A stretch of DNA of 64,000 nt, taken from assembly GCA_963668695.2 (NCBI GenBank), contig CAXXLQ010000004.1:3552001-3616000 (forward strand). Direction: 5' to 3'. The DNA is from Vicinamibacteria bacterium (GTDB taxonomy: Bacteria; Acidobacteriota; Vicinamibacteria; Marinacidobacterales; Marinacidobacteraceae). The notes under the pieces were generated by a model that worked only from the letters and a program-made list of their open reading frames with translations, did no database searches and was not told where the DNA came from. Below, one piece after another: positions 1-64,000 of this stretch (the stretch's first letter is position 1; each line of letters starts with the position of its first letter). Position numbers and translations under genes: made by a program.

Positions 1-690
1 ATAGACGCATGCTCCGGCCGTCCGATCCCGATATAGACGCATGCCCCGGCCATCCGAACCCGATATAGACGCATGCCCCGGTCTTCCGATCCCGATATAG
101 ACGCATGCTCCGGCCGGCCGATCCCGATATAGACGCATGCTCCGGCCATCCGATCCGGAAATTGACGCATGCTCCGGCCTTCCGAATCCGGAAATAGACG
201 CATGCCCCGGTCATCCGATCCGGAAATAGACGCATGCCCCGGCCGTCCGATCCGGAAATAGACGCATGCCCCGTCCGATCCGGAAATAGACGCCGATCCC
301 GCATGCCCCGAACCCGAATAGACGCATGCCCCGGTCTTCCGCCTTCCGAACCCGATATAGACGCATGCCCCGCCCAGCCGATCCCGATATAGACCCATGC
401 CCCGGTCATCCTTCCCGAAATAGACGCATGCTCCGGCCATCCGATCCGGAAATAGACGCATGCCCCAGCCATCCGAATCGGAAATAGACGCATGCCCCGG
501 CCATCCGATCCGGAAATAGACGCATGCCCCGGCCATCCGATCCGGAAATAGACGCATGCCCCGCCCATCCGAACCCGAATAGACGCATGCCCCGCCCATC
601 CGAACCCGAATAGACGCATGCCCCGGCCGGCCGAACCCGAATAGACGCATGCCCCGATCATCCGAACCGGAATGGACGCATGCTCAACCC
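1..690. repeat. Imperfect tandem array, unit ~31-32 bp, core ATAGACGCATGC(C/T)CCGG..TCCGA(T/A)CC, ~20 copies; truncated at window start
   Basis: Core (A)TAGACGCAT starts at 1, 33, 65, 97, 129, 161 (ATTGAC variant), 194, 226, 258 and onward to ~670; no unique spacers. Confidence 0.95.
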
Positions 691-786
691 GGCCGACCCG
701 GGCAACAACCCCTTCGCGCGGGCCCGCCAGCCACCCCCTACAATGGGCAATTCCCCGGTTGTCCGTTTGGGAAGGGAGGCTGTGAA

Positions 787-3700
787 GTGCGTACTTCTGC
801 CGTTGTTCTGAGTTTTGCCGTCCTCCTGGGCGTCGCCGGTCCGGCGGCCGCCCAGCCGGAGTCGCTCGCCACCCTCTACGAACTGGGAGGGGCCGTCGCC
901 GACACGAACGGGGACGGCGTCGCCGACCGGCTGCGGGCTCGCGTCGTGCTGGGCGATTCCCCCTCGGCCGCCGAGGTCGCGGCCGCCGCGGACATCGCCG
1001 CCCGGCTCGGCTTCGAGACGATGGCTCTCAACCTTCCCCTGCCCGCGGCGTCGGAAGTCGCGATCGCGGTGGGTGACGAAGCGCTCACCGGATTGGGAAT
1101 CTCCGGCCTCTCCGATCTGGCCGCCGGCCGGGGCGCCGTCGAACTCCACACCGGCGGGGATTCGGTGATCGTCGGGGTCCGCGGGGGTGACGCGGCGGGT
1201 CTTTCGGCGGCCGCGATGTGGTTGGCTTCCCGGGCGCCCCACGTCTTCCGCGCGGGCGATGAGTCCCTCGCCGACGTCGAGGCGGCGGTGATGAGCGCCG
1301 CGGGCGACGCAGCCATGGGTGCTCACACCATGCGGGTGGAGGTGGAAGCCGGTGCTGACGCGCTCGCCTCGGCCGAGGTCCGGGTGGGGGTGGCCGACCC
1401 CGCCGCGGCCGCTGCGGTGGCCGCTGCCGTCGAAGGCGCCGGCGACGACCTGCGCTTCGACAGCCTGGCCTCCCTGCGGGTGGTAGCAGCGCACGCTGAC
1501 GGCCAATCGGCCGCCTCCGTGAGCCACGACCCGCCCGCGCCGGATCCCGGTCCGGTCCCCGGGCGACCGGGGTCCGAGCCCAAGAAGGACCTCGGGCTCG
1601 CCGTCCTCTATGAGCCGGACGGCCTGCTGGGAGATTCCAACAGCGACCGCATCCCGGACCGGCTCGACTCGCGCCTGGTGGTCACCGCCGAGGACCCGGC
1701 CGGAACACTGGCGCTCGCCGCCCGGCTCGGCCTCGAGTCCGCCGGGATGACCTTTCCGGTGGCCGCGGCTGCCGCTGACGTCGATGAACCCAAAGAACAT
1801 CCGACCCTCGTGGTGATCGGTACCGCCGGCGAGAACCCGATGCTCGCGGATCTGACCGTCCCCGACCTTGGCCCCGGCGAGGGTTTCGTGGGGGTGGTGC
1901 CGGAAGCGTTCGGCAAGAAGCACGCGCTCGCCATCACCGGTGGCGATCAGGCAGGACTGGAGCGTGCTCTCCACCAGGCCGCGATCGGCTTCCCGCACCT
2001 GGACTCACACAACCGCAAGAAGGACCACCCCACGGTGGACGGTGTCGAATTCGCCGCCTGGAAGTTCCTGTCGTCCCGGAGCCCTGGCGGCCAGGCGGCC
2101 GCGGCGCTCTACAAGCTGGAGCGGATTGCCGCCGAGATCTCCCACCTGGGGATCCAGAGCTCGAAGATTCTGGTGTCGGTGAAGGATCCGGCGCCGGGAC
2201 TTGACGACTTCGTCGCGGCGGCCGCCGAACGGCTCGGCCTCGGCGAAGCGAGCGTCGAACTCGATGACCGGAACGTGGACAACGCCGCGGTCCTCCACGA
2301 GGAGGTTTTCGAGGTGCCCTCCGAGGTCGAGGAATTCTGGGGCATCGTGCGGAACCAGTTGCTTCCGGCCGTCGGACGCGGCGACCGGGTCCGGGTCATG
2401 GTCCAGTTGAGCGAACCCACCGAGGTCCGGGCCTCGCTCCGGGACGAGCTGGTCGCCGAGCTACGGGGCCGGGGGGCCACGGTGTCCGCCGGCGACGTGG
2501 CCATCCTTTCCGCCTACCGCCAGGGCTACGGGTGGATCGAGGAGTTTGTCCTGCCACAACTGCTCGCGCTCCGGGACAGCGCGACTCCCCCGGCGCGAGT
2601 GCGACTCCTGTTCCGCGAGCACCGGCCGCCGGAGGATTGGCCGCAGCAGGCGATGCACACCCCGCTCCGCTGGCAGCACGCGATGTTCCCCGCGGACGAG
2701 ATCCTGGCCGAGGCGCTGGCGCTCGATCTCGGCGACGTGGGATACGAGCTGCGAACCGAGCAGGACGCGCCCGCCTTTCAGCTCGTGGCCGAGGACGCGA
2801 ACGGCGAAGTCCTGCTCAATGAGACCTTCGACCCGCGGCTCGTGACCCGGCCATTCATGGATCGGTATCCGGACTACGAGTTCATCCAGGTGACGACGGG
2901 CGGCATCACCGCCGAGGTGGACGGCGAGACGGTGGTGGACGAACGGATCCGGACGGACGCCGAGGCCTTTTGGGACCACTACCAGTCGGACACGCTGGCG
3001 AGGGTCTACGACTACCTCATGGAACTCCACGACGGGAAGCCGCGAGGCCCGGTGGATGCGCCCTATTTCGGCCAGTTGAAGGTGGTGCTGTCGCTCTCCG
3101 AGCCCGAGCGGTTGCTGGGCGTCGAGCAGGAGATCGAGTCCACCCACGACGCGCTTCACGAGGACATCTACTTCGTCACCCACAGCTTCCTGCGGCACAT
3201 CGGGCGCAACTCGCTGGGGACCGAGCTGACCTACGGCGGCCGGGTCATCCCCGAGATGCGGGGGAAGACCGACGGGACCCCGGGAACCGCGCACATCCGC
3301 TTCACCGGGTTCAAGACCGGCCGTCCGGCGATCGTCGTGGACTACACGACTGCCGACGGGATGACCGGCACGGTGCGGCGGAACATTCCCAAGGTCGAAG
3401 TGGACCGGCCCCGCGCGATGGCGGCGCGGGTCAGCGCCGGCAGTTCCGGGGTGGACGGGCTGCGGCTACGCGTGAAGGTGGACACCGACGCGGATGAACG
3501 GGACTACTACGTCGAGCGGCACGGCGAGGACGACGCGGACGAGCGGATCCTCTCGGCGGCGCAGGCGACCCGGGTGCTGGATCTGCTCGGGGATTTGCGG
3601 GGCGCCGGGCTCTATTCCGACGAACTCGCGTTCGCCGGGCTCGGGGATCTGGAACTCGCCGCGTCGTGGACGTGGGACTACGAGGCGGACACCGAACGGG

Positions 3701-4926
3701 CGACCACGCTCGCGGCGAACGGCGAGCCGCCTCCCTTGCCCGACATCATGACCTTCCGGGACGAGACGGGCAGCGACGAACAGCTCGTCCAGTGGGACGC
3801 GCCGATCTCACCCCCCGAGGCCTACGGGATCCTGGCCCGGATGTCCGAGTTCCCGGAGGCCACGGTCTACAAGGTCGGCGATAGCTACCTCGGCCAATCC
3901 GTCTGGTCGATGGACCTGATGCCGCCCATGGAGGCGACGCACTGGGCCCAGAAGAAGGCGAGCCTGCTGAAACCGACCATCGTCTACAGCGCCCGCCAGC
4001 ACGCGAACGAGGTTTCCTCGACGTCACACACGCTACGGCTGGCGGAGATGATCCTCACCGATCCCGAGCGCAAGAAGAACCTCGACAAGGTGAACCTCGT
4101 CTTCCACCCGATCCAGAACGCGGACGGCGCCCAGCTCGCCTGGGACATGCACCAGTACAACCCGGAGCACATCCTGCACGCCGGGTACTGGGGATCGCTC
4201 GGGATCGACTCCACCTCGGACAGCGACGACCCCATGCCGATCTTTCCGGAGGCGGAGGTGCGGCCGAGGATCTGGCGGATGTGGCTGCCCGACATCTTCC
4301 TGAACCCGCACGGGTATCCGGGGCACCAGCTCGTCCAGCTCTTCAGCGAGTTCAGCGGCCTGGTGCGCGCCGGACGGCGGACGGAACGGAACTGGGGCTT
4401 CAACAAGGGCTGGTTCATGCCCGGCTTCGACGTCGTGGACGACCCCGAGCTGCCGCGGCACAAGGACATGGCGATCAAGCTCCGCGGCTACATCACGAAC
4501 GCCATCCAGGACACCGGACCGGTGGCCGCGATGAACCAGCGCAACTACGACCGCTACCGTCGCTACGGGATGCAGTTCGATCCCGAAGTGTTCCGGATGA
4601 ACCTCCACAACGGGGTCAACATCGGGATGCCGATCAAAGGCCGCCGCGCGAGTGCCCCGGGCCGTGGAGGCCGCGGCTACGACCCCAAGATCACCATCTG
4701 GGCGGGCGGCACCGAGGCTCCCGACGAGCCGGCGCGCGGCGACTGGATGAAGATCGTGGCGTCAGCGGGCCTCGCCTGGGACACGGCGATCCTGCAGTAC
4801 CTGCTCGACGGGGATCACAAGGTCAACCGCGATTCGAGCGAGTTCTTCGGCGGGGTGTCGATCAAACTGGATCGGCCGCGCCCCCCCGAGGAGGAGGACG
4901 AGGAGGAAACGGAAGAAGGTCAGTAG
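787..4926 (+). CDS. Large secreted M14-family zinc carboxypeptidase-like protein
   Basis: GTG at 787 after GGGAGG; signal peptide; C-terminal ARQHANE, QNADG, NPHG and TEAPDE motifs. The ORF-track start at 649 lies inside the repeat. Confidence 0.8.
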   Translation: MRTSAVVLSFAVLLGVAGPAAAQPESLATLYELGGAVADTNGDGVADRLRARVVLGDSPSAAEVAAAADIAARLGFETMALNLPLPAASEVAIAVGDEALTGLGISGLSDLAAGRGAVELHTGGDSVIVGVRGGDAAGLSAAAMWLASRAPHVFRAGDESLADVEAAVMSAAGDAAMGAHTMRVEVEAGADALASAEVRVGVADPAAAAAVAAAVEGAGDDLRFDSLASLRVVAAHADGQSAASVSHDPPAPDPGPVPGRPGSEPKKDLGLAVLYEPDGLLGDSNSDRIPDRLDSRLVVTAEDPAGTLALAARLGLESAGMTFPVAAAAADVDEPKEHPTLVVIGTAGENPMLADLTVPDLGPGEGFVGVVPEAFGKKHALAITGGDQAGLERALHQAAIGFPHLDSHNRKKDHPTVDGVEFAAWKFLSSRSPGGQAAAALYKLERIAAEISHLGIQSSKILVSVKDPAPGLDDFVAAAAERLGLGEASVELDDRNVDNAAVLHEEVFEVPSEVEEFWGIVRNQLLPAVGRGDRVRVMVQLSEPTEVRASLRDELVAELRGRGATVSAGDVAILSAYRQGYGWIEEFVLPQLLALRDSATPPARVRLLFREHRPPEDWPQQAMHTPLRWQHAMFPADEILAEALALDLGDVGYELRTEQDAPAFQLVAEDANGEVLLNETFDPRLVTRPFMDRYPDYEFIQVTTGGITAEVDGETVVDERIRTDAEAFWDHYQSDTLARVYDYLMELHDGKPRGPVDAPYFGQLKVVLSLSEPERLLGVEQEIESTHDALHEDIYFVTHSFLRHIGRNSLGTELTYGGRVIPEMRGKTDGTPGTAHIRFTGFKTGRPAIVVDYTTADGMTGTVRRNIPKVEVDRPRAMAARVSAGSSGVDGLRLRVKVDTDADERDYYVERHGEDDADERILSAAQATRVLDLLGDLRGAGLYSDELAFAGLGDLELAASWTWDYEADTERATTLAANGEPPPLPDIMTFRDETGSDEQLVQWDAPISPPEAYGILARMSEFPEATVYKVGDSYLGQSVWSMDLMPPMEATHWAQKKASLLKPTIVYSARQHANEVSSTSHTLRLAEMILTDPERKKNLDKVNLVFHPIQNADGAQLAWDMHQYNPEHILHAGYWGSLGIDSTSDSDDPMPIFPEAEVRPRIWRMWLPDIFLNPHGYPGHQLVQLFSEFSGLVRAGRRTERNWGFNKGWFMPGFDVVDDPELPRHKDMAIKLRGYITNAIQDTGPVAAMNQRNYDRYRRYGMQFDPEVFRMNLHNGVNIGMPIKGRRASAPGRGGRGYDPKITIWAGGTEAPDEPARGDWMKIVASAGLAWDTAILQYLLDGDHKVNRDSSEFFGGVSIKLDRPRPPEEEDEEETEEGQ

Positions 4927-5401
4927 CCTGACCTGGCTTCGCCCGCCGGCGGCGGGCGAAGCCGCGAATCGGCAGCTATCTCGCGATGGTTGTCACTCGG
5001 GGCGTCCTCAGCGGGTGCAGTGGTCCCGCCGGTCAGGGAACGCCGGTGTTCACACCGGCACCGCGGCCCGGAGGGCCGCGAAACCGCGAATCGCTGCTGG
5101 AGTTCGTGGCGCCTCCGCCAAGATGGCGCGGGGCAGCTCTTCCGGATGGCACGCAGGCAAGGGACCGCCGGTCTCCGACCGGCATCGCGCGGGAGCGCGA
5201 AACCAGCACCGATGACGCTGCGCCCTGCCGACGTGAGTGCCGCAGCCTCTCCCAGCACCGGATGCCGCGACCGCCCACCGCTCCCCCTGTCCGGGGCCGC
5301 GCCTTTCAGCCCAGGCGGGGTGGACAGGAGGACCCGATCATGAGGGTTTCTCCCGGTGGGGGCCTCCGGACCGGCGTCGCCAGCCAGAGGCTGGCGATTC
5401 G

Positions 5402-6343
5402 CTATGACCCCAGATAGACGTTGTCGTTGTGCCAGCGTAGGAAGTCCTGCCCGGGTTGAAGGGCGGAATCGACAGGCAGCGTGATCTCCTTGCCGTGGTG
5501 AGGGTAATAGCTTCGACCATTCTCATAGTCGTCTCGCAGTCGGCCGCTCACCTCGAGCCTTAGATCAGCTGCAACAGTCAGGTAACCCTGATCGAACAAC
5601 CGGTGCATGTCGGCGCGGAGAAGGAGGCCATTCGGGATCTCGTGGGGGCCCTCCTTGGAATAGGGCTGGATGTGCGCTGCCTCTAGAGCGGGCAGTGAGT
5701 GTTCACCTGTCACGGCACAGGCTCGATCGTAGGCTTCTGTCACGGCCACCCTGAAGGTCCCCTGTCCAAGTCTGGGTTTCACCAGCTGTCGTTTTCCATA
5801 TCTCGCGAGCGCTGGCGTGGATACGCCCTCGCGCAGGCGCTGCGAGACACCTAGCGTGACGACGTGTTCTAAACAGGTTTCCCAAATCCGGAGGCCTTCG
5901 CCATGCGAGAGGTCATAGAGCTTGCTCGTGAGGTTGTTGGATGACCAGTCCGCCGGCTGAGGAATCCAGTAATCGGGCGGGAAGAAAACGGCATCGCTGA
6001 GGAGAATGCATCCAATCTGGGGTACCGCGCCGGCGTGCTTGAACTTGTTGCGGGCGCGAATCTCCTGCAATCGACTCTCCATCGCGTCGAATGACGGCGC
6101 CCCATTGGCTTCGCCAAAACAGTCCCAAGCCAACCAATCAGGCAACCTGGAAAACCGCGCCACCAGTCCGAACCCGCCAATGGCATTGTGTGGAACCTTG
6201 AGCTTGAAGAAGAACGGAGTACCGGGGGCGCCCTTGAAACCGTGGTGTGGCGAAGGGCGCCAAAAGTTCACCTCATCCCAGAAACGTCTCCGCTCCAGGT
6301 GCCGAAACCAGTCGTAGTGGGTAACGGCAACGTATCCCTGCAT
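5402..6343 (-). CDS. HNH endonuclease (putative restriction/defence nuclease)
   Basis: C-terminal RLGQGTFR..AY..CAVTG..LEAAHI..NGLLLR.D.H..FD.G and L.WH signature; lower GC than flanks. Confidence 0.85.
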   Translation of the reverse strand: MQGYVAVTHYDWFRHLERRRFWDEVNFWRPSPHHGFKGAPGTPFFFKLKVPHNAIGGFGLVARFSRLPDWLAWDCFGEANGAPSFDAMESRLQEIRARNKFKHAGAVPQIGCILLSDAVFFPPDYWIPQPADWSSNNLTSKLYDLSHGEGLRIWETCLEHVVTLGVSQRLREGVSTPALARYGKRQLVKPRLGQGTFRVAVTEAYDRACAVTGEHSLPALEAAHIQPYSKEGPHEIPNGLLLRADMHRLFDQGYLTVAADLRLEVSGRLRDDYENGRSYYPHHGKEITLPVDSALQPGQDFLRWHNDNVYLGS

Positions 6344-6540
6344 GGTAAGGATTCGGTCCGGGAATGCGTGGTTCCGCGCCCCTTCCGCCTCGGCGGCGTG
6401 ACAGCGGCGTGACAGCAGTGTACTGAGCTCGTCGTCGGATCAGCATGTGGGTGGGCGAACGTACTTTTTGGGCGGTTAGTCCGTAGCAAACCCGACCAGT
6501 AGGCGGCGGGTATCCGCAGGGGAAAGTTCCCCCCGAGGCT

Positions 6541-6876
6541 TCAGCGGGAGAACAGGAGGGTGGAGACCAGCCCCAACACCGTGACCAGGGCGCCGAGGGC
6601 GCCCCACATCAGCCGCATTTCCGACTTCAGCCCGTCCATCCGGGTGGCCAGGACATCGAGTTTCGCGCCGTGTTCGGCAAGCGTCTCGCCCTGTTTGGTC
6701 ACGAGCTGTTCGAGTCTTGTGAGGTGCGCCACCACGTTCTCGCCAGCCACGTCCTTGACCTCTTCCGCCGCAGTATAGGCGACCTCCGCGTCACATCCCG
6801 CCTTCAGCAACGCCCGGAGAAGGCGCCCTTCCTCGTTAGCGTTGCCGGCGCTCCAACGGGGTCTTCGGGCGGCAGG
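6541..6876 (-). pseudogene. Small coiled-coil protein with C-terminal TM helix (DUF1640-like), 5' end cut by IS256
   Basis: LKAGCDAEVAY..EEVK..LEQLVT..MRLMWGALG; paralog at 9498-9909. Confidence 0.6.
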
Positions 6877-8264
6877 GAGCTATGGTCGAAAGTGGGTGAC
6901 GGCATGATCAGGCGGCGGCGCGGGTTTCGGTTTCGTCGGCCTGAATGCCGTCGGTGAATTTGACGCCCTGGATGACCCGGGGCAACTTCTCGTAGCCGTT
7001 GAGGCGGCGCCAGGTCTTGCTGGCGGCAGTCACCAGCTTGAAGACCATCGCGAGCGCCGTCTGGTGGGAGAGGCAGCCCTTGCTGCGAACGGTGCGATGC
7101 CGGACCGTCGCGAAGACGCTCTCGATGGGGTTCGTGGTCCGGATGTGCTGCCAGTGCTCCGCCGGGAAGTCGTAGAACGCGAGCAGCTCCTCCCGGTCCT
7201 TGGTCAGGCAGGGGACCGCCTTCGGATACTTGGCCTGGTATTTGGCGGCGAAGGTGTCCAACGCCTTCTCCGCCGCGGCGCGGCCGGCCGCCATCCAGAT
7301 CTGGTGCAGGTCCTGCTTCGCGTTCCGCTGCCGGGCCTTCGGCAACGCGTTCAGCACGTTGGCGGTCTTGTGCACCCAGCAGCGCTGGCGGCGCGTCTTG
7401 GGGAAGCTCGCGTCCAGCGCCTTCCAGAAGCCGAGAGCCCCGTCCCCGATCGCCAGTTCCGGGCGGATCGGGAGGCCACGCCCCTTCAGATCCTCCAGGA
7501 GTTCCCGCCAGCTCTGAGCGCTCTCCCGGAACCCCGCCTGGAACCCCAGCAGTTCCTTCCGGCCCTCCGGCGTCGCCCCGATCAACACCAAAACGCACTG
7601 CTTCTCGTCTTCCAGCCGACCCTGAAGGTAGATCCCGTCCGCCCAGACATAGACATACCGTCGGTTCGAGAGATCCCGGAGCCGCCAACGCTCGTGCTCC
7701 GCCTCCCATGCCGATTTGAGACGACCGATCACACCCGGCGACAGCCCCGACGCCCCCGGACCCACCAGCTCCGACAGCGCCTCCCCGAAGTCCCCGCTCG
7801 ACACTCCCAGCAGATACAGCGTCGGCAGCGCCGCGTCCAAGGAGCGCGTCCGCCGCGCGAACCGCGGCAGGATCGTCGAGGAAAACCGGATCCGATCCTC
7901 CCCCCCGCCTCCCCGGTCCCGTACTTTCGGCCGCCGCACCGGAACCGGCCCGATCCCCGTCAGGATCTCCCGCTCCGGGCCATGCCCGTGACGCACCAGG
8001 CGCCGACGGCCGGTCTCGGTCCGATGATCGGCGTAGGCCGCCAGCAGCGCGGCCACCTCCGCTTCCACGGCGTGCCTCACCAACTGCCGGGCCCCCGCTC
8101 GCAGAACCTCCGTCAGCGGGTCCTCAACTCCCTCTGCTGAGGGAAGGAAAACAACGGTACTCTCCGTCATGGCGTATCACTCCTCTTTGGAGATGTGGAA
8201 GGTTGGTTACTCCCACGATACGCCACCCCCTTCTCTCGCCGTCACCCACTTTCGACCATAGCTC
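6877..8264 (-). mobile_element. IS256-family insertion sequence
   Basis: Perfect 27-bp TIR GAGCTATGGTCGAAAGTGGGTGACGGC at 6877-6903 and its reverse complement at 8238-8264; no flanking TSD. Confidence 0.95.
6908..8170 (-). CDS. IS256-family transposase
   Basis: YVWADGIY, LAIGDGALGF, QRCWVHK and RTTNPIES motifs. Confidence 0.97.
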   Translation of the reverse strand: MTESTVVFLPSAEGVEDPLTEVLRAGARQLVRHAVEAEVAALLAAYADHRTETGRRRLVRHGHGPEREILTGIGPVPVRRPKVRDRGGGGEDRIRFSSTILPRFARRTRSLDAALPTLYLLGVSSGDFGEALSELVGPGASGLSPGVIGRLKSAWEAEHERWRLRDLSNRRYVYVWADGIYLQGRLEDEKQCVLVLIGATPEGRKELLGFQAGFRESAQSWRELLEDLKGRGLPIRPELAIGDGALGFWKALDASFPKTRRQRCWVHKTANVLNALPKARQRNAKQDLHQIWMAAGRAAAEKALDTFAAKYQAKYPKAVPCLTKDREELLAFYDFPAEHWQHIRTTNPIESVFATVRHRTVRSKGCLSHQTALAMVFKLVTAASKTWRRLNGYEKLPRVIQGVKFTDGIQADETETRAAA

Positions 8265-8423
8265 GACCTCAAGTCGTTCTAGCCGGAGCGAATCGTACCG
8301 AGCAGCCTGAAGCTCATTTTTCTTCTGTCTTGCAAGAAACACCCATCCCAAGATTGCGATAACCAGCGGCGTTGCGAGCGTCGCTAGCAGATCAACCCAA
8401 TCGATGGACTGCGGCTCAGTCAC
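8265..8423 (-). pseudogene. Truncated membrane-anchored hypothetical protein (3' part removed at IS256)
   Basis: N-terminal TM helix; frame runs directly into the IS TIR. Confidence 0.5.
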
Positions 8424-8669
8424 GCTTCCTGGTAGTGGTCAAGTTGTCTTTCTCCGACCATCCCAGGGCCTCCAGGAGAGAACCAGGGAGTACGGCTCTC
8501 TGGACAGCCAGCGCAGGGCAGCGTGACTGAACGCTCAGCAGCCGCCCGTTACGGCCTCCGGGAAATAGTGCTCGGCCGAACCCAACACACGCCGTTCTAG
8601 CCCGAGCCACCTGGACTCCCGACCAAGAGAGCAGGGAACGCCGAAGACCAGCGAGCTCGGCACCGTTTC

Positions 8670-9101
8670 TCAGCCGGATGGCGCGAGTGGATGTCGCCAC
8701 CGAAGCTCCGGAAAACGAGCGAAATCGCTGTCGGTAGAGACCAACTCGCACCCATGTTCGATGGCCAGCGCCGCCAAGTATGCGTCCGTCACGAGCGGCC
8801 CCTCAATCTTCCGGCACAACCCGACGAAAATGTCCCAATGCCGCTGGCCGGGAGCGATCATGACCGCACGAGGCCGCGTCACCAGCTGCTGACAGAACCG
8901 GATGGCGGTGTCCATCGGGGTCGGGGGATCGAAGATTCTCCGGTTCGTCACGATCCGCAAAAAGCCGGCGAGCACGACTTCGGACAGCGCGAACGGAGCG
9001 GACGAAACGGTCAGTGCGCGCAGCCAGCCGGCGTATCGCTCGTGTTCCGGGCCGTCCTCGCGGTGCGCGTAGATCAGGATGTTGACATCGGGGAGCAGCA
9101 C
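8670..9101 (-). CDS. vapC: VapC PIN-domain toxin
   Basis: LPDVNILIYA, DAYLAALAIEH, STDSDFARF. Confidence 0.92.
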   Translation of the reverse strand: MLLPDVNILIYAHREDGPEHERYAGWLRALTVSSAPFALSEVVLAGFLRIVTNRRIFDPPTPMDTAIRFCQQLVTRPRAVMIAPGQRHWDIFVGLCRKIEGPLVTDAYLAALAIEHGCELVSTDSDFARFPELRWRHPLAPSG

Positions 9102-9104
9102 CGG

Positions 9105-9371
9105 CTATCTCCGATCCCGGTAGCGCTCCACGTCCTCGGCCTCGAGGAGCGCCGAAGCCTTGTCGAGGTTGTGTTCCGAGAAGCGACCTCCGGCACCGAA
9201 GGTGACCAGTTCGAAGGGTTCCTCGGGGGTGCCCGCCGTGGGTGCCCGCAGGAAGAGGCGGACGGCGTGTTCGATCAGCCGGCTGACGGACCCGCCAGAC
9301 TGGGCTGCCCGCTCTTTGAGTTGCTCCATGACTTGGCTGTCAACGGTGATGGTGGTGCGCATGATGCACAA
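9105..9371 (-). CDS. vapB: VapB/CopG RHH antitoxin
   Basis: MRTTITVD..LKERAA..VSRLIE; directly upstream of vapC. Confidence 0.85.
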   Translation of the reverse strand: MCIMRTTITVDSQVMEQLKERAAQSGGSVSRLIEHAVRLFLRAPTAGTPEEPFELVTFGAGGRFSEHNLDKASALLEAEDVERYRDRR

Positions 9372-9497
9372 GCATACGGCTAATGCACCACTACATCAAT
9401 TGCCCTGAACGGGGCCTGGCGTGTCTCGCCAATGGGTGTTGTACCGGGCTGTGCCAGGGGGTTGATCGCGGAACGCCGACTTCCAGTGTGTCGAGCG

Positions 9498-9909
9498 TTC
9501 AGCAAGAGAACAGGAGGGTGAAGACCAGGCCCAGAACCGTCACCAGAGTGCCGCGGGCGCCCCACATCAGCCTCATTTCCGCCCTCGGCGAGTCCGTCCC
9601 GGCGGCGAGGAGGTCGGGTTTCAAGTCGCGTTCGGCGAGTTTCTCCCGTGCTGGGTGACGAGCTGCTCGAGCTTGGTGAGGGCCGCGTCTGCATTCTCCC
9701 CGGCCATCGTTTTCGCCTCTTCCACCGCAACATAGGCAAGTTCCGCGTCGCAGCCGGCCCTCACGAGTGCCCGAAAGAACGCGGCCGCCGGCGACAGAGG
9801 GGGCGTATCGCCGGCCCTTCCAGACGGGGGGGCCGGTAATGACGCTTGGTGCGGTGGCTCAGACTCCGTCACGGCGGGCTTCGGCTGATCGTCACTGATG
9901 TCAGACATG
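9498..9909 (-). pseudogene. Frameshifted paralog of the 6541-6876 small membrane protein
   Basis: RAGCDAELAY..EEAK..GEN..LEQLVTQHG; 3' end matches the 6541 copy in another frame. Confidence 0.55.
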
Positions 9910-10100
9910 GGATTTCCTCCGTCGGGGATCTGGCGCCCGCAACACGCGGGGGCCCCCTGAAACATACGGACGAAATTCAGGGCCGTTTCGTCCCACTTCC
10001 CGCGCCGCTGTGGACAAGTCGTGCGTTACCGGGCCCAAAGTCCGGCACTTGCGCCGCCCGCGTTCGCCGTGGACGCCCTGCGCCGCTCTAAGATTCCGCC

Positions 10101-10478
10101 GTGAGGGACACGGGTTCGCTCGCGGGCGTGGTGCTTCGGGTATGGGCCACTCCCCGCTCCTCCCCGGAACGGATCGGACGGCTCGCGGACGGACGGATCC
10201 GCGCCTACCTTTCGCCTCCACCGGAGCGGGGCAAGGCGAACGCCCGCCTGATCGCCCTCCTCGCAAAGCTGCTGCGGGTGCCGCGGGATTCGATCGAGAT
10301 CATTTCGGGAACGTCGCACCACCGGAAGCTGGTTCGGGTCGCCGGCTGCAGCGAGGCCGAGGTCACCGAGAGGATTCCGTCATTGCGATCAGGGCATTAC
10401 ACGGGTAGGACCGGAGCACGGCGGCGGACGCGGGGTGGCGCGGCGAAGAAGCGGGTGGGGGCGAAGGGGTCCGGCTGA
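10101..10478 (+). CDS. DUF167/YggU-family protein
   Basis: PPERGKANARLI.LLAK.L.VP...I.I.SG.S.H.K. Confidence 0.8.
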   Translation: MRDTGSLAGVVLRVWATPRSSPERIGRLADGRIRAYLSPPPERGKANARLIALLAKLLRVPRDSIEIISGTSHHRKLVRVAGCSEAEVTERIPSLRSGHYTGRTGARRRTRGGAAKKRVGAKGSG

Positions 10479-10564
10479 CTCGCCGGCGGAGCGTTTCGCC
10501 ATCCCCGTGTGGGGTCCCGGCGATGGGCGAACGTGGCGGCGGGAGTTTCGCGGCCTGCGGCCGC

Positions 10565-10586
10565 GATGCCGGTCTGAAGACCGGCC
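10565..10586. repeat. REP-like palindrome GATGCCGGTCTGAAGACCGGC (family D)
   Basis: Same palindrome occurs four times at 51521-51865. Confidence 0.7.
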
Positions 10587-10612
10587 CTCCTAGCCGTCCC
10601 CGCGCTTCTGCC

Positions 10613-11941
10613 CTACGGCAAGTGTTCTCTCGTCAGGTTGCGGGGGCCGGTGTCGGTGACCAGGACGTTGTCCTCGATGCGGACCCCGCCGTAGGGAGCC
10701 AAAGCATCGACTGCTTCCCAGTTGATGGCGTCCCGCCTCGACTCCGTCCCGTTTCGCCACTCGTCGAGCAGCATCTCGATGAAATAGATCCCGGGCTCCA
10801 CCGTCAGGACGTGACCCGGCTCGAGGGTCCGGGTGCTGCGGAGCATGGGGTGCGCCTTCGGCGGCGGGGCCCGGCGGCCGTCCGGGCCGGCGAGGTGGCC
10901 TCCGACGTCGTGCACCTGGATGCCCAGGAAGTGGCCGAGGCCATGAGGGAAGAACGCCTTACTAAGACCGCTCGCGACGGCATCTTCAGGCGACAGGTTG
11001 ATGACGTTTTCGTCCTTCAAGACGCCGGACAGGGACAGATGGGCCTCGTGGTGGAGGTCAGCCCAGGGGCGACCGGCTGTTACGCCTTCGCATAGCGCCT
11101 GCTGGGCACCCTCCATGGCGGTGATCAGGGAACAAAAGCGCCCGTCTGCCGTCGGGCCGGCGAAGGTTCGGGTGATGTCCGAGGCGTAGCCGCGGACCCG
11201 GGCTCCCGCATCGATGAGAAGGCTCTTTCCGTTCCGGACGTCCGGGCGCTTTCCCTCGTAGTGGAGGACCGCGCCCTTTTCGTTCAGACCGACGATCGTG
11301 GGGTACGGAAGGTCGGCCTCGAGGCCGCCGACCGCCGCGAGGAAGGCGCGATGGACTTCCAACTCGCTGCCGCCGTTTTGGAAAGCGGCTTCCGCCGCGA
11401 TGTGTCCCTCGGCCCCCAAGCGGTTCGCCTCGCTGATGCATTCGACCTCGTACGCGGTCTTGATGGCGCGCCTCCAATCCAGCCGGGTGAGGAGAGCCGG
11501 TGGGTTCTGCGCCAGACCGAGAGCTTCGGCCACCGCCCCGCTCTCGCCGATGGCGGCGGCGCGCCCCTTCGGAAGCCGCTTCGCGATCTCGGAGATCTGA
11601 CGTTTCCGGCTGCCGCACTCGACGATCTTGAAACCTTCAGTCCAGAAGGCGTCGCCGATCCGCTGGGGCTCGTACCAGAAGTCGTCGGGGGAAAAGGTTG
11701 CCAGCAACGGCTTCTTCCCCGGGCGGAGCAGGAGCAGGTGGCCGGGGCCCTCGAGGGGACAGAAATGGAGGAAGTGGGCGTTCGCCCGGTAGGGGGCGGG
11801 CTGGTCGTCGCGGAAGTAGAAGTACTGCCCGCCGGAAACCAGGACCAGAGCCGAGTACCCGGTGTTCCGGAGATCCTCGGCGATTCCTTCAAGGCGTATT
11901 CCAAGGTGCTCGCGAAAAGAGCTGGCAAGGGCGTCGGACAT
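10613..11941 (-). CDS. pepQ: Xaa-Pro dipeptidase (M24B)
   Basis: LIDAGA, ASDITRT, FPHGLGH.LG.QVHD, TVEPGIYF, GGVRIEDN. Confidence 0.92.
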   Translation of the reverse strand: MSDALASSFREHLGIRLEGIAEDLRNTGYSALVLVSGGQYFYFRDDQPAPYRANAHFLHFCPLEGPGHLLLLRPGKKPLLATFSPDDFWYEPQRIGDAFWTEGFKIVECGSRKRQISEIAKRLPKGRAAAIGESGAVAEALGLAQNPPALLTRLDWRRAIKTAYEVECISEANRLGAEGHIAAEAAFQNGGSELEVHRAFLAAVGGLEADLPYPTIVGLNEKGAVLHYEGKRPDVRNGKSLLIDAGARVRGYASDITRTFAGPTADGRFCSLITAMEGAQQALCEGVTAGRPWADLHHEAHLSLSGVLKDENVINLSPEDAVASGLSKAFFPHGLGHFLGIQVHDVGGHLAGPDGRRAPPPKAHPMLRSTRTLEPGHVLTVEPGIYFIEMLLDEWRNGTESRRDAINWEAVDALAPYGGVRIEDNVLVTDTGPRNLTREHLP

Positions 11942-11982
11942 GGTGCGCGGAGGATACGCATCCGAGGGCCGGTGGTCATGCC

Positions 11983-12855
11983 ATGATTCCCCACATGGCC
12001 CTTCCGAGGCGCGCGGTCGGCCCGCTGCTCTTGCCTCTGGTCCTGCTGCTCGCTGCTTGCGGAGGGTCTGCGGGGAGCCCGGCGTCGGCGGCGGAACCCG
12101 TACCGACCCCTGCCCCGGCTCCGGAGCCCCCTCCCCCGCCGGAACCCGCCGCACCGGCCGTCTTCGGTTACCGGGTGGTCCAGGAATTCCCGCACGACCC
12201 GCAGGCGTTCACCCAGGGGCTCTTCTTCCACGAAGGATTCCTCTACGAGAGCACGGGACTCCGGGGTGAGTCCACCCTGCGGCGGGTGGATCTCGAGACC
12301 GGCGAAGTGCTGGAGGAACGCCGGCTGTTTTCCCAGTTCTTCGGAGAAGGCGCGGCGCTCGCCGGAGATTTCATCGTCCAGCTCACCTGGAAGGCGGGCA
12401 TCGGATTCGTCTACACCCTCGACCAGTTCCGTCTGGTGCGCGAGTTCCGCTATTCCGGTGAGGGCTGGGGGCTGACGTTCGACGGGGAACACCTGGTGAT
12501 GAGCGATGGTTCGGATTCCCTGCGCTTTCTGGATCCGGACACCTTGCGCGAAGTGCGGACGCTCAAGGTGACAGCGGACGGAGAGCCCCTCCCGCGACTG
12601 AACGAGCTGGAATGGATCGACGGAGAGATCTGGGCCAACATCTGGATGGATCAGCGGATCGCCCGAATCCGTCCGGACACCGGGGAGGTCACCGCTTTCG
12701 TGGACCTGACCGGCATCTTCCCAAGCTTCTGGCGGCTGCAATATCCGGAAATGGACGTCCTGAACGGCATCGCCTGGGACCCGGAAGGCGGCCGGGTCTT
12801 CGTCACCGGGAAGAAGTGGCCGACGCTCTTCGAAATCGAGCTGATCGAGAAGTAA
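11983..12855 (+). CDS. Glutaminyl-peptide cyclotransferase (type I QC), lipoprotein
   Basis: Lipobox LAAC; FTQGL, YESTG, FGEG, EGWGL, LNELE, NGIA, TGK.WP. Confidence 0.92.
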   Translation: MIPHMALPRRAVGPLLLPLVLLLAACGGSAGSPASAAEPVPTPAPAPEPPPPPEPAAPAVFGYRVVQEFPHDPQAFTQGLFFHEGFLYESTGLRGESTLRRVDLETGEVLEERRLFSQFFGEGAALAGDFIVQLTWKAGIGFVYTLDQFRLVREFRYSGEGWGLTFDGEHLVMSDGSDSLRFLDPDTLREVRTLKVTADGEPLPRLNELEWIDGEIWANIWMDQRIARIRPDTGEVTAFVDLTGIFPSFWRLQYPEMDVLNGIAWDPEGGRVFVTGKKWPTLFEIELIEK

Positions 12856-12857
12856 GC

Positions 12858-13091
12858 GTGAGCTTCCCGAAGCGGCACCGGATCGGTTTCTGGGTCGCCC
12901 TCGCGGTACTCCTGCTGAGCATCTGGCCGCTCTATCCATGGGTGGCGGGCGTCGAGCCGCTGGTGCTCGGGATGCCGTTTTCGATGTTCTGGCTGGTCCT
13001 GATGATCGCGACGGTGTTTTTCACCTTCCTCACGATCTTCACCAAGGACCGGGATGACGACGAAGCCCTGGACAGGGAGTACCGCGACTAG
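12858..13091 (+). CDS. DUF3311-like small membrane partner of SSS transporter
   Basis: Two TM helices, P.VLGMPF; directly upstream of the symporter. Confidence 0.75.
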   Translation: MSFPKRHRIGFWVALAVLLLSIWPLYPWVAGVEPLVLGMPFSMFWLVLMIATVFFTFLTIFTKDRDDDEALDREYRD

Positions 13092-13093
13092 CG

Positions 13094-14638
13094 ATGGACG
13101 CCTGGGTCATCGTCTTCCTGACGACGCTCGCCTACCTGCTCATCACGCTGGCGATCGGGCTGGCGTCCGGCCGGAACGTCTCGAACACTCCCGAAGGGTA
13201 CGTTGCCGGCGACCGGAGCCTGGGCTTCCTCCTCCTCTACTTCATCATGGGGGCGTCCATCTACAGCGCCTTCGCCTTCCTGGGGGCGCCGGGCTGGGCC
13301 TACTCGCGCGGCGCGGCGGCGTTCTACATCGTCTCGTACGGGACGGTGGGCCTCCTGCCCTGGTATTTCCTCGGGCCCCGGATCGCGATACTCGGGCGCC
13401 GGTTCGGGTTCGTGACCCAGGCGGAGTTCTTCGCGTACCGGTTCGAAAGCCCCAAGGCGATTCCCGCGATCATGGCGATCATGAGCGCGGCGGCGCTCGT
13501 CCCCTATCTCGTGATCCAGATGAAGGGAGCGGGCTACGTCTTCTCGGTGGTGACCGAAGGTCGGATGCCCGAGTGGGCGGGCGCCGCGCTGGCCTACGGC
13601 GTGGTGCTCATCTACGTGGCCCGCAGCGGGGTCATGGGAGTCGGCTGGACGAACACCTTCCAGGGCATCCTGATGCTCGGCCTCGCCTGGGGGCTCGGGC
13701 TCTACCTCCCCTGGAAGCTTCATGGCGGCATCGGCCCGATGTTCCGAGAGCTGGCCGCGACGGCGCCGGAGATGCTGGTCGCCCCCGGCCTCGACGCCGC
13801 CGGAGAACCATGGAGTTTCGGGGCCTACTCGAGCGCGGTGGTGATCTCGGTGCTCGGCTTCTCGGTGTGGCCGCACTACTTCATGAAGATCTACGCGGCC
13901 CGGAGCGTCCGGACGCTCAAACGGATGGTGATCTTCTACCCGACCTTCCAGATCTTCCTGATCCCGGTGCTCTTTATCGGCTTCGCGGGCATCATGACCT
14001 ACCCCGGGGTGGAGCAGGCCGACACCATCCTGCCCACGATCCTCATGGATCTGGATCTGCCGGCGATCACCGTGGGCCTCTTCTGCGCCGGGGCGCTCGC
14101 GGCTTCGATGAGCTCGGGTGACGCGATCCTGCACGCCGGGGCCTCGGTGCTGGTCAAGGACCTCGAAATGCCGCTCCGCGGCGTCCGCCGGACGCCCGCC
14201 GCCGAGACGCGACTCATCCGCTGGACCGCGCTGGGGATGGGCTCGCTCGCCTACTACCTCGCGGTGGGGTCGGAGGCGTCCCTCGTCAGCCTCCTCCTCA
14301 TGTCCTACGGCGCGATCGCGCAGTTCTTCCCGCTGATGATCGCCGCCATGTTCTGGCGGCGGGCAAGCCGCGAGGGCGCGATCTACGGACTCCTCGCCGG
14401 CTGCGCAGTGACCCTGGCGCTCAACGTATGGCCTGACCTCGCGCTCCTCGGGATCCACCCGGGGATCTACGGGGCGCTCGCGAACGTGGCGGTCATGGTC
14501 TTCGTGTCGCGCCGCACCGACCCGCCGCCGCCGGAACGGATCGAGCCCTACATGATGCGCGCAGCGGCAGGGACCGCTGGCCGCCAAGCCGGCATCGCCG
14601 CCGAGAGCGGCGAAGCGAGGATCGCCGCGAGCCGGTGA
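13094..14638 (+). CDS. Sodium:solute symporter
   Basis: Multi-TM; SAFAFLG.PG.AY and LAASMSS motifs. Confidence 0.92.
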   Translation: MDAWVIVFLTTLAYLLITLAIGLASGRNVSNTPEGYVAGDRSLGFLLLYFIMGASIYSAFAFLGAPGWAYSRGAAAFYIVSYGTVGLLPWYFLGPRIAILGRRFGFVTQAEFFAYRFESPKAIPAIMAIMSAAALVPYLVIQMKGAGYVFSVVTEGRMPEWAGAALAYGVVLIYVARSGVMGVGWTNTFQGILMLGLAWGLGLYLPWKLHGGIGPMFRELAATAPEMLVAPGLDAAGEPWSFGAYSSAVVISVLGFSVWPHYFMKIYAARSVRTLKRMVIFYPTFQIFLIPVLFIGFAGIMTYPGVEQADTILPTILMDLDLPAITVGLFCAGALAASMSSGDAILHAGASVLVKDLEMPLRGVRRTPAAETRLIRWTALGMGSLAYYLAVGSEASLVSLLLMSYGAIAQFFPLMIAAMFWRRASREGAIYGLLAGCAVTLALNVWPDLALLGIHPGIYGALANVAVMVFVSRRTDPPPPERIEPYMMRAAAGTAGRQAGIAAESGEARIAASR

Positions 14639-14694
14639 GAAAGAAGCGCGAGGACCGCGGCCCTCGCAAAGCGTCTGTCTCTTCGAATGAACTG

Positions 14695-14710
14695 GTACAG
14701 TAAACTGTAC
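14695..14710. promoter_or_regulatory. Probable YefM autoregulatory operator (GTACAGT-AA-ACTGTAC)
   Basis: Perfect 7-bp inverted repeat just upstream of yefM, resembling TGTACA-core YefM operators. Confidence 0.55.
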
Positions 14711-14732
14711 GAGTACTCAAGAGCCCGGACCG

Positions 14733-14984
14733 ATGGACACAATCACCTATTCGGACGCGCGCGCCAACCTGGCGAAAACGATGGAGCGGGTGTGTGACGA
14801 CCGCGCTCCGGTCGTCATCACGCGGAGAAACGCGAAACCCGTCGTGATGATGTCTCTCGACGACTACCACCAGTTCGACGAGACGGCCTATCTACTGCGG
14901 AGTCCGGAAAACGCCCGACGCATTCGGGAAGCGATCGCGGAACTTGCCGCCGGAGGCGGAACCGAGCGGGCTCTCGTGGAGTGA
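14733..14984 (+). CDS. yefM: YefM/Phd antitoxin
   Basis: ITYSDARANLA..M..V.DD..PV.ITR; ETAYLLRSPENA. Confidence 0.95.
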   Translation: MDTITYSDARANLAKTMERVCDDRAPVVITRRNAKPVVMMSLDDYHQFDETAYLLRSPENARRIREAIAELAAGGGTERALVE

Positions 14985-15238
14985 AGCTCGTCTTCTCCGA
15001 AAGAGCCCGGGAGGACTATCTGCACTGGCAGGCCACCGATCGGGGTCGCCTCCAGCGTGTGAACCGGCTGATCAAGGACATCGTCCGATCTCCCTTCGAA
15101 GGGATCGGCCATCCGGAACCGTTGAAACACGAACTGGCCGGACTCTGGTCCCGGCGGGTGGATCGGGAACACCGACTGGTGTATTTCGCCCGGGAAGAGT
15201 CCGTCTACATCGTGCAGGCTCGGTACCACTACGAATGA
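14981..15238 (+). CDS. yoeB: YoeB/Txe toxin
   Basis: PFEGIG.PEPLK..L.G.WSRR...EHRLVY; C-terminal RYHY. Confidence 0.95.
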   Translation: MKLVFSERAREDYLHWQATDRGRLQRVNRLIKDIVRSPFEGIGHPEPLKHELAGLWSRRVDREHRLVYFAREESVYIVQARYHYE

Positions 15239-15392
15239 AGGCGCCTTGCGTTTCGCGCCTCTCCAGGCCCCACGGGGCAGGTTTGGACCGGCCTGAAAGC
15301 TGGTACCCGCGACCGGGGCGGCAGGACTCGGATCGCGGCCGGCCAATCAGGGAATGTGGCGAGGAAATCACCCTCCGCCTCTTGTCGAGGGC

Positions 15393-16007
15393 ATGAGCAG
15401 CACGTCCTATCGCGAGGATCTGCGCCGGCTCCTCGCCGTATTCCACAGCCCGAGACGCACCGCCGCCGAGATCGGCAAGGCGCCAAGCGTCGGCGTGGTG
15501 GTCGCGGCGGTGCTGTCGATCTTCACCGTTGCCGCGGTCGCCAGAGAAACGTCCGGGCTTCCGACGCTCGGAGGTCCGCAAGGAACTTACCTTCTGCTCG
15601 CGGCGCTGGTGCTGATGGCGAGGCCCGTTGTCGCGTCTGCACTGTATCTCGTTGTGTTCAACTACTTCGGCGCCGAAGCTCGGTACCGGGTGATCCTGTC
15701 GGTGACCCTTCACGCCATGTGGGCCATCGTGGTTGGCATCATGGTGCTGGGGCCGCTGGCGCACCTCCTCTTCGATGGGCCTTTCCTTGGAATCAGGGAG
15801 TTTCTGATCTCCTCCATCGGGCTTGAAGAGCACAACGCCAGCCATCTGGCGCCCATGTTCCAACCGGTGGAAATCTGCAGGCTGCTGCTGACGGGGCTGG
15901 GCCTCGCCATCGCGCTCGGGACAACGCGCTCAATGTCTCTCGGCATCGTGTTCGCGGGATGGATCGGCTTCCACGCGGTTCCAGTGCTCCTGCTCTTCCA
16001 TTTTTGA
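15393..16007 (+). CDS. YIP1-like membrane protein (paralog of 18615)
   Basis: RLLAVFHSP..T..EI and YRVIL..TLHA motifs shared with 18615. Confidence 0.6.
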   Translation: MSSTSYREDLRRLLAVFHSPRRTAAEIGKAPSVGVVVAAVLSIFTVAAVARETSGLPTLGGPQGTYLLLAALVLMARPVVASALYLVVFNYFGAEARYRVILSVTLHAMWAIVVGIMVLGPLAHLLFDGPFLGIREFLISSIGLEEHNASHLAPMFQPVEICRLLLTGLGLAIALGTTRSMSLGIVFAGWIGFHAVPVLLLFHF

Positions 16008-16120
16008 GGACGCCGGCGCGCCGAGTGCAACCAGTTGCGGGCCCCCAAGCCAATCTCTCCACCTGTCGTGGAGCCCCTCCGGGTAGCGATGCCCTGACAG
16101 AATCCGGCCGGAACTCGCCA

Positions 16121-18280
16121 ATGCACAAACCGTCGAAAGAAAACACCAGCTGCCCGCGGGCGCCGGTTCTCTCCCTGCTGCTCGCGGCCGGGCTCGCCTG
16201 GCCGGCGCTCGGGCTGGCACAGGGCGTCACCACCGCCGACCTCGAAACCGCCGCCGGGAACACCTCCGAGTGGCTCATGTACGGCCGCGACTACCTCGGC
16301 CAGCGCTACGTAGAGCTCGACCAGATCACCCCGGACAACGTGGAACGACTGGACCCGGTGTGGGTGTTCGCGGCCGGCGGAGCGAACCGGGGTCTCGAAG
16401 CCACGCCGCTGCTGCACGACGGGGTGATCTACCTCTCAGCGGACGAATCGCGCGTCTTTGCGATCGACGCGCGCACCGGCGGCAAGAAGTGGGGCTACGA
16501 CCCCGAGATCGGCTCCGACGTGGAACGGGTCTTTTGCTGCGGATCCATCAACCGCGGTGTGGCGCTCTACGGCGGGCTGGTGTACGTCGGCACCATGGAC
16601 GCCCGGCTGATCGCGCTCGACAAGGACACCGGCGAGCCAGTCTGGGAGGTCGAGGTCGCCGACTGGGAGCACGGCTACAGCATCACCGGCGCGCCGCTGG
16701 TGGTGAACGGATTGGTGCTCACCGGAATGGCCGGGGGCGAATACGGGGTTCGCGGGTTCGTGAAGGCCTACGACGCCGCGACCGGCGATCATCGCTGGAC
16801 GACCTACACCATCCCCGGACCCGGCGAACCCGGCAACGAAACCTGGCCGGGCGACACCTGGAAAAACGGCGGCGGCCCGACCTGGACCACCGGCGTCTTC
16901 GATCCGGAACTGAACCTCGTCTACTGGAACACCGGGAACGCCGCCCCCTGGAACTGCCACGTGCGGAAGGGCGACAACCAGTGGACCGCCGCAACCATCG
17001 CCATCGACCCTGACGACGGCAGCATCCGGTGGGGATTCCAGTACACCCCCTGGGACTGCTGGGACTACGACGCGGTCAGCACGCCGGTGCTCGCCGACGT
17101 GACGCTCCCCGGTCACGGCCCCGTCAAGGCGCTCTTCCACCACGACAAGAACGGCTTCTTCTACGCGCTCGACCGGACCGACGGGCGCTTCCTCTACGGT
17201 GACCCAATCGTCCCGGGGATCAACTGGGCCCACGGGCTCGACCCCGAGACCGGCCGACCCGACGTAAATCTCGACATGGTGGCGGAGTCGGGCGGCCCCG
17301 AGGTGGGACCCATCATCCCGAGCCTCGAAGGTGCGATCGACTGGCAACCACTCGCCTACAACCCGGGTCTCGGGGCGCTCTATTTCATGTCGAACCAGTG
17401 GGCGATGGGCTACCGGTTCTGGGAGGAGGACCAGTTCGAGCCGCCGACGCTCGGCGAGTGGTACCTCGGCGCGGACTACCAGCAGTACCTGACCAGCGAG
17501 AACCCGGGGAACTTCGTCGGCTTCGACGTGGTGAACCGCAAGGTGCTGTGGCGGGTGGTGAGCCCGGCGCCTTTCTGGGCGGGCGCAGTGGCCACTTCCA
17601 GCGGACTGGTGTTCACCGGGGACATGCGTGGCTACTTCATGGCGATCGACGCCGAGCGCGGCGAGGTGCTCTGGCAGTTCCAGACCGGCTCGGGAATCAT
17701 CGGCAGCCCGATCACCTACGAACTCGACGGCGTCCAGTACGTGGCCGTTCCCTCCGGGGGAATCGGCGGCGACATGACGTTCTACTACACCGAGCCGAAG
17801 GCCGGGAACCTGTGGGTGTTCGCGCTGGACGGCGCCCGCCCGGTGCGCGAACAGGCGGGAACGAATCTCGTCACGCTCCCGGGCGGCCTCCCGCGGGTGG
17901 GCGAACCGGGCGCCACCCTGGGTGGCCGCGTGCTGCCGGGGTATGGATTCCCGGCGACGGAAGGCAGCGAACCGCTCGCCACGACCACCCCTGCCGCGCC
18001 GGCGCCGGCGACCGAAGGAGAGCGCGCCAACCCGCTTCTGGGAGACGAAGAAGCCCTGGCTGCCGGCGAACGCATCTACCGCTCCCGTTGCGTGGGATGC
18101 CACCGGAGCGGCAGCGGCGCGGGGGAGAACGTGTTCCAGAGCCGGCTGACCCCCAACCGGTTCTTCGAAGTCGTGGCGCAGGGATCCGAAGCGAACCTCA
18201 TGCCGGCGTTCGGGGAGTTGCTGTCGGCCGAGGAGATCTGGCAGGTGCACGCCTACCTCATGTCCCGCGACCGGCCGTAG
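16121..18280 (+). CDS. PQQ-dependent alcohol dehydrogenase with C-terminal c-type cytochrome (quinohemoprotein)
   Basis: Signal peptide, WLMYGR, vicinal CC, GGEYGVRG, GNAAPW, WDYD; heme CVGCH with distal MPAF. Confidence 0.92.
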   Translation: MHKPSKENTSCPRAPVLSLLLAAGLAWPALGLAQGVTTADLETAAGNTSEWLMYGRDYLGQRYVELDQITPDNVERLDPVWVFAAGGANRGLEATPLLHDGVIYLSADESRVFAIDARTGGKKWGYDPEIGSDVERVFCCGSINRGVALYGGLVYVGTMDARLIALDKDTGEPVWEVEVADWEHGYSITGAPLVVNGLVLTGMAGGEYGVRGFVKAYDAATGDHRWTTYTIPGPGEPGNETWPGDTWKNGGGPTWTTGVFDPELNLVYWNTGNAAPWNCHVRKGDNQWTAATIAIDPDDGSIRWGFQYTPWDCWDYDAVSTPVLADVTLPGHGPVKALFHHDKNGFFYALDRTDGRFLYGDPIVPGINWAHGLDPETGRPDVNLDMVAESGGPEVGPIIPSLEGAIDWQPLAYNPGLGALYFMSNQWAMGYRFWEEDQFEPPTLGEWYLGADYQQYLTSENPGNFVGFDVVNRKVLWRVVSPAPFWAGAVATSSGLVFTGDMRGYFMAIDAERGEVLWQFQTGSGIIGSPITYELDGVQYVAVPSGGIGGDMTFYYTEPKAGNLWVFALDGARPVREQAGTNLVTLPGGLPRVGEPGATLGGRVLPGYGFPATEGSEPLATTTPAAPAPATEGERANPLLGDEEALAAGERIYRSRCVGCHRSGSGAGENVFQSRLTPNRFFEVVAQGSEANLMPAFGELLSAEEIWQVHAYLMSRDRP

Positions 18281-18462
18281 CAGCCTGTGGTGGAACTCGC
18301 GTGAGCGCCGAGAGCGGGGAGGCGCCCGGCTGACAAGGCGCGTGAGGGAGGAATACCGGGTGTATTTCGACCGAAACGCAACGCAGAACGGAGCGAAGCG
18401 GAGTGGTTCAGCCGGGATGCATCGCCGCTCGAACGCCGCGTGAGTTCCACCACAGGCTGCTA
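18278..18462 (+). mobile_element. MITE-like element, family A (reference copy)
   Basis: 21-bp perfect IR TAGCAGCCTGTGGTGGAACTC / GAGTTCCACCACAGGCTGCTA; conserved core GGCTGACAAGGCGCG.GAGGGAGGAATAC..GTATTTCGACCGAAACGCAACG. Confidence 0.85.
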
Positions 18463-18614
18463 GGCCCGGGGCAACGGCTGGACGACTCCCGTTCCGGCAT
18501 CTAACTCGTTGACGTGCCGGACGCGAACCGCCGCAATGTGGTTCGCTCCTTCCGATATCCTCACCTCAGGTGCCTGTCTGCGCACCCGACCCGGCGTCCC
18601 ACAAGGAATCCCGC

Positions 18615-19481
18615 ATGAACGCACGATCCCCATCGTCGGACCTCGGCTCCCTCCCCCACGAAGGGCCCGATGTCTCTCCGCGGAAGGGTCCGGGCGCCGA
18701 TCGTCGCTTCCATGGGAAGCAGCGCGATCCGGGCGCCCTGGGCCGGCTCCTTTCCGTCTTCCACGCGCCGGGCCGTACGTTCGCCGAACTTGCCCGGTCG
18801 CCAACGATTGCGGCGGCGCTGATCGCCACCGCCCTGGCCGGCGCCTTCGAGGCAACCGCAGTGAGCCGGGCGACCGACCTGGACGCCATGGCCCGCCATG
18901 TGTTCGAACAGCAGATGGATCGGATGCCGGGGTCGGTCACCCGCAACATGTCCGAGGCCGACCAGCGGCTAATCTTCGAGAGTTCGCAGGAGGCGCTGCG
19001 GTTGACCCGCAACTTCGCGCCGGTCCTCGGCGCGGTCGGCGCGCTGATCGCTCCGCTCGCCGCCGCCGCCGTCTTCCTGCTGGTGTTCGGCCTCCTCGGC
19101 GCCCAGGGCAGTTATCGCGTCATCCTGGCGACGGTGGTCCACGCCGGCTGGCCCGCGGTCGCCACCAGTTCTCTCCTCACCGGCCTGGTGGCCTGGGTCT
19201 CCTACCCGCTGACGCCGGAGCGGGCGGAAGCCCCCCTGCGGAGCAATCTGGCGGCGGTCGTCAGCGGGCTCGACGGCGCCGCGCAGGCGGTGGCTTCGCG
19301 GGTGGACCTCTTCCTCGCCTGGGAGGTCATCCTGACCGGCATCGGCTTCGCGATCGTTCTCGGGGTGACCCGTCGCCGTTCGTTCACGGTCGTGGTCTCG
19401 CTCTGGGCGCTCGTCACCGCCGTCGTGGTCGGGATGGCGCTCGCGGTGAGAGCAATGTCGTTCACCATCGGCGTCTCCTGA
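18615..19481 (+). CDS. YIP1-family membrane protein (YknW-like)
   Basis: Multi-TM with periplasmic loop; upstream of the adaptor and permease genes. Confidence 0.75.
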   Translation: MNARSPSSDLGSLPHEGPDVSPRKGPGADRRFHGKQRDPGALGRLLSVFHAPGRTFAELARSPTIAAALIATALAGAFEATAVSRATDLDAMARHVFEQQMDRMPGSVTRNMSEADQRLIFESSQEALRLTRNFAPVLGAVGALIAPLAAAAVFLLVFGLLGAQGSYRVILATVVHAGWPAVATSSLLTGLVAWVSYPLTPERAEAPLRSNLAAVVSGLDGAAQAVASRVDLFLAWEVILTGIGFAIVLGVTRRRSFTVVVSLWALVTAVVVGMALAVRAMSFTIGVS

Positions 19482-19505
19482 AGCGAATCCCTTGAAGCGA
19501 ATCCC

Positions 19506-20780
19506 TTGAAGAAGATCCTGATCGCCCTCGCGCTCGCGGCCGGCGCGCTCACGGTGGTCCTGCTGAGCGTGGAATCCCCCGACACCCGGATCCGGGTCGA
19601 GGCGCAGACCGTCTCCCCGCGGGACTTCCTCGCCACCGTGGAAGCCTCCGGGGTGGTTCGCCCCGAGGAGAGCGTGGACATCTCGGCCGAGGTGGTCGGC
19701 CGGCTGCTGGCGATCCGCGTCCGCCCGGGCGATCCGGTCGCTCCCGGGCAGATCGTCGCGCTCATTGACGACGCCATCCAGCGCCCCATCGTGGAAGAGC
19801 AACGGGCCGGATTGCGGGAGGCCGAGGCCATCCTCGCCGACGCCGAGGTGGCCGAGGAGGACGCCGGGCGGGAGCGCGAACGCGCCGGCTCGCTCCACGC
19901 CGAAGGAGTGGTCAGCGCCCGGGCGGTCGAGGAAGCGCAGGTCGCATTGGAACGCGCCGGCATTGCATCCGACCGCGCCCGTCAGAACATCGAGCGCGCC
20001 CGCTCCGCGCTCCGCCGCACCGAGGAAAACCTGGCGAAGACGGTGGTCCGGTCGCCCATGCAGGGCATCGTCCTGGCGGTCGAACTGGAGGAGGGCGAAC
20101 TGGTGGTGGCGAGCAGCCAGAATCTGCCCGGCTCCCGGATCATGACCCTCGGGACCGACGCCGAGTTGATTGTCGAGGCGGACATCCCCGAGGTGGATGT
20201 GGTGAGCGTCGAGTTGGGGCAGCCGGTGGAGATCACGCTCAGCGCTCTCCGCGGGGCGACGCTCTCCGGTGAGGTGATCGAGATCCAGCGGGTGGGTCGG
20301 CGGGATGAGACCTCGCGGCTCGGCGCCGCCGGCCAGGGGGCCGAGTTCCTCGCCAAGATCCGCGTCCATGATCCGCCGCCGGCCGTCCGCCCCTCGATGA
20401 GCGCCCAGGTCCGGATCGAGACCGAACGGCGCGCCGACGCGCTCGCGGTCCCGATCGGGGCGCTGCTGCGGCGCTTTCCGGAGGGCGCCGGCAGCGGGAG
20501 TCTCTCCGTGTCGCTCGGCGGCGGGGAAGGCGCCAATGTCTCCGGCCAGACGACGTCCCGCGCGCCTGGCTGGCAGGTGGCCTTCGTGATCGAGGACGAC
20601 CGGGTGGCCGAACGGCGGGTCACGACCGGCCTCTCCGACCTGCTCGAGGTCGAAATCACCGCCGGTCTCACCGCCGGGGATGTGGTGGTGGTGGGACCGC
20701 CCTTGATCCTGCGCGAACTGTCGGACGGCGACGAGGTGATCGTCGAGGCCGAGGACGGCGACCCCGACCCGGATCGGTGA
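19506..20780 (+). CDS. Efflux periplasmic adaptor (MacA/YknX-like)
   Basis: N-terminal TM, lipoyl-like V.PGD.V..GQ, coiled coil, RSPM.G, TGLSD. Confidence 0.9.
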   Translation: MKKILIALALAAGALTVVLLSVESPDTRIRVEAQTVSPRDFLATVEASGVVRPEESVDISAEVVGRLLAIRVRPGDPVAPGQIVALIDDAIQRPIVEEQRAGLREAEAILADAEVAEEDAGRERERAGSLHAEGVVSARAVEEAQVALERAGIASDRARQNIERARSALRRTEENLAKTVVRSPMQGIVLAVELEEGELVVASSQNLPGSRIMTLGTDAELIVEADIPEVDVVSVELGQPVEITLSALRGATLSGEVIEIQRVGRRDETSRLGAAGQGAEFLAKIRVHDPPPAVRPSMSAQVRIETERRADALAVPIGALLRRFPEGAGSGSLSVSLGGGEGANVSGQTTSRAPGWQVAFVIEDDRVAERRVTTGLSDLLEVEITAGLTAGDVVVVGPPLILRELSDGDEVIVEAEDGDPDPDR

Positions 20781-22015
20781 TCCGCGAAAACCTGCGGATG
20801 GGGGTTTCCTCCATCCGCCGCAATCCGCTGCGCTCCACGCTCAGCACCCTCGGCGTCGCCATCGGTATCGCTTCGGTGGTCGCGGTGGCCTCGGTCGCGG
20901 ACGGGCTCACCCAGACCGTCACCGCCGAGTTCGGGGACGTGGGCGGCGGGTACATCGCCGTGTTCTGGTCTGCGCCGCGCGACGACATCGTGCGGCGCCG
21001 GGCGTTCTTGTCGCTCGCCGACGGCGAAGCGGCGTTTCGCGGATCCCCCGCCGTCGATGCCTTCGACCCGGTGCTCTCGTTCCGCCCGGAGGTGCGTCTT
21101 TACGACGAAGCGATGGGACTCGACGCGAAGGGCGTCGGCCCGCTGCACCTCGAGGTCGCCGGGAAGACGCTTGCGCGCGGCCGCTTCCTGACCGAGGAGG
21201 ACATGCAGCGGCAGACCCGCGCCGCGGTCGTGGGCGCCGAGGTCTGGAGTGAACTCGCGCGGGAACTCGGGGGCGGTTTCGGCGGGACCAACAACCCGAT
21301 CGGCGAGCGACTCCTGGTTGACGGGGTCCTGTTCACCATCGTGGGAGTGCTCGAAGCGAAAGAGCGGGGTGTTCTCTCGTCCGGAGACCCGAACCAAATG
21401 CTGCTGATCCCGGTAACCACCGCCCAGTACCGCTTCGGAGAGGGCCCGGCCACCCCGCTGCAGCTCGGCTTCCGCGCCCGCTCGCTCGAGCAGGTCGAGC
21501 TTGCCGAGGAGCAGATCCGCGAGGCTCTCCGGCGGGCCCGCGACCTGCCGGACAATGCCGAGGACGACTTCCAGATCCTCTCGCTCGACGCGCTCCTGAG
21601 TTCGTTCCGCGGCATCCTGTTCGGCGTGGTGGCGGTGGGCCTCGCGCTCGCCGCGATCAGCCTTCTCGCCGGAGGAGTCGGCGTGATGAACGTGATGCTG
21701 GTCGTGGTTCGCGAACGGGGGCGGGAGATCGGCATCCGCAAGGCGATCGGCGCCGGCCACTCCCAGGTCGTCACCCAATTCCTCATCGAGGCGGTGCTGC
21801 TTTCCCTTGCCGGCGGCTTCCTCGGCGCCGGAGTCGGGGCCGGTCTCCGGCTGCTCGCGCCGGCGTTTTGGCCCGCACTCCCGGTCGGCCCGCCACCGCT
21901 CGTCGCATTCGGAGTGGCGTTCGCGTTCTCGGTCTCGGTGGGTGTGGTCTTCGGCATCTATCCGGCGGTGGTCGCCGCGCGCCGCGAGCCCTGGGAAGCG
22001 CTCCGCTCCGAGTAG
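20777..22015 (+). CDS. MacB/YknZ-type ABC permease (no fused ATPase)
   Basis: LRS.LS.LGVAIGIASV; GGVGVMNVML..V.ER..EIGIRKAIGA; FGIYPA. Confidence 0.93.
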   Translation: MIRENLRMGVSSIRRNPLRSTLSTLGVAIGIASVVAVASVADGLTQTVTAEFGDVGGGYIAVFWSAPRDDIVRRRAFLSLADGEAAFRGSPAVDAFDPVLSFRPEVRLYDEAMGLDAKGVGPLHLEVAGKTLARGRFLTEEDMQRQTRAAVVGAEVWSELARELGGGFGGTNNPIGERLLVDGVLFTIVGVLEAKERGVLSSGDPNQMLLIPVTTAQYRFGEGPATPLQLGFRARSLEQVELAEEQIREALRRARDLPDNAEDDFQILSLDALLSSFRGILFGVVAVGLALAAISLLAGGVGVMNVMLVVVRERGREIGIRKAIGAGHSQVVTQFLIEAVLLSLAGGFLGAGVGAGLRLLAPAFWPALPVGPPPLVAFGVAFAFSVSVGVVFGIYPAVVAARREPWEALRSE

Positions 22016-22104
22016 GACGAGGCGCGTCCGTGCCTGGATCGCGAGCGATCCGCCACGCACCTGGCGCTGCCGATTCCGAACGACGTATGGTGTATCGCAG
22101 GTCT

Positions 22105-22314
22105 ATGTCACGCACCAACGTGGATATCGACGACGATGCCTGCGCCGCCGTCATGCGCCGCTATCGGCTGACTTCCAAGCGCGAAGCCGTCAACCTGGCG
22201 TTGCGCCTCCTCGCCGCCGAGCCCCTCCGCCTTGACGAGGCCCGGCGTCTTCGCGGATCGGGCTGGGTGGGCGATCTGGAAGAGATGCGCCGTCGTCGTG
22301 AGACGTGGTCCTGA
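22105..22314 (+). CDS. vapB: VapB antitoxin
   Basis: MSRTNVDIDD...VMRRY.L..KREAVNLAL..GW.GDL. Confidence 0.88.
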   Translation: MSRTNVDIDDDACAAVMRRYRLTSKREAVNLALRLLAAEPLRLDEARRLRGSGWVGDLEEMRRRRETWS

Positions 22315-22689
22315 TGGATACGTCCGCCTGGGTGGAGTTCCTCCACGACACGGGCTCGACCGTGTGCAGGCGCGTTGACGAATTGCTGGACGCCGAAATC
22401 GCGGTGCGCGACGCAATCCGCATGGAGGTGCTGGCCGGCGCGCGAGACGAACTCCATCCAGGCGCTGCGCCGCCTCCTGGCGCGGGCGACCGTGCTGCCC
22501 ACGGACCCCGCGCACTTCGAGGAGGCGGCTGCCCTGTTCCGTCGCTGCCGCCGGCAAGGGGAGACGGTGCGCCGGCTGATCGACTGTCTGATCGCCGCCG
22601 TCGCGATCCGCTCCGGGGCGCCTATCCTCCATCGCGACGGCGACTTTGACGTCCTGGCGCGCCACCCGGAACTCGAAGTCGCCCGCTGA
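22305..22689 (+). pseudogene. vapC: VapC toxin, frameshifted near 22458
   Basis: DTSAWVEFL..EVLAGAR in one frame; IDCLIAA..LHRD.DF in another. Confidence 0.8.
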
Positions 22690-22746
22690 GGCGGCCCAGG
22701 GAGCCGCTACCCGCCGGCACGGCTCCCCGGCGCGGCTCCTCCGGTA

Positions 22747-23463
22747 ATGACTTCCACCGGCTTCCAGACCTTCGCCGCGCCCCATCTGGTGGCGTTGGCG
22801 CTCACCCTGGCGCTTCCGGCGTTGCTGGCGGTTATCGCGCGGCGGCTCTCCGGGGCAGCGCCGAACGTCATCGCCTGGCTCCTTGCCGGGATGCTCCTCA
22901 CGAACGAGTTCACTTACTGGGCGATCCGGATCGGGGCGATCGGACTCGATGGCTGGGTGCGGAACCATATGCCGCTGCACGTCTGCGGGGTGGCGGTGCT
23001 GCTGACGTCGGCGACGCTTCTCTTGCGCAGTCCGAAGACCTACGAGATCGTCTACTTCTGGGGTCTCGTGGGCTCGGCGAACGCCGTCATCACCCCCGGC
23101 GGGCTCGCGGTGGACTTCCCCGAGTACCGCTTCTTCCAATACTTCATCGCCCATTCGGGCATCGTGGTGGGGGTGCTGTTCGCCACCTGGGGTCTCGGAA
23201 TGCGTCCGACCCTCCGCGGGATGTTCCGCGCCTTCGCCTATCTGGCCGTCTTCGCCGCGTTCGTGGGCGCGGTGAACCTTCTGCTGGGCGCGAACTTCAT
23301 GTGGCTTTCGGGGCCTCCCCCCGACACCGTGTCTCCCTTCTTCATGGCGCCCTGGCCGTGGTATCTGCCGATCCTGGCGGTGGCCGGACTCGCCATGTTC
23401 TTCGTGGTTCTATCCCCCTTCCTGGTGAGCGAGTGGTGGAGGAACCGCGGCGCAAGCGCCTGA
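22747..23463 (+). CDS. TIGR02206/YwaF-family membrane protein
   Basis: PLHVC, YFWG, FIAH, ANFM.L...P, PWPWY. Confidence 0.85.
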   Translation: MTSTGFQTFAAPHLVALALTLALPALLAVIARRLSGAAPNVIAWLLAGMLLTNEFTYWAIRIGAIGLDGWVRNHMPLHVCGVAVLLTSATLLLRSPKTYEIVYFWGLVGSANAVITPGGLAVDFPEYRFFQYFIAHSGIVVGVLFATWGLGMRPTLRGMFRAFAYLAVFAAFVGAVNLLLGANFMWLSGPPPDTVSPFFMAPWPWYLPILAVAGLAMFFVVLSPFLVSEWWRNRGASA

Positions 23464-23500
23464 GGGGGCGGGAGGGCGCCTCCGGTCGGGAGCCCGAGCG

Positions 23501-23887
23501 TCAGGCAGCGGCGATGTCGGTCCGGGCGAAGTCGTCGCCCTTGAAGAGGAGCGGTTCCCGCGAGACCTCGGCGAGGGCGTAGGCGAAACAGTCTCCGAAG
23601 TTGAGGGCGGCGGGGTGATTCCCCCTGCCGAAGCGTCGCCACGCGTACCGCGCCGACGCAAGTTGCTCGAGGGTAACCGGCACCACATCAACGCCCAGCC
23701 GCTCCAGAAACCGGTCCAATTCCAATCCCGCCGTCGGACCGCCCCTGCCCTCCACCACCATGGTCACTTCAAGCATGTTCGCCGCCGACATCCGACAGCT
23801 CGAGGCGGTGAGCATCCTGGCTTCGTAGCGTCCAGCATCCGGTTCCCGGTTCAGGACTGCCAGCAGGGCGGAGCTGTCCACGATCAC
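23501..23887 (-). CDS. vapC: VapC PIN toxin
   Basis: IVDSSALLA; LNFGDCFAYALA; LLFKGDDF. Confidence 0.93.
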   Translation of the reverse strand: MIVDSSALLAVLNREPDAGRYEARMLTASSCRMSAANMLEVTMVVEGRGGPTAGLELDRFLERLGVDVVPVTLEQLASARYAWRRFGRGNHPAALNFGDCFAYALAEVSREPLLFKGDDFARTDIAAA

Positions 23888-24141
23888 TTGGGCAGACCCC
23901 GCTCGTCGTAGAGCAGATCGCCGTGCTCCACGGCAGATGGGCCGGGTCCCATCAGCTTGGCGCACCGCTCTGCGATCGCGCGGAGCTCCCTGAGACGCTC
24001 ATCAACATTGAGTTCGCGCCTCCTCCGACCAAGACGCTCCCTGAGTGCAACCGTGATCGCGCCGGTCATGCTCTCCCCGGTCAACCGCGCGAGTTCGCGG
24101 GCGAGCCGGCAGGTTTCCTCGTTCTTGATGTTCAGACCCAT
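23884..24141 (-). CDS. vapB: VapB antitoxin (Rv0623-like)
   Basis: LNIKNEE..RLARELA..TGES.T.AI..AL.ERL; LYDE.GLP. Confidence 0.9.
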   Translation of the reverse strand: MGLNIKNEETCRLARELARLTGESMTGAITVALRERLGRRRRELNVDERLRELRAIAERCAKLMGPGPSAVEHGDLLYDERGLPK

Positions 24142-24378
24142 GGCGCCTCCGGAAGGGGTAGAAGGAACTATACGCTGTCTACCCTGACAGAGGCCAACTC
24201 CCCGCTCGGATCCCGATTCCCGGCGGACAGCGAGAAGAAGCTTTCTTCAGCCCGAGTCACGATCTCCTTGCGGAACTGAACGACGCGCAGCCACGGGATG
24301 CCCCTGCCCCGCGGGATGTCCCTGCCCCGCCGCTGTCGGCGGCTTCTATTGTTGGCTGGAGTCTTGGCTGGAGCGGTC

Positions 24379-24577
24379 AACAGCCGGTGGTGGAACCCGG
24401 GTGAGCGCCGAGAGCGGCGAGGCCCAGTTCTCCCGGTGGGGGTCCGGCTGACAAGGCGCGTGAGGGAGGAATACCGAGCGTATTTCGACCCAAACGCAAC
24501 GCCGAGCGCCGCAAAGCGACGCGGTTCAGACGGGATGGATCGCCGCTCGAACGCCGCTTGGGTTTCACCAGGCTGTT
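24379..24577 (+). mobile_element. MITE family A copy carrying one micro-module
   Basis: AACAGCC...GGCTGTT termini and conserved core; abuts the stop of the M28 peptidase. Confidence 0.8.
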
Positions 24578-26189
24578 AAGGGCGATCGGCTTGGCGGGCG
24601 GCGCGGAACTCGCTGGTCTCGCTCCATTCGGGCCACCCGTCGGAGTCGGCGAGGCCGCGGCCCATCCGGTAGAGGAATTCCAGGTCGTCCACCATCCCCG
24701 AGAGGTCGTACCAGTCCTCCACCTCGTCGCCGGGTTTGTGGTACGCCTCGGCGACGTAGGTGGCACGGACCTCCATGCCGAACCCTTCGGGCTTGCCGAT
24801 GAAGTCCACCCCGCCGTCGGGATAGAACGCCGGGATGCCGACCTTCGCGAATTCGAAGTGGTCGGAACGGTAGTAGTAGCCGTTTTCGGGTTCCGGGTCC
24901 GGGCGCAGCTCGCGGCCGAGCTCGGCGGCGGCCGCCCCGGCGATGTCATCGAGTTCGGACTGGCCGAGGCCTACGACGGTGATGTCGGTCGTGCGTCCCC
25001 ACACGTTCAGGCCGTCCATGTTGAGCGCCGCCACCGTCTCGGCCGCCGGATAGAGCGGGTTCTGGGCATAGTGGCGCGAGCCGAGCAGTCCCTGCTCCTC
25101 CGCGGTAACGGCCAGGAACAACACGCTGCGGCGGAGAGGCCCCTCGGCCGCGAACGCCTCGGCAAGCCCCAGCAGTCCCGCCGTACCGGTCGCATTGTCG
25201 AAGGCCCCGTTGAAGATGTTGTCGCCCTCCATCCCCACCGCAGTGCCGAGGTGATCCCAGTGCGCGGTGTAGATGACCGTCTCGCCGGGCGCTTCGGTTC
25301 CGGGAAGGCGCGCCACCACGTTGTTCGAGTCGATCTCGCGGTGCGAGGTTTCGAGCGCGAAGCTCACGGGAATACCGAGCGGCATGGGCGTGAACTCCGG
25401 GGCAGTAGCCGCCCCGCGAGCTTCCTCGAAGTCCATTCCCGCGGCGCTGAAGAGCGCGACCGCCTGCTCCCGGGAGATCCATCCCTCGACCTCGAGGCGG
25501 TCCATGTTCCCGCCGGGGGTGCGCAGGTCGAACTGCTCCCCGGTCCACGAGCCGCTCACCACTTCCCACGGATATCCGGCGGGACCCGTCTCATGGACGA
25601 TCAGCGCTCCGAGCGCTCCCATCGCGGCGGCCTTTTCGAATTTGTAGGTCCAGCGGCCGTAGTAGGTCATGGCGTCGCCGCCGAAGTGGTGTTCTCCGGG
25701 CGGGTCGTTCACCAGCACCACCAGGATCTTGCCCGTGAGGTCGGCATCTCCGAAGTCGTCCCAGCCGTACTCCGGCGCCTGGACGCCATAGCCGACGAAG
25801 AGCAACTCTCCGGACGCCCCCACCTCGGAGACCACCCGCTTGGTCCAGGCCACGAAGTCCACTCCCGCCTCCCAGTCGCCGCCCGGGTCCGAGGAGGCCG
25901 CCATGGTGATGGCGGTGGAGCCCACGAGGGGTACTGCCTGAACCCAGGTCCCGTCCGGATTCCCGGGCTCGAGTCCGAGTTGCTCGAACACCCCGCTCAG
26001 GTAGGCAACGGTCTTCTCCTCTCCGGGAGAAGCCGGTCCCCGCCCGCCGAACTCGTCGGAAGCCAGGGTGGAGATGTGCGCCAGGAGACGGTCCTCGGCG
26101 AAGCGCGGCCCGGACTCGCCGCAGCCGGCGAGCGGCAGGACTGCCGTGAAGACGGCGGCGGAAACCACCGGAAACAGGGAACGAAGCAT
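24576..26189 (-). CDS. M28 metallopeptidase lipoprotein with PA domain
   Basis: LAGC lipobox; LASD...GR; TAHWDHLG, NGA.DNA.G, TAEEQGL, RSDH, YH. Confidence 0.92.
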   Translation of the reverse strand: MLRSLFPVVSAAVFTAVLPLAGCGESGPRFAEDRLLAHISTLASDEFGGRGPASPGEEKTVAYLSGVFEQLGLEPGNPDGTWVQAVPLVGSTAITMAASSDPGGDWEAGVDFVAWTKRVVSEVGASGELLFVGYGVQAPEYGWDDFGDADLTGKILVVLVNDPPGEHHFGGDAMTYYGRWTYKFEKAAAMGALGALIVHETGPAGYPWEVVSGSWTGEQFDLRTPGGNMDRLEVEGWISREQAVALFSAAGMDFEEARGAATAPEFTPMPLGIPVSFALETSHREIDSNNVVARLPGTEAPGETVIYTAHWDHLGTAVGMEGDNIFNGAFDNATGTAGLLGLAEAFAAEGPLRRSVLFLAVTAEEQGLLGSRHYAQNPLYPAAETVAALNMDGLNVWGRTTDITVVGLGQSELDDIAGAAAAELGRELRPDPEPENGYYYRSDHFEFAKVGIPAFYPDGGVDFIGKPEGFGMEVRATYVAEAYHKPGDEVEDWYDLSGMVDDLEFLYRMGRGLADSDGWPEWSETSEFRAARQADRP

Positions 26190-26307
26190 CGAAGGTTCTC
26201 CTCGGGAAGGGAACAAAGTCTGCCAGAATCTCGTCTTTCTCTGAGGTCCGCGCAGCCGAGCGGATTTTCATCGGTCCGGAGGTTCCTCCGGAAACAGGAG
26301 CCTCTCG

Positions 26308-26796
26308 ATGCCGACTTCCCCTTCCTCCACCTGGGCGCTGGTTCGCACGCCGGTCCTGATCACGCTCGGGGTCACGGCTCTCCGCCTGCTGGGCGCCCTC
26401 GGCGGCCTGCCGGATTTCCTCGTGAACCGTGAGGCCGGCGGTACCGGCGCCATCATCGGGATCGTCTGGCTGGCTCCGATCTTCGCGTTCTGGTTCGGGC
26501 GGCAACACGCCCGGTCGGGAAACACCGGATTCGTTGCGGCGCTCAAGACGAACTTCGTCTACGGAATCGGCGCCCGGATCCCGGTCATCCTCATCATGCT
26601 CTTCGCCACCCTCGGCGACTGGGGCACCCACTACGACGCTTATCCGCCGGACATGGAAGCGACGATGGGCCTCATGGGTCAGTGGTTTTGGGGCGGCGCT
26701 ATCCCCCAGGTCGTCTTCTGGGTCGGCCTCTGGACCACGCTCCTCGGCGGCCTCATCACCTGGCTCACCGCGAAGTTCACCTCCCGGACCGCTTAA
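26308..26796 (+). CDS. Hypothetical membrane protein
   Basis: About 4 TM helices, WGTHYD motif, typical codon usage. Confidence 0.7.
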   Translation: MPTSPSSTWALVRTPVLITLGVTALRLLGALGGLPDFLVNREAGGTGAIIGIVWLAPIFAFWFGRQHARSGNTGFVAALKTNFVYGIGARIPVILIMLFATLGDWGTHYDAYPPDMEATMGLMGQWFWGGAIPQVVFWVGLWTTLLGGLITWLTAKFTSRTA

Positions 26797-26802
26797 CAGC
26801 CG

Positions 26803-27457
26803 GTGACTTCCGCGACCCCGGATCTGCGCTATCCCATCGGCAAGTTCACCGTCTCGGGTGCGATCACCGAGGATCAGGTCGGCGCCTGGCTCGCCGACCT
26901 GGTGGCTCTGCCCGGCGACCTACGCCGAACGGTGACCCCGCTGAGCGACCCTCAACTGGACACTCCGTACCGTCCCGGCGGCTGGACCGTTCGGCAGGTC
27001 GTCCATCACCTCCCCGACAGCCACCTAGGCAGCCCGTAGACAAAGTCACGCGGCGTTCGACCGGCGATCCATCCCGGCTGATCGCTGGGCTCTGCGTTCC
27101 GATTCGGTCGGAATACGCCCGGTATTCCTCCCAAATCGCGCCTTGTCAGCCGGGCGCCTCACCGGTCTCGGCGCTCACGTGACTTTGTCCAACGGCTGCT
27201 AAGACGAAGCGCTGGTGGCGGAGCTGCCGGACTACCTGACCGCACCGATCGACAGTTCGCTGGACCTTCTGCGGGCACTGCACGTGCGCTGGGCGGAACT
27301 GGTGCGGAGCCTGAGCTGGGAGCAGCTCCAGCGGACATTCTTGAACCCGGATTCGGGCGAGAACACTCTGGCCCGCACGGTCGGGGTCTACACCTGGCAC
27401 GGGCGGCACCACCTCGCCCAGGTCGAAAGACTGATCGAACGCGAGAACTGGGCCTGA
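26803..27457 (+). pseudogene. YfiT/BstA (DinB-family) thiol transferase interrupted by a MITE
   Basis: DLRYPIG, YRPGGWTVRQVVHHLPDSH, then the MITE, then LH.RW..L and YTWHGRHHLA. Confidence 0.85.
27029..27200 (-). mobile_element. MITE family A copy inside yfiT
   Basis: GCAGCCCGT.GACAAAGTCACG / CGTGACTTTGTC..CGGCTGC IR after CTAG; core in reverse orientation. Confidence 0.8.
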
Positions 27458-27464
27458 CAGCCCG

Positions 27465-27692
27465 TTAACAGCCTGTGGTGAAACCCGGAAGGCATCCATT
27501 CGCGGCGCGCAGCGCCGCGGGGGTGGGGTGTGGGGAGGGGTTTTCCCTCCCCACGAAAGACGATGGTGCGAATCGCGCAGCGATTCGCACCATCAACCCG
27601 TGGGGAAAGCGCCCCGCACGCACACAAACCGACGGATTCGCCGCGCGCGACCTCCTGGGGCTCGTGCGGGGTGCTTTCACCACGGGCTGTCA
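27465..27692. mobile_element. Chimeric repeat: family A termini around a family C body
   Basis: TTAACAGCCTGTGGTGAAA...TTTCACCACGGGCTGT ends; internal GGTGCGAATCGCGCAGCGATTCGCACC hairpin shared with 53414-53810. Confidence 0.7.
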
Positions 27693-28094
27693 GTAGGCCA
27701 CCGACAGCCGGAAACGCGCTCCGGCGCGGACGGCGGCCGCAAGGACCGTCTCCAGTGCGGTGAGTTCCGCGACCAACGTGTGCTCTCCCGGGAAAGCCTC
27801 GGGATCCTTCGTGACCGTCCCGAGCAGCGTCTGCACCAGTCGGAGCCCAACCCGGGAGTCAAACCATCCCGCCGGGGTGACCCCGTCCACGTCGGTGTCG
27901 AAATTGAGGTCCGCAGCGAGGATCTCGGACTCTTCGGGACTCATGCTGACGAACTCGTCGAGGGGCTGAAGACCGGCCTCTTCGGCGGCCTCCGACAGTT
28001 CCCAGCGCGCCTGATTGAGGGCGTGGCCCTCGAAGTTCTCGGGGACCACGCCCTCGACCTCGCGGTCGAGGGTGACCGCTATGCCTACGCCCAA
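27690..28094 (-). CDS. Hypothetical acidic protein
   Basis: Open frame with typical codon usage downstream of the DUF1684 gene; start uncertain. Confidence 0.6.
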   Translation of the reverse strand: MGVGIAVTLDREVEGVVPENFEGHALNQARWELSEAAEEAGLQPLDEFVSMSPEESEILAADLNFDTDVDGVTPAGWFDSRVGLRLVQTLLGTVTKDPEAFPGEHTLVAELTALETVLAAAVRAGARFRLSVAY

Positions 28095-28107
28095 GGGGTG
28101 CAGCCAG

Positions 28108-29025
28108 TCAGTCGGTGGGCGCGGACCCGGGCTGATAGCGCAACTCGCCGGCCTCGACACGGATCGCGAGTCGGTTTTGCGGCGGCGGGGTCGGACAGGT
28201 AGTGAACTCGTTGAAGCCGCAGGGCGGGTTCACGGCGCGGTTGAAGTCCACGACTACCCGGCCGTTCTCTGCCGGAGGGACTTGCAGAAAACGCGCGGAG
28301 CGATAGGTCTCCAGACCGCTCGTGCCGTCCGAGAGGACAAAGAACAAAACCCCGTTCCTCCTGTTGAACGCCTGCATCCGGATTTCCTGGCCATCCCAGT
28401 CAAAGACCACGTCGCCGTCCGACTCGTAGTTCTCGATGTCTCCGCGGATGTTGATCGCTTCGACGTGTTTCGTCTCCGGATATCGCTCGAAAACGGCGGC
28501 CACCCGGAACTTCGGATCCAGGGGAAACCATTTCCGGCCGGTGAAATTCGTGCGGAGCGAGTTGTCGAGGTCGCGCAGGCGGAGCGCCCGGCGCTCGCCG
28601 CTCGAGTGAAGCCAGAACCTCGTTCTGTCGTCGAGGTGCAGGGCACCGTCCTCGCCCAGTTCGAGTTCGCCCTCGGTGAAGGGTTCGCCGCCCACCGTGG
28701 CGCCCATTCCTTCGGCAACCCGGGCGAACGCCTTGCCGTCCGCCGACCAGGAAACGGTGACCGCCAGCTCCGGGAACCGGTCCGGAACGCGAAGATCGGC
28801 ATCCTCGCCGCTCCCGACGGTGTGTTCACCGACCGTCAGGAAGTGGAGCCCGGCTACGGTCAGCCAATTTCTGTCGGAGGTGAGCGTCTCCTCCACCCGT
28901 TGCCGGTAGGCCTCCTCGCCTTCCCGCCAGGCTGCTTCGTCGAAGGGCGCGCCTTCGCCGGTACACCCGGTGCTCGCGAGGATGAGGGTTGCGAGCAGGA
29001 GACCGGAGCCAAGGAGAGTACGCAT
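28108..29025 (-). CDS. DUF1684-family protein
   Basis: WL..AGL, D.TSG.ETY...RFL, DFNRA.NPPC.F..F.TCP.PP.QN.L...V.AGE. Confidence 0.9.
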   Translation of the reverse strand: MRTLLGSGLLLATLILASTGCTGEGAPFDEAAWREGEEAYRQRVEETLTSDRNWLTVAGLHFLTVGEHTVGSGEDADLRVPDRFPELAVTVSWSADGKAFARVAEGMGATVGGEPFTEGELELGEDGALHLDDRTRFWLHSSGERRALRLRDLDNSLRTNFTGRKWFPLDPKFRVAAVFERYPETKHVEAINIRGDIENYESDGDVVFDWDGQEIRMQAFNRRNGVLFFVLSDGTSGLETYRSARFLQVPPAENGRVVVDFNRAVNPPCGFNEFTTCPTPPPQNRLAIRVEAGELRYQPGSAPTD

Positions 29026-29148
29026 GGGGGCATTGTAAGTTCGCCGCCGCCCCGAAACGAATGACCGGCGGGGACAACTGGGAGAACACCGTGTGTCGCT
29101 TCGCAGATCCCGATGCGGCCGAGCCGACCAGCGCGAGACGGTGTGCTG

Positions 29149-30301
29149 CTAGCCCGCCTTGCCTCGCTCCGTCGCCCGCCCCGCTGCCGAACCCGCACCG
29201 CTCGATGTCGAACGAGCAGCCATTGTCAGTCCCGCCTTGATGAAGCCATCGAGGTCGCCGTTCATCACCCGGTCCACATCCCCCATCTGGTGGTTCGTAC
29301 GGTGGTCCTTCACCATCCGGTACGGCTGGAACACGTAGGACCGGATCTGGTTGCCCCAGGTGTTGTCGCCCAGACTCTCCTTCTGGGCCTCCTCCTGGGC
29401 TTTGCGTTCCCGCACCGCCCGGTCGTAGAGACGCGCTCGCAGAACCTTCATGGCGCTGTCCTTGTTCCGGTGCTGGGAGCGCTCGTTCTGGCAGGAAACG
29501 ACGAGGCCCGTAGGCAGATGGGTGATGCGGACCGCCGAGTCGGTGACGTTGACATGCTGGCCGCCCTTGCCGCTCGCCCGGAAGGTGTCGATGCGGAGGT
29601 CGTTTTCGTCCACCTCGATCTCGATGCGGTCGTCGAGATCGGGGAAGGCGGCCACCGAGGCGAAGGAGGTGTGGCGACGGTGCTGGCTGTCGAAGGGGGA
29701 CATCCGCACCAGCCGGTGGATTCCCGATTCCACCCGTAGCCGGCCATAGGCGTGGTCTCCCCGGACTTCGAACGTCGCTCCCTTGATGCCCGCTTCCTCT
29801 GCCGGCTGGCGGTCAAGAAGCTTGATGTCAAACCCCCGGCCCTTGGCCCAGCGGATGTACATCCCGAGCAGCATCTCCGCCCAATCCTGGGCATCGGTCC
29901 CCCCGGCTCCGGGATTGATGGTGACGATCGCGTTCTCGGAATCGTGTTCCCCGGCGAAGAGCCGGTGCAGTTCGAACTCGTCGAGCTGGCCTTCCAGACG
30001 GTCCAGATGTTCACGGAAGTCGTCGATGACGTCTTCCCCCTCCCGGATCCATTCAGCCAGCGTCTCGACCTCGTCCACCGCCCGCGCGAAGGCCGCGCTC
30101 CGCTCCAATCCCCCGAACACGCTTGCCCGGCGCCGTGAAAGTGCCTCCCCATCGCCCGATGCCGACCACACGGCCGGGTCGCTCAGACGCTCGTCGAGCT
30201 CGGCGATCTCCGCTGTCAGACCGACGGTGTCAAAGGAACCCCCGGGCCACGGTGACACGTTCCACCAAGGCTTCGTACCGGTCGAGCATTTCCTGACTCA
30301 T
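29149..30301 (-). CDS. prfB: Peptide chain release factor 2 with programmed +1 frameshift
   Basis: SPF and GGQ motifs; 23-codon first frame ends CGGGGG TTC CTT TGA C at ~30229-30244. Confidence 0.97.
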
Positions 30302-30348
30302 GGCGATTCTCCGGGGGTGGTCCCCGGCCGGCGGGAACCCCGGAATTC

Positions 30349-31136
30349 TAGCGGCCGGTGGTGGAACCCGCGTGAGCGCCGAGGCCGGCGAGGCCCAGTT
30401 CTCCCGGTGGGGGTCCGGCTGACAAGGCGCGTGAGGGAGGAATACCCCGTGTATTTCGACCGAAACGCAACGATGAGCGGCGCGAAGCGACGCGGTGAAC
30501 AGCCGGTGGTGGAACCCACGTGAGCGCCGAGGTCGGCGAGTTCTCCCGGTGGGGGTCCGGCTGACAAGGCGCGTGAGGGAGGAATACCCCGTGTATTCCG
30601 ACCGAAACGCAACGATGAGCGGCGCGAAGCGACGCGGTTCAGCCGGGATGGATCGCCGGCCGAGCCCCCACCGGGAGAACTGGGCCGCGTGGGTTCCATC
30701 ACCGGCTGTCTGGCCGGGATGGATCGCCGGCCGAGCCCCCACCGGGAGAACTGGGCCGCGTGGGTTTCATCACAGGCTGTCTGGCCGGGATGGATCGCCG
30801 GCCGAGCCCCCACCGGGAGAACTGGGCCGCGTGGGTTTCATCACAGGCTGTCTGGCCGGGATGGATCGCCGGCCGAGCCCCCACCGGGAGAACTGGGCCG
30901 CGTGGGTTTCATCACAGGCTGTCTGGCCGGGATGGATCGCCGGCCGAGCCCCCACCGGGAGAACTGGGCCGCGTGGGTTTCATCACAGGCTGTCTGGCCG
31001 GGATGGATCGCCGGCCGAGCCCCCACCGGGAGAACTGGGCCGCGCGGGTTTCATTACAGGCTGTTAGGCCGGGATGGATCGCCGGCCGAGCCCCCACCGG
31101 GAGAACTGGGCCGCGTGGGTTTTGCCACCGGCTGCT
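30349..31136 (+). repeat. Array of family A MITEs ending in 7 x 71-bp tandem repeats
   Basis: Two near-full units, then a unit whose module starts at 30665, 30736, 30807, 30878, 30949, 31020 and 31091. Confidence 0.92.
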
Positions 31137-31155
31137 CACGGCCGGAAGAGACCGC

Positions 31156-31899
31156 TTAGCGGCTCGTGACCAGAGTCGCGAACTTCTCGCTCTCGAGACG
31201 AGCCGCCAGCGCCCGGGCGGCCTCGCGGCTCTCGAACTGCCCGACCCGGACCCGGAAGATCCCGGCCGGAGTGCCTTCGAGGTACCCCTCGATTCCCCGC
31301 GCCGCGAGCTGTTGCAACATCCGCTCGGCGGCCGACCGGTCGCGGAAGGCCGCAACCTGAATGGTGAACTTCCCACTGCCGGGTCGCGTTGGCCGGTCGG
31401 CCGTGCGTGGCGGCGCCGGGGTGGCGGCGGCGGTACGCGGCGACGGCGAGGCGGCAGCGGCACGCTGCGATGGGGCCGCGAGGGTCCGGCCCGAGAGCTG
31501 TTCCGGACTGGTGGAAGCCGTGCGGGGCGGAGGCCTCTGAGCCTCGGCCGGCCGGGGCGCCGGTGAAGTCGAGGCGGCCGGCGAAGCCGCCCGCCGAACC
31601 GGAGCGCGCTCCGGCGTCCTGGCGGCAGGTTGCTGCTCGGACCGGATGGGGAGGCGAAGCGCGTCTTCCGCGGGCGCCTCGGCGACGGCGACGGCGGGAG
31701 TCCGCGCCGGCGCGGGCACCGGAACCGGGTTTGTGCGACGGGCCATCACCGCGTCCGCCGCACCGGGCGCCATCCCGCGTCCAATGACGATCCCCCCCAC
31801 GAAAACGCCCACTACGATCACGATAAGCAGGCCGAACATCAACACGAGTTGCCGCGTGGTGAACTGGACGTCGTAGTGATCGCTGTCGTGGCCGTTCAT
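31156..31899 (-). CDS. SPOR-domain cell-division protein (FtsN/DedD-like)
   Basis: N-terminal TM, Pro/Ala linker, FTIQVAAF..FRVRVG.F.SR..A. Confidence 0.85.
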   Translation of the reverse strand: MNGHDSDHYDVQFTTRQLVLMFGLLIVIVVGVFVGGIVIGRGMAPGAADAVMARRTNPVPVPAPARTPAVAVAEAPAEDALRLPIRSEQQPAARTPERAPVRRAASPAASTSPAPRPAEAQRPPPRTASTSPEQLSGRTLAAPSQRAAAASPSPRTAAATPAPPRTADRPTRPGSGKFTIQVAAFRDRSAAERMLQQLAARGIEGYLEGTPAGIFRVRVGQFESREAARALAARLESEKFATLVTSR

Positions 31900-32015
31900 C
31901 AGAAATCCCTCCGGGTGGGTGGGGCGCCCAGGCGCCGGAACGGCACCTCCCCGCACCCCCGTGCCGTCACACTAACAGAAGTTACGAGGAATTTCTAAAG
32001 CGATACTTGAGGTTT

Positions 32016-32340
32016 TAACAGCCTGTGGACAAAGTGACGTGAGCGCCGAGAGCAGCGAGGCGCCCCGCTGACAAGGCGCGCGAGGGAGGAGCCCCCACCG
32101 GGAGCACTTGGGCCAGTGACTTTGTCTACAGGCTGCTTAGTAGCCTGTGGTGAAACCCACGTGAGCGCCGAGGCCGGCCAGTTCTCCCGGTGGGGGCGAG
32201 GCGCCCGGCTGACAAGGCGCGTGAGGGAGGAATACCCGGTATATTTCGACCGAAACGCAACGCAGAACACAGCGAAGCGGAGTGGTTCAGCCGGGATGGA
32301 TCGCCGGTTGAACGCCGCGTGGGTTTCGCCACCGGCTGCT
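32016..32340 (+). mobile_element. Two adjacent family A MITEs (one internally deleted)
   Basis: TAACAGCCTGT...ACAGGCTGCTTA followed by TAGCCTGT...CCGGCTGCT. Confidence 0.8.
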
Positions 32341-32382
32341 CACGGCGCGGCTCCGCCAGCGGAGCCGCGCAGCTGCGGCGTG

Positions 32383-33177
32383 TCAGTCCTTGGAGGAATC
32401 CCCGCTACCCGTGGGCGTGGGCGTGGGCGGCTCGAGGAAGGGTCTTATCAGATCGAGCGGGAGGGGAAAGATGATCGTCGAGTTCTTCTCCGAGGCGATT
32501 TCGGTGAGCGTCTGGAGATAGCGGAGCTGGGCGCCCAAGGGGTGCTGACCCACGATTGCGGCGGCCTTGGCGAGCTGCGTCGAGGCCTGGAATTCGCCTT
32601 CCGCGTGGATGACCTTGGCCCGCTTCTCCCGCTCCGCTTCGGCCTGCCGGGCAAGCGCCCGGGTCATGTCGGCGGGCAGGTCCACATGCTTGACCTCAAC
32701 CGAGGCCACCTTGATGCCCCAGGGGTCGGTGCTCTTGTCGAGGATCTCCTGCAACCGGATGTTGAGCTGTTCGCGCTGCGAGAGGAGATCGTCCAGTTCC
32801 ACTTGGCCGAGCACGCTGCGGAGCGTGGTCTGCGCGAGCTGCGAGGTGGCATACAGGTAGTCCTCGACTTCGATGATCGCCCGGATGGGGTCCACCACCC
32901 GGAAGAACAGCACGGCGTTCACCTTCACCGAGACGTTGTCGCGGGTGATGATGTCCTGCGGCGGCACATCGAAGGCCACCAGACGAAGGGTTACCCGCAC
33001 CATCCGATCGATCGGGGAGAAGACCAGAACGAGGCCAGGCCCCTTGGTGGCCTTGAGGAGCTTGCCGAACCGGAAGACGACGGCGCGCTCGTACTCGTTC
33101 AGGACCTTGATCCAGTTGAAGACGAAGATGGCCGCGAATGCGAGGGCGACCAGAGCTCCCAGGGAAAGTCCGAACAT
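32383..33177 (-). CDS. SPFH/slipin (stomatin-like) protein
   Basis: [10 protein letters not shown]; [11 protein letters not shown]; QAEAERE.RAKVI.AEGE. Confidence 0.95.
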
Positions 33178-33180
33178 GAT

Positions 33181-34557
33181 TCAGCTCCTTGTTTTGGAGA
33201 CGGCGGAGGGATTCGCGTCACGGGCGCCGTCCGGGCCCGGTGCGGCGGCGGAGCCGACTTGGAGGGTCAACCCCTCCAGGAGGGCGAGGACGCGCACGCG
33301 CTCACCCTCGCTGACCGCGCCGGCGGAGGTGGCATCCCAGAACTCGCCGTGGACGAATACCTTGCCGGCGCCGCCGGGGCTGATGTCGGTGTAGGCGGTG
33401 GCCACCAGACCGATCATGCCCTCCCGGCCGCTTACCGCGGGGCTCCTCTGGGAGCGGAGCACCAACTGGCCCAGGAAGAACACCAGGCCCACGAAAACCA
33501 GGACGGACGGAATGACGAGGCCCCAAGTCAAGTTCAATGCGGGTGTCGGAAGGGATTGCTCTTCGAAGAAAAAGAGGAGTCCAATCGTGAGGGCGACCGC
33601 TCCCGACAACCCCATTATGCCGAATGACGGGGTGAGCGCCTCGGCGGTGAGAAGACCGATCCCGGCGAGGAGCAAGAGCACCCCAAGGAGACTGACCGGC
33701 AGGAAGTTGAGTCCGAAAGCCGCCAGCAGCAGCGCGATGCCTCCCAAAATCCCCGGGATGAGCAGGCCGGGGTTCGAAAATTCGAGGTACAGGCCGAGCA
33801 GGCCGATCATTCCCAGCAGCACGGCCAGATTCGGGTTGGCGATCACCGACAAGGCCCGATCGCGGAAGCTCATTTCGGTCTGCACGACGATCGCGTCGGC
33901 GGTATCGAGCACTACCTCGGAGCCGTCGATCCGGGTCACCGTCCGGCCGTGGATCGCAGCCAGAAACTCCTCGGTGTCGCCAGCCATGAGGTCGATCAGA
34001 CCGGCTTCCAGCGCCTCGGACGCCGTCCAGCTTCGAGCCTCGGTCACCCCCTGCTCGGCAAGCGCGACGTCGCGTCCACGGCGCTCGGCGATCGACCGGA
34101 GGTAGGCGGCGGCGTCGGACTCGACCTTCCGGCTCAGGGTCTCGGGCATCTCGCCGCCGGTCCCGGAAATCGGGGTGGCCGCTCCCATGTTGGTGCCCGG
34201 CGCCATCCCCGAGATGTCGGCGGCCAGGGTGATCAGGTATCCGGCGGATGCGGCCCGGGAGCCGGCCGGACCGACGAAGACGGCCACCGGCACCTCGCTG
34301 TTCAGGATCGCCTCGATGATCTCCCGCATCGAGGTGTCGAGGCCGCCGGGGGTGTCGAGCCGGATCAGTACGAGCCCGGCGCCCGCTTCTTCGGCTGCGG
34401 AAATGGTGGCGACCACCTGACCCGCCGATACCGAATGGATGATGTCCACCACGTCCACCTGATGGACGTCCGGAGCCGCCGCCGAAGCCGCCGGCGCGGC
34501 GCAGACGGCAAGGCACACCCCGACCAGCGAAAGGACGGAGGTCTCGGACGACAGCAC
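33181..34557 (-). CDS. nfeD: NfeD membrane serine protease
   Basis: LDTPGG, AASAG, MAPGTNMGAA.P; C-terminal OB-fold (GKVFVHGE.W). Confidence 0.93.
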   Translation of the reverse strand: MLSSETSVLSLVGVCLAVCAAPAASAAAPDVHQVDVVDIIHSVSAGQVVATISAAEEAGAGLVLIRLDTPGGLDTSMREIIEAILNSEVPVAVFVGPAGSRAASAGYLITLAADISGMAPGTNMGAATPISGTGGEMPETLSRKVESDAAAYLRSIAERRGRDVALAEQGVTEARSWTASEALEAGLIDLMAGDTEEFLAAIHGRTVTRIDGSEVVLDTADAIVVQTEMSFRDRALSVIANPNLAVLLGMIGLLGLYLEFSNPGLLIPGILGGIALLLAAFGLNFLPVSLLGVLLLLAGIGLLTAEALTPSFGIMGLSGAVALTIGLLFFFEEQSLPTPALNLTWGLVIPSVLVFVGLVFFLGQLVLRSQRSPAVSGREGMIGLVATAYTDISPGGAGKVFVHGEFWDATSAGAVSEGERVRVLALLEGLTLQVGSAAAPGPDGARDANPSAVSKTRS

Positions 34558-34559
34558 TC

Positions 34560-35036
34560 TCAGGAGGCTTTCCGCTCGTGAATGGTGCGGAGTTCTCGGA
34601 TCCCGAGCTCCCGCTCCCCCGCCGGCGTGTGGACGTTCACCTCATCTCCCACCCGGGCTCCCATGAGCGCCCTGCCGATCGGAGATCCGGTGGACACCTT
34701 GCCGACCGCGGGTTCCGCTTCCTCGCTGACCACAAGTTCGTACCGGGACTCCTCTTCGGTGTCCAGATCCACCACCACGACCTCACTGCCGAGCGACACG
34801 CGATCCGCCGGAATGTTGTCCAGGCTCACCATGGACAGAACCGCGAGACGTCGCTTGAGTTGCGCGAGACGGACGGCCACGAAGGCTTGGCGGTCCTTCG
34901 CGGCTTCGTACTCCGCGTTTTCGGAAAGGTCGCCGTGCTCGCGAGCTTCCTTGATCTGTTTGGGAAGGTGCAGATGCAGTTCTTGCTCGAGTTCCCGCAC
35001 TTCGGCCTCAATGCGGACGCGGAACGCAAGAGTCAC
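34560..35036 (-). CDS. greA: Transcription elongation factor GreA
   Basis: AREHGDLSENAEY; S..SPIGRALMG...GD.V; start uncertain. Confidence 0.93.
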   Translation of the reverse strand: MTLAFRVRIEAEVRELEQELHLHLPKQIKEAREHGDLSENAEYEAAKDRQAFVAVRLAQLKRRLAVLSMVSLDNIPADRVSLGSEVVVVDLDTEEESRYELVVSEEAEPAVGKVSTGSPIGRALMGARVGDEVNVHTPAGERELGIRELRTIHERKAS

Positions 35037-35226
35037 TGTTGCTGAAAGCCTTTCTGGAACGAAACCAAACCGATTCAGAATAGCACCGTCGGCACCCCGT
35101 TCGTGCGGCGGAGGGCCGCCGGAAGGAGTCCGGGACATCCGGGCGAGCCGCCGCTCTTGCGGCGGGCATGGCCAGCGGGCATGATCCCCACTCCGAAATC
35201 AATGGTGCAGCCGAGGGAGGTTCTCC

Positions 35227-35880
35227 ATGCGACACATTTCTAGCCGCCACTCGACCAGGCGGTTGCCACGGTGGCTGTCCGGCGCTCTGGCCCTCGGGCT
35301 CGGCGCGGGGTTGGCAACGGTCGCGGGAACGCCTGAGGCCGTGGCGCAGGACGTCTCACTCAGGGTGGGAGACAAGGCTCCCATGTTCCCGAATCCGCTG
35401 CCCTCGACCGCGGGCGAATCGGCCGGCGCGGTGAAGCTCGATCTGCAGGCCGCACTGGGAAAGAAGAACATCGTCCTGGCGTTCTACGTGGCCGACTGGA
35501 CTGGTGGTTGAACGCTTCAGTTTTCGTCCTACAAGGACGACATCCAGAAGTTTCTGGATGCAGAAACCCAAGTCTTCGGAATCAGCGTCGATACGCCGTA
35601 CTCCCAGTGGAATTGGCTGCAAAGCGTCGGCAAGGACTCCGGCATGATGGTGGAAGCGGCGGCTTCGGGCGAGCTGCCGGGATTGGTCCTGCTCTCGGAT
35701 CGCCAGTCGGAAGTGGTGGGCGCCTACGGAGTGAAGCCACTCGAGATCAACGGGGCGACCTACGCCTCCCGCGCGACCTTCGTGATCGATCGCGAGGGCG
35801 TGCTCCGCTACGCCAACTACGACTACCAGATCCGTGACGACTACGAGCCGCTGATGGAAGTCCTGGCCGGACTCGAGTAG
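35227..35880 (+). CDS. Peroxiredoxin/AhpC-TSA protein with in-frame TGA (probable selenocysteine) at 35509-35511
   Basis: LRVGDKAP..LAFYVADWTGG-TGA-TLQF..GISVDT..LLSD....V..YGV..RATFVID..G: one frame to TAG at 35880. Confidence 0.85.
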
Positions 35881-35917
35881 CGAATCATCCGTATCCGCAA
35901 ACCCGCATAGCCGCGCC

Positions 35918-36649
35918 GTGTCGACTGCGCCCGCGGCCCTCGTGGTCGCCATGAGACACGGCCCCGCCAACGCTCTCGATCCAGCGCTGGTTGCGAGTCT
36001 GGGCGCGAGTCTGGATGAAGCGGAACGGAGCGGCCGGCCGCTGGTGCTGACCGGCAACGGCCGTTTCTTTTCGGCCGGGCTCGACCTCGCGGGGCTCCCC
36101 AGGGAAAGGGAGGAGATGGGCGGGTTCGTCGACGCGTTCGACGACCTGATGCGGCGGCTCTTCCTTTTCGCCTGCCCTACGGTTGCCGCGGTGAACGGTC
36201 ACGCGGTGGCGGGAGGCGCCATTCTGGCGGCCGCCTGCGATGTTCGGATAGGAGCCGTCGGCAGCTACCGCGTCGGAGTCTCGGAGGTACAGCTCGGGGT
36301 CATCTTCCCGGCGGCCGCCTTCGAAGTGCTTCGCGCGGCCATTCCAGCGGCGCGGACCGCCGAAGTCCTGCTGCGCGGCCGGCTCACCGGTCCCGAGGAC
36401 GCCGTCACGAACGGGTTCCTGCACGAACTCGGGTCAGCGGAGGCCCTCCTGGAGCGGGCGGTGGAACGGGCTGAGGAGCTGGGCGCGCTGCCGCGAGAGG
36501 CCTACGCGCACACGAAACGCGAACTTCGCGCGGAATTCGCCGACCGGGCGGCGCGGGAGCGCGCGCCCAAACGGGAGCGGTTTCTGGACACCTGGTTCTC
36601 CGAGGAGTCGGTGGGGCGGCGCGCCGCGATCCTGAAGAAAGGTCGGTAA
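35918..36649 (+). CDS. Enoyl-CoA hydratase/isomerase
   Basis: NAL, FSAGLDL, AAVNGHAVAGG, EV.LG. Confidence 0.9.
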   Translation: MSTAPAALVVAMRHGPANALDPALVASLGASLDEAERSGRPLVLTGNGRFFSAGLDLAGLPREREEMGGFVDAFDDLMRRLFLFACPTVAAVNGHAVAGGAILAAACDVRIGAVGSYRVGVSEVQLGVIFPAAAFEVLRAAIPAARTAEVLLRGRLTGPEDAVTNGFLHELGSAEALLERAVERAEELGALPREAYAHTKRELRAEFADRAARERAPKRERFLDTWFSEESVGRRAAILKKGR

Positions 36650-36672
36650 CGGAAGCGCGGACCGGGCTAGCC

Positions 36673-38130
36673 CCGATACTGTTCACTTAGTGTATTTGGT
36701 TCGTTATGCTTGCCCCCGGCTCGGCCGGGAGGTTGCCTATGGCGAGAACGGTTGCGGAGCTTCCGAAAGGGAGCCGGATCACCGACTACATCAGCCTCGG
36801 GGTGCTGAACGAGCGGATCCCGCGGGCGGCAGTGGACGAGGCGCTGCGGGCTACGGGGCGGCAGAGTGCCCGTCAGCGGGACCTGCCGGCGCACGTGGTG
36901 GTGTATTACGTGATCGCCTTGGCGCTGTACATGCAGTCGTCGTATCGAGAGGTTCTGCGGTGCCTGGTGGAAGGGCTGCGGTGGCTGGGCGATCCGTCAG
37001 CACGCCCACGGGTGGCGGGGAAGTCGGGGATTTCGCAGGCGCGCAAGAGGCTGGGCGCCGAACCGCTGCAAGCCCTGCATGACGCCGTGGTGCGGCCGGT
37101 GGGGCAGCCGTCGGAACCGGGATGCGGCTATCGGCAGTGGCACGTGGTCAGCGTGGACGGCAGCACTTTGGATGTCGCGGACGAGTCTCCCAACGCGGCG
37201 GCCTTCGGACGCCCCGGCGCGAGTCGCGGCGCCAGTGCCTTCCCCCAGATCCGATTCGTGTCGTTGGTCGAGAACGGAACCCATGTTCTGTTTGCGAGCC
37301 GCATGGCGGGTTGCAACGTGAGCGAACAGCGCCTGGTCGAGGACGTGATGCCCTCCTTGAAGGCGGGCATGTTGTGTCTGGCGGACCGCAACTTCTTCAG
37401 CTACGACCGGTGGAATCAGGCCCGCACCGCGGGGGCGGATCTGTTGTGGCGCATCAAGAAGAACCTGCGCCTGCCACGGGAAACCCCGTTGGGCGACGGC
37501 TCCTATGTGAGCCGGATCTACGCCTCCGACAAAGACCGACGCCACGGGCGAGACGCGGTTCGGGTGCGGGTGATCGACTATCAACTGTCCGGCGTGGGCG
37601 ACGCCGAACCGCTGTACCGGCTGCTGACCACGGTGCTGGATGCGGATCGCGCCCCGGCCCCGGAACTCGCCACCCTCTACCACGAGCGCTGGGAGATCGA
37701 AACCGCGCTGGACGAACTCAAGACCCACCTCCGAGGCCCCCGGATCGTCCTCCGCAGCAAAACTCCCGAACTCGTCCGCCAGGAGTTCTGGGGCCTGATG
37801 TTGGCCCACTTCGCCATCCGCTCCCTCATGCACGACGCCGCCCGGCAGAGCGGAGACGACCCAGACCGACTCTCCTACCTCCATGCGGTTCGTGCGATCC
37901 GTCGCAACATCATCACCCACAGCGCCATTCCCCCCTCAGCGTCAGGACAGCCGCCGCCAACATCTCCTTGACGAACTCCTCGACGAACGGGTGGTGTCCC
38001 GTCGCAACCGGTGCACGCCCCGCGGTGGCAAGCGCAAGATGAGCGGTTATCCGCTGCGCCCCAGGCACGCTCCCTCCTGCCGCATGGACGGCCCGCCAAC
38101 CGTCCGAATCGTCTAAGTGAACAGTATTGG
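36673..38130 (+). mobile_element. IS4-family insertion sequence
   Basis: TIRs CC(G/A)ATACTGTTCACTTAG; 8-bp palindromic TSD GGCTAGCC at 36665-36672 and 38131-38138. Confidence 0.9.
36739..37971 (+). CDS. IS4-family transposase
   Basis: VDGS, LADRNF, Y.ERW.IE...DELK (YREK); overlapping second frame 37883-38116. Confidence 0.93.
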   Translation: MARTVAELPKGSRITDYISLGVLNERIPRAAVDEALRATGRQSARQRDLPAHVVVYYVIALALYMQSSYREVLRCLVEGLRWLGDPSARPRVAGKSGISQARKRLGAEPLQALHDAVVRPVGQPSEPGCGYRQWHVVSVDGSTLDVADESPNAAAFGRPGASRGASAFPQIRFVSLVENGTHVLFASRMAGCNVSEQRLVEDVMPSLKAGMLCLADRNFFSYDRWNQARTAGADLLWRIKKNLRLPRETPLGDGSYVSRIYASDKDRRHGRDAVRVRVIDYQLSGVGDAEPLYRLLTTVLDADRAPAPELATLYHERWEIETALDELKTHLRGPRIVLRSKTPELVRQEFWGLMLAHFAIRSLMHDAARQSGDDPDRLSYLHAVRAIRRNIITHSAIPPSASGQPPPTSP

Positions 38131-38299
38131 GGCTAGCCGCCGGCGGCGCGCAGCGCCAGCGGGCTGGCTGGGGTGGGCGGCCCGGCCTTCCCGGCTAGGT
38201 GAGGGTGGTTGGGATCACGCGCTTCCGCTGTCGCTAGCCGTGAGGGTGGGTAGCGAGGCTTTCGCTCCCCTGGGGCGCACTCTTCAACAGTTCGCGTAG

Positions 38300-38400
38300 C
38301 CCTGAGCGAGCGAAGACTGACGGCAGCGAACTCTGTTCGCTGCCCGCGTGACCGGGGGGAAAGTGTGAAAGGGGGGCCTCCCGCCCCCCTTTCACAAAGG
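38300..38400 (+). repeat. Repeat family B (GTTCGCTGCCCGCGTGA.CGGGGGGAAAG.GTGAAAGGGG..CCCCTTTCAC)
   Basis: Other copies at ~39700-39760, 39820-39899 plus 41249-41270 (split by IS), and 62241-62345 (reverse). Confidence 0.75.
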
Positions 38401-38535
38401 GCCGCCGTGCGCCGGAGGCGCACAAGGGAGTTTCGATGCGCGGCGCGAAGCGCCGGGCGGTTCGGAAGGGGGGCGCACCTACCGACGAATCTAAGTTCGC
38501 AGGGCGCCCAGCCAAATGCCCCCCTTCCGGACCGC

Positions 38536-39369
38536 CTAGTTCGTCGCGTGCGAAGCGATCGCGGCCCGGATCGCCTTCACCGTCACTTCCGAGCGGTAGC
38601 GGAAGAGTCGGCGTCCCCACGCCTTGGTCTCGTCCAAGGGGTCAATGTCCACACCGTTGATGGAGAAGAGACCGGCCTGACGGCGCTCGGAAGTGCGGAC
38701 CGAGTTCTGATCCACGGTCGCCATCATCGAGGTGATCGCGTAGTCGTCGTGAATTCCCTCGGGCGTCTGTTCCACGCCGTGCTCGGAAAGCCAGGTCTGG
38801 AGCCCCTGGTAGTCGTAGTACTCGGGGATGAAATGGACGCCTGGACTGTTGTTCCACTCGGCGGTGAACTCTTCGGCGACCGCCTTCATGCCGGCCTGGT
38901 TGCCGCCACTGTCCCCGATCAGGACGATGTGCTGGAAACCGCTGGTCTTGAGGCTCCGGCAGACATCCCGCACCACGGCCTGGAACGTCTCCTGGCTGAG
39001 ACCTACGGTCCCCGGATAGCGCATGTGACCCGTGGGCGGGTCGAAGTCGCCTTCCGGCACCAGTTTCAGAATCGGGGCCACGAGTGCGTTCCCGAGATCC
39101 CTGGCGATCGCTTCGGTGACACCGCGGAGCAGCACGTTGTGCTTGCCGGTGACCAGATAGGGTCCGTTCTGCTCGACGCCGCCGCTCGCGACGATGGCGG
39201 TGTCCTTGCCATCCGCAATCAGGTCGCGCACTTCCATCCAGGTGAGATCCTCGATGAAGACGCTGTCCCGGATCGGAATCGGGCGCGGTTTGTCGGGCGC
39301 CGGATTCTGGGCGAATCCCAGAATCGGCATCGCCACGGAAAGGACGAGTGCGGTGAGAAGGGTGCGCAT
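38536..39369 (-). CDS. Secreted creatininase-family amidohydrolase, copy 2
   Basis: IEDLTW.EV, GG.EQNGP, PGTV, GDSGGN; signal peptide. Confidence 0.85.
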   Translation of the reverse strand: MRTLLTALVLSVAMPILGFAQNPAPDKPRPIPIRDSVFIEDLTWMEVRDLIADGKDTAIVASGGVEQNGPYLVTGKHNVLLRGVTEAIARDLGNALVAPILKLVPEGDFDPPTGHMRYPGTVGLSQETFQAVVRDVCRSLKTSGFQHIVLIGDSGGNQAGMKAVAEEFTAEWNNSPGVHFIPEYYDYQGLQTWLSEHGVEQTPEGIHDDYAITSMMATVDQNSVRTSERRQAGLFSINGVDIDPLDETKAWGRRLFRYRSEVTVKAIRAAIASHATN

Positions 39370-39408
39370 GACTTGAAATCTCCTTCGGTTGTGCGTCGGA
39401 GTGAACGC

Positions 39409-39495
39409 TCAGACGCTCAGCCCCGGAGTGATGACCTTATCGCGATAGTTCTCTCCCGGCATCCGGACGAAGCGGCAGACCTCGCGAAGCAGCCA
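39409..39495 (-). pseudogene. Duplicated 3' stub of the DnaC-like gene
   Basis: LLREVCRFVRMPGENYRDKVITPG versus LLREACRFVQMRGEDYRDKVITPG at 42406. Confidence 0.75.
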
Positions 39496-39899
39496 CCCGC
39501 CCGCCGGTGAGGAGCGGGTCGTTCCAGCCCCCTTCGTCTCCCTCAGGAGACGCGGCAGATGCTCGAAAACGCGCCGGGCCACCATCCTGGCGCGTCCGAA
39601 AGAGAAGCGCGGGTAACGGGACCGCGGGGGTGAAGACCGGCGCTCCCGTGCAGGCGGCGCATACCTGGCCGGGCCAAAGAAATGACGGCGAACCGAAGGT
39701 TCGCCGTCTGCGTGGCCGGGGGGAAAGTGTGAAGGCGGGGCCTGCCCCCCTTTCACAAAGGAAGGCAACTACAAATCGGAACTCGCCGAAACGCACGCAC
39801 CACCGCGGATGTCGACCCCCTGAGCAAGCGAAAGCAATGGCAGCGAACTTGTTCGCTGCCCGCGTGATCGGGGGGAAAGCGTGAAAGGGGGCTCGCCCC

Positions 39900-41248
39900 C
39901 ATAGGCGCTAACTTGTTTTCTGATAGCACCGGATGCTTCCGAGTGTTCCGCATACTGCGGGGAGGAACACCGGGATGCCCGAGGACTGGGAGCTGCTGAA
40001 GTCGTTTCTTCCGGGGAACTGGCGGGAGTTGGCGCGGGAGACAGGCGCTTTGAAGGGTCTGCGGAAGGACAAGTCGGAGGAGAACCTTCTGCGGGTGCTG
40101 CTGATCCATCTGGGATGCGGGCACTCGTTGCGGGAGACGGTTGTGCGAGCGAAGAAGGCGGGGTTGGCGGAGCTGTCCGATGTGGCGCTGCTGAAGCGGC
40201 TGAAGAAGTCTCGGGATTGGTTGCGGGCGATGTGCCTGGAGTTGTTCCGAGACGAGGGGGTGATCGGGACGGAGGGCTTTGAGTTTCGGGTGATGGACGC
40301 GACGACGGTGCGGGAACCGGGGAAGTCGGGGTCGCTGTGGAGGATCCACTACAGCGTGCGGTTGCCGTCGCTGGCCTGCGATTCAAGGTGACCGGGACGG
40401 AGGGGGCGGGCAGCGGGGAATCGCTGACGCAGTTTCCGATCCGGGCGGGGGATCATGTGCTGGCGGACCGGGGGTACTCGCGGGCGCCGGGCATCGTTCA
40501 CGTGGCCTCGTCGGGTGGCGAGGTCACGGTGCGCGTGAACCCGCAGGCACTGGCGCTGTGGACGCGGGACGGGGAGCGTTTGCGGCTGCTGGAGACGGTG
40601 AGTTCGCTGCGGCGCCTTGGGAAGGCCGGATCTTGGCCGGCGCGGGTGGTGGCAGCGGATGGCGCGACGGCGACGGGCCGGATCTGTGCGGTGCGCAAGA
40701 GCCGGGCCGCGATTCGGGCGGCGCAGGAAAAGATCCGCCACGACGCCAGTCGGAAGGGGACCGAGATCAAGCCCCGGACGCTGGAGTTCGCCAAGTTCAT
40801 CATCGTGTTCACCACCTTCCCCGAAGACACGTTCTCCGCCGAGGAGGTGTTGGAGTGCTATCGGCTGCGTTGGCAGGTGGAACTCGTCTTCAAGCGGTTC
40901 AAATCCCTGGCCCAACTGGGCCACCTGCCCAAATACGACGACGACAGCGCCCGAGCCTGGCTCTACGGCAAGCTGCTCTTGGCGCTGCTTGTCGAAAAGC
41001 TGATCCGCCATGCCGCGTCCGTTTCCCCCTGGGGATACGACCTCCCGATGGTCCCGGCGGCACAGCACCTGGCGTGACTTCCACTTCGCGTGGAACCAGC
41101 TTGCCAGGACGATGGAACCTCCACTCCCTTTGTCCCGGATGGTCCGTGACTGGAAAGCCATTTCAACGGCGTTGGCCGAGCCAACTCGTCGGCGGCGCTA
41201 TCAGCTCACCTCCTATTTTGACTAGATCCATACAAGTTAGCGCCTATG
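39900..41248 (+). mobile_element. IS4-family insertion sequence inserted in a family B hairpin
   Basis: 17-bp TIR CATAGGCGCTAACTTGT; 11-bp TSD GGGCTCGCCCC at 39889-39899 and 41249-41259. Confidence 0.9.
39975..41077 (+). pseudogene. IS4-family transposase, frameshifted near 40382
   Basis: DATTV, LADRGYS and YRLRWQVEL.FK.FKS split over two frames. Confidence 0.85.
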
Positions 41249-41533
41249 GGGCTCGCCCCCCTTTCACAATCAGTAACGACCAATCGGAACTTGCCGCAGC
41301 CCGCCGCAGGCGGGCAAGGAAGTTTCGATTGCCGGCGCGGAGCGCCGGGCGGTTCCCGGACGGGGCCCGAACGCAATCGAAGACCACGGTACCAACTCGA
41401 AGGCACCCGTGGCTCCGTCCGGGGAACGCTCGACCCCTGGGCGCGAAGCGCCGGGCGGTTTGGAAGGGGGGCGCGCCTACCGACGAATCAACGTTCGCAG
41501 CGCGCCCAGCCAAACGCCCCCCTTCCGGACCGC

Positions 41534-42367
41534 CTAGTTCGTCGCGTGGGCGGCGATCGCGGCGCGGATGGCCTTCACGGTCACTTCCGAGCGGTACCGG
41601 AAGAGGCGCATGCCCCAGGCGCGGGTTTGGTCCAGCGGGTCGAGATCCACCCCGTTGATCCGGAAGAGACCGGCCTGCCGGCGCTCCGAGGTCCGGATGG
41701 AGTCCGGATCCACCGCCGCCATCATCGCGGCCATCGCGAACTCGTCGTGAAGGCCCTCCGGCTCCTCCTTGATGCCGTTATCGGAGAGCCAGGTCCGGAG
41801 GCCTCTCACATCGTAGAACTCGGGAATGAAATGGACGCCGGGAGACCCGTTCCACTCGGCGTGCATTTCCTCCGCGACCGCCGTCATCCCGGCCTGGTTT
41901 CCGCCGCTGTCGCCGAGGAAGATGATGTGCTGAAAGCCGCTGGCCCTGAGACTCCGGGCAACGTCCCGCAACACGGCCCGGAAAGTCTCCTGGCTAAGCC
42001 CGACGGTGCCGGGAAAACGCATCATCTCGGTGGGAGGATCGAAGTCGCCTTCGGGCACCAGCTTGAGAATCGGGGCCACCAGCGCGTTCCCGAGATCCCG
42101 GGCGATCGCTTCGGTGGTGCCGCGCAGCAGCACGTTGTGCTTGCCGGTGACCAGATACGGGCCGTTCTGCTCGATCCCGCCGCTCGCGACGATGGCGGTG
42201 TCCTTGCCGTCCGCGATCAGGTCGCGGACTTCCATCCAGGTGAGATCCTCAATGAAGACGCCGTCCCGGATCGGAATCGGGCGCGGCTTGTCGGGCGCCG
42301 GATTCTGGGCGAATCCCAGAATCGGCAGGCCCACGGAAAGGACGAGGGTGGTGAGAAGGGTGCGCAT
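41534..42367 (-). CDS. Secreted creatininase-family amidohydrolase, copy 1
   Basis: Close paralog of 38536-39369. Confidence 0.85.
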   Translation of the reverse strand: MRTLLTTLVLSVGLPILGFAQNPAPDKPRPIPIRDGVFIEDLTWMEVRDLIADGKDTAIVASGGIEQNGPYLVTGKHNVLLRGTTEAIARDLGNALVAPILKLVPEGDFDPPTEMMRFPGTVGLSQETFRAVLRDVARSLRASGFQHIIFLGDSGGNQAGMTAVAEEMHAEWNGSPGVHFIPEFYDVRGLRTWLSDNGIKEEPEGLHDEFAMAAMMAAVDPDSIRTSERRQAGLFRINGVDLDPLDQTRAWGMRLFRYRSEVTVKAIRAAIAAHATN

Positions 42368-42405
42368 GACCTGAAATCTCCTTCGAGTATCGGAGTGTTG
42401 AGCCC

Positions 42406-43254
42406 TCAGAGGCTCCGCCCGGGAGTGATGACCTTATCGCGATAGTCCTCTCCCCGCATCTGGACGAACCGGCAGGCCTCTCGCAACAGAGAAACCCCGC
42501 GGACCGTGATCTGCTCGGCCAGACCTTTCTCGAGCCTCGCGGCCCGGACGGGGAACGCCGTGGTGCAGATCAGGAAACTGCCGGTGTGGAAACACCGGTT
42601 CAGGACGTAGAGGAGCCTCTCTTCCATCCGCGGGTTCCCCATGCCGCCGCCCAGTTGATCGAGCACCACGATCTCCGCGCGCGTCACCGGGGCGAGCCGG
42701 GCTTCCTCGGTAAGCGAAGGGTCCTTCCACGCGCCCTGCAACTCGCTCAGCAACTGCGGCAAATGCTCGAAACGCGCGCGGACGGCGATCTGCCGCTCGA
42801 AGAGGATGTGGTGGAGGGCGGATACCGCAAGGTGTGTCTTGCCGATCCCGGCCGGACCGCTGAGCAGCAGCCCCGCCTTGACGTCGGGATACGAATCGGC
42901 CCACTTGCGGACGATCTCCTTGGTGCGCTGCGGCGAACCGGAAATCTCGTCGAAAGTATCGAAGCGCATCGGTTCGGCGTAACGCGTAGGCACGCCGATG
43001 TCTTCGAGCCGCGGCGGCACCCACATCGCGTTCTTGCAGCCGCACGCCAACACCGCAAGGGACCCGTCCGTCCGGGAGGTCGGCTTCCACCCGGTGTCTC
43101 CGCATTCGGGGCAGGTCTGAACTGCTGGCAACAAAGGTCCCTCAGGGCGCGGACGGGGACCGGGAACGACCGAACCCGGCAGGCCACGCCATTCGGCTCG
43201 TATCCTACGAACTTTGCGGACGGGACGGGGAGACGCCGGGAGCGGACCCGGCAT
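42406..43254 (-). CDS. DnaC/IstB-like AAA+ ATPase with N-terminal Zn finger
   Basis: CPECGDTG..CGC; GPAGIGKTHLA; Walker B VVLDQ; M.G.DYR; start uncertain. Confidence 0.75.
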   Translation of the reverse strand: MPGPLPASPRPVRKVRRIRAEWRGLPGSVVPGPRPRPEGPLLPAVQTCPECGDTGWKPTSRTDGSLAVLACGCKNAMWVPPRLEDIGVPTRYAEPMRFDTFDEISGSPQRTKEIVRKWADSYPDVKAGLLLSGPAGIGKTHLAVSALHHILFERQIAVRARFEHLPQLLSELQGAWKDPSLTEEARLAPVTRAEIVVLDQLGGGMGNPRMEERLLYVLNRCFHTGSFLICTTAFPVRAARLEKGLAEQITVRGVSLLREACRFVQMRGEDYRDKVITPGRSL

Positions 43255-43687
43255 CCGAGTTCGAACCGGGGGAGTTCGAACCGGGGGAGTTCGAACCGGG
43301 CGGCCGGGAACCGGCCGGAACCATGTCTCTGCGCGGCAGGCGCACCAAGGCGTTCTTGGCCCGTTCACTCAGCGCGTTGTCCTCCCGCGAGAGCTCCCGA
43401 TGAATGAACTCGGTGAACTGGGTGATCTCTTCCTGCATGCGCTGCATCTTCGTCCGCATGTTGAGAATGATGTCCACCCCGGCCAGATTCACTCCGAGTT
43501 CCCGCAGGTTGAGGATGGTCTGGAGCTGTTCCAGATCGTCATCGGTATAGACGCGGGTGTTCCCGTCTGTGCGCGACGGGCGGAGCAGGCCTTCGCGCTC
43601 ATAGAGGCGAAGGGTCTGCGGATGGATCTCGAACAGTTCGGCGACCGCGCTGATCATGTAGACGCCCTTGCGTCGCTCGGCGCTCAT
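43205..43687 (-). CDS. hspR: Heat-shock repressor HspR (MerR family)
   Basis: YMISAVAELF.IHPQTLRLYEREGL..P.RT.G.TR.Y; LGVNLAG; downstream of dnaJ. Confidence 0.9.
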   Translation of the reverse strand: MSAERRKGVYMISAVAELFEIHPQTLRLYEREGLLRPSRTDGNTRVYTDDDLEQLQTILNLRELGVNLAGVDIILNMRTKMQRMQEEITQFTEFIHRELSREDNALSERAKNALVRLPRRDMVPAGSRPPGSNSPGSNSPGSNSDAGSAPGVSPSRPQSS

Positions 43688-43698
43688 GGGGATTGCTG

Positions 43699-43869
43699 GG
43701 AGTCTGTCCCGGTAATGTCGTGAGCACCGAGACAGTCGAGGCACCCGGCTGACAAGGCGCGCGAGGGAGGAATAGCAGCGTTCTTTCGACCAAAGCGCAA
43801 CGAAGAGCGAAGCGGTTCAGCCGGGATGTATCGGCTGTCGAATGCCATGAGATTACCGGGACAGACTCC
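43699..43869 (+). mobile_element. MITE with family A core but different TIRs (GGAGTCTGTCCCGGTAAT)
   Basis: 18-bp IR; ends at the CTAG containing the dnaJ stop. Confidence 0.75.
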
Positions 43870-44990
43870 TAGAGGCGAAGCTTCTCACGGAGCGCCTCGC
43901 GAGGCGACTCCGGATAGCGCTGCTCCAGTTCCCGAACGAGGTCCCGGGACCGATCGTCGCGGATCTCGGGGATGTGAATCCGAACCTCGAGGAAGAGGTC
44001 GCCGCGGCCGTCACCGCGGATAGAAGGAACCCCGCGTCCGGCGAGGCGCAATCGGGTGCCGGGTTGGACTCCCGGTGGCAGCCGCACGGTCACGCTGCCG
44101 GAGAGCGTCGGCACCTCGATGCGTCCTCCGAGCGAGGCCTCCGCGAGGGTCAGCGGCAACGGGCAGATGAGATTGTCGCCGCGGCGTTCGAGAACCGGAT
44201 GGGCGGCTACCTCAACGTACAGCCGAAGATCTCCCGGTGGTTCGCCGGGCAGCCGCTCGTGCCCCTGTCCTTCCACAACCACGGTCGCTCCATCCGCCAC
44301 GCTGGCCGGAACCCGAGCGACGACCCGGACCGCACGGATCCGGCTCCCGCGTCCGGTGCAGGGTGCGCAGGCGGTATGAAACAACAGCCCCTGCCCGCCG
44401 CAGCGGCGGCACGGACGGGCGAACACCATGTGGCCGTAGCGTCGGAGCCGCCGGCCGGCACCGCGACAGGCGCTGCATTCGATCCCCTGAGGGGTGGCTT
44501 CCCCGACCGGACGCTCACCCCGGCCTCCGCACGCGCCGCACGTCTCGCGCCGACTGATCAGGAGCCGGATCTGCTTCCCCTCCAGCGATTCGACGAAGGA
44601 AATCCGGACCCGGGCATGGATGTCGGGATCGGCTTCGGCGGATCCGGACTCGGCCCGCTCGGAGCTGCCGAGAATCTCGTGGAGCGCCCACTCTTCCTTC
44701 GCGTGCTCCTCGCCGAAGTCGAACCCGGCGAAACCGTAGTGAACGCGCTGGACCCGTGCGGGGGTCGGCTCCGTGCCGCCGCGGCAGTCGTATTCGGCGC
44801 GGCGCTCGGTATCCCCCAGCACCTTGAAGGCCCGCTGGATCTGCCGGAAACGCTCCTCGACAACGCGGTCGTTGGGGTTCAGATCGGGGTGCAGGCGCCG
44901 GGCGAGCCGCCGGTACGCCTGGCGGATACGCACCAGATCGGCGTCGCGCCCAACCCCCAGTACCGCGTAGTAGTCGGCAGGCGGGGGCAT
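43869..44990 (-). CDS. dnaJ: DnaJ chaperone
   Basis: J-domain HPD; four CxxCxGxG repeats; C-terminal domain. Confidence 0.93.
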   Translation of the reverse strand: MPPPADYYAVLGVGRDADLVRIRQAYRRLARRLHPDLNPNDRVVEERFRQIQRAFKVLGDTERRAEYDCRGGTEPTPARVQRVHYGFAGFDFGEEHAKEEWALHEILGSSERAESGSAEADPDIHARVRISFVESLEGKQIRLLISRRETCGACGGRGERPVGEATPQGIECSACRGAGRRLRRYGHMVFARPCRRCGGQGLLFHTACAPCTGRGSRIRAVRVVARVPASVADGATVVVEGQGHERLPGEPPGDLRLYVEVAAHPVLERRGDNLICPLPLTLAEASLGGRIEVPTLSGSVTVRLPPGVQPGTRLRLAGRGVPSIRGDGRGDLFLEVRIHIPEIRDDRSRDLVRELEQRYPESPREALREKLRL

Positions 44991-45004
44991 GGGCGCCGAG
45001 TTCT

Positions 45005-45425
45005 CAGCAGCCTGTGGACAGGGTGACGTGAGCGCCGAGGCCGGTGAGGCGCCCGGCTGACAAGGCGCGCGAGGGAGGAATACCCAGCGTATTTCGACCG
45101 AAGCGCAACGATGAGCGGCGCGAAGCGGCGCGGTGAACAACCTGTGGTGGAACCCGCGTGAGCGCCGAGGCCGGCGAGGCCCAGTTCTCCCGGTGGGGCC
45201 AGTTCTCCCGGTGGGGGCCCGGCTGACAAGGCGCGTGAGGGAGGAATACCGGGTGTATTTCGACCGAAACGCAACGATGAGCGGCGCGCAGCGACGCGGT
45301 CAGCCGGGATGGATCGCCGGCTGAACGCCGCGCGGGTTTCATCACCGGGTGTTCGGCCGGGATGGATCGCCGGTCGAGCCCCCACCGGGAGAACTGGGCC
45401 GCGTTACCTTGTCCACCGGCTGCTA
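45005..45425 (+). mobile_element. Tandem family A MITEs between dnaK and dnaJ
   Basis: Two cores plus a 3' partial unit; three micro-modules. Confidence 0.8.
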
Positions 45426-45434
45426 GGTTGGCGA

Positions 45435-47365
<1,931 letters not shown>

Positions 47366-47425
47366 TCAGAACTCCTGAAAAGAAGGGGACCTGGGACCGG
47401 AACGCCAAGTCCTTAGTTAGCCCGG

Positions 47426-47455
47426 ACTATAAGATGTGAGTGATTTCTTGTCAAG
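47426..47455 (-). promoter_or_regulatory. Sigma70 promoter of dnaK overlapped by a HAIR-like HspR operator
   Basis: TTGACA-17 nt-TATAGT; CTTGACA-N7-ACTCACA versus consensus CTTGAGT-N7-ACTCAAG. Confidence 0.75.
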
Positions 47456-47602
47456 GCAAAACGCACCCTGGCAGGACTTCAATCCAGCCCCTCGGCCCGC
47501 ATCCCCCGCCAGCAGGCGGGCCGCCACGTCTATCCACCCGGATGGCGCGCGCAACCGCCCCTCCATCCGGCAGTTCCGCCGCCCTCCGGGCGACGGCAAG
47601 CT

Positions 47603-48493
47603 CTACTGCAGCAGTTCGCGGATGGCCGGTTCGAGTGTCTCCCGCGGCTGGAAGTTCACGAAATGACGCGCGATGGTTCCATCGCGGCCCACGAGGAACA
47701 GGGTCGGAAAGATGTTCACGTTTCCGAGGGCGGCGCGGTTCTCCGCCGTCAGATGGAGGTTCTCGAACGTGACGCCACCCTTCTCCTGGTGCGCCGCCCG
47801 ATCGTCATCGCTGTAGGGCAGCTTGAGCACCCGGTCGGAATTCAGCCCGACGATGGTGAGTCCCTCGTCCGCAAGATCCTGATGAAGCGCCTGGAGCACC
47901 GGGGCGATCTGGACACAGGGAGGACAGTTGGTGAACCACACGTACACGAGCGTCGCGTCGTTCATCAGGTCGCCAATCGCAGCCTCCCCGCCGCCGAACC
48001 TTTCCCCGGCAACCTCCGGAAGGGTGCGGCCTTCCCAGCCCGTGAGGCTCCGGCTCACTGCACGCGCGAACCTTTCGTCGGCCCGGATCAGGTCCTCGTC
48101 GATGGACGCGAGGTTGCCGTCCGCGCCGCGGACCAGGAACTTCGGAACCCGTGGGTCGGACTCCATGATCCGGAGCACGATGTCGGCCGCCTCCTCGCCG
48201 TAGAGTGAGAACTGGCCGGAGATCTCGGTCAGGGTCGGCAGCCGCCCTTCGCGCCCTTCGAACTCCAGAATAAAGAGCGGGGTCCGGAAGAAGATGTCGT
48301 TCAGCCGGCCGAGCGCCCGCTGTTCGTCGGGCGCCTGGAAGCGCTCGACGAGCGCCGAAAGGAGGAGACGCTCCCCAGGCTGCATCGTGTCGCGCACGTG
48401 TTCGAGGATGCGGCGCTCCGCATCGCTGCCCTGCGCGATGGCGACAGCCGGAACTGCGAGGGCGAGGGTCAGGAAAAGGGCGAGATTCGGCAT
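47603..48493 (-). CDS. Exported TlpA-like thioredoxin-fold protein
   Basis: Signal peptide; WFTNCPPC; FPTLFLV..DG. Confidence 0.8.
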   Translation of the reverse strand: MPNLALFLTLALAVPAVAIAQGSDAERRILEHVRDTMQPGERLLLSALVERFQAPDEQRALGRLNDIFFRTPLFILEFEGREGRLPTLTEISGQFSLYGEEAADIVLRIMESDPRVPKFLVRGADGNLASIDEDLIRADERFARAVSRSLTGWEGRTLPEVAGERFGGGEAAIGDLMNDATLVYVWFTNCPPCVQIAPVLQALHQDLADEGLTIVGLNSDRVLKLPYSDDDRAAHQEKGGVTFENLHLTAENRAALGNVNIFPTLFLVGRDGTIARHFVNFQPRETLEPAIRELLQ

Positions 48494-48535
48494 CGGCGCA
48501 TTCTAGTTTTGCCGGCCGGACGTTGTTGTCGGGGT

Positions 48536-48774
48536 TAGCAGCCTGTGGTGAAACCCAGGCGGCGTTCGAGCGGCGATCCATCCCGCCTGAACCGCCCCCC
48601 CACCGGGAGAACTGGCGCTTTGCGGCGCTCGGCGTTGCGTTTCGGTCGAAATACACTCGGGCCAGTTCTCCCGGTGGGGGCTCCTCCCTCACGCGCCTTG
48701 TCAGCCGGACCCCCACCGGGAGAACTGGGCCTCGCCGCTCTCGGCGCTCACCCGAGTTCCACCACAGGTTGCTA
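48536..48774 (-). mobile_element. Family A MITE carrying three micro-modules
   Basis: TAGCAGCCTGTGGTG...CACCACAGGTTGCTA termini. Confidence 0.85.
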
Positions 48775-48848
48775 GACTCGAAAGGGTGTTCGGAGCATCG
48801 AGACATCCCGCCGCGAAGACCCGACCGCACGCCCACGGATGGGCCGCC

Positions 48849-50294
48849 ATGTTGTTGGCCGGTTTGTGGTCCGCCGCCGGTTGCGCCTCCCGGCCCGTGC
48901 CCGAGATCCCCGTGGTTCCCCTGGATGGCTGGGCGTACGTGGAGGGCCGGGCGCCCGTTCCCGGACCCGGGCTCTCCGAAGCGGCGGCGCGCGAACTGGG
49001 GGAGAGTTGGGCCCTCATCGTGGCGGGAAGGCTTGGCGAGGCCGATCTGCAACTCACGCCGCTCCGGGCCATGGCTCCACAGGACCCAGGCGTTCTTTCG
49101 GCCACCGGATTTCTTGCCCTCCGAAGCGGGAACACCTCGGGAGCGGGCGAACTCTTTCAGCAGGCGCTCGCGGCCTCGCCCGAGGACGGCCTCGCCGTAC
49201 TCGGGCGCGTCCTCCTGGTTCTCGACACAGAGGATCCGGAACTGCTCTTCATCCGACTGCAGCGGCTGTCGGAACTGGACCCCGACGCCTCCGTGGTCTC
49301 GGAGCGACTGCCGGGACTGGCCCTGGAAGTAGCGGAAAATCGTCTCGCACGCGCCCGCGAACTTGCGCGTTCTGACGCGCAGAGTCCGCCGGTCGTCGAG
49401 GCCTACCGGGCCGCGCTGGAGGCGATGCCGGACTCCGCCGACCTGTTCCTGGAAGCCGCGGAGGCCGCCGCCGCTGCCGGAGACGGTCGAAGCGCGCGCG
49501 AGTGGTTCGAGGCCGTCACCGCAAATCCCTCAGCGAGCAAGCGTCAGGCACTGGTCGCGGGGCTAACCGCCGCCGAGCTGCTGGCTGACGAGCGGCGGTT
49601 CACCGAGAGCCTGACCCGTCTCGACCAGATCCTCAAGGATCCCGCCGCGCGCGGTTTCACCGATCTGCTGGACCGCGCCGCAGATCTGGAGCGTCGCCTC
49701 GAGGTGGCGAGGCTTTCGGAGCGCTACGCGAGGATTCGCGAAGCGGAACGGGTCACCCGCGAACAGCTCGCCGCGCTGCTGGCGGCCGAGATCGGTGAAC
49801 CCGAAGGCGACGACTCCCGCTCCGCGGACCCGGTCATCGCGATCGATCTCGAGCGGAGCTGGGCCACCAGCCTGATCCAGACGGCGGTCGGCGCCGGCTA
49901 CCTCCGCCTCTACCCCGACCACACGTTCAAGCCCCGTGGCCTCGTGACGCGCGCCGAACTCGCGGAGTCGCTGGCGGCCGCGTTCGGAAGGTTCGACCCG
50001 GAGGCCCGACGCCTGGCGCTGGATGATTCTTCCCGGCTGGAACTGAACGACGTGTCCGCCGGCCACCGCTATCGTGAGGCCGCAGCCATCGCTGCAAAGC
50101 TCGGGCTGCTGAGGGTTTCGGACGAGGGGATGTTCCGGCCGAGCGCTTTCGCCACCGGAGCGGAAGCCGTGAGCGCCGTCCACACGCTCCGGGATCTGCT
50201 CGGAACTGAGGTCGGCGTCAACTCCGGCCGGCGACGTATTCCCGGCCAGCCCGCATCAGCCGAACGAAGGCCTCTTCGTCGTCGTCGTGGATGA
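48849..50294 (+). CDS. TPR- and SLH-domain lipoprotein
   Basis: Lipobox AAGC; helical repeats; YPD.TFKP...VTRAE and F.P....T.AE SLH-like motifs. Confidence 0.75.
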   Translation: MLLAGLWSAAGCASRPVPEIPVVPLDGWAYVEGRAPVPGPGLSEAAARELGESWALIVAGRLGEADLQLTPLRAMAPQDPGVLSATGFLALRSGNTSGAGELFQQALAASPEDGLAVLGRVLLVLDTEDPELLFIRLQRLSELDPDASVVSERLPGLALEVAENRLARARELARSDAQSPPVVEAYRAALEAMPDSADLFLEAAEAAAAAGDGRSAREWFEAVTANPSASKRQALVAGLTAAELLADERRFTESLTRLDQILKDPAARGFTDLLDRAADLERRLEVARLSERYARIREAERVTREQLAALLAAEIGEPEGDDSRSADPVIAIDLERSWATSLIQTAVGAGYLRLYPDHTFKPRGLVTRAELAESLAAAFGRFDPEARRLALDDSSRLELNDVSAGHRYREAAAIAAKLGLLRVSDEGMFRPSAFATGAEAVSAVHTLRDLLGTEVGVNSGRRRIPGQPASAERRPLRRRRG

Positions 50295-51306
50295 CCGCGG
50301 CGAGACGCGAAACGGCGCCCGCGAGATTATGGATCGCTGCCGGTCCGTGCGGGTTCCGCTGCTGGATCTCGTAGTAAAGGTGGGGATTTTCCCGGGCTAC
50401 CGCCGCCGCCACCTTTAGCTGGCGATCGAACGTCACACTCGACAAGCGGGCGAGACGGGGCGCCTGCTCCCCGCTGTCCTGAAGCGCGGTCAGAAAAGCC
50501 AGATTCAGCACGTGGGAGAGCCCGAGGACGTAGGCGATCAGCGGGTCGTGGTCGGCCAGCGGCATTCGCAGAATCTCGGCCATCGTGCCGGCGAACACGC
50601 CGGCCGCTTCTTCGGCGGCTTCGGCGTGGCCGACGTCCATGACCAGGACGTGACAGCCGTGCAGTACGTGGGCGTCGGGCCCGAACATGGGGTGCACCGA
50701 AGCGATCCGGCAGCCGTTTTCCGCCGCCGCCGAGAGCGCCCGCGCCATGGGCGACTTGACGGACGCGATGTCGAAGATGAGGCCCTTCCTCTTTTTCGCG
50801 CCGATTCCCTCAAGCACCTCGACGCTGCTCTGGAGCGGCGCCGCAACCACGGTCAGGGCGAAGTCATCCGGAGTGTCCCGCCAATCGGCAGCGGTGGGAA
50901 CGCCGGGCGGTCCTCCCACCGGATCGGCCACCCGCACGTCGTATCCCTGGGCAGCGAGCAAGCGGCAGAACCACCGGCCCATGCGGCCGCCGCCGCCGAT
51001 GACGAGCGCCGGACGGCCGGCCCCCCGTCCCTGCGCCCGGACGCGGATGTCTTCCTGCCGGGCGAGCGAGGAACGCATGAGAAGCGCGACCAGCTCCGCC
51101 GCCAGGTCTCCCGGAATACCCCTTTCGGCCGCGTGAGATCGCGCGCGCTCCAGGACCCGCTCTTCCTGCGCGGCGTCGTGGATCGGCCGGCCGGCGGCCT
51201 CCTTGAACCGGCCAATCGCCATGGTGAGGGCGTCCCGCCGCGCCCAGGCGTCCAGGATTTCCTGATCCACCGCTTCGAGTGCGGCCCTCAGAGCCTCAAG
51301 ATCCAT
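50218..51306 (-). CDS. tyrA: Chorismate mutase / prephenate dehydrogenase
   Basis: LEALR..L..VD..I..RR; GGGGRMG; DIASVK; HPMFGP; LSH. Confidence 0.9.
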   Translation of the reverse strand: MDLEALRAALEAVDQEILDAWARRDALTMAIGRFKEAAGRPIHDAAQEERVLERARSHAAERGIPGDLAAELVALLMRSSLARQEDIRVRAQGRGAGRPALVIGGGGRMGRWFCRLLAAQGYDVRVADPVGGPPGVPTAADWRDTPDDFALTVVAAPLQSSVEVLEGIGAKKRKGLIFDIASVKSPMARALSAAAENGCRIASVHPMFGPDAHVLHGCHVLVMDVGHAEAAEEAAGVFAGTMAEILRMPLADHDPLIAYVLGLSHVLNLAFLTALQDSGEQAPRLARLSSVTFDRQLKVAAAVARENPHLYYEIQQRNPHGPAAIHNLAGAVSRLAAVIHDDDEEAFVRLMRAGREYVAGRS

Positions 51307-51494
51307 GGGTTGAATGTTAGGGCTCCTGGACCGGCGGACTACGGCAGAAGGAGCGGCAACACCCAGCGAAGAGGAGTTGCCGCTCCGGCTGCTCCGGCAG
51401 TGCCCGTCGCCGGTGCGCTGCCGCGGCAGGGGGAGCGGGGCTGGGACTCGGAGCGAGTGCAGCGCCGTCCCCGCGCTTGCTCGCGGTTGGCGAT

Positions 51495-51870
51495 GGGAGT
51501 TTCGCTGCCATCCGGGCAGCGATGCCGGTCTGAAGACCGGCGCTCCATGCGCTCCTGGGTTGTTTGCGTTGGCCCGGGAGGGTGTTTCGCCGTCCCCGCC
51601 CAGGTCCACGCAATGAGCGTGGACGAGAGCGTGAGCTTCGCGGCCTCGGCCGCGATGCCGGTCTGAAGACCGGCGCTCCTGGAGTTTCGCTGCCCTACGG
51701 CCGCGATGCCGGTCTGAAGACCGGCGTTCCATGCGCTCCTGGGTTGTTTGCGTTGGCCCGGGAGGGTGTTTCGCCGTCCCCGCCCAGGTCCACGCAATAA
51801 GCGTGGACGAGAGCGTGAGCTACGCGGCCTACGGCCGCGATGCCGGTCTGAAGACCGGCGCTCCTGGAGT
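51495..51870. repeat. Cluster of four REP-like palindromes within a ~184-bp direct duplication (family D)
   Basis: GATGCCGGTCTGAAGACCGGCG at 51521, 51654, 51705 and 51839. Confidence 0.85.
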
Positions 51871-51912
51871 TGGCGGCCCGACTAAGATGCCCCCGCCCTC
51901 CGTGGTGGCCCC

Positions 51913-53409
51913 TTGTACCTCCCTTCCCGTTCCGACTTCCGCGCGCTCGCGAAACGCGCGAACCTGATTCCGGTCCGGCGGGAAATCCTCGCCGACTGCG
52001 ACACCCCGGTGTCCACCTTCCTCCGGATAGGGAACCGCGGCCCGGCGTTCCTGATGGAATCGGTCGAAGGCGGCGAGAGCGTCGCCCGATATTCGTTTCT
52101 GGGATCGAGGCCACGAGTCATTGTCGAGAGCCGGGGAAACCAGGTCAAGCGCCGCTATCTGCGCGACGGCCGGACCGAAACCACCGAGAGCGCGGATCCC
52201 CTGTCGGCGCTCCGGGACATGCTTCAGGACGTGGTCCCCGCGAACATCGAGGGTCTGCCCCCCTTCCACGGCGGTTTCGTCGGCTATCTGGCCTACGACG
52301 CGGTACGGCGCTTCGAGCGTCTCCCGGAAAGCGTCGAGGACTCGCTGGGTCTTCCCGATGCGATGTTCCTGTTGGCCGACAACGTGTTGGTCTTCGATCG
52401 CGCCCGCAACGTGATCCAGGTGGTGGTGAACGCCAGCGTTCCCGACGAGAGCCTTGCCGACCAAGCCTACGACGCCGCCGAGGCACAGATCGAGGCAACC
52501 GTCAGGGAAATCCGCGCGCCGCTCCCCTATCGACTGGGCCTGCCGGGGGGCGGTGCGGGAGGCCGGCCGTTCCCCGAGCCGGTGTCCAATACCAGCCGGG
52601 AGCGGTATCTCGAGATGGTGCGCCAGGCCAAGGACTACGTGGCCGCCGGGGACATCATCCAGGTCGTCCCTTCCCAACGCTTCGAGACGCCGCTCACCGT
52701 CCACCCCTTCGACTTCTACCGGGCGCTCCGGGTGGTGAACCCGTCGCCCTACATGTACTACCTCGACTTTGACGGGCTGGTGATCGCCGGAGCATCCCCG
52801 GAAATGATGACCCGTACCGAGGGCGGCTCGATCGAGACCCGCCCGATCGCCGGCACCCGGCCTCGCGGGCGCACTCCCGAAGAAGATACCGCCCTTGCCG
52901 CTGAACTCCTCGCCGACGAGAAGGAACGCGCGGAGCACGTGATGCTCGTGGATCTGGCCCGAAACGATATCGGCCGGGTCGCCAGCTACGGCCGGGTCCA
53001 GGTCGAGGACTTCATGAGCATCGAGCGGTACTCGCATGTGATGCACATCGTGTCCCGGGTGCGGGGAGAACTCCGCCCCGACACGGACGCGTTCGATGCC
53101 CTCCGCGCGACCTTCCCCGCCGGAACGCTGTCCGGCGCCCCCAAGATCCGCGCCATGGAGATCATCGATGAACTGGAAACCGAGCGCCGGGGGGTCTACG
53201 GCGGCGCGGTCGGCTACTTCTCCTACAGCGGCGCCTCCGACACTGCCATCGCGATCCGGACGCTCGTGGCCAAGGACGGCGTCGGCTATTTCCAGGCTGG
53301 GGGCGGCGTAGTAGCGGAGTCCGATCCGGCCTCCGAATACGACGAAAGCTGCCGGAAAGCGGATGCGGTGCTCGCCGCCCTCCGCATGGCCCACCAGGGC
53401 CTCGACTGA
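51913..53409 (+). CDS. trpE: Anthranilate synthase component I
   Basis: LMES, NPSPYM, PIAGT, KERAEH.MLVDLARND, GTLSGAPK. Confidence 0.92.
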   Translation: MYLPSRSDFRALAKRANLIPVRREILADCDTPVSTFLRIGNRGPAFLMESVEGGESVARYSFLGSRPRVIVESRGNQVKRRYLRDGRTETTESADPLSALRDMLQDVVPANIEGLPPFHGGFVGYLAYDAVRRFERLPESVEDSLGLPDAMFLLADNVLVFDRARNVIQVVVNASVPDESLADQAYDAAEAQIEATVREIRAPLPYRLGLPGGGAGGRPFPEPVSNTSRERYLEMVRQAKDYVAAGDIIQVVPSQRFETPLTVHPFDFYRALRVVNPSPYMYYLDFDGLVIAGASPEMMTRTEGGSIETRPIAGTRPRGRTPEEDTALAAELLADEKERAEHVMLVDLARNDIGRVASYGRVQVEDFMSIERYSHVMHIVSRVRGELRPDTDAFDALRATFPAGTLSGAPKIRAMEIIDELETERRGVYGGAVGYFSYSGASDTAIAIRTLVAKDGVGYFQAGGGVVAESDPASEYDESCRKADAVLAALRMAHQGLD

Positions 53410-53413
53410 CGAC

Positions 53414-53810
53414 ACCCGAGGGCAAAGCACCCCGCACTTCACCCAGGATGACACGCACGCCGAATCTGCCGTTTGTTTCGCGTGCGGGGCGCTTTCCCCC
53501 CGGGCAAGCAGCCTGTAGACAGAGTCTCGTGGCGTTCGAGCGGCGATGCATCCCGGCTGAACGGCCCCGCTTCGCGCGGCTCATCGTTGCGCTTCGGTCG
53601 AAATACACCAGGTATTCCTCCGTCGCGCGCCTTGTCAGCCGGGCGCCTCGCCCCCACCGGGAGGACTGGCCGCTCTCGGCGCTCACGCCACTCTGTCCAC
53701 AGGCTACTGGTGGTGCGAATCGCTGCGCGATTCGCACCACCGTTTCCGGCGGGGAGGGGAAACCCCTCCCCGCACCCCTCCCCCGCGGCGCTTCGCGCCG
53801 CGAACGGGAG
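53414..53810. repeat. Family C repeat with a nested family A MITE (53507-53708)
   Basis: Family C halves flank AGCAGCCTGT...ACAGGCTACT. Confidence 0.75.
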
Positions 53811-53855
53811 CAGGCAGACGCCCGCCACAACCGGTAGGCGGCCGGAGGATCCGCA

Positions 53856-53894
53856 GTGACCCTCGTCCTCGACAACTACGACTCCTTCACCTTC
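53856..53894 (+). pseudogene. 13-codon duplicate of the trpG 5' end
   Basis: (V/M)TLVLDNYDSFTF after GGAGG. Confidence 0.8.
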
Positions 53895-53899
53895 GGTCA

Positions 53900-54095
53900 G
53901 CCCGCGGGGAAAGCACCCCGCACCGTGCCCAGGGCCTCATCCGCACCGGCGCTGACCGTCTGTTCCGCGTGCGGGGCGCATTCCCCTCGGGGTGATGGTG
54001 CGCAGCGCTCCGCGCCGCGCACATCGTTTCCTGCGGGGAGGGGATACCCCTCCCCACACCCCTCCCCCGCGGCGCTTCGCGCCGCGAACGGCCGC
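53900..54095. repeat. Second family C repeat
   Basis: AAAGCACCCCGCAC...CCCTCCCC.CACCCCTCCCCGCGGCGCTTCGCGCCGCGAAC. Confidence 0.7.
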
Positions 54096-54139
54096 GGGGA
54101 GACTCTTGCCACCGCCGGTGAGCGACGGGACGATCCGCA

Positions 54140-54703
54140 ATGACGCTGGTTCTCGACAACTACGACTCCTTCACCTTCAACCTCGTGCAATTGCTTGGGG
54201 AGTTGGGCGCCCGGCCGGAGGTGGTCCGGAACGATGCGCGGACTCCGGCCCAGATAAGGGACCTTCGACCGGCGCGGATCGTGATCTCACCGGGCCCCGG
54301 TTCGCCCGAGAAGGCGGGCATTTCGGTGGACCTGGTGCGGATGCTCGCCGGGCAGATTCCCATTCTCGGGGTGTGCCTCGGCCACCAGTCCATCGTCGAG
54401 GCGTCGGGCGGCAGGATCCGCCGCGCCCACCGTCTGGTCCACGGCAAGACCTCGCCGGTGCGCCATAATGGCGAGGAACTGTTCGCCGGGCTGGAGAATC
54501 CCTTCGAGGCCACCCGCTATCACTCGCTGGTCGCCGACGAGCCGCTGCCGAGAGAGCTTGAAGTAACCGCCCGCTCCGACGACCAGGAAGTCATGGGACT
54601 TCGGCACCGGAGCGCACCGCTCTGGGGTGTCCAGTTCCACCCCGAATCCATTCTCACTCCCGCGGGACGACAGTTGCTCCGGAACTTTCTCGACCTGACC
54701 TGA
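54140..54703 (+). CDS. trpG: Anthranilate synthase component II (glutamine amidotransferase)
   Basis: DNYDSFT, SPGPG, GVCLGHQ, RYHSL, QFHPES. Confidence 0.93.
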   Translation: MTLVLDNYDSFTFNLVQLLGELGARPEVVRNDARTPAQIRDLRPARIVISPGPGSPEKAGISVDLVRMLAGQIPILGVCLGHQSIVEASGGRIRRAHRLVHGKTSPVRHNGEELFAGLENPFEATRYHSLVADEPLPRELEVTARSDDQEVMGLRHRSAPLWGVQFHPESILTPAGRQLLRNFLDLT

Positions 54704-54705
54704 AC

Positions 54706-55812
54706 ATGACGACACGCCCGCCCGATTTCGCCACCATGGTGCTCATCCTGAATTCATGGGCAACGCAGCAGGACATGGACCATCTAACGCGCCTGGTCGA
54801 GGAGAAGGCCCTCGAATGGGCGCTCCATCCGAGCGAAGTCCGGAACCAGATCCACGTGCTGGGGGATCTCTCCCGGGAGACCGAAGCCTTCTGGCGAACC
54901 CAGCCCGGCGTCCAGCAGGTCTACGGGCTCGCCAAGCCCTACAGGCTCGCCAACAAGACCCACCGCAAGTCGAACACCCGGATTCCGATCGGAAGCCAAC
55001 AGCTCGGCAGCAAGGACCTGGTGATCTTCGGGGGGCCGTGCGCGCTCGAGAGCGAGGAGCAGGGTATGGCCTCTGCCCTCATGCTGCGGGACCTGGGCCT
55101 CGAGATCATGCGGGCTTCGGCCTTCAAGCCGCGCTCTTCGCCCTATTCCTTCCAGGGACTCGGAGTGGACGGCCTCCACATCCTGAAGCGCATTCGGGAG
55201 CGGACCGGCGTGCTGGTCGAGACCGAGGTCATGGACGTGCGCGATGTAGAAATCGCCGCGGAACTCGTGGACGTGATCAGGATCGGCGCCCGCAACATGC
55301 AGAACTTCGACCTCCTCAAAGAGGCGGCCCTGGTCCAGACCCCGGTCATCCTCAAGCGGGGCATGGCGAACACCATCCGGGAATTCCTGCTCGCGACCGA
55401 ATACATCCTGCAGGGGAACCCGAACGTGATCCTCTGCGAACGAGGGATACGGTCATTTGAGACGGCTTACCGCAACACCCTGGACGTGGGAGCCATCGCC
55501 GTGCTGAAGCAGGAAACGCATCTACCGGTGATCGCGGATCCAAGCCACAGCGCGGGGAACAAAACGCTCGTGCCGGCCCTTTCGCTGGCCTCGGTCGCGG
55601 CAGGGGCCGACGGACTCCTCATCGAGGTGCACCCCAACCCCTCGGTGGCGCTCAGCGACGGGGATCAGTCGCTCTATCCGCACCAGTTCATGAATCTGAT
55701 GGGCGACCTGCGGAAGGTCGGGAGGGCGGTCGGCCGGCGCCTCCTGTCCGGGAGCAGGGCAAGCGTGCCGTCGCCGCCAGCGGAGAACGGCAGGGCGGCG
55801 GATCGAGCGTGA
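54706..55812 (+). CDS. aroF: DAHP synthase, type I-beta, with N-terminal regulatory domain
   Basis: GPC..E, FKPRSSPY.FQG, IGARNMQN, KRG, DPSH, EVH..P..A.SD. Confidence 0.93.
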   Translation: MTTRPPDFATMVLILNSWATQQDMDHLTRLVEEKALEWALHPSEVRNQIHVLGDLSRETEAFWRTQPGVQQVYGLAKPYRLANKTHRKSNTRIPIGSQQLGSKDLVIFGGPCALESEEQGMASALMLRDLGLEIMRASAFKPRSSPYSFQGLGVDGLHILKRIRERTGVLVETEVMDVRDVEIAAELVDVIRIGARNMQNFDLLKEAALVQTPVILKRGMANTIREFLLATEYILQGNPNVILCERGIRSFETAYRNTLDVGAIAVLKQETHLPVIADPSHSAGNKTLVPALSLASVAAGADGLLIEVHPNPSVALSDGDQSLYPHQFMNLMGDLRKVGRAVGRRLLSGSRASVPSPPAENGRAADRA

Positions 55813-56921
55813 TCGCGCGGGTTCCGGTGGAGACGCCGGGACAGGACGCGTCCTACGACATCGTCGTCGGAGCAGCAGCGCTCGACGGGCTTCCCGCGTT
55901 CCTCCGCGAGCGCTATCCGGAACGCCGGATCGCCGCCATCGGCGATGCCGAGGCGCTGCGGCGCCACGGGGATCGGCTCTCAGCGGTGCTGCCGGAGGGA
56001 ACCCTCGTCCTCGAGGTTCCTTCGGGCGAGGACTCGAAATCGCGCGCGGAGAAGGCGCGCCTCGAGGACGAACTCCTTTCCCGCCGCCTGGGCCGCGACA
56101 CGGTGATCGTCGGGTTCGGCGGCGGCGTGGTCACCGACCTCGCGGGGTTCGTGGCCGCGACCTATCTCCGCGGGGTGCCGTTCATTGCGGTCCCGACCAC
56201 GCTTCTCGCGGCGGTGGACGCCTCGGTGGGAGGCAAGACCGGGATCAACACCCCGCACGGGAAGAACCTGATCGGAGTATTCCGCCAACCGGCTGCCGTC
56301 TTCGCCGATACCGGCTTCCTCCAGACCCTGCCCGAGCCGGAGTTCCTGAACGGAGTCGCCGAAGCTCTCAAGATGGCGGCCACCAGCGACCGTGAGCTCT
56401 TCGCCGACATCGAGAAGGGCATCGGCACGCTTCGAGACCGCGAGACCGCCACGCTGACCCGGTTCATCGCGGCCGCGGTCCGGATCAAGGCCGCCGTCGT
56501 GGCCGCCGACGAGCGGGAAAGCGGGTTGCGCGAGGTCCTCAACTTCGGCCACACCATCGGCCACGGTCTGGAGCACGCGACCGACTACCGGCTGGCGCAC
56601 GGGGCCGCGGTCGCCATCGGCATGATCGCGGAGAGCCGGATGGCGCGCGAGGCGGGGTTTTTGGAGCGCGAAGCCGAGGATCGGCTTCACACCCTGATCG
56701 ATGCCGTCGGCCTGCCGATCCGGCCGCCGGACGAGGTGGAACGCGGCCGCGTGCTGGCGGCGCTCGGCGGCGACAAGAAGGCGCGCGGCGGCGAACCGCG
56801 TTTCGTGATGCTGGAAGCCATCGGCAGCGTGCGGAATCGGGACAGCCGGGGCCGGGCGGCCTACTCCTTTCCCCTGCCCGCTGAAGTCGTGGACTCGGGA
56901 CTGTCGGCGATCGGGCTTTGA
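55809..56921 (+). CDS. aroB: 3-dehydroquinate synthase
   Basis: GGGV..DL.GF.AATY.RG; PTTLLA.VDASVGGKT; NFGHT.GH. Confidence 0.96.
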   Translation: MIARVPVETPGQDASYDIVVGAAALDGLPAFLRERYPERRIAAIGDAEALRRHGDRLSAVLPEGTLVLEVPSGEDSKSRAEKARLEDELLSRRLGRDTVIVGFGGGVVTDLAGFVAATYLRGVPFIAVPTTLLAAVDASVGGKTGINTPHGKNLIGVFRQPAAVFADTGFLQTLPEPEFLNGVAEALKMAATSDRELFADIEKGIGTLRDRETATLTRFIAAAVRIKAAVVAADERESGLREVLNFGHTIGHGLEHATDYRLAHGAAVAIGMIAESRMAREAGFLEREAEDRLHTLIDAVGLPIRPPDEVERGRVLAALGGDKKARGGEPRFVMLEAIGSVRNRDSRGRAAYSFPLPAEVVDSGLSAIGL

Positions 56922-58249
56922 TCGAGGTCGCCCCGGGGCCGAACCCCCTTCGCGCTTCGGTCCGGGTCCCCGGCAGTAAGTACGAGGCGAACCGGTTCCT
57001 GATCGCGGCCGCCCTCACCGAAGGGACTACCCACCTCACGGGCCTCCCGGAGGGGGACGACATCCGGGCCGCGATCTCGGCGGTGGGAGCGCTCGGCGCC
57101 CGGACGAGCGGCAGCGGGGACTGCCTCGAAGTGCGCGGGTTTTCGCACGATCGGAACTTCACCCGCGCTGCCACCGGCCCCGGGGACCCGACCACCGTCT
57201 CGGTGGGCGAGTCGGGGACGCTGCTCCGCTTTCTGACGGCAGCGGCGGCTACCGCGCCGGGACCCATCACCATCACCGGAAGCGGCCGGATTCGGGAACG
57301 ACCGGTCGCGGGCCTGGTGGCGGCGCTCGAAGCGCTCGGCGCCGATGTCGAGACCAGCGAGGGTTACGCACCGCTTACCGTGCGCCCAGGCAGCTTCGAG
57401 GGCGGGGAGGTGCGGGTGGCCGCCCGGGAAAGCAGCCAGTTCGCCAGCGCGCTGCTCCTCGCCGCTCCCCGCGCCGCCCGCGGGATTGCCATCGAGTTGG
57501 AGAGCGACCCGGTGTCGGCGTCCTATCTCGACCTGACGGTCAGCGTGATGGCCCGCTGCGGGGTAACCGTGGAGCGACCCGGACCGCGGCGGTTCCGGGT
57601 CGCTGCCGACGCGCGGTACCGGCCCGGCGAGCACCGGATCTCGGGGGACTGGACCACGGCGAGCTATTTCTTCGCGGCCGCCGCCATCGCGCCCGGCCGC
57701 GTCACGGTGGACGGCCTCGATCCGGAGTCGCCCCAAGGGGAACGCGGCTTCTCTGAGATCCTGCGCCGGATGGGCTGCGAGGTGACGGAGGACCCCGCCG
57801 GCGACGGCGTCCGCGTGACGGTAACGGGCGCCCCGCGCCTCCGCGGAGTCACCGTGGACATGGGCTCGATGCCCGACGCCGCACCGACGCTGGCAGCGGT
57901 CGCGCCCTTCGCGGAGGGCCCCACCCGGATCGGCGGGATCGGGCACCTGCGGCACAAGGAAAGCGACCGGATCGCCGCCCTGGCCGAGGGGCTCCGCCGC
58001 CTTGGGGCCCGGGTGGCCGCGGAAGGCGACGCGCTGGCAATCGAGCCGCCGGCGGGGACAGCGGCGCTCGTCCCGGGGACGATGGATCCGCACGGCGATC
58101 ACCGGATCGCGATGGCGCTGGCGCTTACCGGACTCCGGGTTCCAGGAGTACGAATCGGGAATCCGGAAGTGGTTGCCAAGTCGTTTCCGGGGTTTTGGGA
58201 CGCGCTGTCGCAACTGGGTGCGCGGGTGGCCCGCCGGGAGGACGGATAG
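56918..58249 (+). CDS. aroA: EPSP synthase
   Basis: PGSK, SGT..R, SSQF.SALL, LR.KESDR, DHRIAM, KSFP.F. Confidence 0.95.
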   Translation: MIEVAPGPNPLRASVRVPGSKYEANRFLIAAALTEGTTHLTGLPEGDDIRAAISAVGALGARTSGSGDCLEVRGFSHDRNFTRAATGPGDPTTVSVGESGTLLRFLTAAAATAPGPITITGSGRIRERPVAGLVAALEALGADVETSEGYAPLTVRPGSFEGGEVRVAARESSQFASALLLAAPRAARGIAIELESDPVSASYLDLTVSVMARCGVTVERPGPRRFRVAADARYRPGEHRISGDWTTASYFFAAAAIAPGRVTVDGLDPESPQGERGFSEILRRMGCEVTEDPAGDGVRVTVTGAPRLRGVTVDMGSMPDAAPTLAAVAPFAEGPTRIGGIGHLRHKESDRIAALAEGLRRLGARVAAEGDALAIEPPAGTAALVPGTMDPHGDHRIAMALALTGLRVPGVRIGNPEVVAKSFPGFWDALSQLGARVARREDG

Positions 58250-60342
58250 TGGCTGAGTTCGGCTCCGGCGGAACTCCAGCCGGTCGTGACGCCGCTTTCC
58301 CGAATGTCGTTCTGATCGGCGCCCGGGGTTCGGGGAAGAGCCGAGCCTCCCGGAAGCTCGCGGCGAGGGTCGGCTGGACGCGGATCAGCACCGACGAGCT
58401 ACTGGAGGCGCGCTTCGGTCCGATCGCCGCGTTCGTCGAGCGGTTCGGCTGGGAACGGTTCCGGAAAGAAGAAAGCGCGGTACTCCAGGGGGTTACCGGG
58501 GAGCGGCTGGTGGTGGACTGTGGCGGGGGGATCGTCGAGACCCCGCAGAACATTCCCAAGCTGAAGGAACTGGGGACCGTCTACTGGGCGCGGGCGCCGG
58601 TGGCCTTCCTGAAGCAGCGGCTCTCGCGGCGCAAGCACCGCGCCGGGCGGCCCCCGCTACCGGGCATCCCTCCGGAGGACGAGGCGGTGATGGTCCTCGA
58701 GCGGCGCACTCCGCTCTACCGGGAAGCCGCCGTCGCCGATCTGTGGATTACGGGTGCAAGCAGCGCCGACCAGGAGGAAGCGGTCGAAACCCTGCTGACC
58801 GCGCATTTCGGACCGCGGCTCGCGCTCACCGTCGCCGGGAGGGCGGTGGCGGACCTGCGCGCCGGCCTCGACACCGCCGCTGCCGAGGCCGGGCCGCTCG
58901 ATCTGATCGAGCTGCGGCTCGACACCCTCGGGGCGCCGGGGCCTCCCGACGTGGGAGCGATTCTCGGGGACCTGCCGAAGCCGCTGCTGGCGCGCTTGAT
59001 CGTTACCGTCCGCCGGCGGAGCGAAGGCGGGCAGTTCACGGGGAGCGAAGACGACCGGATCCGCCTCCTTGCCGAAGCCGGAAAGCTGGGCGCGGCCTAC
59101 CTGGATCTCGAGTTCGAAGCGGACCGGGAGAGCGGAGGAGAACACGCCCGCCGGCTCCGGCAGGCCGCCCCCGCGGCAAGGCTGGTGGCCTCCTTCCATG
59201 ACATGCGGAGCGTCCCCGCCTCCCTCGAAGCGCTTCCGGAACGGATGGCGACCATGCAGCCGGCCCTCACCAAGGTCGCAGTTCAGGCTGCCGGGTGGAG
59301 CGACGTGCAACGGGTGCATGCGCTGGTTCGGGACCAGGCGTCCCGGAAGATCCCGTTGATCGGGATCGCCATGGGCGAGGCCGGCGCCGCGCTGCGGGTG
59401 ATCGCCGGCTCGGCCGGCGCAGCGCTTTCCACCTACGCTCCTCCCGAAGGGCTGCCGGCGGTCGCCGCCGGGCAGCTCAACGCGAAGGACATCCGCTCCC
59501 GGCACCGTCGGTGGGGGCGGCGCCTCCATGCCCTGGTCCCGGTGTACGGGGTCGTGGGCAGCCCGATCGGCCAGAGCCTCAGTCCACCAATGCACGAAGC
59601 GGCCTTCCGCCGGCTCGGCATCGAAGCGGCGTACCTGCCGTTTGCCGTTCCGCCACCGGAACTCGCCGACTTTCTCGTCGCCGCCCGGCTGAGCGGTGTG
59701 GGCGGCCTGAACGTGACGATTCCGCTGAAGCGCGCCGTCGTCCGATTGCTCGATGCTCTGGACGACGATGCGCGCCGGATCGGCGCGGTGAATACCATCA
59801 TCCCGATGAACGGCGGATTCCTGGGAGCCAACACCGACTGGATCGGCGCGGTCCGGTCACTCGAGGAAGTCGTGCCGCTGGCAGGCCGCCGCGCCACCGT
59901 GCTGGGAGCGGGCGGATCCGCGCGAGCCGTCCTGTACGGGCTGACCCGCGCCGGCGCCGAACCGGTGGTGATCTCGCGCGACGACCGGAAGGCGGCAGCG
60001 CTTGCCGACGAAATGGGGGTCCGCCACGCCCGGTGGACATCACTCGATCAGGCCCACGGGGACATTCTGGTGAACACCACTCCGGTCGGGATGGCGCCCG
60101 ATCGCGAGGGATGTCCCGCCCCCGACGCCGCGATCGCCGCTCACGAAGTGGTCTTCGACCTGGTGTTCCATCCCGAAAAGACCCGGCTCCTCCGGACGGC
60201 GGCCGGGCTCGGCAAGCGGACTGTCCCCGGACTCCGGATGCTCATCCTGCAAGCGGCCGCTGCGTTCGAACGTTGGATCGGCCGCCCTGCCCCGATCGAG
60301 GTCATGGCGGACGCCGCCCGGAAGGCCCGGAGTGCCCGGTAA
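58249..60342 (+). CDS. Tri-functional shikimate kinase / type I dehydroquinase / shikimate dehydrogenase (AroK-AroD-AroE)
   Basis: [17 protein letters not shown] (SK); ELRLD, RR.SEGG, D.E, SFH, K, MG, GQL (DHQase I); SLSP.MH, NVTIP.K, AVNT, NTD, GAGG.AR, NTTPVGM (SDH). Confidence 0.93.
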
Positions 60343-61429
60343 CTCCATCGGCCAAGCGTTCCGGGTGACGACCTGGGGCGAGTCACACGGCCCGGCTATC
60401 GGCGTGGTGGTGGACGGCTGTCCGCCCCGGCTGCCGCTCAGCGAGGCCGACATCCAGAAGGAGCTCGATCGCCGGCGTCCAGGTCAGAGCGCCCTCACCT
60501 CGCCCCGCCGCGAGGCGGACCGCGTGGCGATCCAGTCGGGGGTCATCGCCGGGCAGACGACCGGACATCCCATAGCGATGGTGGTCCAAAACCGCGACGC
60601 CCGACCCGCCGACTACGAGGCGCTCAAAACCGTTTACCGCCCCAGCCACGCCGACTACACCTTCGAGGCCAAATACGGGATCCGGGACAAGAGCGGCGGA
60701 GGGCGCTCCTCGGCGCGGGTAACGGTGGGCCACGTCGCCGCAGGAGCGGTGGCGCGGGTATTCCTCGCGGAACGGTTCGGCGTCGAGTGCGTCGCCTACG
60801 TGAAACGCACCCAGGACGTCGAGGCCGCGGTGGATCCCGAGCGGGTGACCCGCGCCGAGGTGGAGCGGACTCCGGTGCGTTGTCCGGACCCGGAAGCCGC
60901 CGTTCGCATGGTGGAGCTGATCGACCGGATCAGAAGGGCCCGCGATTCCGTAGGTGGCGTCATCGAGTGTTCGGTGCGCGGCGTTCCGGCCGGACTCGGG
61001 GAACCTGTCTTCGACAAATTGGAGAGCGATCTCGCGAAGGCCATGCTGGCGATCAACGCGAGCAAGGGATTCGAAATCGGCTCCGGTTTCGCCGGCACCC
61101 GGCTCCGCGGCAGCGAACACAACGACCGCTTTGTGATGAAGGACGGGCGGATGGCGACCGAGACGAACAACGCCGGCGGCGTGCTGGGCGGCATCTCGAC
61201 CGGAATGCCCATCGTCTTCCGGGTGGCGTTCAAACCCACCTCGACGATCGGCCTGCCCCAGCAGACGGTGGACTCCGAGGGGAAGGAGGTCACGCTCGCG
61301 GCGCGCGGCCGCCACGATCCGTGTGTCCTCCCGCGGGCGGTGCCGATCGTGGAGGCCATGGCCTGCCTGGTGCTCGCCGACCACGCCCTCCGGCAGGCGG
61401 CGTTGAGCGGTCCGGAAGGGAGACCTTGA
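60332..61429 (+). CDS. aroC: Chorismate synthase
   Basis: GESHG, RRPGQ, RPSHAD, GGRSSAR, FKPTST, RHDPCV. Confidence 0.97.
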
Positions 61430-61588
61430 CCCGATTTCAGAGGGGAAACGGACGCGAATACCGGAGGGCCCCCTCTGGACCGCCCGGCCCTTCGCGCCGC
61501 GCCGCGCTCCGACGTCCCTGCCCGGTGGCAGTCGAATCGCAGCCAGCGGAAATCTGCTCCGCGTTCCCGCCCTTGCTGGAGGTGGAAA

Positions 61589-61933
61589 TTGAGTATTGAT
61601 CCCAAGAATCAGGCGCCCCCGCTGCGGGTCGTTGGAGCTGAGACTGCCCCGTCTGGATATGTGGACTACCCCTATTGGGCCATCCATCCCACCGGTCCGG
61701 ACGGTTCACATCCGCTAGTAAGCCTGACAATGGGCCGCTGGGTGGAAATTCCACCTGACATTGCGGCACCCGAGAACGAGCCCGGGCTCGCCAAGAGGCA
61801 AGTGAGCGTTGCCTTTATTGCGACTCTAGCGCCCGGCACGCTTCGTCTGATCCGCGATGGCATTGACCGTGTTCTCGCTGCCATCGAGAAAAAAGGAAAG
61901 CCGGAGGATCCAACGTCCTCGACTGTGCACTGA
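61589..61933 (+). CDS. Hypothetical protein
   Basis: TTG after GGAGG; 114 aa; lower GC. Confidence 0.5.
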   Translation: MSIDPKNQAPPLRVVGAETAPSGYVDYPYWAIHPTGPDGSHPLVSLTMGRWVEIPPDIAAPENEPGLAKRQVSVAFIATLAPGTLRLIRDGIDRVLAAIEKKGKPEDPTSSTVH

Positions 61934-62240
61934 GGGTTTGGCTCCGGTTCCGCTGCTTTTTCCACAAAAGGGCGGCTTACGACTTCTTGAAAGCAGCGGA
62001 CTGGAGGAGTGAGATTCGGTTGCGGGGCGAAATCACGAAATGCTCCGGCCCTGGCGGGGACCCGATCACGCTCACGAACTGCGAGTTGGGCCCCTCTGGA
62101 CGAGGGTGACACTTTCGGGTTTGGCTAAGCTGGCCGGCCCTCTGTCGCAGTGTCGGTTAGCCGCTCCTCGCTCGGGCATCGGAACTCGCTGGCGCGCGCC
62201 CGGCGCGCGGCAGCGAGTTCCGATTCGTCGTTTCCTTCTT

Positions 62241-62345
62241 GCGAAAGGGGGGCGGTAGCCCCCCTTTCACACTTTCCCCCCGATCACGCGGGCAACGAAC
62301 AAAGTTCGCTGCCATAGTTTTTGCTCGCTCAGGACTACGCCAACC
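62241..62345 (-). repeat. Family B repeat, reverse orientation
   Basis: CCCCTTTCACACTTTCCCCCCGATCACGCGGGCA.CGAAC. Confidence 0.7.
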
Positions 62346-62449
62346 GAGAAGAAGTGCGGGGACGGCTTGGAACGCCGATCTCCGGCCAGTCCTCCCGCTG
62401 GGGGCCGGCGACACCGCGCAAAACGGTCCGCCGTGTTCGCGCGCTGCTA

Positions 62450-62908
62450 CTAGGCCGCCGGAGCCAGCATCACCGTCTCGATCCCGTCGAAGGGAGCGAA
62501 ATCGGCGCCGTTTTGGGTAACGATCACGCGGACGCCGTGCGCGAACATGGTGGCCGCGATGTTCGCGTCGTGGAGCCGGCGGCCGTGCAGGCCGTGGGCG
62601 GCGGCGAGCCCTCGCAGCCGCCGGGACACCTCCTCGTTCTCCTCGTAGAGATGGAGATGGCGAAGGAATTCATTCACGTTTGCGATCGCATCCCTCACCT
62701 GCAGCCCGAGACCATTGGCCTCCTGGGGCCGCGTCGCCACGACCAGATACTCCCGCAGGATCTGCCCACTCGCCGCCAGGTGCAGGCCGCGCGCTCCGGG
62801 TTCGGTGATCAGCCGCTGCGCCTCCCGGTGCTGCGAACGCAACTCATCCGTCGCGGTCAGAAGCACATTGGTGTCGACGAACAGGATCTCACCGGCCGTC
62901 GGCGCCAT
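62450..62908 (-). CDS. PIN-domain toxin
   Basis: FVDTNVL, QILREY..VATR, HDANI.ATM, N..DF. Confidence 0.88.
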   Translation of the reverse strand: MAPTAGEILFVDTNVLLTATDELRSQHREAQRLITEPGARGLHLAASGQILREYLVVATRPQEANGLGLQVRDAIANVNEFLRHLHLYEENEEVSRRLRGLAAAHGLHGRRLHDANIAATMFAHGVRVIVTQNGADFAPFDGIETVMLAPAA

Positions 62909-63101
62909 AGATCTCTTCCCTCCGCCACGAGGTCGAACCGCCAACCCTCACCGTGACCAGCCTGAGTTCGCGGGCGCCCTCGTCCGGCGGCGCCATTCGC
63001 GCAGCCCGCTGGAGAATGGCCCGCAGTTCGCCGCGCAACGAGCGACGATGGCGGCGCGCGAGACCCTTCAAGGCGTCCACTTGTGTCCGGCGTGACGGCA
63101 C
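62889..63101 (-). CDS. FitA/Arc-like RHH antitoxin (5' end uncertain)
   Basis: LK.LARRH.RSL.GELR.IL; W.REEIY; upstream of the PIN gene. Confidence 0.7.
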   Translation of the reverse strand: MPSRRTQVDALKGLARRHRRSLRGELRAILQRAARMAPPDEGARELRLVTVRVGGSTSWRREEIYGADGR

Positions 63102-63212
63102 GGCTCATGTCGGTCGCACAACGATACCGACACCCGCGACGGCGGCGCGGAGCGCGGTCCCTTTCGCGAAAACAGTGCAAGTTATACTTGAATAAAATTC
63201 CGATCCGCACGG

Positions 63213-63288
63213 GGGCGGCTAGCTCAGTTGGGAGAGCGCGGCGTTCGCAATGCCGAGGTCACGGGTTCGATCCCCGTGTCGTCCACCA
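63213..63288 (+). tRNA. tRNA-Ala (CGC)
   Basis: Cloverleaf, G3:U70 pair, anticodon CGC, GTTCGA T-loop, encoded CCA. Confidence 0.96.
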
Positions 63289-63306
63289 TCGGAAGGAGAT
63301 TCCAAC

Positions 63307-64000
63307 ATGCAACGAGGCGTCTGGTTGCGGATCCTCGGTTCTGCAGCCCTGCTCGGCTTGGCCACTTCGGCCTCCGCCGCACCCGCGGAACCGCCGCCTT
63401 CGGCATCCGCCCCCGACCCCGCGGCGGTCGCGCTCATCGAGCGCGTCGAGGCGTACCACCAGTCCCTGCCCCACTTCGAGGCGCGCTTCGAGCAGCGCTT
63501 TTCCCCGCGCATTTTCGGACGCGACCGGATCGAAACCGGCCGGCTCACGGTCAAACGGCCCGCCCGGATGCGTTGGGACTACGAATCGCCCGAACCGAAG
63601 GTCTTCGTCAGTGACGGGACCAATACGTGGTTCCACGTTCCCGCCGACCAGCAGGTAGTCGTGGGCGCCTTCGGGAGCACCGGCGAGGAGACCGAGGCGG
63701 AAGCCGGCGGTCTGAATCCTCTCGAATTCCTGACCGGGGACGCAACGATCCTGGATCACTTCGATGCGCTGCTCGGAAGTGACCCCGCTCCCGGCCTGCG
63801 GACGATCTCGCTGGTTCCGCGGCAACCGAATGGAGATGTCACCTCGCTGGCGCTCACGGTGGACGCCGAAAGCGGCCGGATCCAGGGGATCGAGACCGAA
63901 GATCTCGAAGGGAACCGGACCGTCTTTCGGTTCACCGATTTCCAGTTCGCAGCCACCCCCGAGGACTCGCTGTTCACCTTTACCATTCCCCCGGGAACCG
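63307..64000 (+). CDS. lolA: Outer-membrane lipoprotein carrier LolA (runs off window end)
   Basis: Own translation: MQRGVWL..(signal)..FEARFEQ..G.L..KRP..MRWDY..PE.K.FVSDG..W..PAD.QV. Confidence 0.88.
   Translation, partial: MQRGVWLRILGSAALLGLATSASAAPAEPPPSASAPDPAAVALIERVEAYHQSLPHFEARFEQRFSPRIFGRDRIETGRLTVKRPARMRWDYESPEPKVFVSDGTNTWFHVPADQQVVVGAFGSTGEETEAEAGGLNPLEFLTGDATILDHFDALLGSDPAPGLRTISLVPRQPNGDVTSLALTVDAESGRIQGIETEDLEGNRTVFRFTDFQFAATPEDSLFTFTIPPGT

Follow-up and report, generated by a model that had tools for sequence, protein, structure and literature searches.

On the usual view, DNA can be mobile only if a transposase or recombinase recognises its ends, and its lower size limit is put at about 50-100 bp. 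To our knowledge, apparent mobility of units as small as some 20 nt has been reported only once, in the Nostocaceae. The small dispersed repeats of these cyanobacteria (SDR1-8), reportedly described by Elhai and colleagues in 2008 (Genome Res 18:1484), are said to be about 21-27 nt long, dispersed and without coding capacity, to lie embedded in other repeats, in mini-transposons and in copies of themselves and, in the case of SDR4-6, to share a secondary structure with compensatory changes. SDR1-8 are briefly summarised in the literature (PMC3116915, PMC2884548, PMC5861425). They are the closest known parallel to the unit described here, which we call U: the two are comparable in size (about 20 nt), non-coding and present in high copy number, both are limited to one coherent taxonomic group with evidence of recent mobility, and U too is embedded in other repeats (families A, B and C) and in tandem with itself. 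The likeness concerns these described features, and no reverse transcriptase gene was found in the U-bearing genomes searched. U differs in belonging to Acidobacteriota (67% G+C), in its length of 18 nt, or a 19-20-nt patch, slightly shorter than the 21-27 nt given for SDRs, in its 20-for-2 patch junction, and in being documented in frame in three genes.

Other known sequences resemble U in part. With REP/BIME and REPIN sequences it shares the character of a short, very abundant extragenic repeat of modular or mosaic build; its host families B and C are REP-like hairpins and are targeted, as REPs are, by an IS110-family element. Unlike REPs, U is not palindromic and has no GTAG or CGTC head, and it inserts into hairpins rather than being one; the Y1_Tnp domain (PF01797) expected of a REP/RAYT system had no match in G000, G004, G018 and G019, all of which bear U. 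The uptake sequences of Neisseriaceae (DUS) and Pasteurellaceae (USS) are exact short motifs, spread family-wide, with a 9-12-nt core and a density of about one per 1-3 kb, and they occur in both orientations and in inverted pairs that form hairpins. U is likewise exact across a bacterial family, at a similar density, in both orientations and in inverted pairs, but it is longer (18-20 nt), almost confined to other repeats, and arrives as a whole unit. Microhomology-mediated and template-switch insertions match U in having no terminal inverted repeats (TIRs), no target duplication, few target bases lost, short junction matches, either orientation and a sequence copied from another place in the genome; their source and length, however, usually vary from case to case, whereas U is the same 18-20 nt every time.

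The sequence of U is CCCCACCGGGAGAACTGG (18 nt). In the window, by which we mean the whole 64-kb stretch of DNA analysed, the 19-mer motif has 20 matches with no more than three mismatches, against 0.01 expected, and none of 100 shuffled windows reached 20 matches; a preliminary description, made from the sequence alone, had given about 20 copies. The phenomenon extends far beyond what was first described: the 4.1-Mb acidobacterial genome contains 1,655 occurrences of the 19-mer (1,123 exact), a density of about one U per 2.5 kb. On either side of U, information content drops from about 2 bits to the background level over a distance of 1-3 nt. As first described, U lacks TIRs: one end, CCCCAC..., does not recur in inverted form at the other, ...AACTGG. 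Copies of U are too uniform for covariation to show.

The principal host is the family-A MITE, a rod hairpin of about 190 bp with pairing ends and 725 BLAST loci, for which no transposase was identified. Its length lies within the range of about 50-500 bp examined for MITEs, and it has TIRs, many copies and presence/absence at loci. The module-free reference copy in the window (18278..18474, plus strand) folds as a single long rod hairpin of -118.6 kcal/mol as RNA. We name the sites of U by their place in this scaffold: S2 lies before CCGGCTGAC, S1 about 5 bp upstream of S2, S3 after GAGGGAGGA with U in the opposite orientation, S4 before CGGTTCA, and S5 near the right end.

The copies in the window were identified by motif match and, outside the S5 array described below, also by reading of the sequence. 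At S2, U is found on the minus strand in a family-A copy at about 24377-24584 (24424..24442, read as GAGG-CCCAGTTCTCCCGGTGGGGG-TCCGGCTGAC), in a truncated copy (30395..30413), with one mismatch in the next copy (30537..30555), and as a tandem double of period 18 starting at 45181 and 45199 (45181..45217), an arrangement found at S2 in 117 copies genome-wide. Seven plus-strand copies occupy S5, one in every repeat of a tandem array that is built from the MITE right end with a 71-nt period (30665..31109, starts 30665-31091; repeat families D1, D6 and D8), and a further one lies at S5 in a duplicated right-end unit (45379..45397, plus). In a short family-A copy, a U with two mismatches at S3 (32092..32110, plus) abuts the right end directly, an architecture also produced by a strain-level deletion between S3 and S5 copies of U. 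S1 is filled in the full copy at 32136-32343 (32178..32196, minus, read as GCCGG-CCAGTTCTCCCGGTGGGGG-CGAGG) and, by a G13 variant, in the reverse-oriented copy at 53502-53708 (53651..53669, plus). The reverse-oriented copy at 48534-48775 bears U at S4 (48597..48615, plus), S3 (48662..48680, minus) and S2 (48710..48728, plus), and this whole MITE (48536-48772) is absent from a related strain's contig. A diverged family-A copy (43701..43872, plus; repeat families D4 and D12) has no motif match. Every place given for the motif in the preliminary description bears it, apart from a supposed degenerate copy at 5348, which is instead a genus-restricted look-alike, CCCCACCGGGAGAAACC. The copy that it placed near 62384, outside family A, is a U with two mismatches (62386..62404, minus) that occupies the hairpin loop of a different repeat, family C, and counts as one more independent context for U.

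Across the genome, U is seen at the five main and several minor positions in 618 family-A copies, in the loops of family-B and family-C hairpins, and in other repeats; its flanks form 63 clusters, 39 of them singletons. Tandem arrays reach five units, and inverted pairs, able to form 19-bp stems (S1 or S2 on the minus strand versus S3 on the plus), are frequent. Almost all copies of U lie in other selfish repeats: 188 of 1,654 matches fall within crudely called ORFs, nearly all of them at over-extended 5′ ends. The 271 full-length family-A copies display 48 filled/empty patterns, with nearly all combinations represented.

U also differs in age or constraint from what surrounds it. At S5 (292 copies), its divergence from consensus is 0.31%, against 15.9% in the adjoining scaffold, and at S3 (286 copies) 0.86% against 4.4-8.2%; U is younger, or more constrained, than its host repeats. 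At S1, the 8.4% of U is not clearly lower than the 9.3% and 18.5% of the scaffold. These figures bear on the very improbable reading in which U entered each site once and MITE amplification, together with gene conversion or recombination between copies, did the rest. That reading would account for the concentration of S4-filled copies in one common scaffold subtype, for the S2 'A' junction variant that moves together with U, for the over-dispersed number of U per copy (none in 108 copies versus 75.5 expected, four in 8 versus 2.0), and for the clustered co-changed bases at some polymorphic sites, which resemble conversion from another copy. However, the conversion tracts at S5 would need to stop within about 5 nt of U to leave such diversity in the scaffold beside it, and at least 15 distinct site classes, the singleton contexts and insertions in three unique genes would still require de novo insertion.

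The junctions were defined by pairing filled sites with empty ones that have the same 12-nt flanks. Of 209 such pairs, 156 show a net gain of +18 and 36 one of +19; the commonest replacement is of 2 nt by 20 nt (88 of the 209 pairs, 476 copies), and others are 0 by 18 (28 pairs), 3 by 21 (19) and 1 by 20 (17). The typical patch is 20 nt, consisting of G, A or C, then C, then U, in place of 0-4 target bases, as the earlier remark that U 'replaces a few bases' had it, and the pairs contain no target-site duplication by U. The variability of these junctions, in the 0-4 nt replaced, in the +18 or +19 gain and in the first patch base, is unlike the work of a precise recombinase.

Comparisons between strains and species show recent gain or loss of U in otherwise matching DNA. 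In 265 kb of co-assembled strain pairs that are 99% identical, about nine indel events involve U; in one case some 330 nt agree completely but for +18 nt and one adjoining base. A partial loss of U (15 nt) and a deletion between two U copies were also seen. Orthologous repeats of sister species, like those of the strains, can differ in whether they hold U, and one orthologous MITE has five U at four sites in G000 and none in G001, with scaffolds otherwise identical apart from three junction-near substitutions. The left arm of this MITE in G000 is private to it (unique in the genome at one mismatch or fewer) and was retained while five U were gained, a further point against a single entry per site.

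U has also reached conserved genes, in each case in frame and with a gain of 18 nt: one in an RND pump gene in G000 and G001, lacking from 15 other orthologues; one in coaBC in G010 only (1 of 13 orthologues); and one in mfd in G012 (1 of 14). All three insertions are lineage-specific. The preliminary statement that U is absent from coding sequence is therefore right for the window and wrong genome-wide, where the RND transporter gene holds one exact in-frame copy, and its proposal that U targets structured repeats stands as a preference, not as an exclusive rule, because coding DNA receives U too. The 12-15 orthologues with nothing at the place of the gene insertions, and the fact that U is not a composite of inverted ends, speak against the suggestion of an excision footprint.

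The same orthologues count against the idea that repeats originally held U and lost it by deletion wherever a site is now empty. This idea, and the alternative that U is an assembly, adapter or polishing artefact, are almost certainly wrong. Partial deletions of U do exist, as noted above. However, empty sites retain conserved bases (ATA, AC, GC) beyond what deletion could restore, and U-less scaffolds dominate in U-poor genomes, with at least 51 scaffold matches and 13 U in G010 and at least 44 and 1 in G020. Relatives with 1-13 U have U-free scaffolds in abundance, so the module-free scaffold is the ancestral form, and U was added later rather than left over from a longer ancestor. Simple MITE copying, as first argued, is insufficient. 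We found no support for an artefact: several projects that assembled short or long reads independently recovered U, and stretches unique to the window have mismatch-free counterparts among contigs of independent public runs. Both parts of this reading are contradicted by these observations.

The repeated small module is thus real, and its interpretation in the preliminary description is partly supported. The independent entry of a second, very small unit, apart from MITE copying, is upheld by the 48 patterns, by orthologues that differ only by U and by the three genes. U arrives de novo, in either orientation, as a patch some 20 nt long, without TIRs or target duplication. Its targets are repeat copies that were already in place and had diverged and, rarely, unique genes.

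The exact 19-mer is common to five genera of one Vicinamibacteria family, between which the MITE scaffolds are only 77-81% alike. Copies number 7-18 in G010, G012 and G005 and 665-1,526 in G008, G004, G001 and G000. Congeners rich in scaffolds differ 50-100-fold in copies. Over-representation and family-wide conservation are combined here as they are in uptake signal sequences, and it is conceivable, though we consider it distinctly unlikely, that U is chiefly a functional motif (a site for a DNA- or RNA-binding protein, or uptake-signal-like) held exact by selection or population-level drive, its abundance reflecting retention and recombinational spread rather than frequent insertion. Its exactness while flanks decay, its presence in both orientations and in stem-forming pairs, its density, and the presence of ComEC and DprA would fit, although both proteins also occur in G017, a genome without U. 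Known uptake sequences, however, arise by point mutation and not by whole-unit insertion; congeners poor in U thrive with 7-18 copies; nearly all U lies in selfish repeats; at S1 it is as diverged as one flank; and selection leaves the entry of an 18-nt block into new sites unexplained.

Searches for machinery covered the routes first proposed. Reverse transcription and Y1/RAYT transposition are both unlikely: the one model used for the former (RVT_1, PF00078) had no matches in G000, G004, G008, G010 and G018, four of which bear U at 255-1,526 copies, while control genomes were detected, and the absence of Y1_Tnp reported above speaks against an IS200/605-RAYT origin (the G000 assembly is 91.7% complete). 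No multi-copy IS in G000 has U at an end. The ends of the IS110-family element, determined from ten copies as TATACCTTTCC...GGTAGAAGGTC, do not contain U, which speaks against IS110/IS1111 ends as its source; U lies only in the target hairpin of two copies, and genomes rich in U are not correspondingly rich in IS110 (one copy in G000). Ku is present in all five genomes searched, U-poor ones included.

A templated insertion product appears to be the best mechanistic reading. We put about even trust in the proposal that U is a very small non-autonomous insertion unit, spread by templated patching or oligonucleotide capture. Host replication or repair enzymes would do the work at a break or gap, with either a separate U oligonucleotide or any of the numerous copies already present as donor, and short matches may aid joining (CCGG(G), GCC or CGG on the 3′ side, 1-2 purines on the 5′ side). 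Filled sites could then yield more U by amplification of the host MITE or hairpin repeat, by transfer between homologous repeat copies, and by tandem duplication with an 18-nt period, and U copies may also act as deletion substrates.

Several observations count against this proposal: the S1 divergence, the conversion-like co-changes, Ku in U-poor genomes, and the exact 19-mer across genera whose scaffolds are so unlike, for which random repair is no explanation. Unaided template switching or end joining should yield more ragged captures, which weighs against host repair, and the same boundaries to 1-2 nt at every independent site, with U the sole such module, point to a U-specific agent. Dedicated machinery that inserts a discrete U molecule (a recombinase, an element- or host-encoded nuclease/ligase, or an RNA that acts as guide or template), as an SDR-type element with a trans partner, would also fit three unrelated genes, the low divergence at S5 and S3, and copy-number differences that look as if a trans factor had been switched on in some lineages. 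Nevertheless, we think it rather unlikely, as no candidate was found among the domains and IS110 elements searched, and 18-20 nt is too short for protein-binding ends of known kinds. A minority possibility that we take seriously is that DNA of about 20 nt, or an RNA-templated equivalent, is made and inserted by an unrecognised, RT-independent, sequence-specific system of Vicinamibacteria that is active now, writes six codons into genes, and makes U a parasite of parasites in MITEs.

U is one of the smallest DNA units seen to behave like a mobile element. It offers clean material for work on mechanism, with hundreds of filled and empty sites, strain polymorphism, a defined junction rule, sister species 50-100-fold apart in copies and, in conserved genes, three insertions that are dated. 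Short-read assemblies of these sponge- and marine-associated Acidobacteriota break at U and its host repeats. U also remodels other repeats: it introduces 19-bp inverted pairs, builds tandem arrays and supplies end points for deletions, and it can lengthen proteins by six residues. If the discrete-oligonucleotide reading is true, U would be the smallest mobile DNA for which insertion into unique genes is documented.

The preliminary description of this region had claimed that a very small mobile unit is inserted at several positions of its MITE copies, and the 19-mer CCCCCACCGGGAGAACTGG does occur at every one of those positions: allowing up to 3 mismatches, the window holds 20 matches, when 0.01 are expected and 0 of 100 shuffled sequences reached 20. 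Across the whole assembly (4.095 Mb in four contigs, 67% G+C) there are 1,655 matches, or about one per 2.5 kb: 1,123 are exact, and mismatches number one in 403, two in 87 and three in 42. When the 1,525 matches with at most one mismatch are aligned, information content is about 2 bits throughout the motif and reaches background within 1–3 nt on either side, apart from a G at position −1 in 88% and [C/G]CC on the 3′ side. Because tandem copies have an 18-nt period (the longest, of five units, lies at 1097379–1097433 of contig C4), we take the repeating unit, referred to here as U, to be CCCCACCGGGAGAACTGG. It has no inverted ends. A long tandem array with a unit of about 32 nt (…CCGATCCCGATATAGACGCATGCCCCGG…) occupies positions 1–700 of the window, and satellites of 1–2 kb resembling it are found elsewhere in the genome, e.g. 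at C4:574312, 2554250 and 2887219.

The host of U in the window is family A, a scaffold of about 190 bp that BLAST finds at 725 loci and that folds as RNA into one long rod hairpin (−118.6 kcal/mol). Alignment of 618 copies against a module-free one (window 18271–18480) placed the insertions at five main sites: S1 (reference positions ~42–45; U in minus orientation, net gain mostly +19, about 200 copies), S2 (position 53; minus, 189 copies, with +18 in 65 and +36 in 117), S3 (position 82; plus, +18, about 276 copies), S4 (position 129; minus, +18, 54 copies) and S5 (position 164; plus, +18, 73 copies), the last also being filled in copies that form part of 71-nt tandem arrays. Minor sites include S6, at position 150 of the reference, S7, and one adjoining S1 at which U has plus orientation. 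Quasi-palindromic "mirror" copying within the rod does not explain this arrangement, since only S2 and S6 occupy mirror positions and S1/S5, S3 and S4 do not; nor does targeting of hairpin loops, since S1–S3 lie in stems of the minimum free energy fold.

Beyond family A, U is found in the loops of REP-like hairpins, as in family B (GCCGGTCTGAAG-A-CCGGC) and in a second loop context, the family-C hairpin (GCCG-A-CCGGAGGTCGGC), as well as in a number of other repeats and in a mini-element in which U separates the two ends of family A. When the flanks were clustered, they fell into 63 contexts, including 39 singletons, with single linkage placing S1, S2 and the tandem copies in one cluster. Family-B hairpins lacking U (…GCGATGCCGGTCTGAAGACCGGCGCTCC…) are present at window 10539–10591 and 51495–51865. 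The family-A scaffold is itself mobile, now or formerly: a contig of a related strain (record 14 of run X10) joins 48535 directly to 48773 and lacks the entire MITE at window 48536–48772. The boundaries of this MITE, between TTA and GCAGCC on the left and between GGTTGCTA and GACTCG on the right, suggest TA or TNA as the target.

Alignment of filled with empty sites, as the preliminary description had proposed, defined the junctions. Comparison with paralogues carrying identical 12-nt anchors on both sides yielded 209 filled/empty pairs, in which 2 target nucleotides were replaced by 20 in 88 anchor pairs (476 filled copies), 0 by 18 in 28 (77 copies), 3 by 21 in 19 (235 copies), 1 by 20 in 17 (92 copies) and 0 by 19 in 4 (69 copies). 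The net gain was +18 in 156 of the 209 and +19 in 36, and none showed duplication of target bases. At S5, for example, CGA-AC-GCCG becomes CGA-GCCCCCACCGGGAGAACTGG-GCCG; at S3, GGA-ATA-CCG becomes GGA-GCCCCCACCGGGAGAACTGGC-CCG; and in family B, AAG-A-CCGG becomes AAG-GCCCCCACCGGGAGAACTGG-CCGG. The first base of the patch is G or, less often, A or C, and the base 3′ of it very often falls within CCGG(G), GCC or CGG. We rejected the alternative that empty sites arose by deletion from a longer ancestor, because they keep conserved bases that no deletion could restore; together with the module-free scaffolds of U-poor relatives described below, these comparisons show that U arrived later and is no relic.

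At some sites U is far more uniform than the scaffold around it. In 292 filled S5 copies chosen by their flanks alone, U departs from consensus at 0.31% over its 19 positions, versus 15.9% over the next 19 scaffold positions, and in 286 copies of S3 the figure is 0.86%, versus 4.4% and 8.2% in the flanks, with scaffold diversity equal in filled and empty copies. The contrast is not universal, because at S1 (111 copies, in which the spacing varies and a G13 variant is common) the divergence of U is 8.4%, versus 9.3% and 18.5%.

The sites fill in many combinations. Among 271 full-length family-A copies, 101 of which had no U, we counted 48 distinct filled/empty patterns. Pairwise association between sites was weak (phi −0.02 to 0.37), and the number of units per copy was over-dispersed: none in 108 cases (75.5 expected) and four filled sites in 8 (2.0 expected). 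The assembly also contains uncollapsed strain-variant duplicates (contig C1 with C4:304–421 kb, contig C3 with C4:3505–3538 kb, and C4:13–148 kb with C4:3783–3913 kb), mostly 98–99.7% identical, which served as natural polymorphism data and which the reported 9.3% contamination probably reflects. Their 265,395 aligned bases contain 30 indel pieces of at least 6 nt, and about nine events involve U: S2 is filled in one variant and empty in the other three times, as is S3 in two neighboring copies; S2 holds one unit versus two in a further two cases; one deletion runs between the direct repeats of U at S3 and S5; and one U has lost 15 nt. The indels without U look, by eye, like tandem-repeat slippage. 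In the cleanest case (C4:90726 versus C4:3864712), about 330 nt are identical except for 18 nt and one neighboring base.

Comparison with the sister species G001 (94–98% identity over 187,875 aligned nt) likewise revealed U-only differences, in both directions. In one orthologous MITE, S2 (double), S3, S4 and S5 all hold U in our genome and all are empty in G001; the two scaffolds differ at only three bases, all near junctions, and no second copy of the left arm of this MITE exists in the genome when up to one mismatch is allowed. Near-identical scaffolds elsewhere bear different sets of U. The 61 indels between the two species comprise 9 with U, 7 tandem, 11 pieces of other repeats and 34 others, an untidy classification that we leave out of the case for U as the only such module. 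Some polymorphic sites carry clustered co-changed bases, as expected of conversion from another copy.

That conversion is the only means by which U spreads seems very improbable to us when insertions in unique genes are considered. A gene for an AcrB-type RND transporter (C4:393184–396339) contains an exact, in-frame U that encodes PHRENW; the extra 18 nt are present in 2 of 17 orthologues, ours and that of G001, and the nearest empty form, GAGCCCG-CG-CGGGAT, corresponds to GAGCCCG-GCCCCCACCGGGAGAACTGG-CGGGAT. The coaBC gene of the relative G010 has gained 18 nt, with U on the opposite strand encoding TSSPGG (1 of 13 orthologues), and mfd of G012 has an 18-nt U encoding PPPGEL (1 of 14). By comparison with the orthologues, all three insertions are derived and lineage-specific, each with a length divisible by three, and they show that U enters non-repeat DNA without a homologous flank. 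In mfd of G010 (L213), a partial U with one mismatch (net +12) lies at the same position as in G012, and none is present in G007 and 11 other orthologues; either the site was hit twice, or an old insertion was lost elsewhere. Our own coaBC (L204, C4:2098461–2099042) has an extra ~36 nt of its own, which are rich in G but are not U and lie a few codons away from the U of G010; this loop seems tolerant of insertions. The total of 188 of 1,654 copies within crudely called ORFs is an upper bound, because the GC3 gene caller over-extends 5′ ends.

U was found in all 15 congeners searched and, among 9 further genomes from this family, in 5, at 7 to 1,526 copies in the survey of relatives, and in none of 16 genomes from two sister families. 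G010 has 13 copies yet at least 51 family-A scaffold matches (204 candidates), and G020, from another genus, has a single copy yet at least 44 (91 candidates), with a scaffold length of about 185 nt, that of the module-free form, in both; both scaffold and U are lacking in G017, G022 and G024. Scaffold identity across genera is 77–81%, while U is exact. Other genera have U at other favored sites: at S6 (cagccggg-AT-gcatcgcc), for instance, the same 20-nt patch takes the place of AT. Most copies in the U-poor relatives (G010, G012 and G005) are in family-B and family-C hairpin loops, the family-B loop being the predominant host. A look-alike on the reverse strand at window 5345–5361 (CCCCACCGGGAGAAACC and, after it, CTCATGATCGGGTC) is a member of a small repeat family of its own. 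We considered this 17-mer as an ancestral source of U, but it is confined to genus g1 (10 of 15 genomes, 1–24 copies each) and missing from the other U-bearing genera, which makes it a derivative.

An adapter or polishing artifact can be dismissed, as the exact 19-mer occurs in MAGs of several projects, among them assemblies from short reads (k141) and chromosome-level ones from long reads, under the titles Candidatus Marinacidobacterium sp., Vicinamibacteria bacterium or Acidobacteria bacterium. Two odd single matches, one in family-B context on a contig of 6 kb from a MAG labeled "Gammaproteobacteria" and one on an Acidimicrobiaceae contig, are compatible both with mis-binning and with chance (by our own arithmetic, 596 Gb should contain a few exact 19-mers). 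Independent public-run contigs (Logan contigs, which are broken at repeats) match the unique parts of window 31501–51500 with zero mismatches and end at repeats. Contigs from RNA libraries (records 24 and 29) extend into two U-bearing MITE ends, which is no proof of transcription. Two segments of about 3 kb (window 38322–39900 and 41257–42490; repeat families D10, D11 and D20), 81–86% identical, may be a duplicated gene pair; short G-rich repeats (D19) border them, and public-run contigs show joints there.

Reverse transcriptase domains (PF00078, RVT_1) were not found in any of the five genomes searched (G000, the genome studied here, G004, G008, G010 and G018), in searches that detected the positive controls, nor were Y1 transposase domains (PF01797, Y1_Tnp) in any of four (G000, G004, G018 and G019), and on these grounds we rejected RT, Y1/RAYT and an IS200/605-type source as drivers. 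An IS110-family element of about 2.15 kb (L179–L188 in G008 and G004; C4:482399–482872 here) is present in 1 copy in G000, 11 in G004, 10 in G008, 2 in G010 and 0 in G020. Its ends carry no U, so it is not the source; it merely targets the family-C hairpin, site-specifically at GCCGACCGGAGGTC^, twice in hairpins already containing U. A search of our genome for a multi-copy IS carrying U at either end found none: the repeats of at least 500 nt are MITE arrays, satellites or repeat-domain genes, and the 8 of them examined contained no U match. Rfam found nothing in the window but one tRNA gene (63213–63285). Ku was present in all five genomes tested; like ComEC and DprA, it does not discriminate, because U-rich and U-poor genomes alike possess it.

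U itself does not qualify as a MITE, a REP/RAYT system, an RT-dependent element or an IS110 end. The nearest described parallel is the small dispersed repeats (SDRs) of Nostocaceae. U is like them in size, nesting inside other repeats and confinement to one taxon, and unlike them in phylum, junction rule and documented gene insertions. Our literature search turned up no account of repeats of this kind from Vicinamibacteria, and none mentioning "Marinacidobacterium". According to PMC5861425, SDRs have not been found outside Nostocaceae.

These results show U to be a unit of 18–20 nt that inserts independently, follows a defined junction rule, has turned over recently and is distributed across the family. 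As to its route of insertion, we infer, with about even confidence, a patch laid down by host repair or replication, in which U would be introduced by a template switch or as an oligonucleotide captured at a break. This reading is favored by the absence of duplications and of ends, the loss of 0–4 target bases, the +18/+19 scatter, the short junction matches and the absence of RT and Y1 genes. The invariant boundaries, the lack of any other such module, the exactness of U across genera and the 50–100-fold differences in copy number between lineages speak instead for a dedicated, as yet undescribed system that recognizes or produces U specifically; weighing these points against those for a patch, we consider such a system unlikely, and an account by selection or drive a little less likely still. 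Once inserted, U would hitch-hike on its host repeats, be transferred between homologous copies and multiply by tandem duplication, and its copies serve as recombination end points, as in the deletion between S3 and S5.
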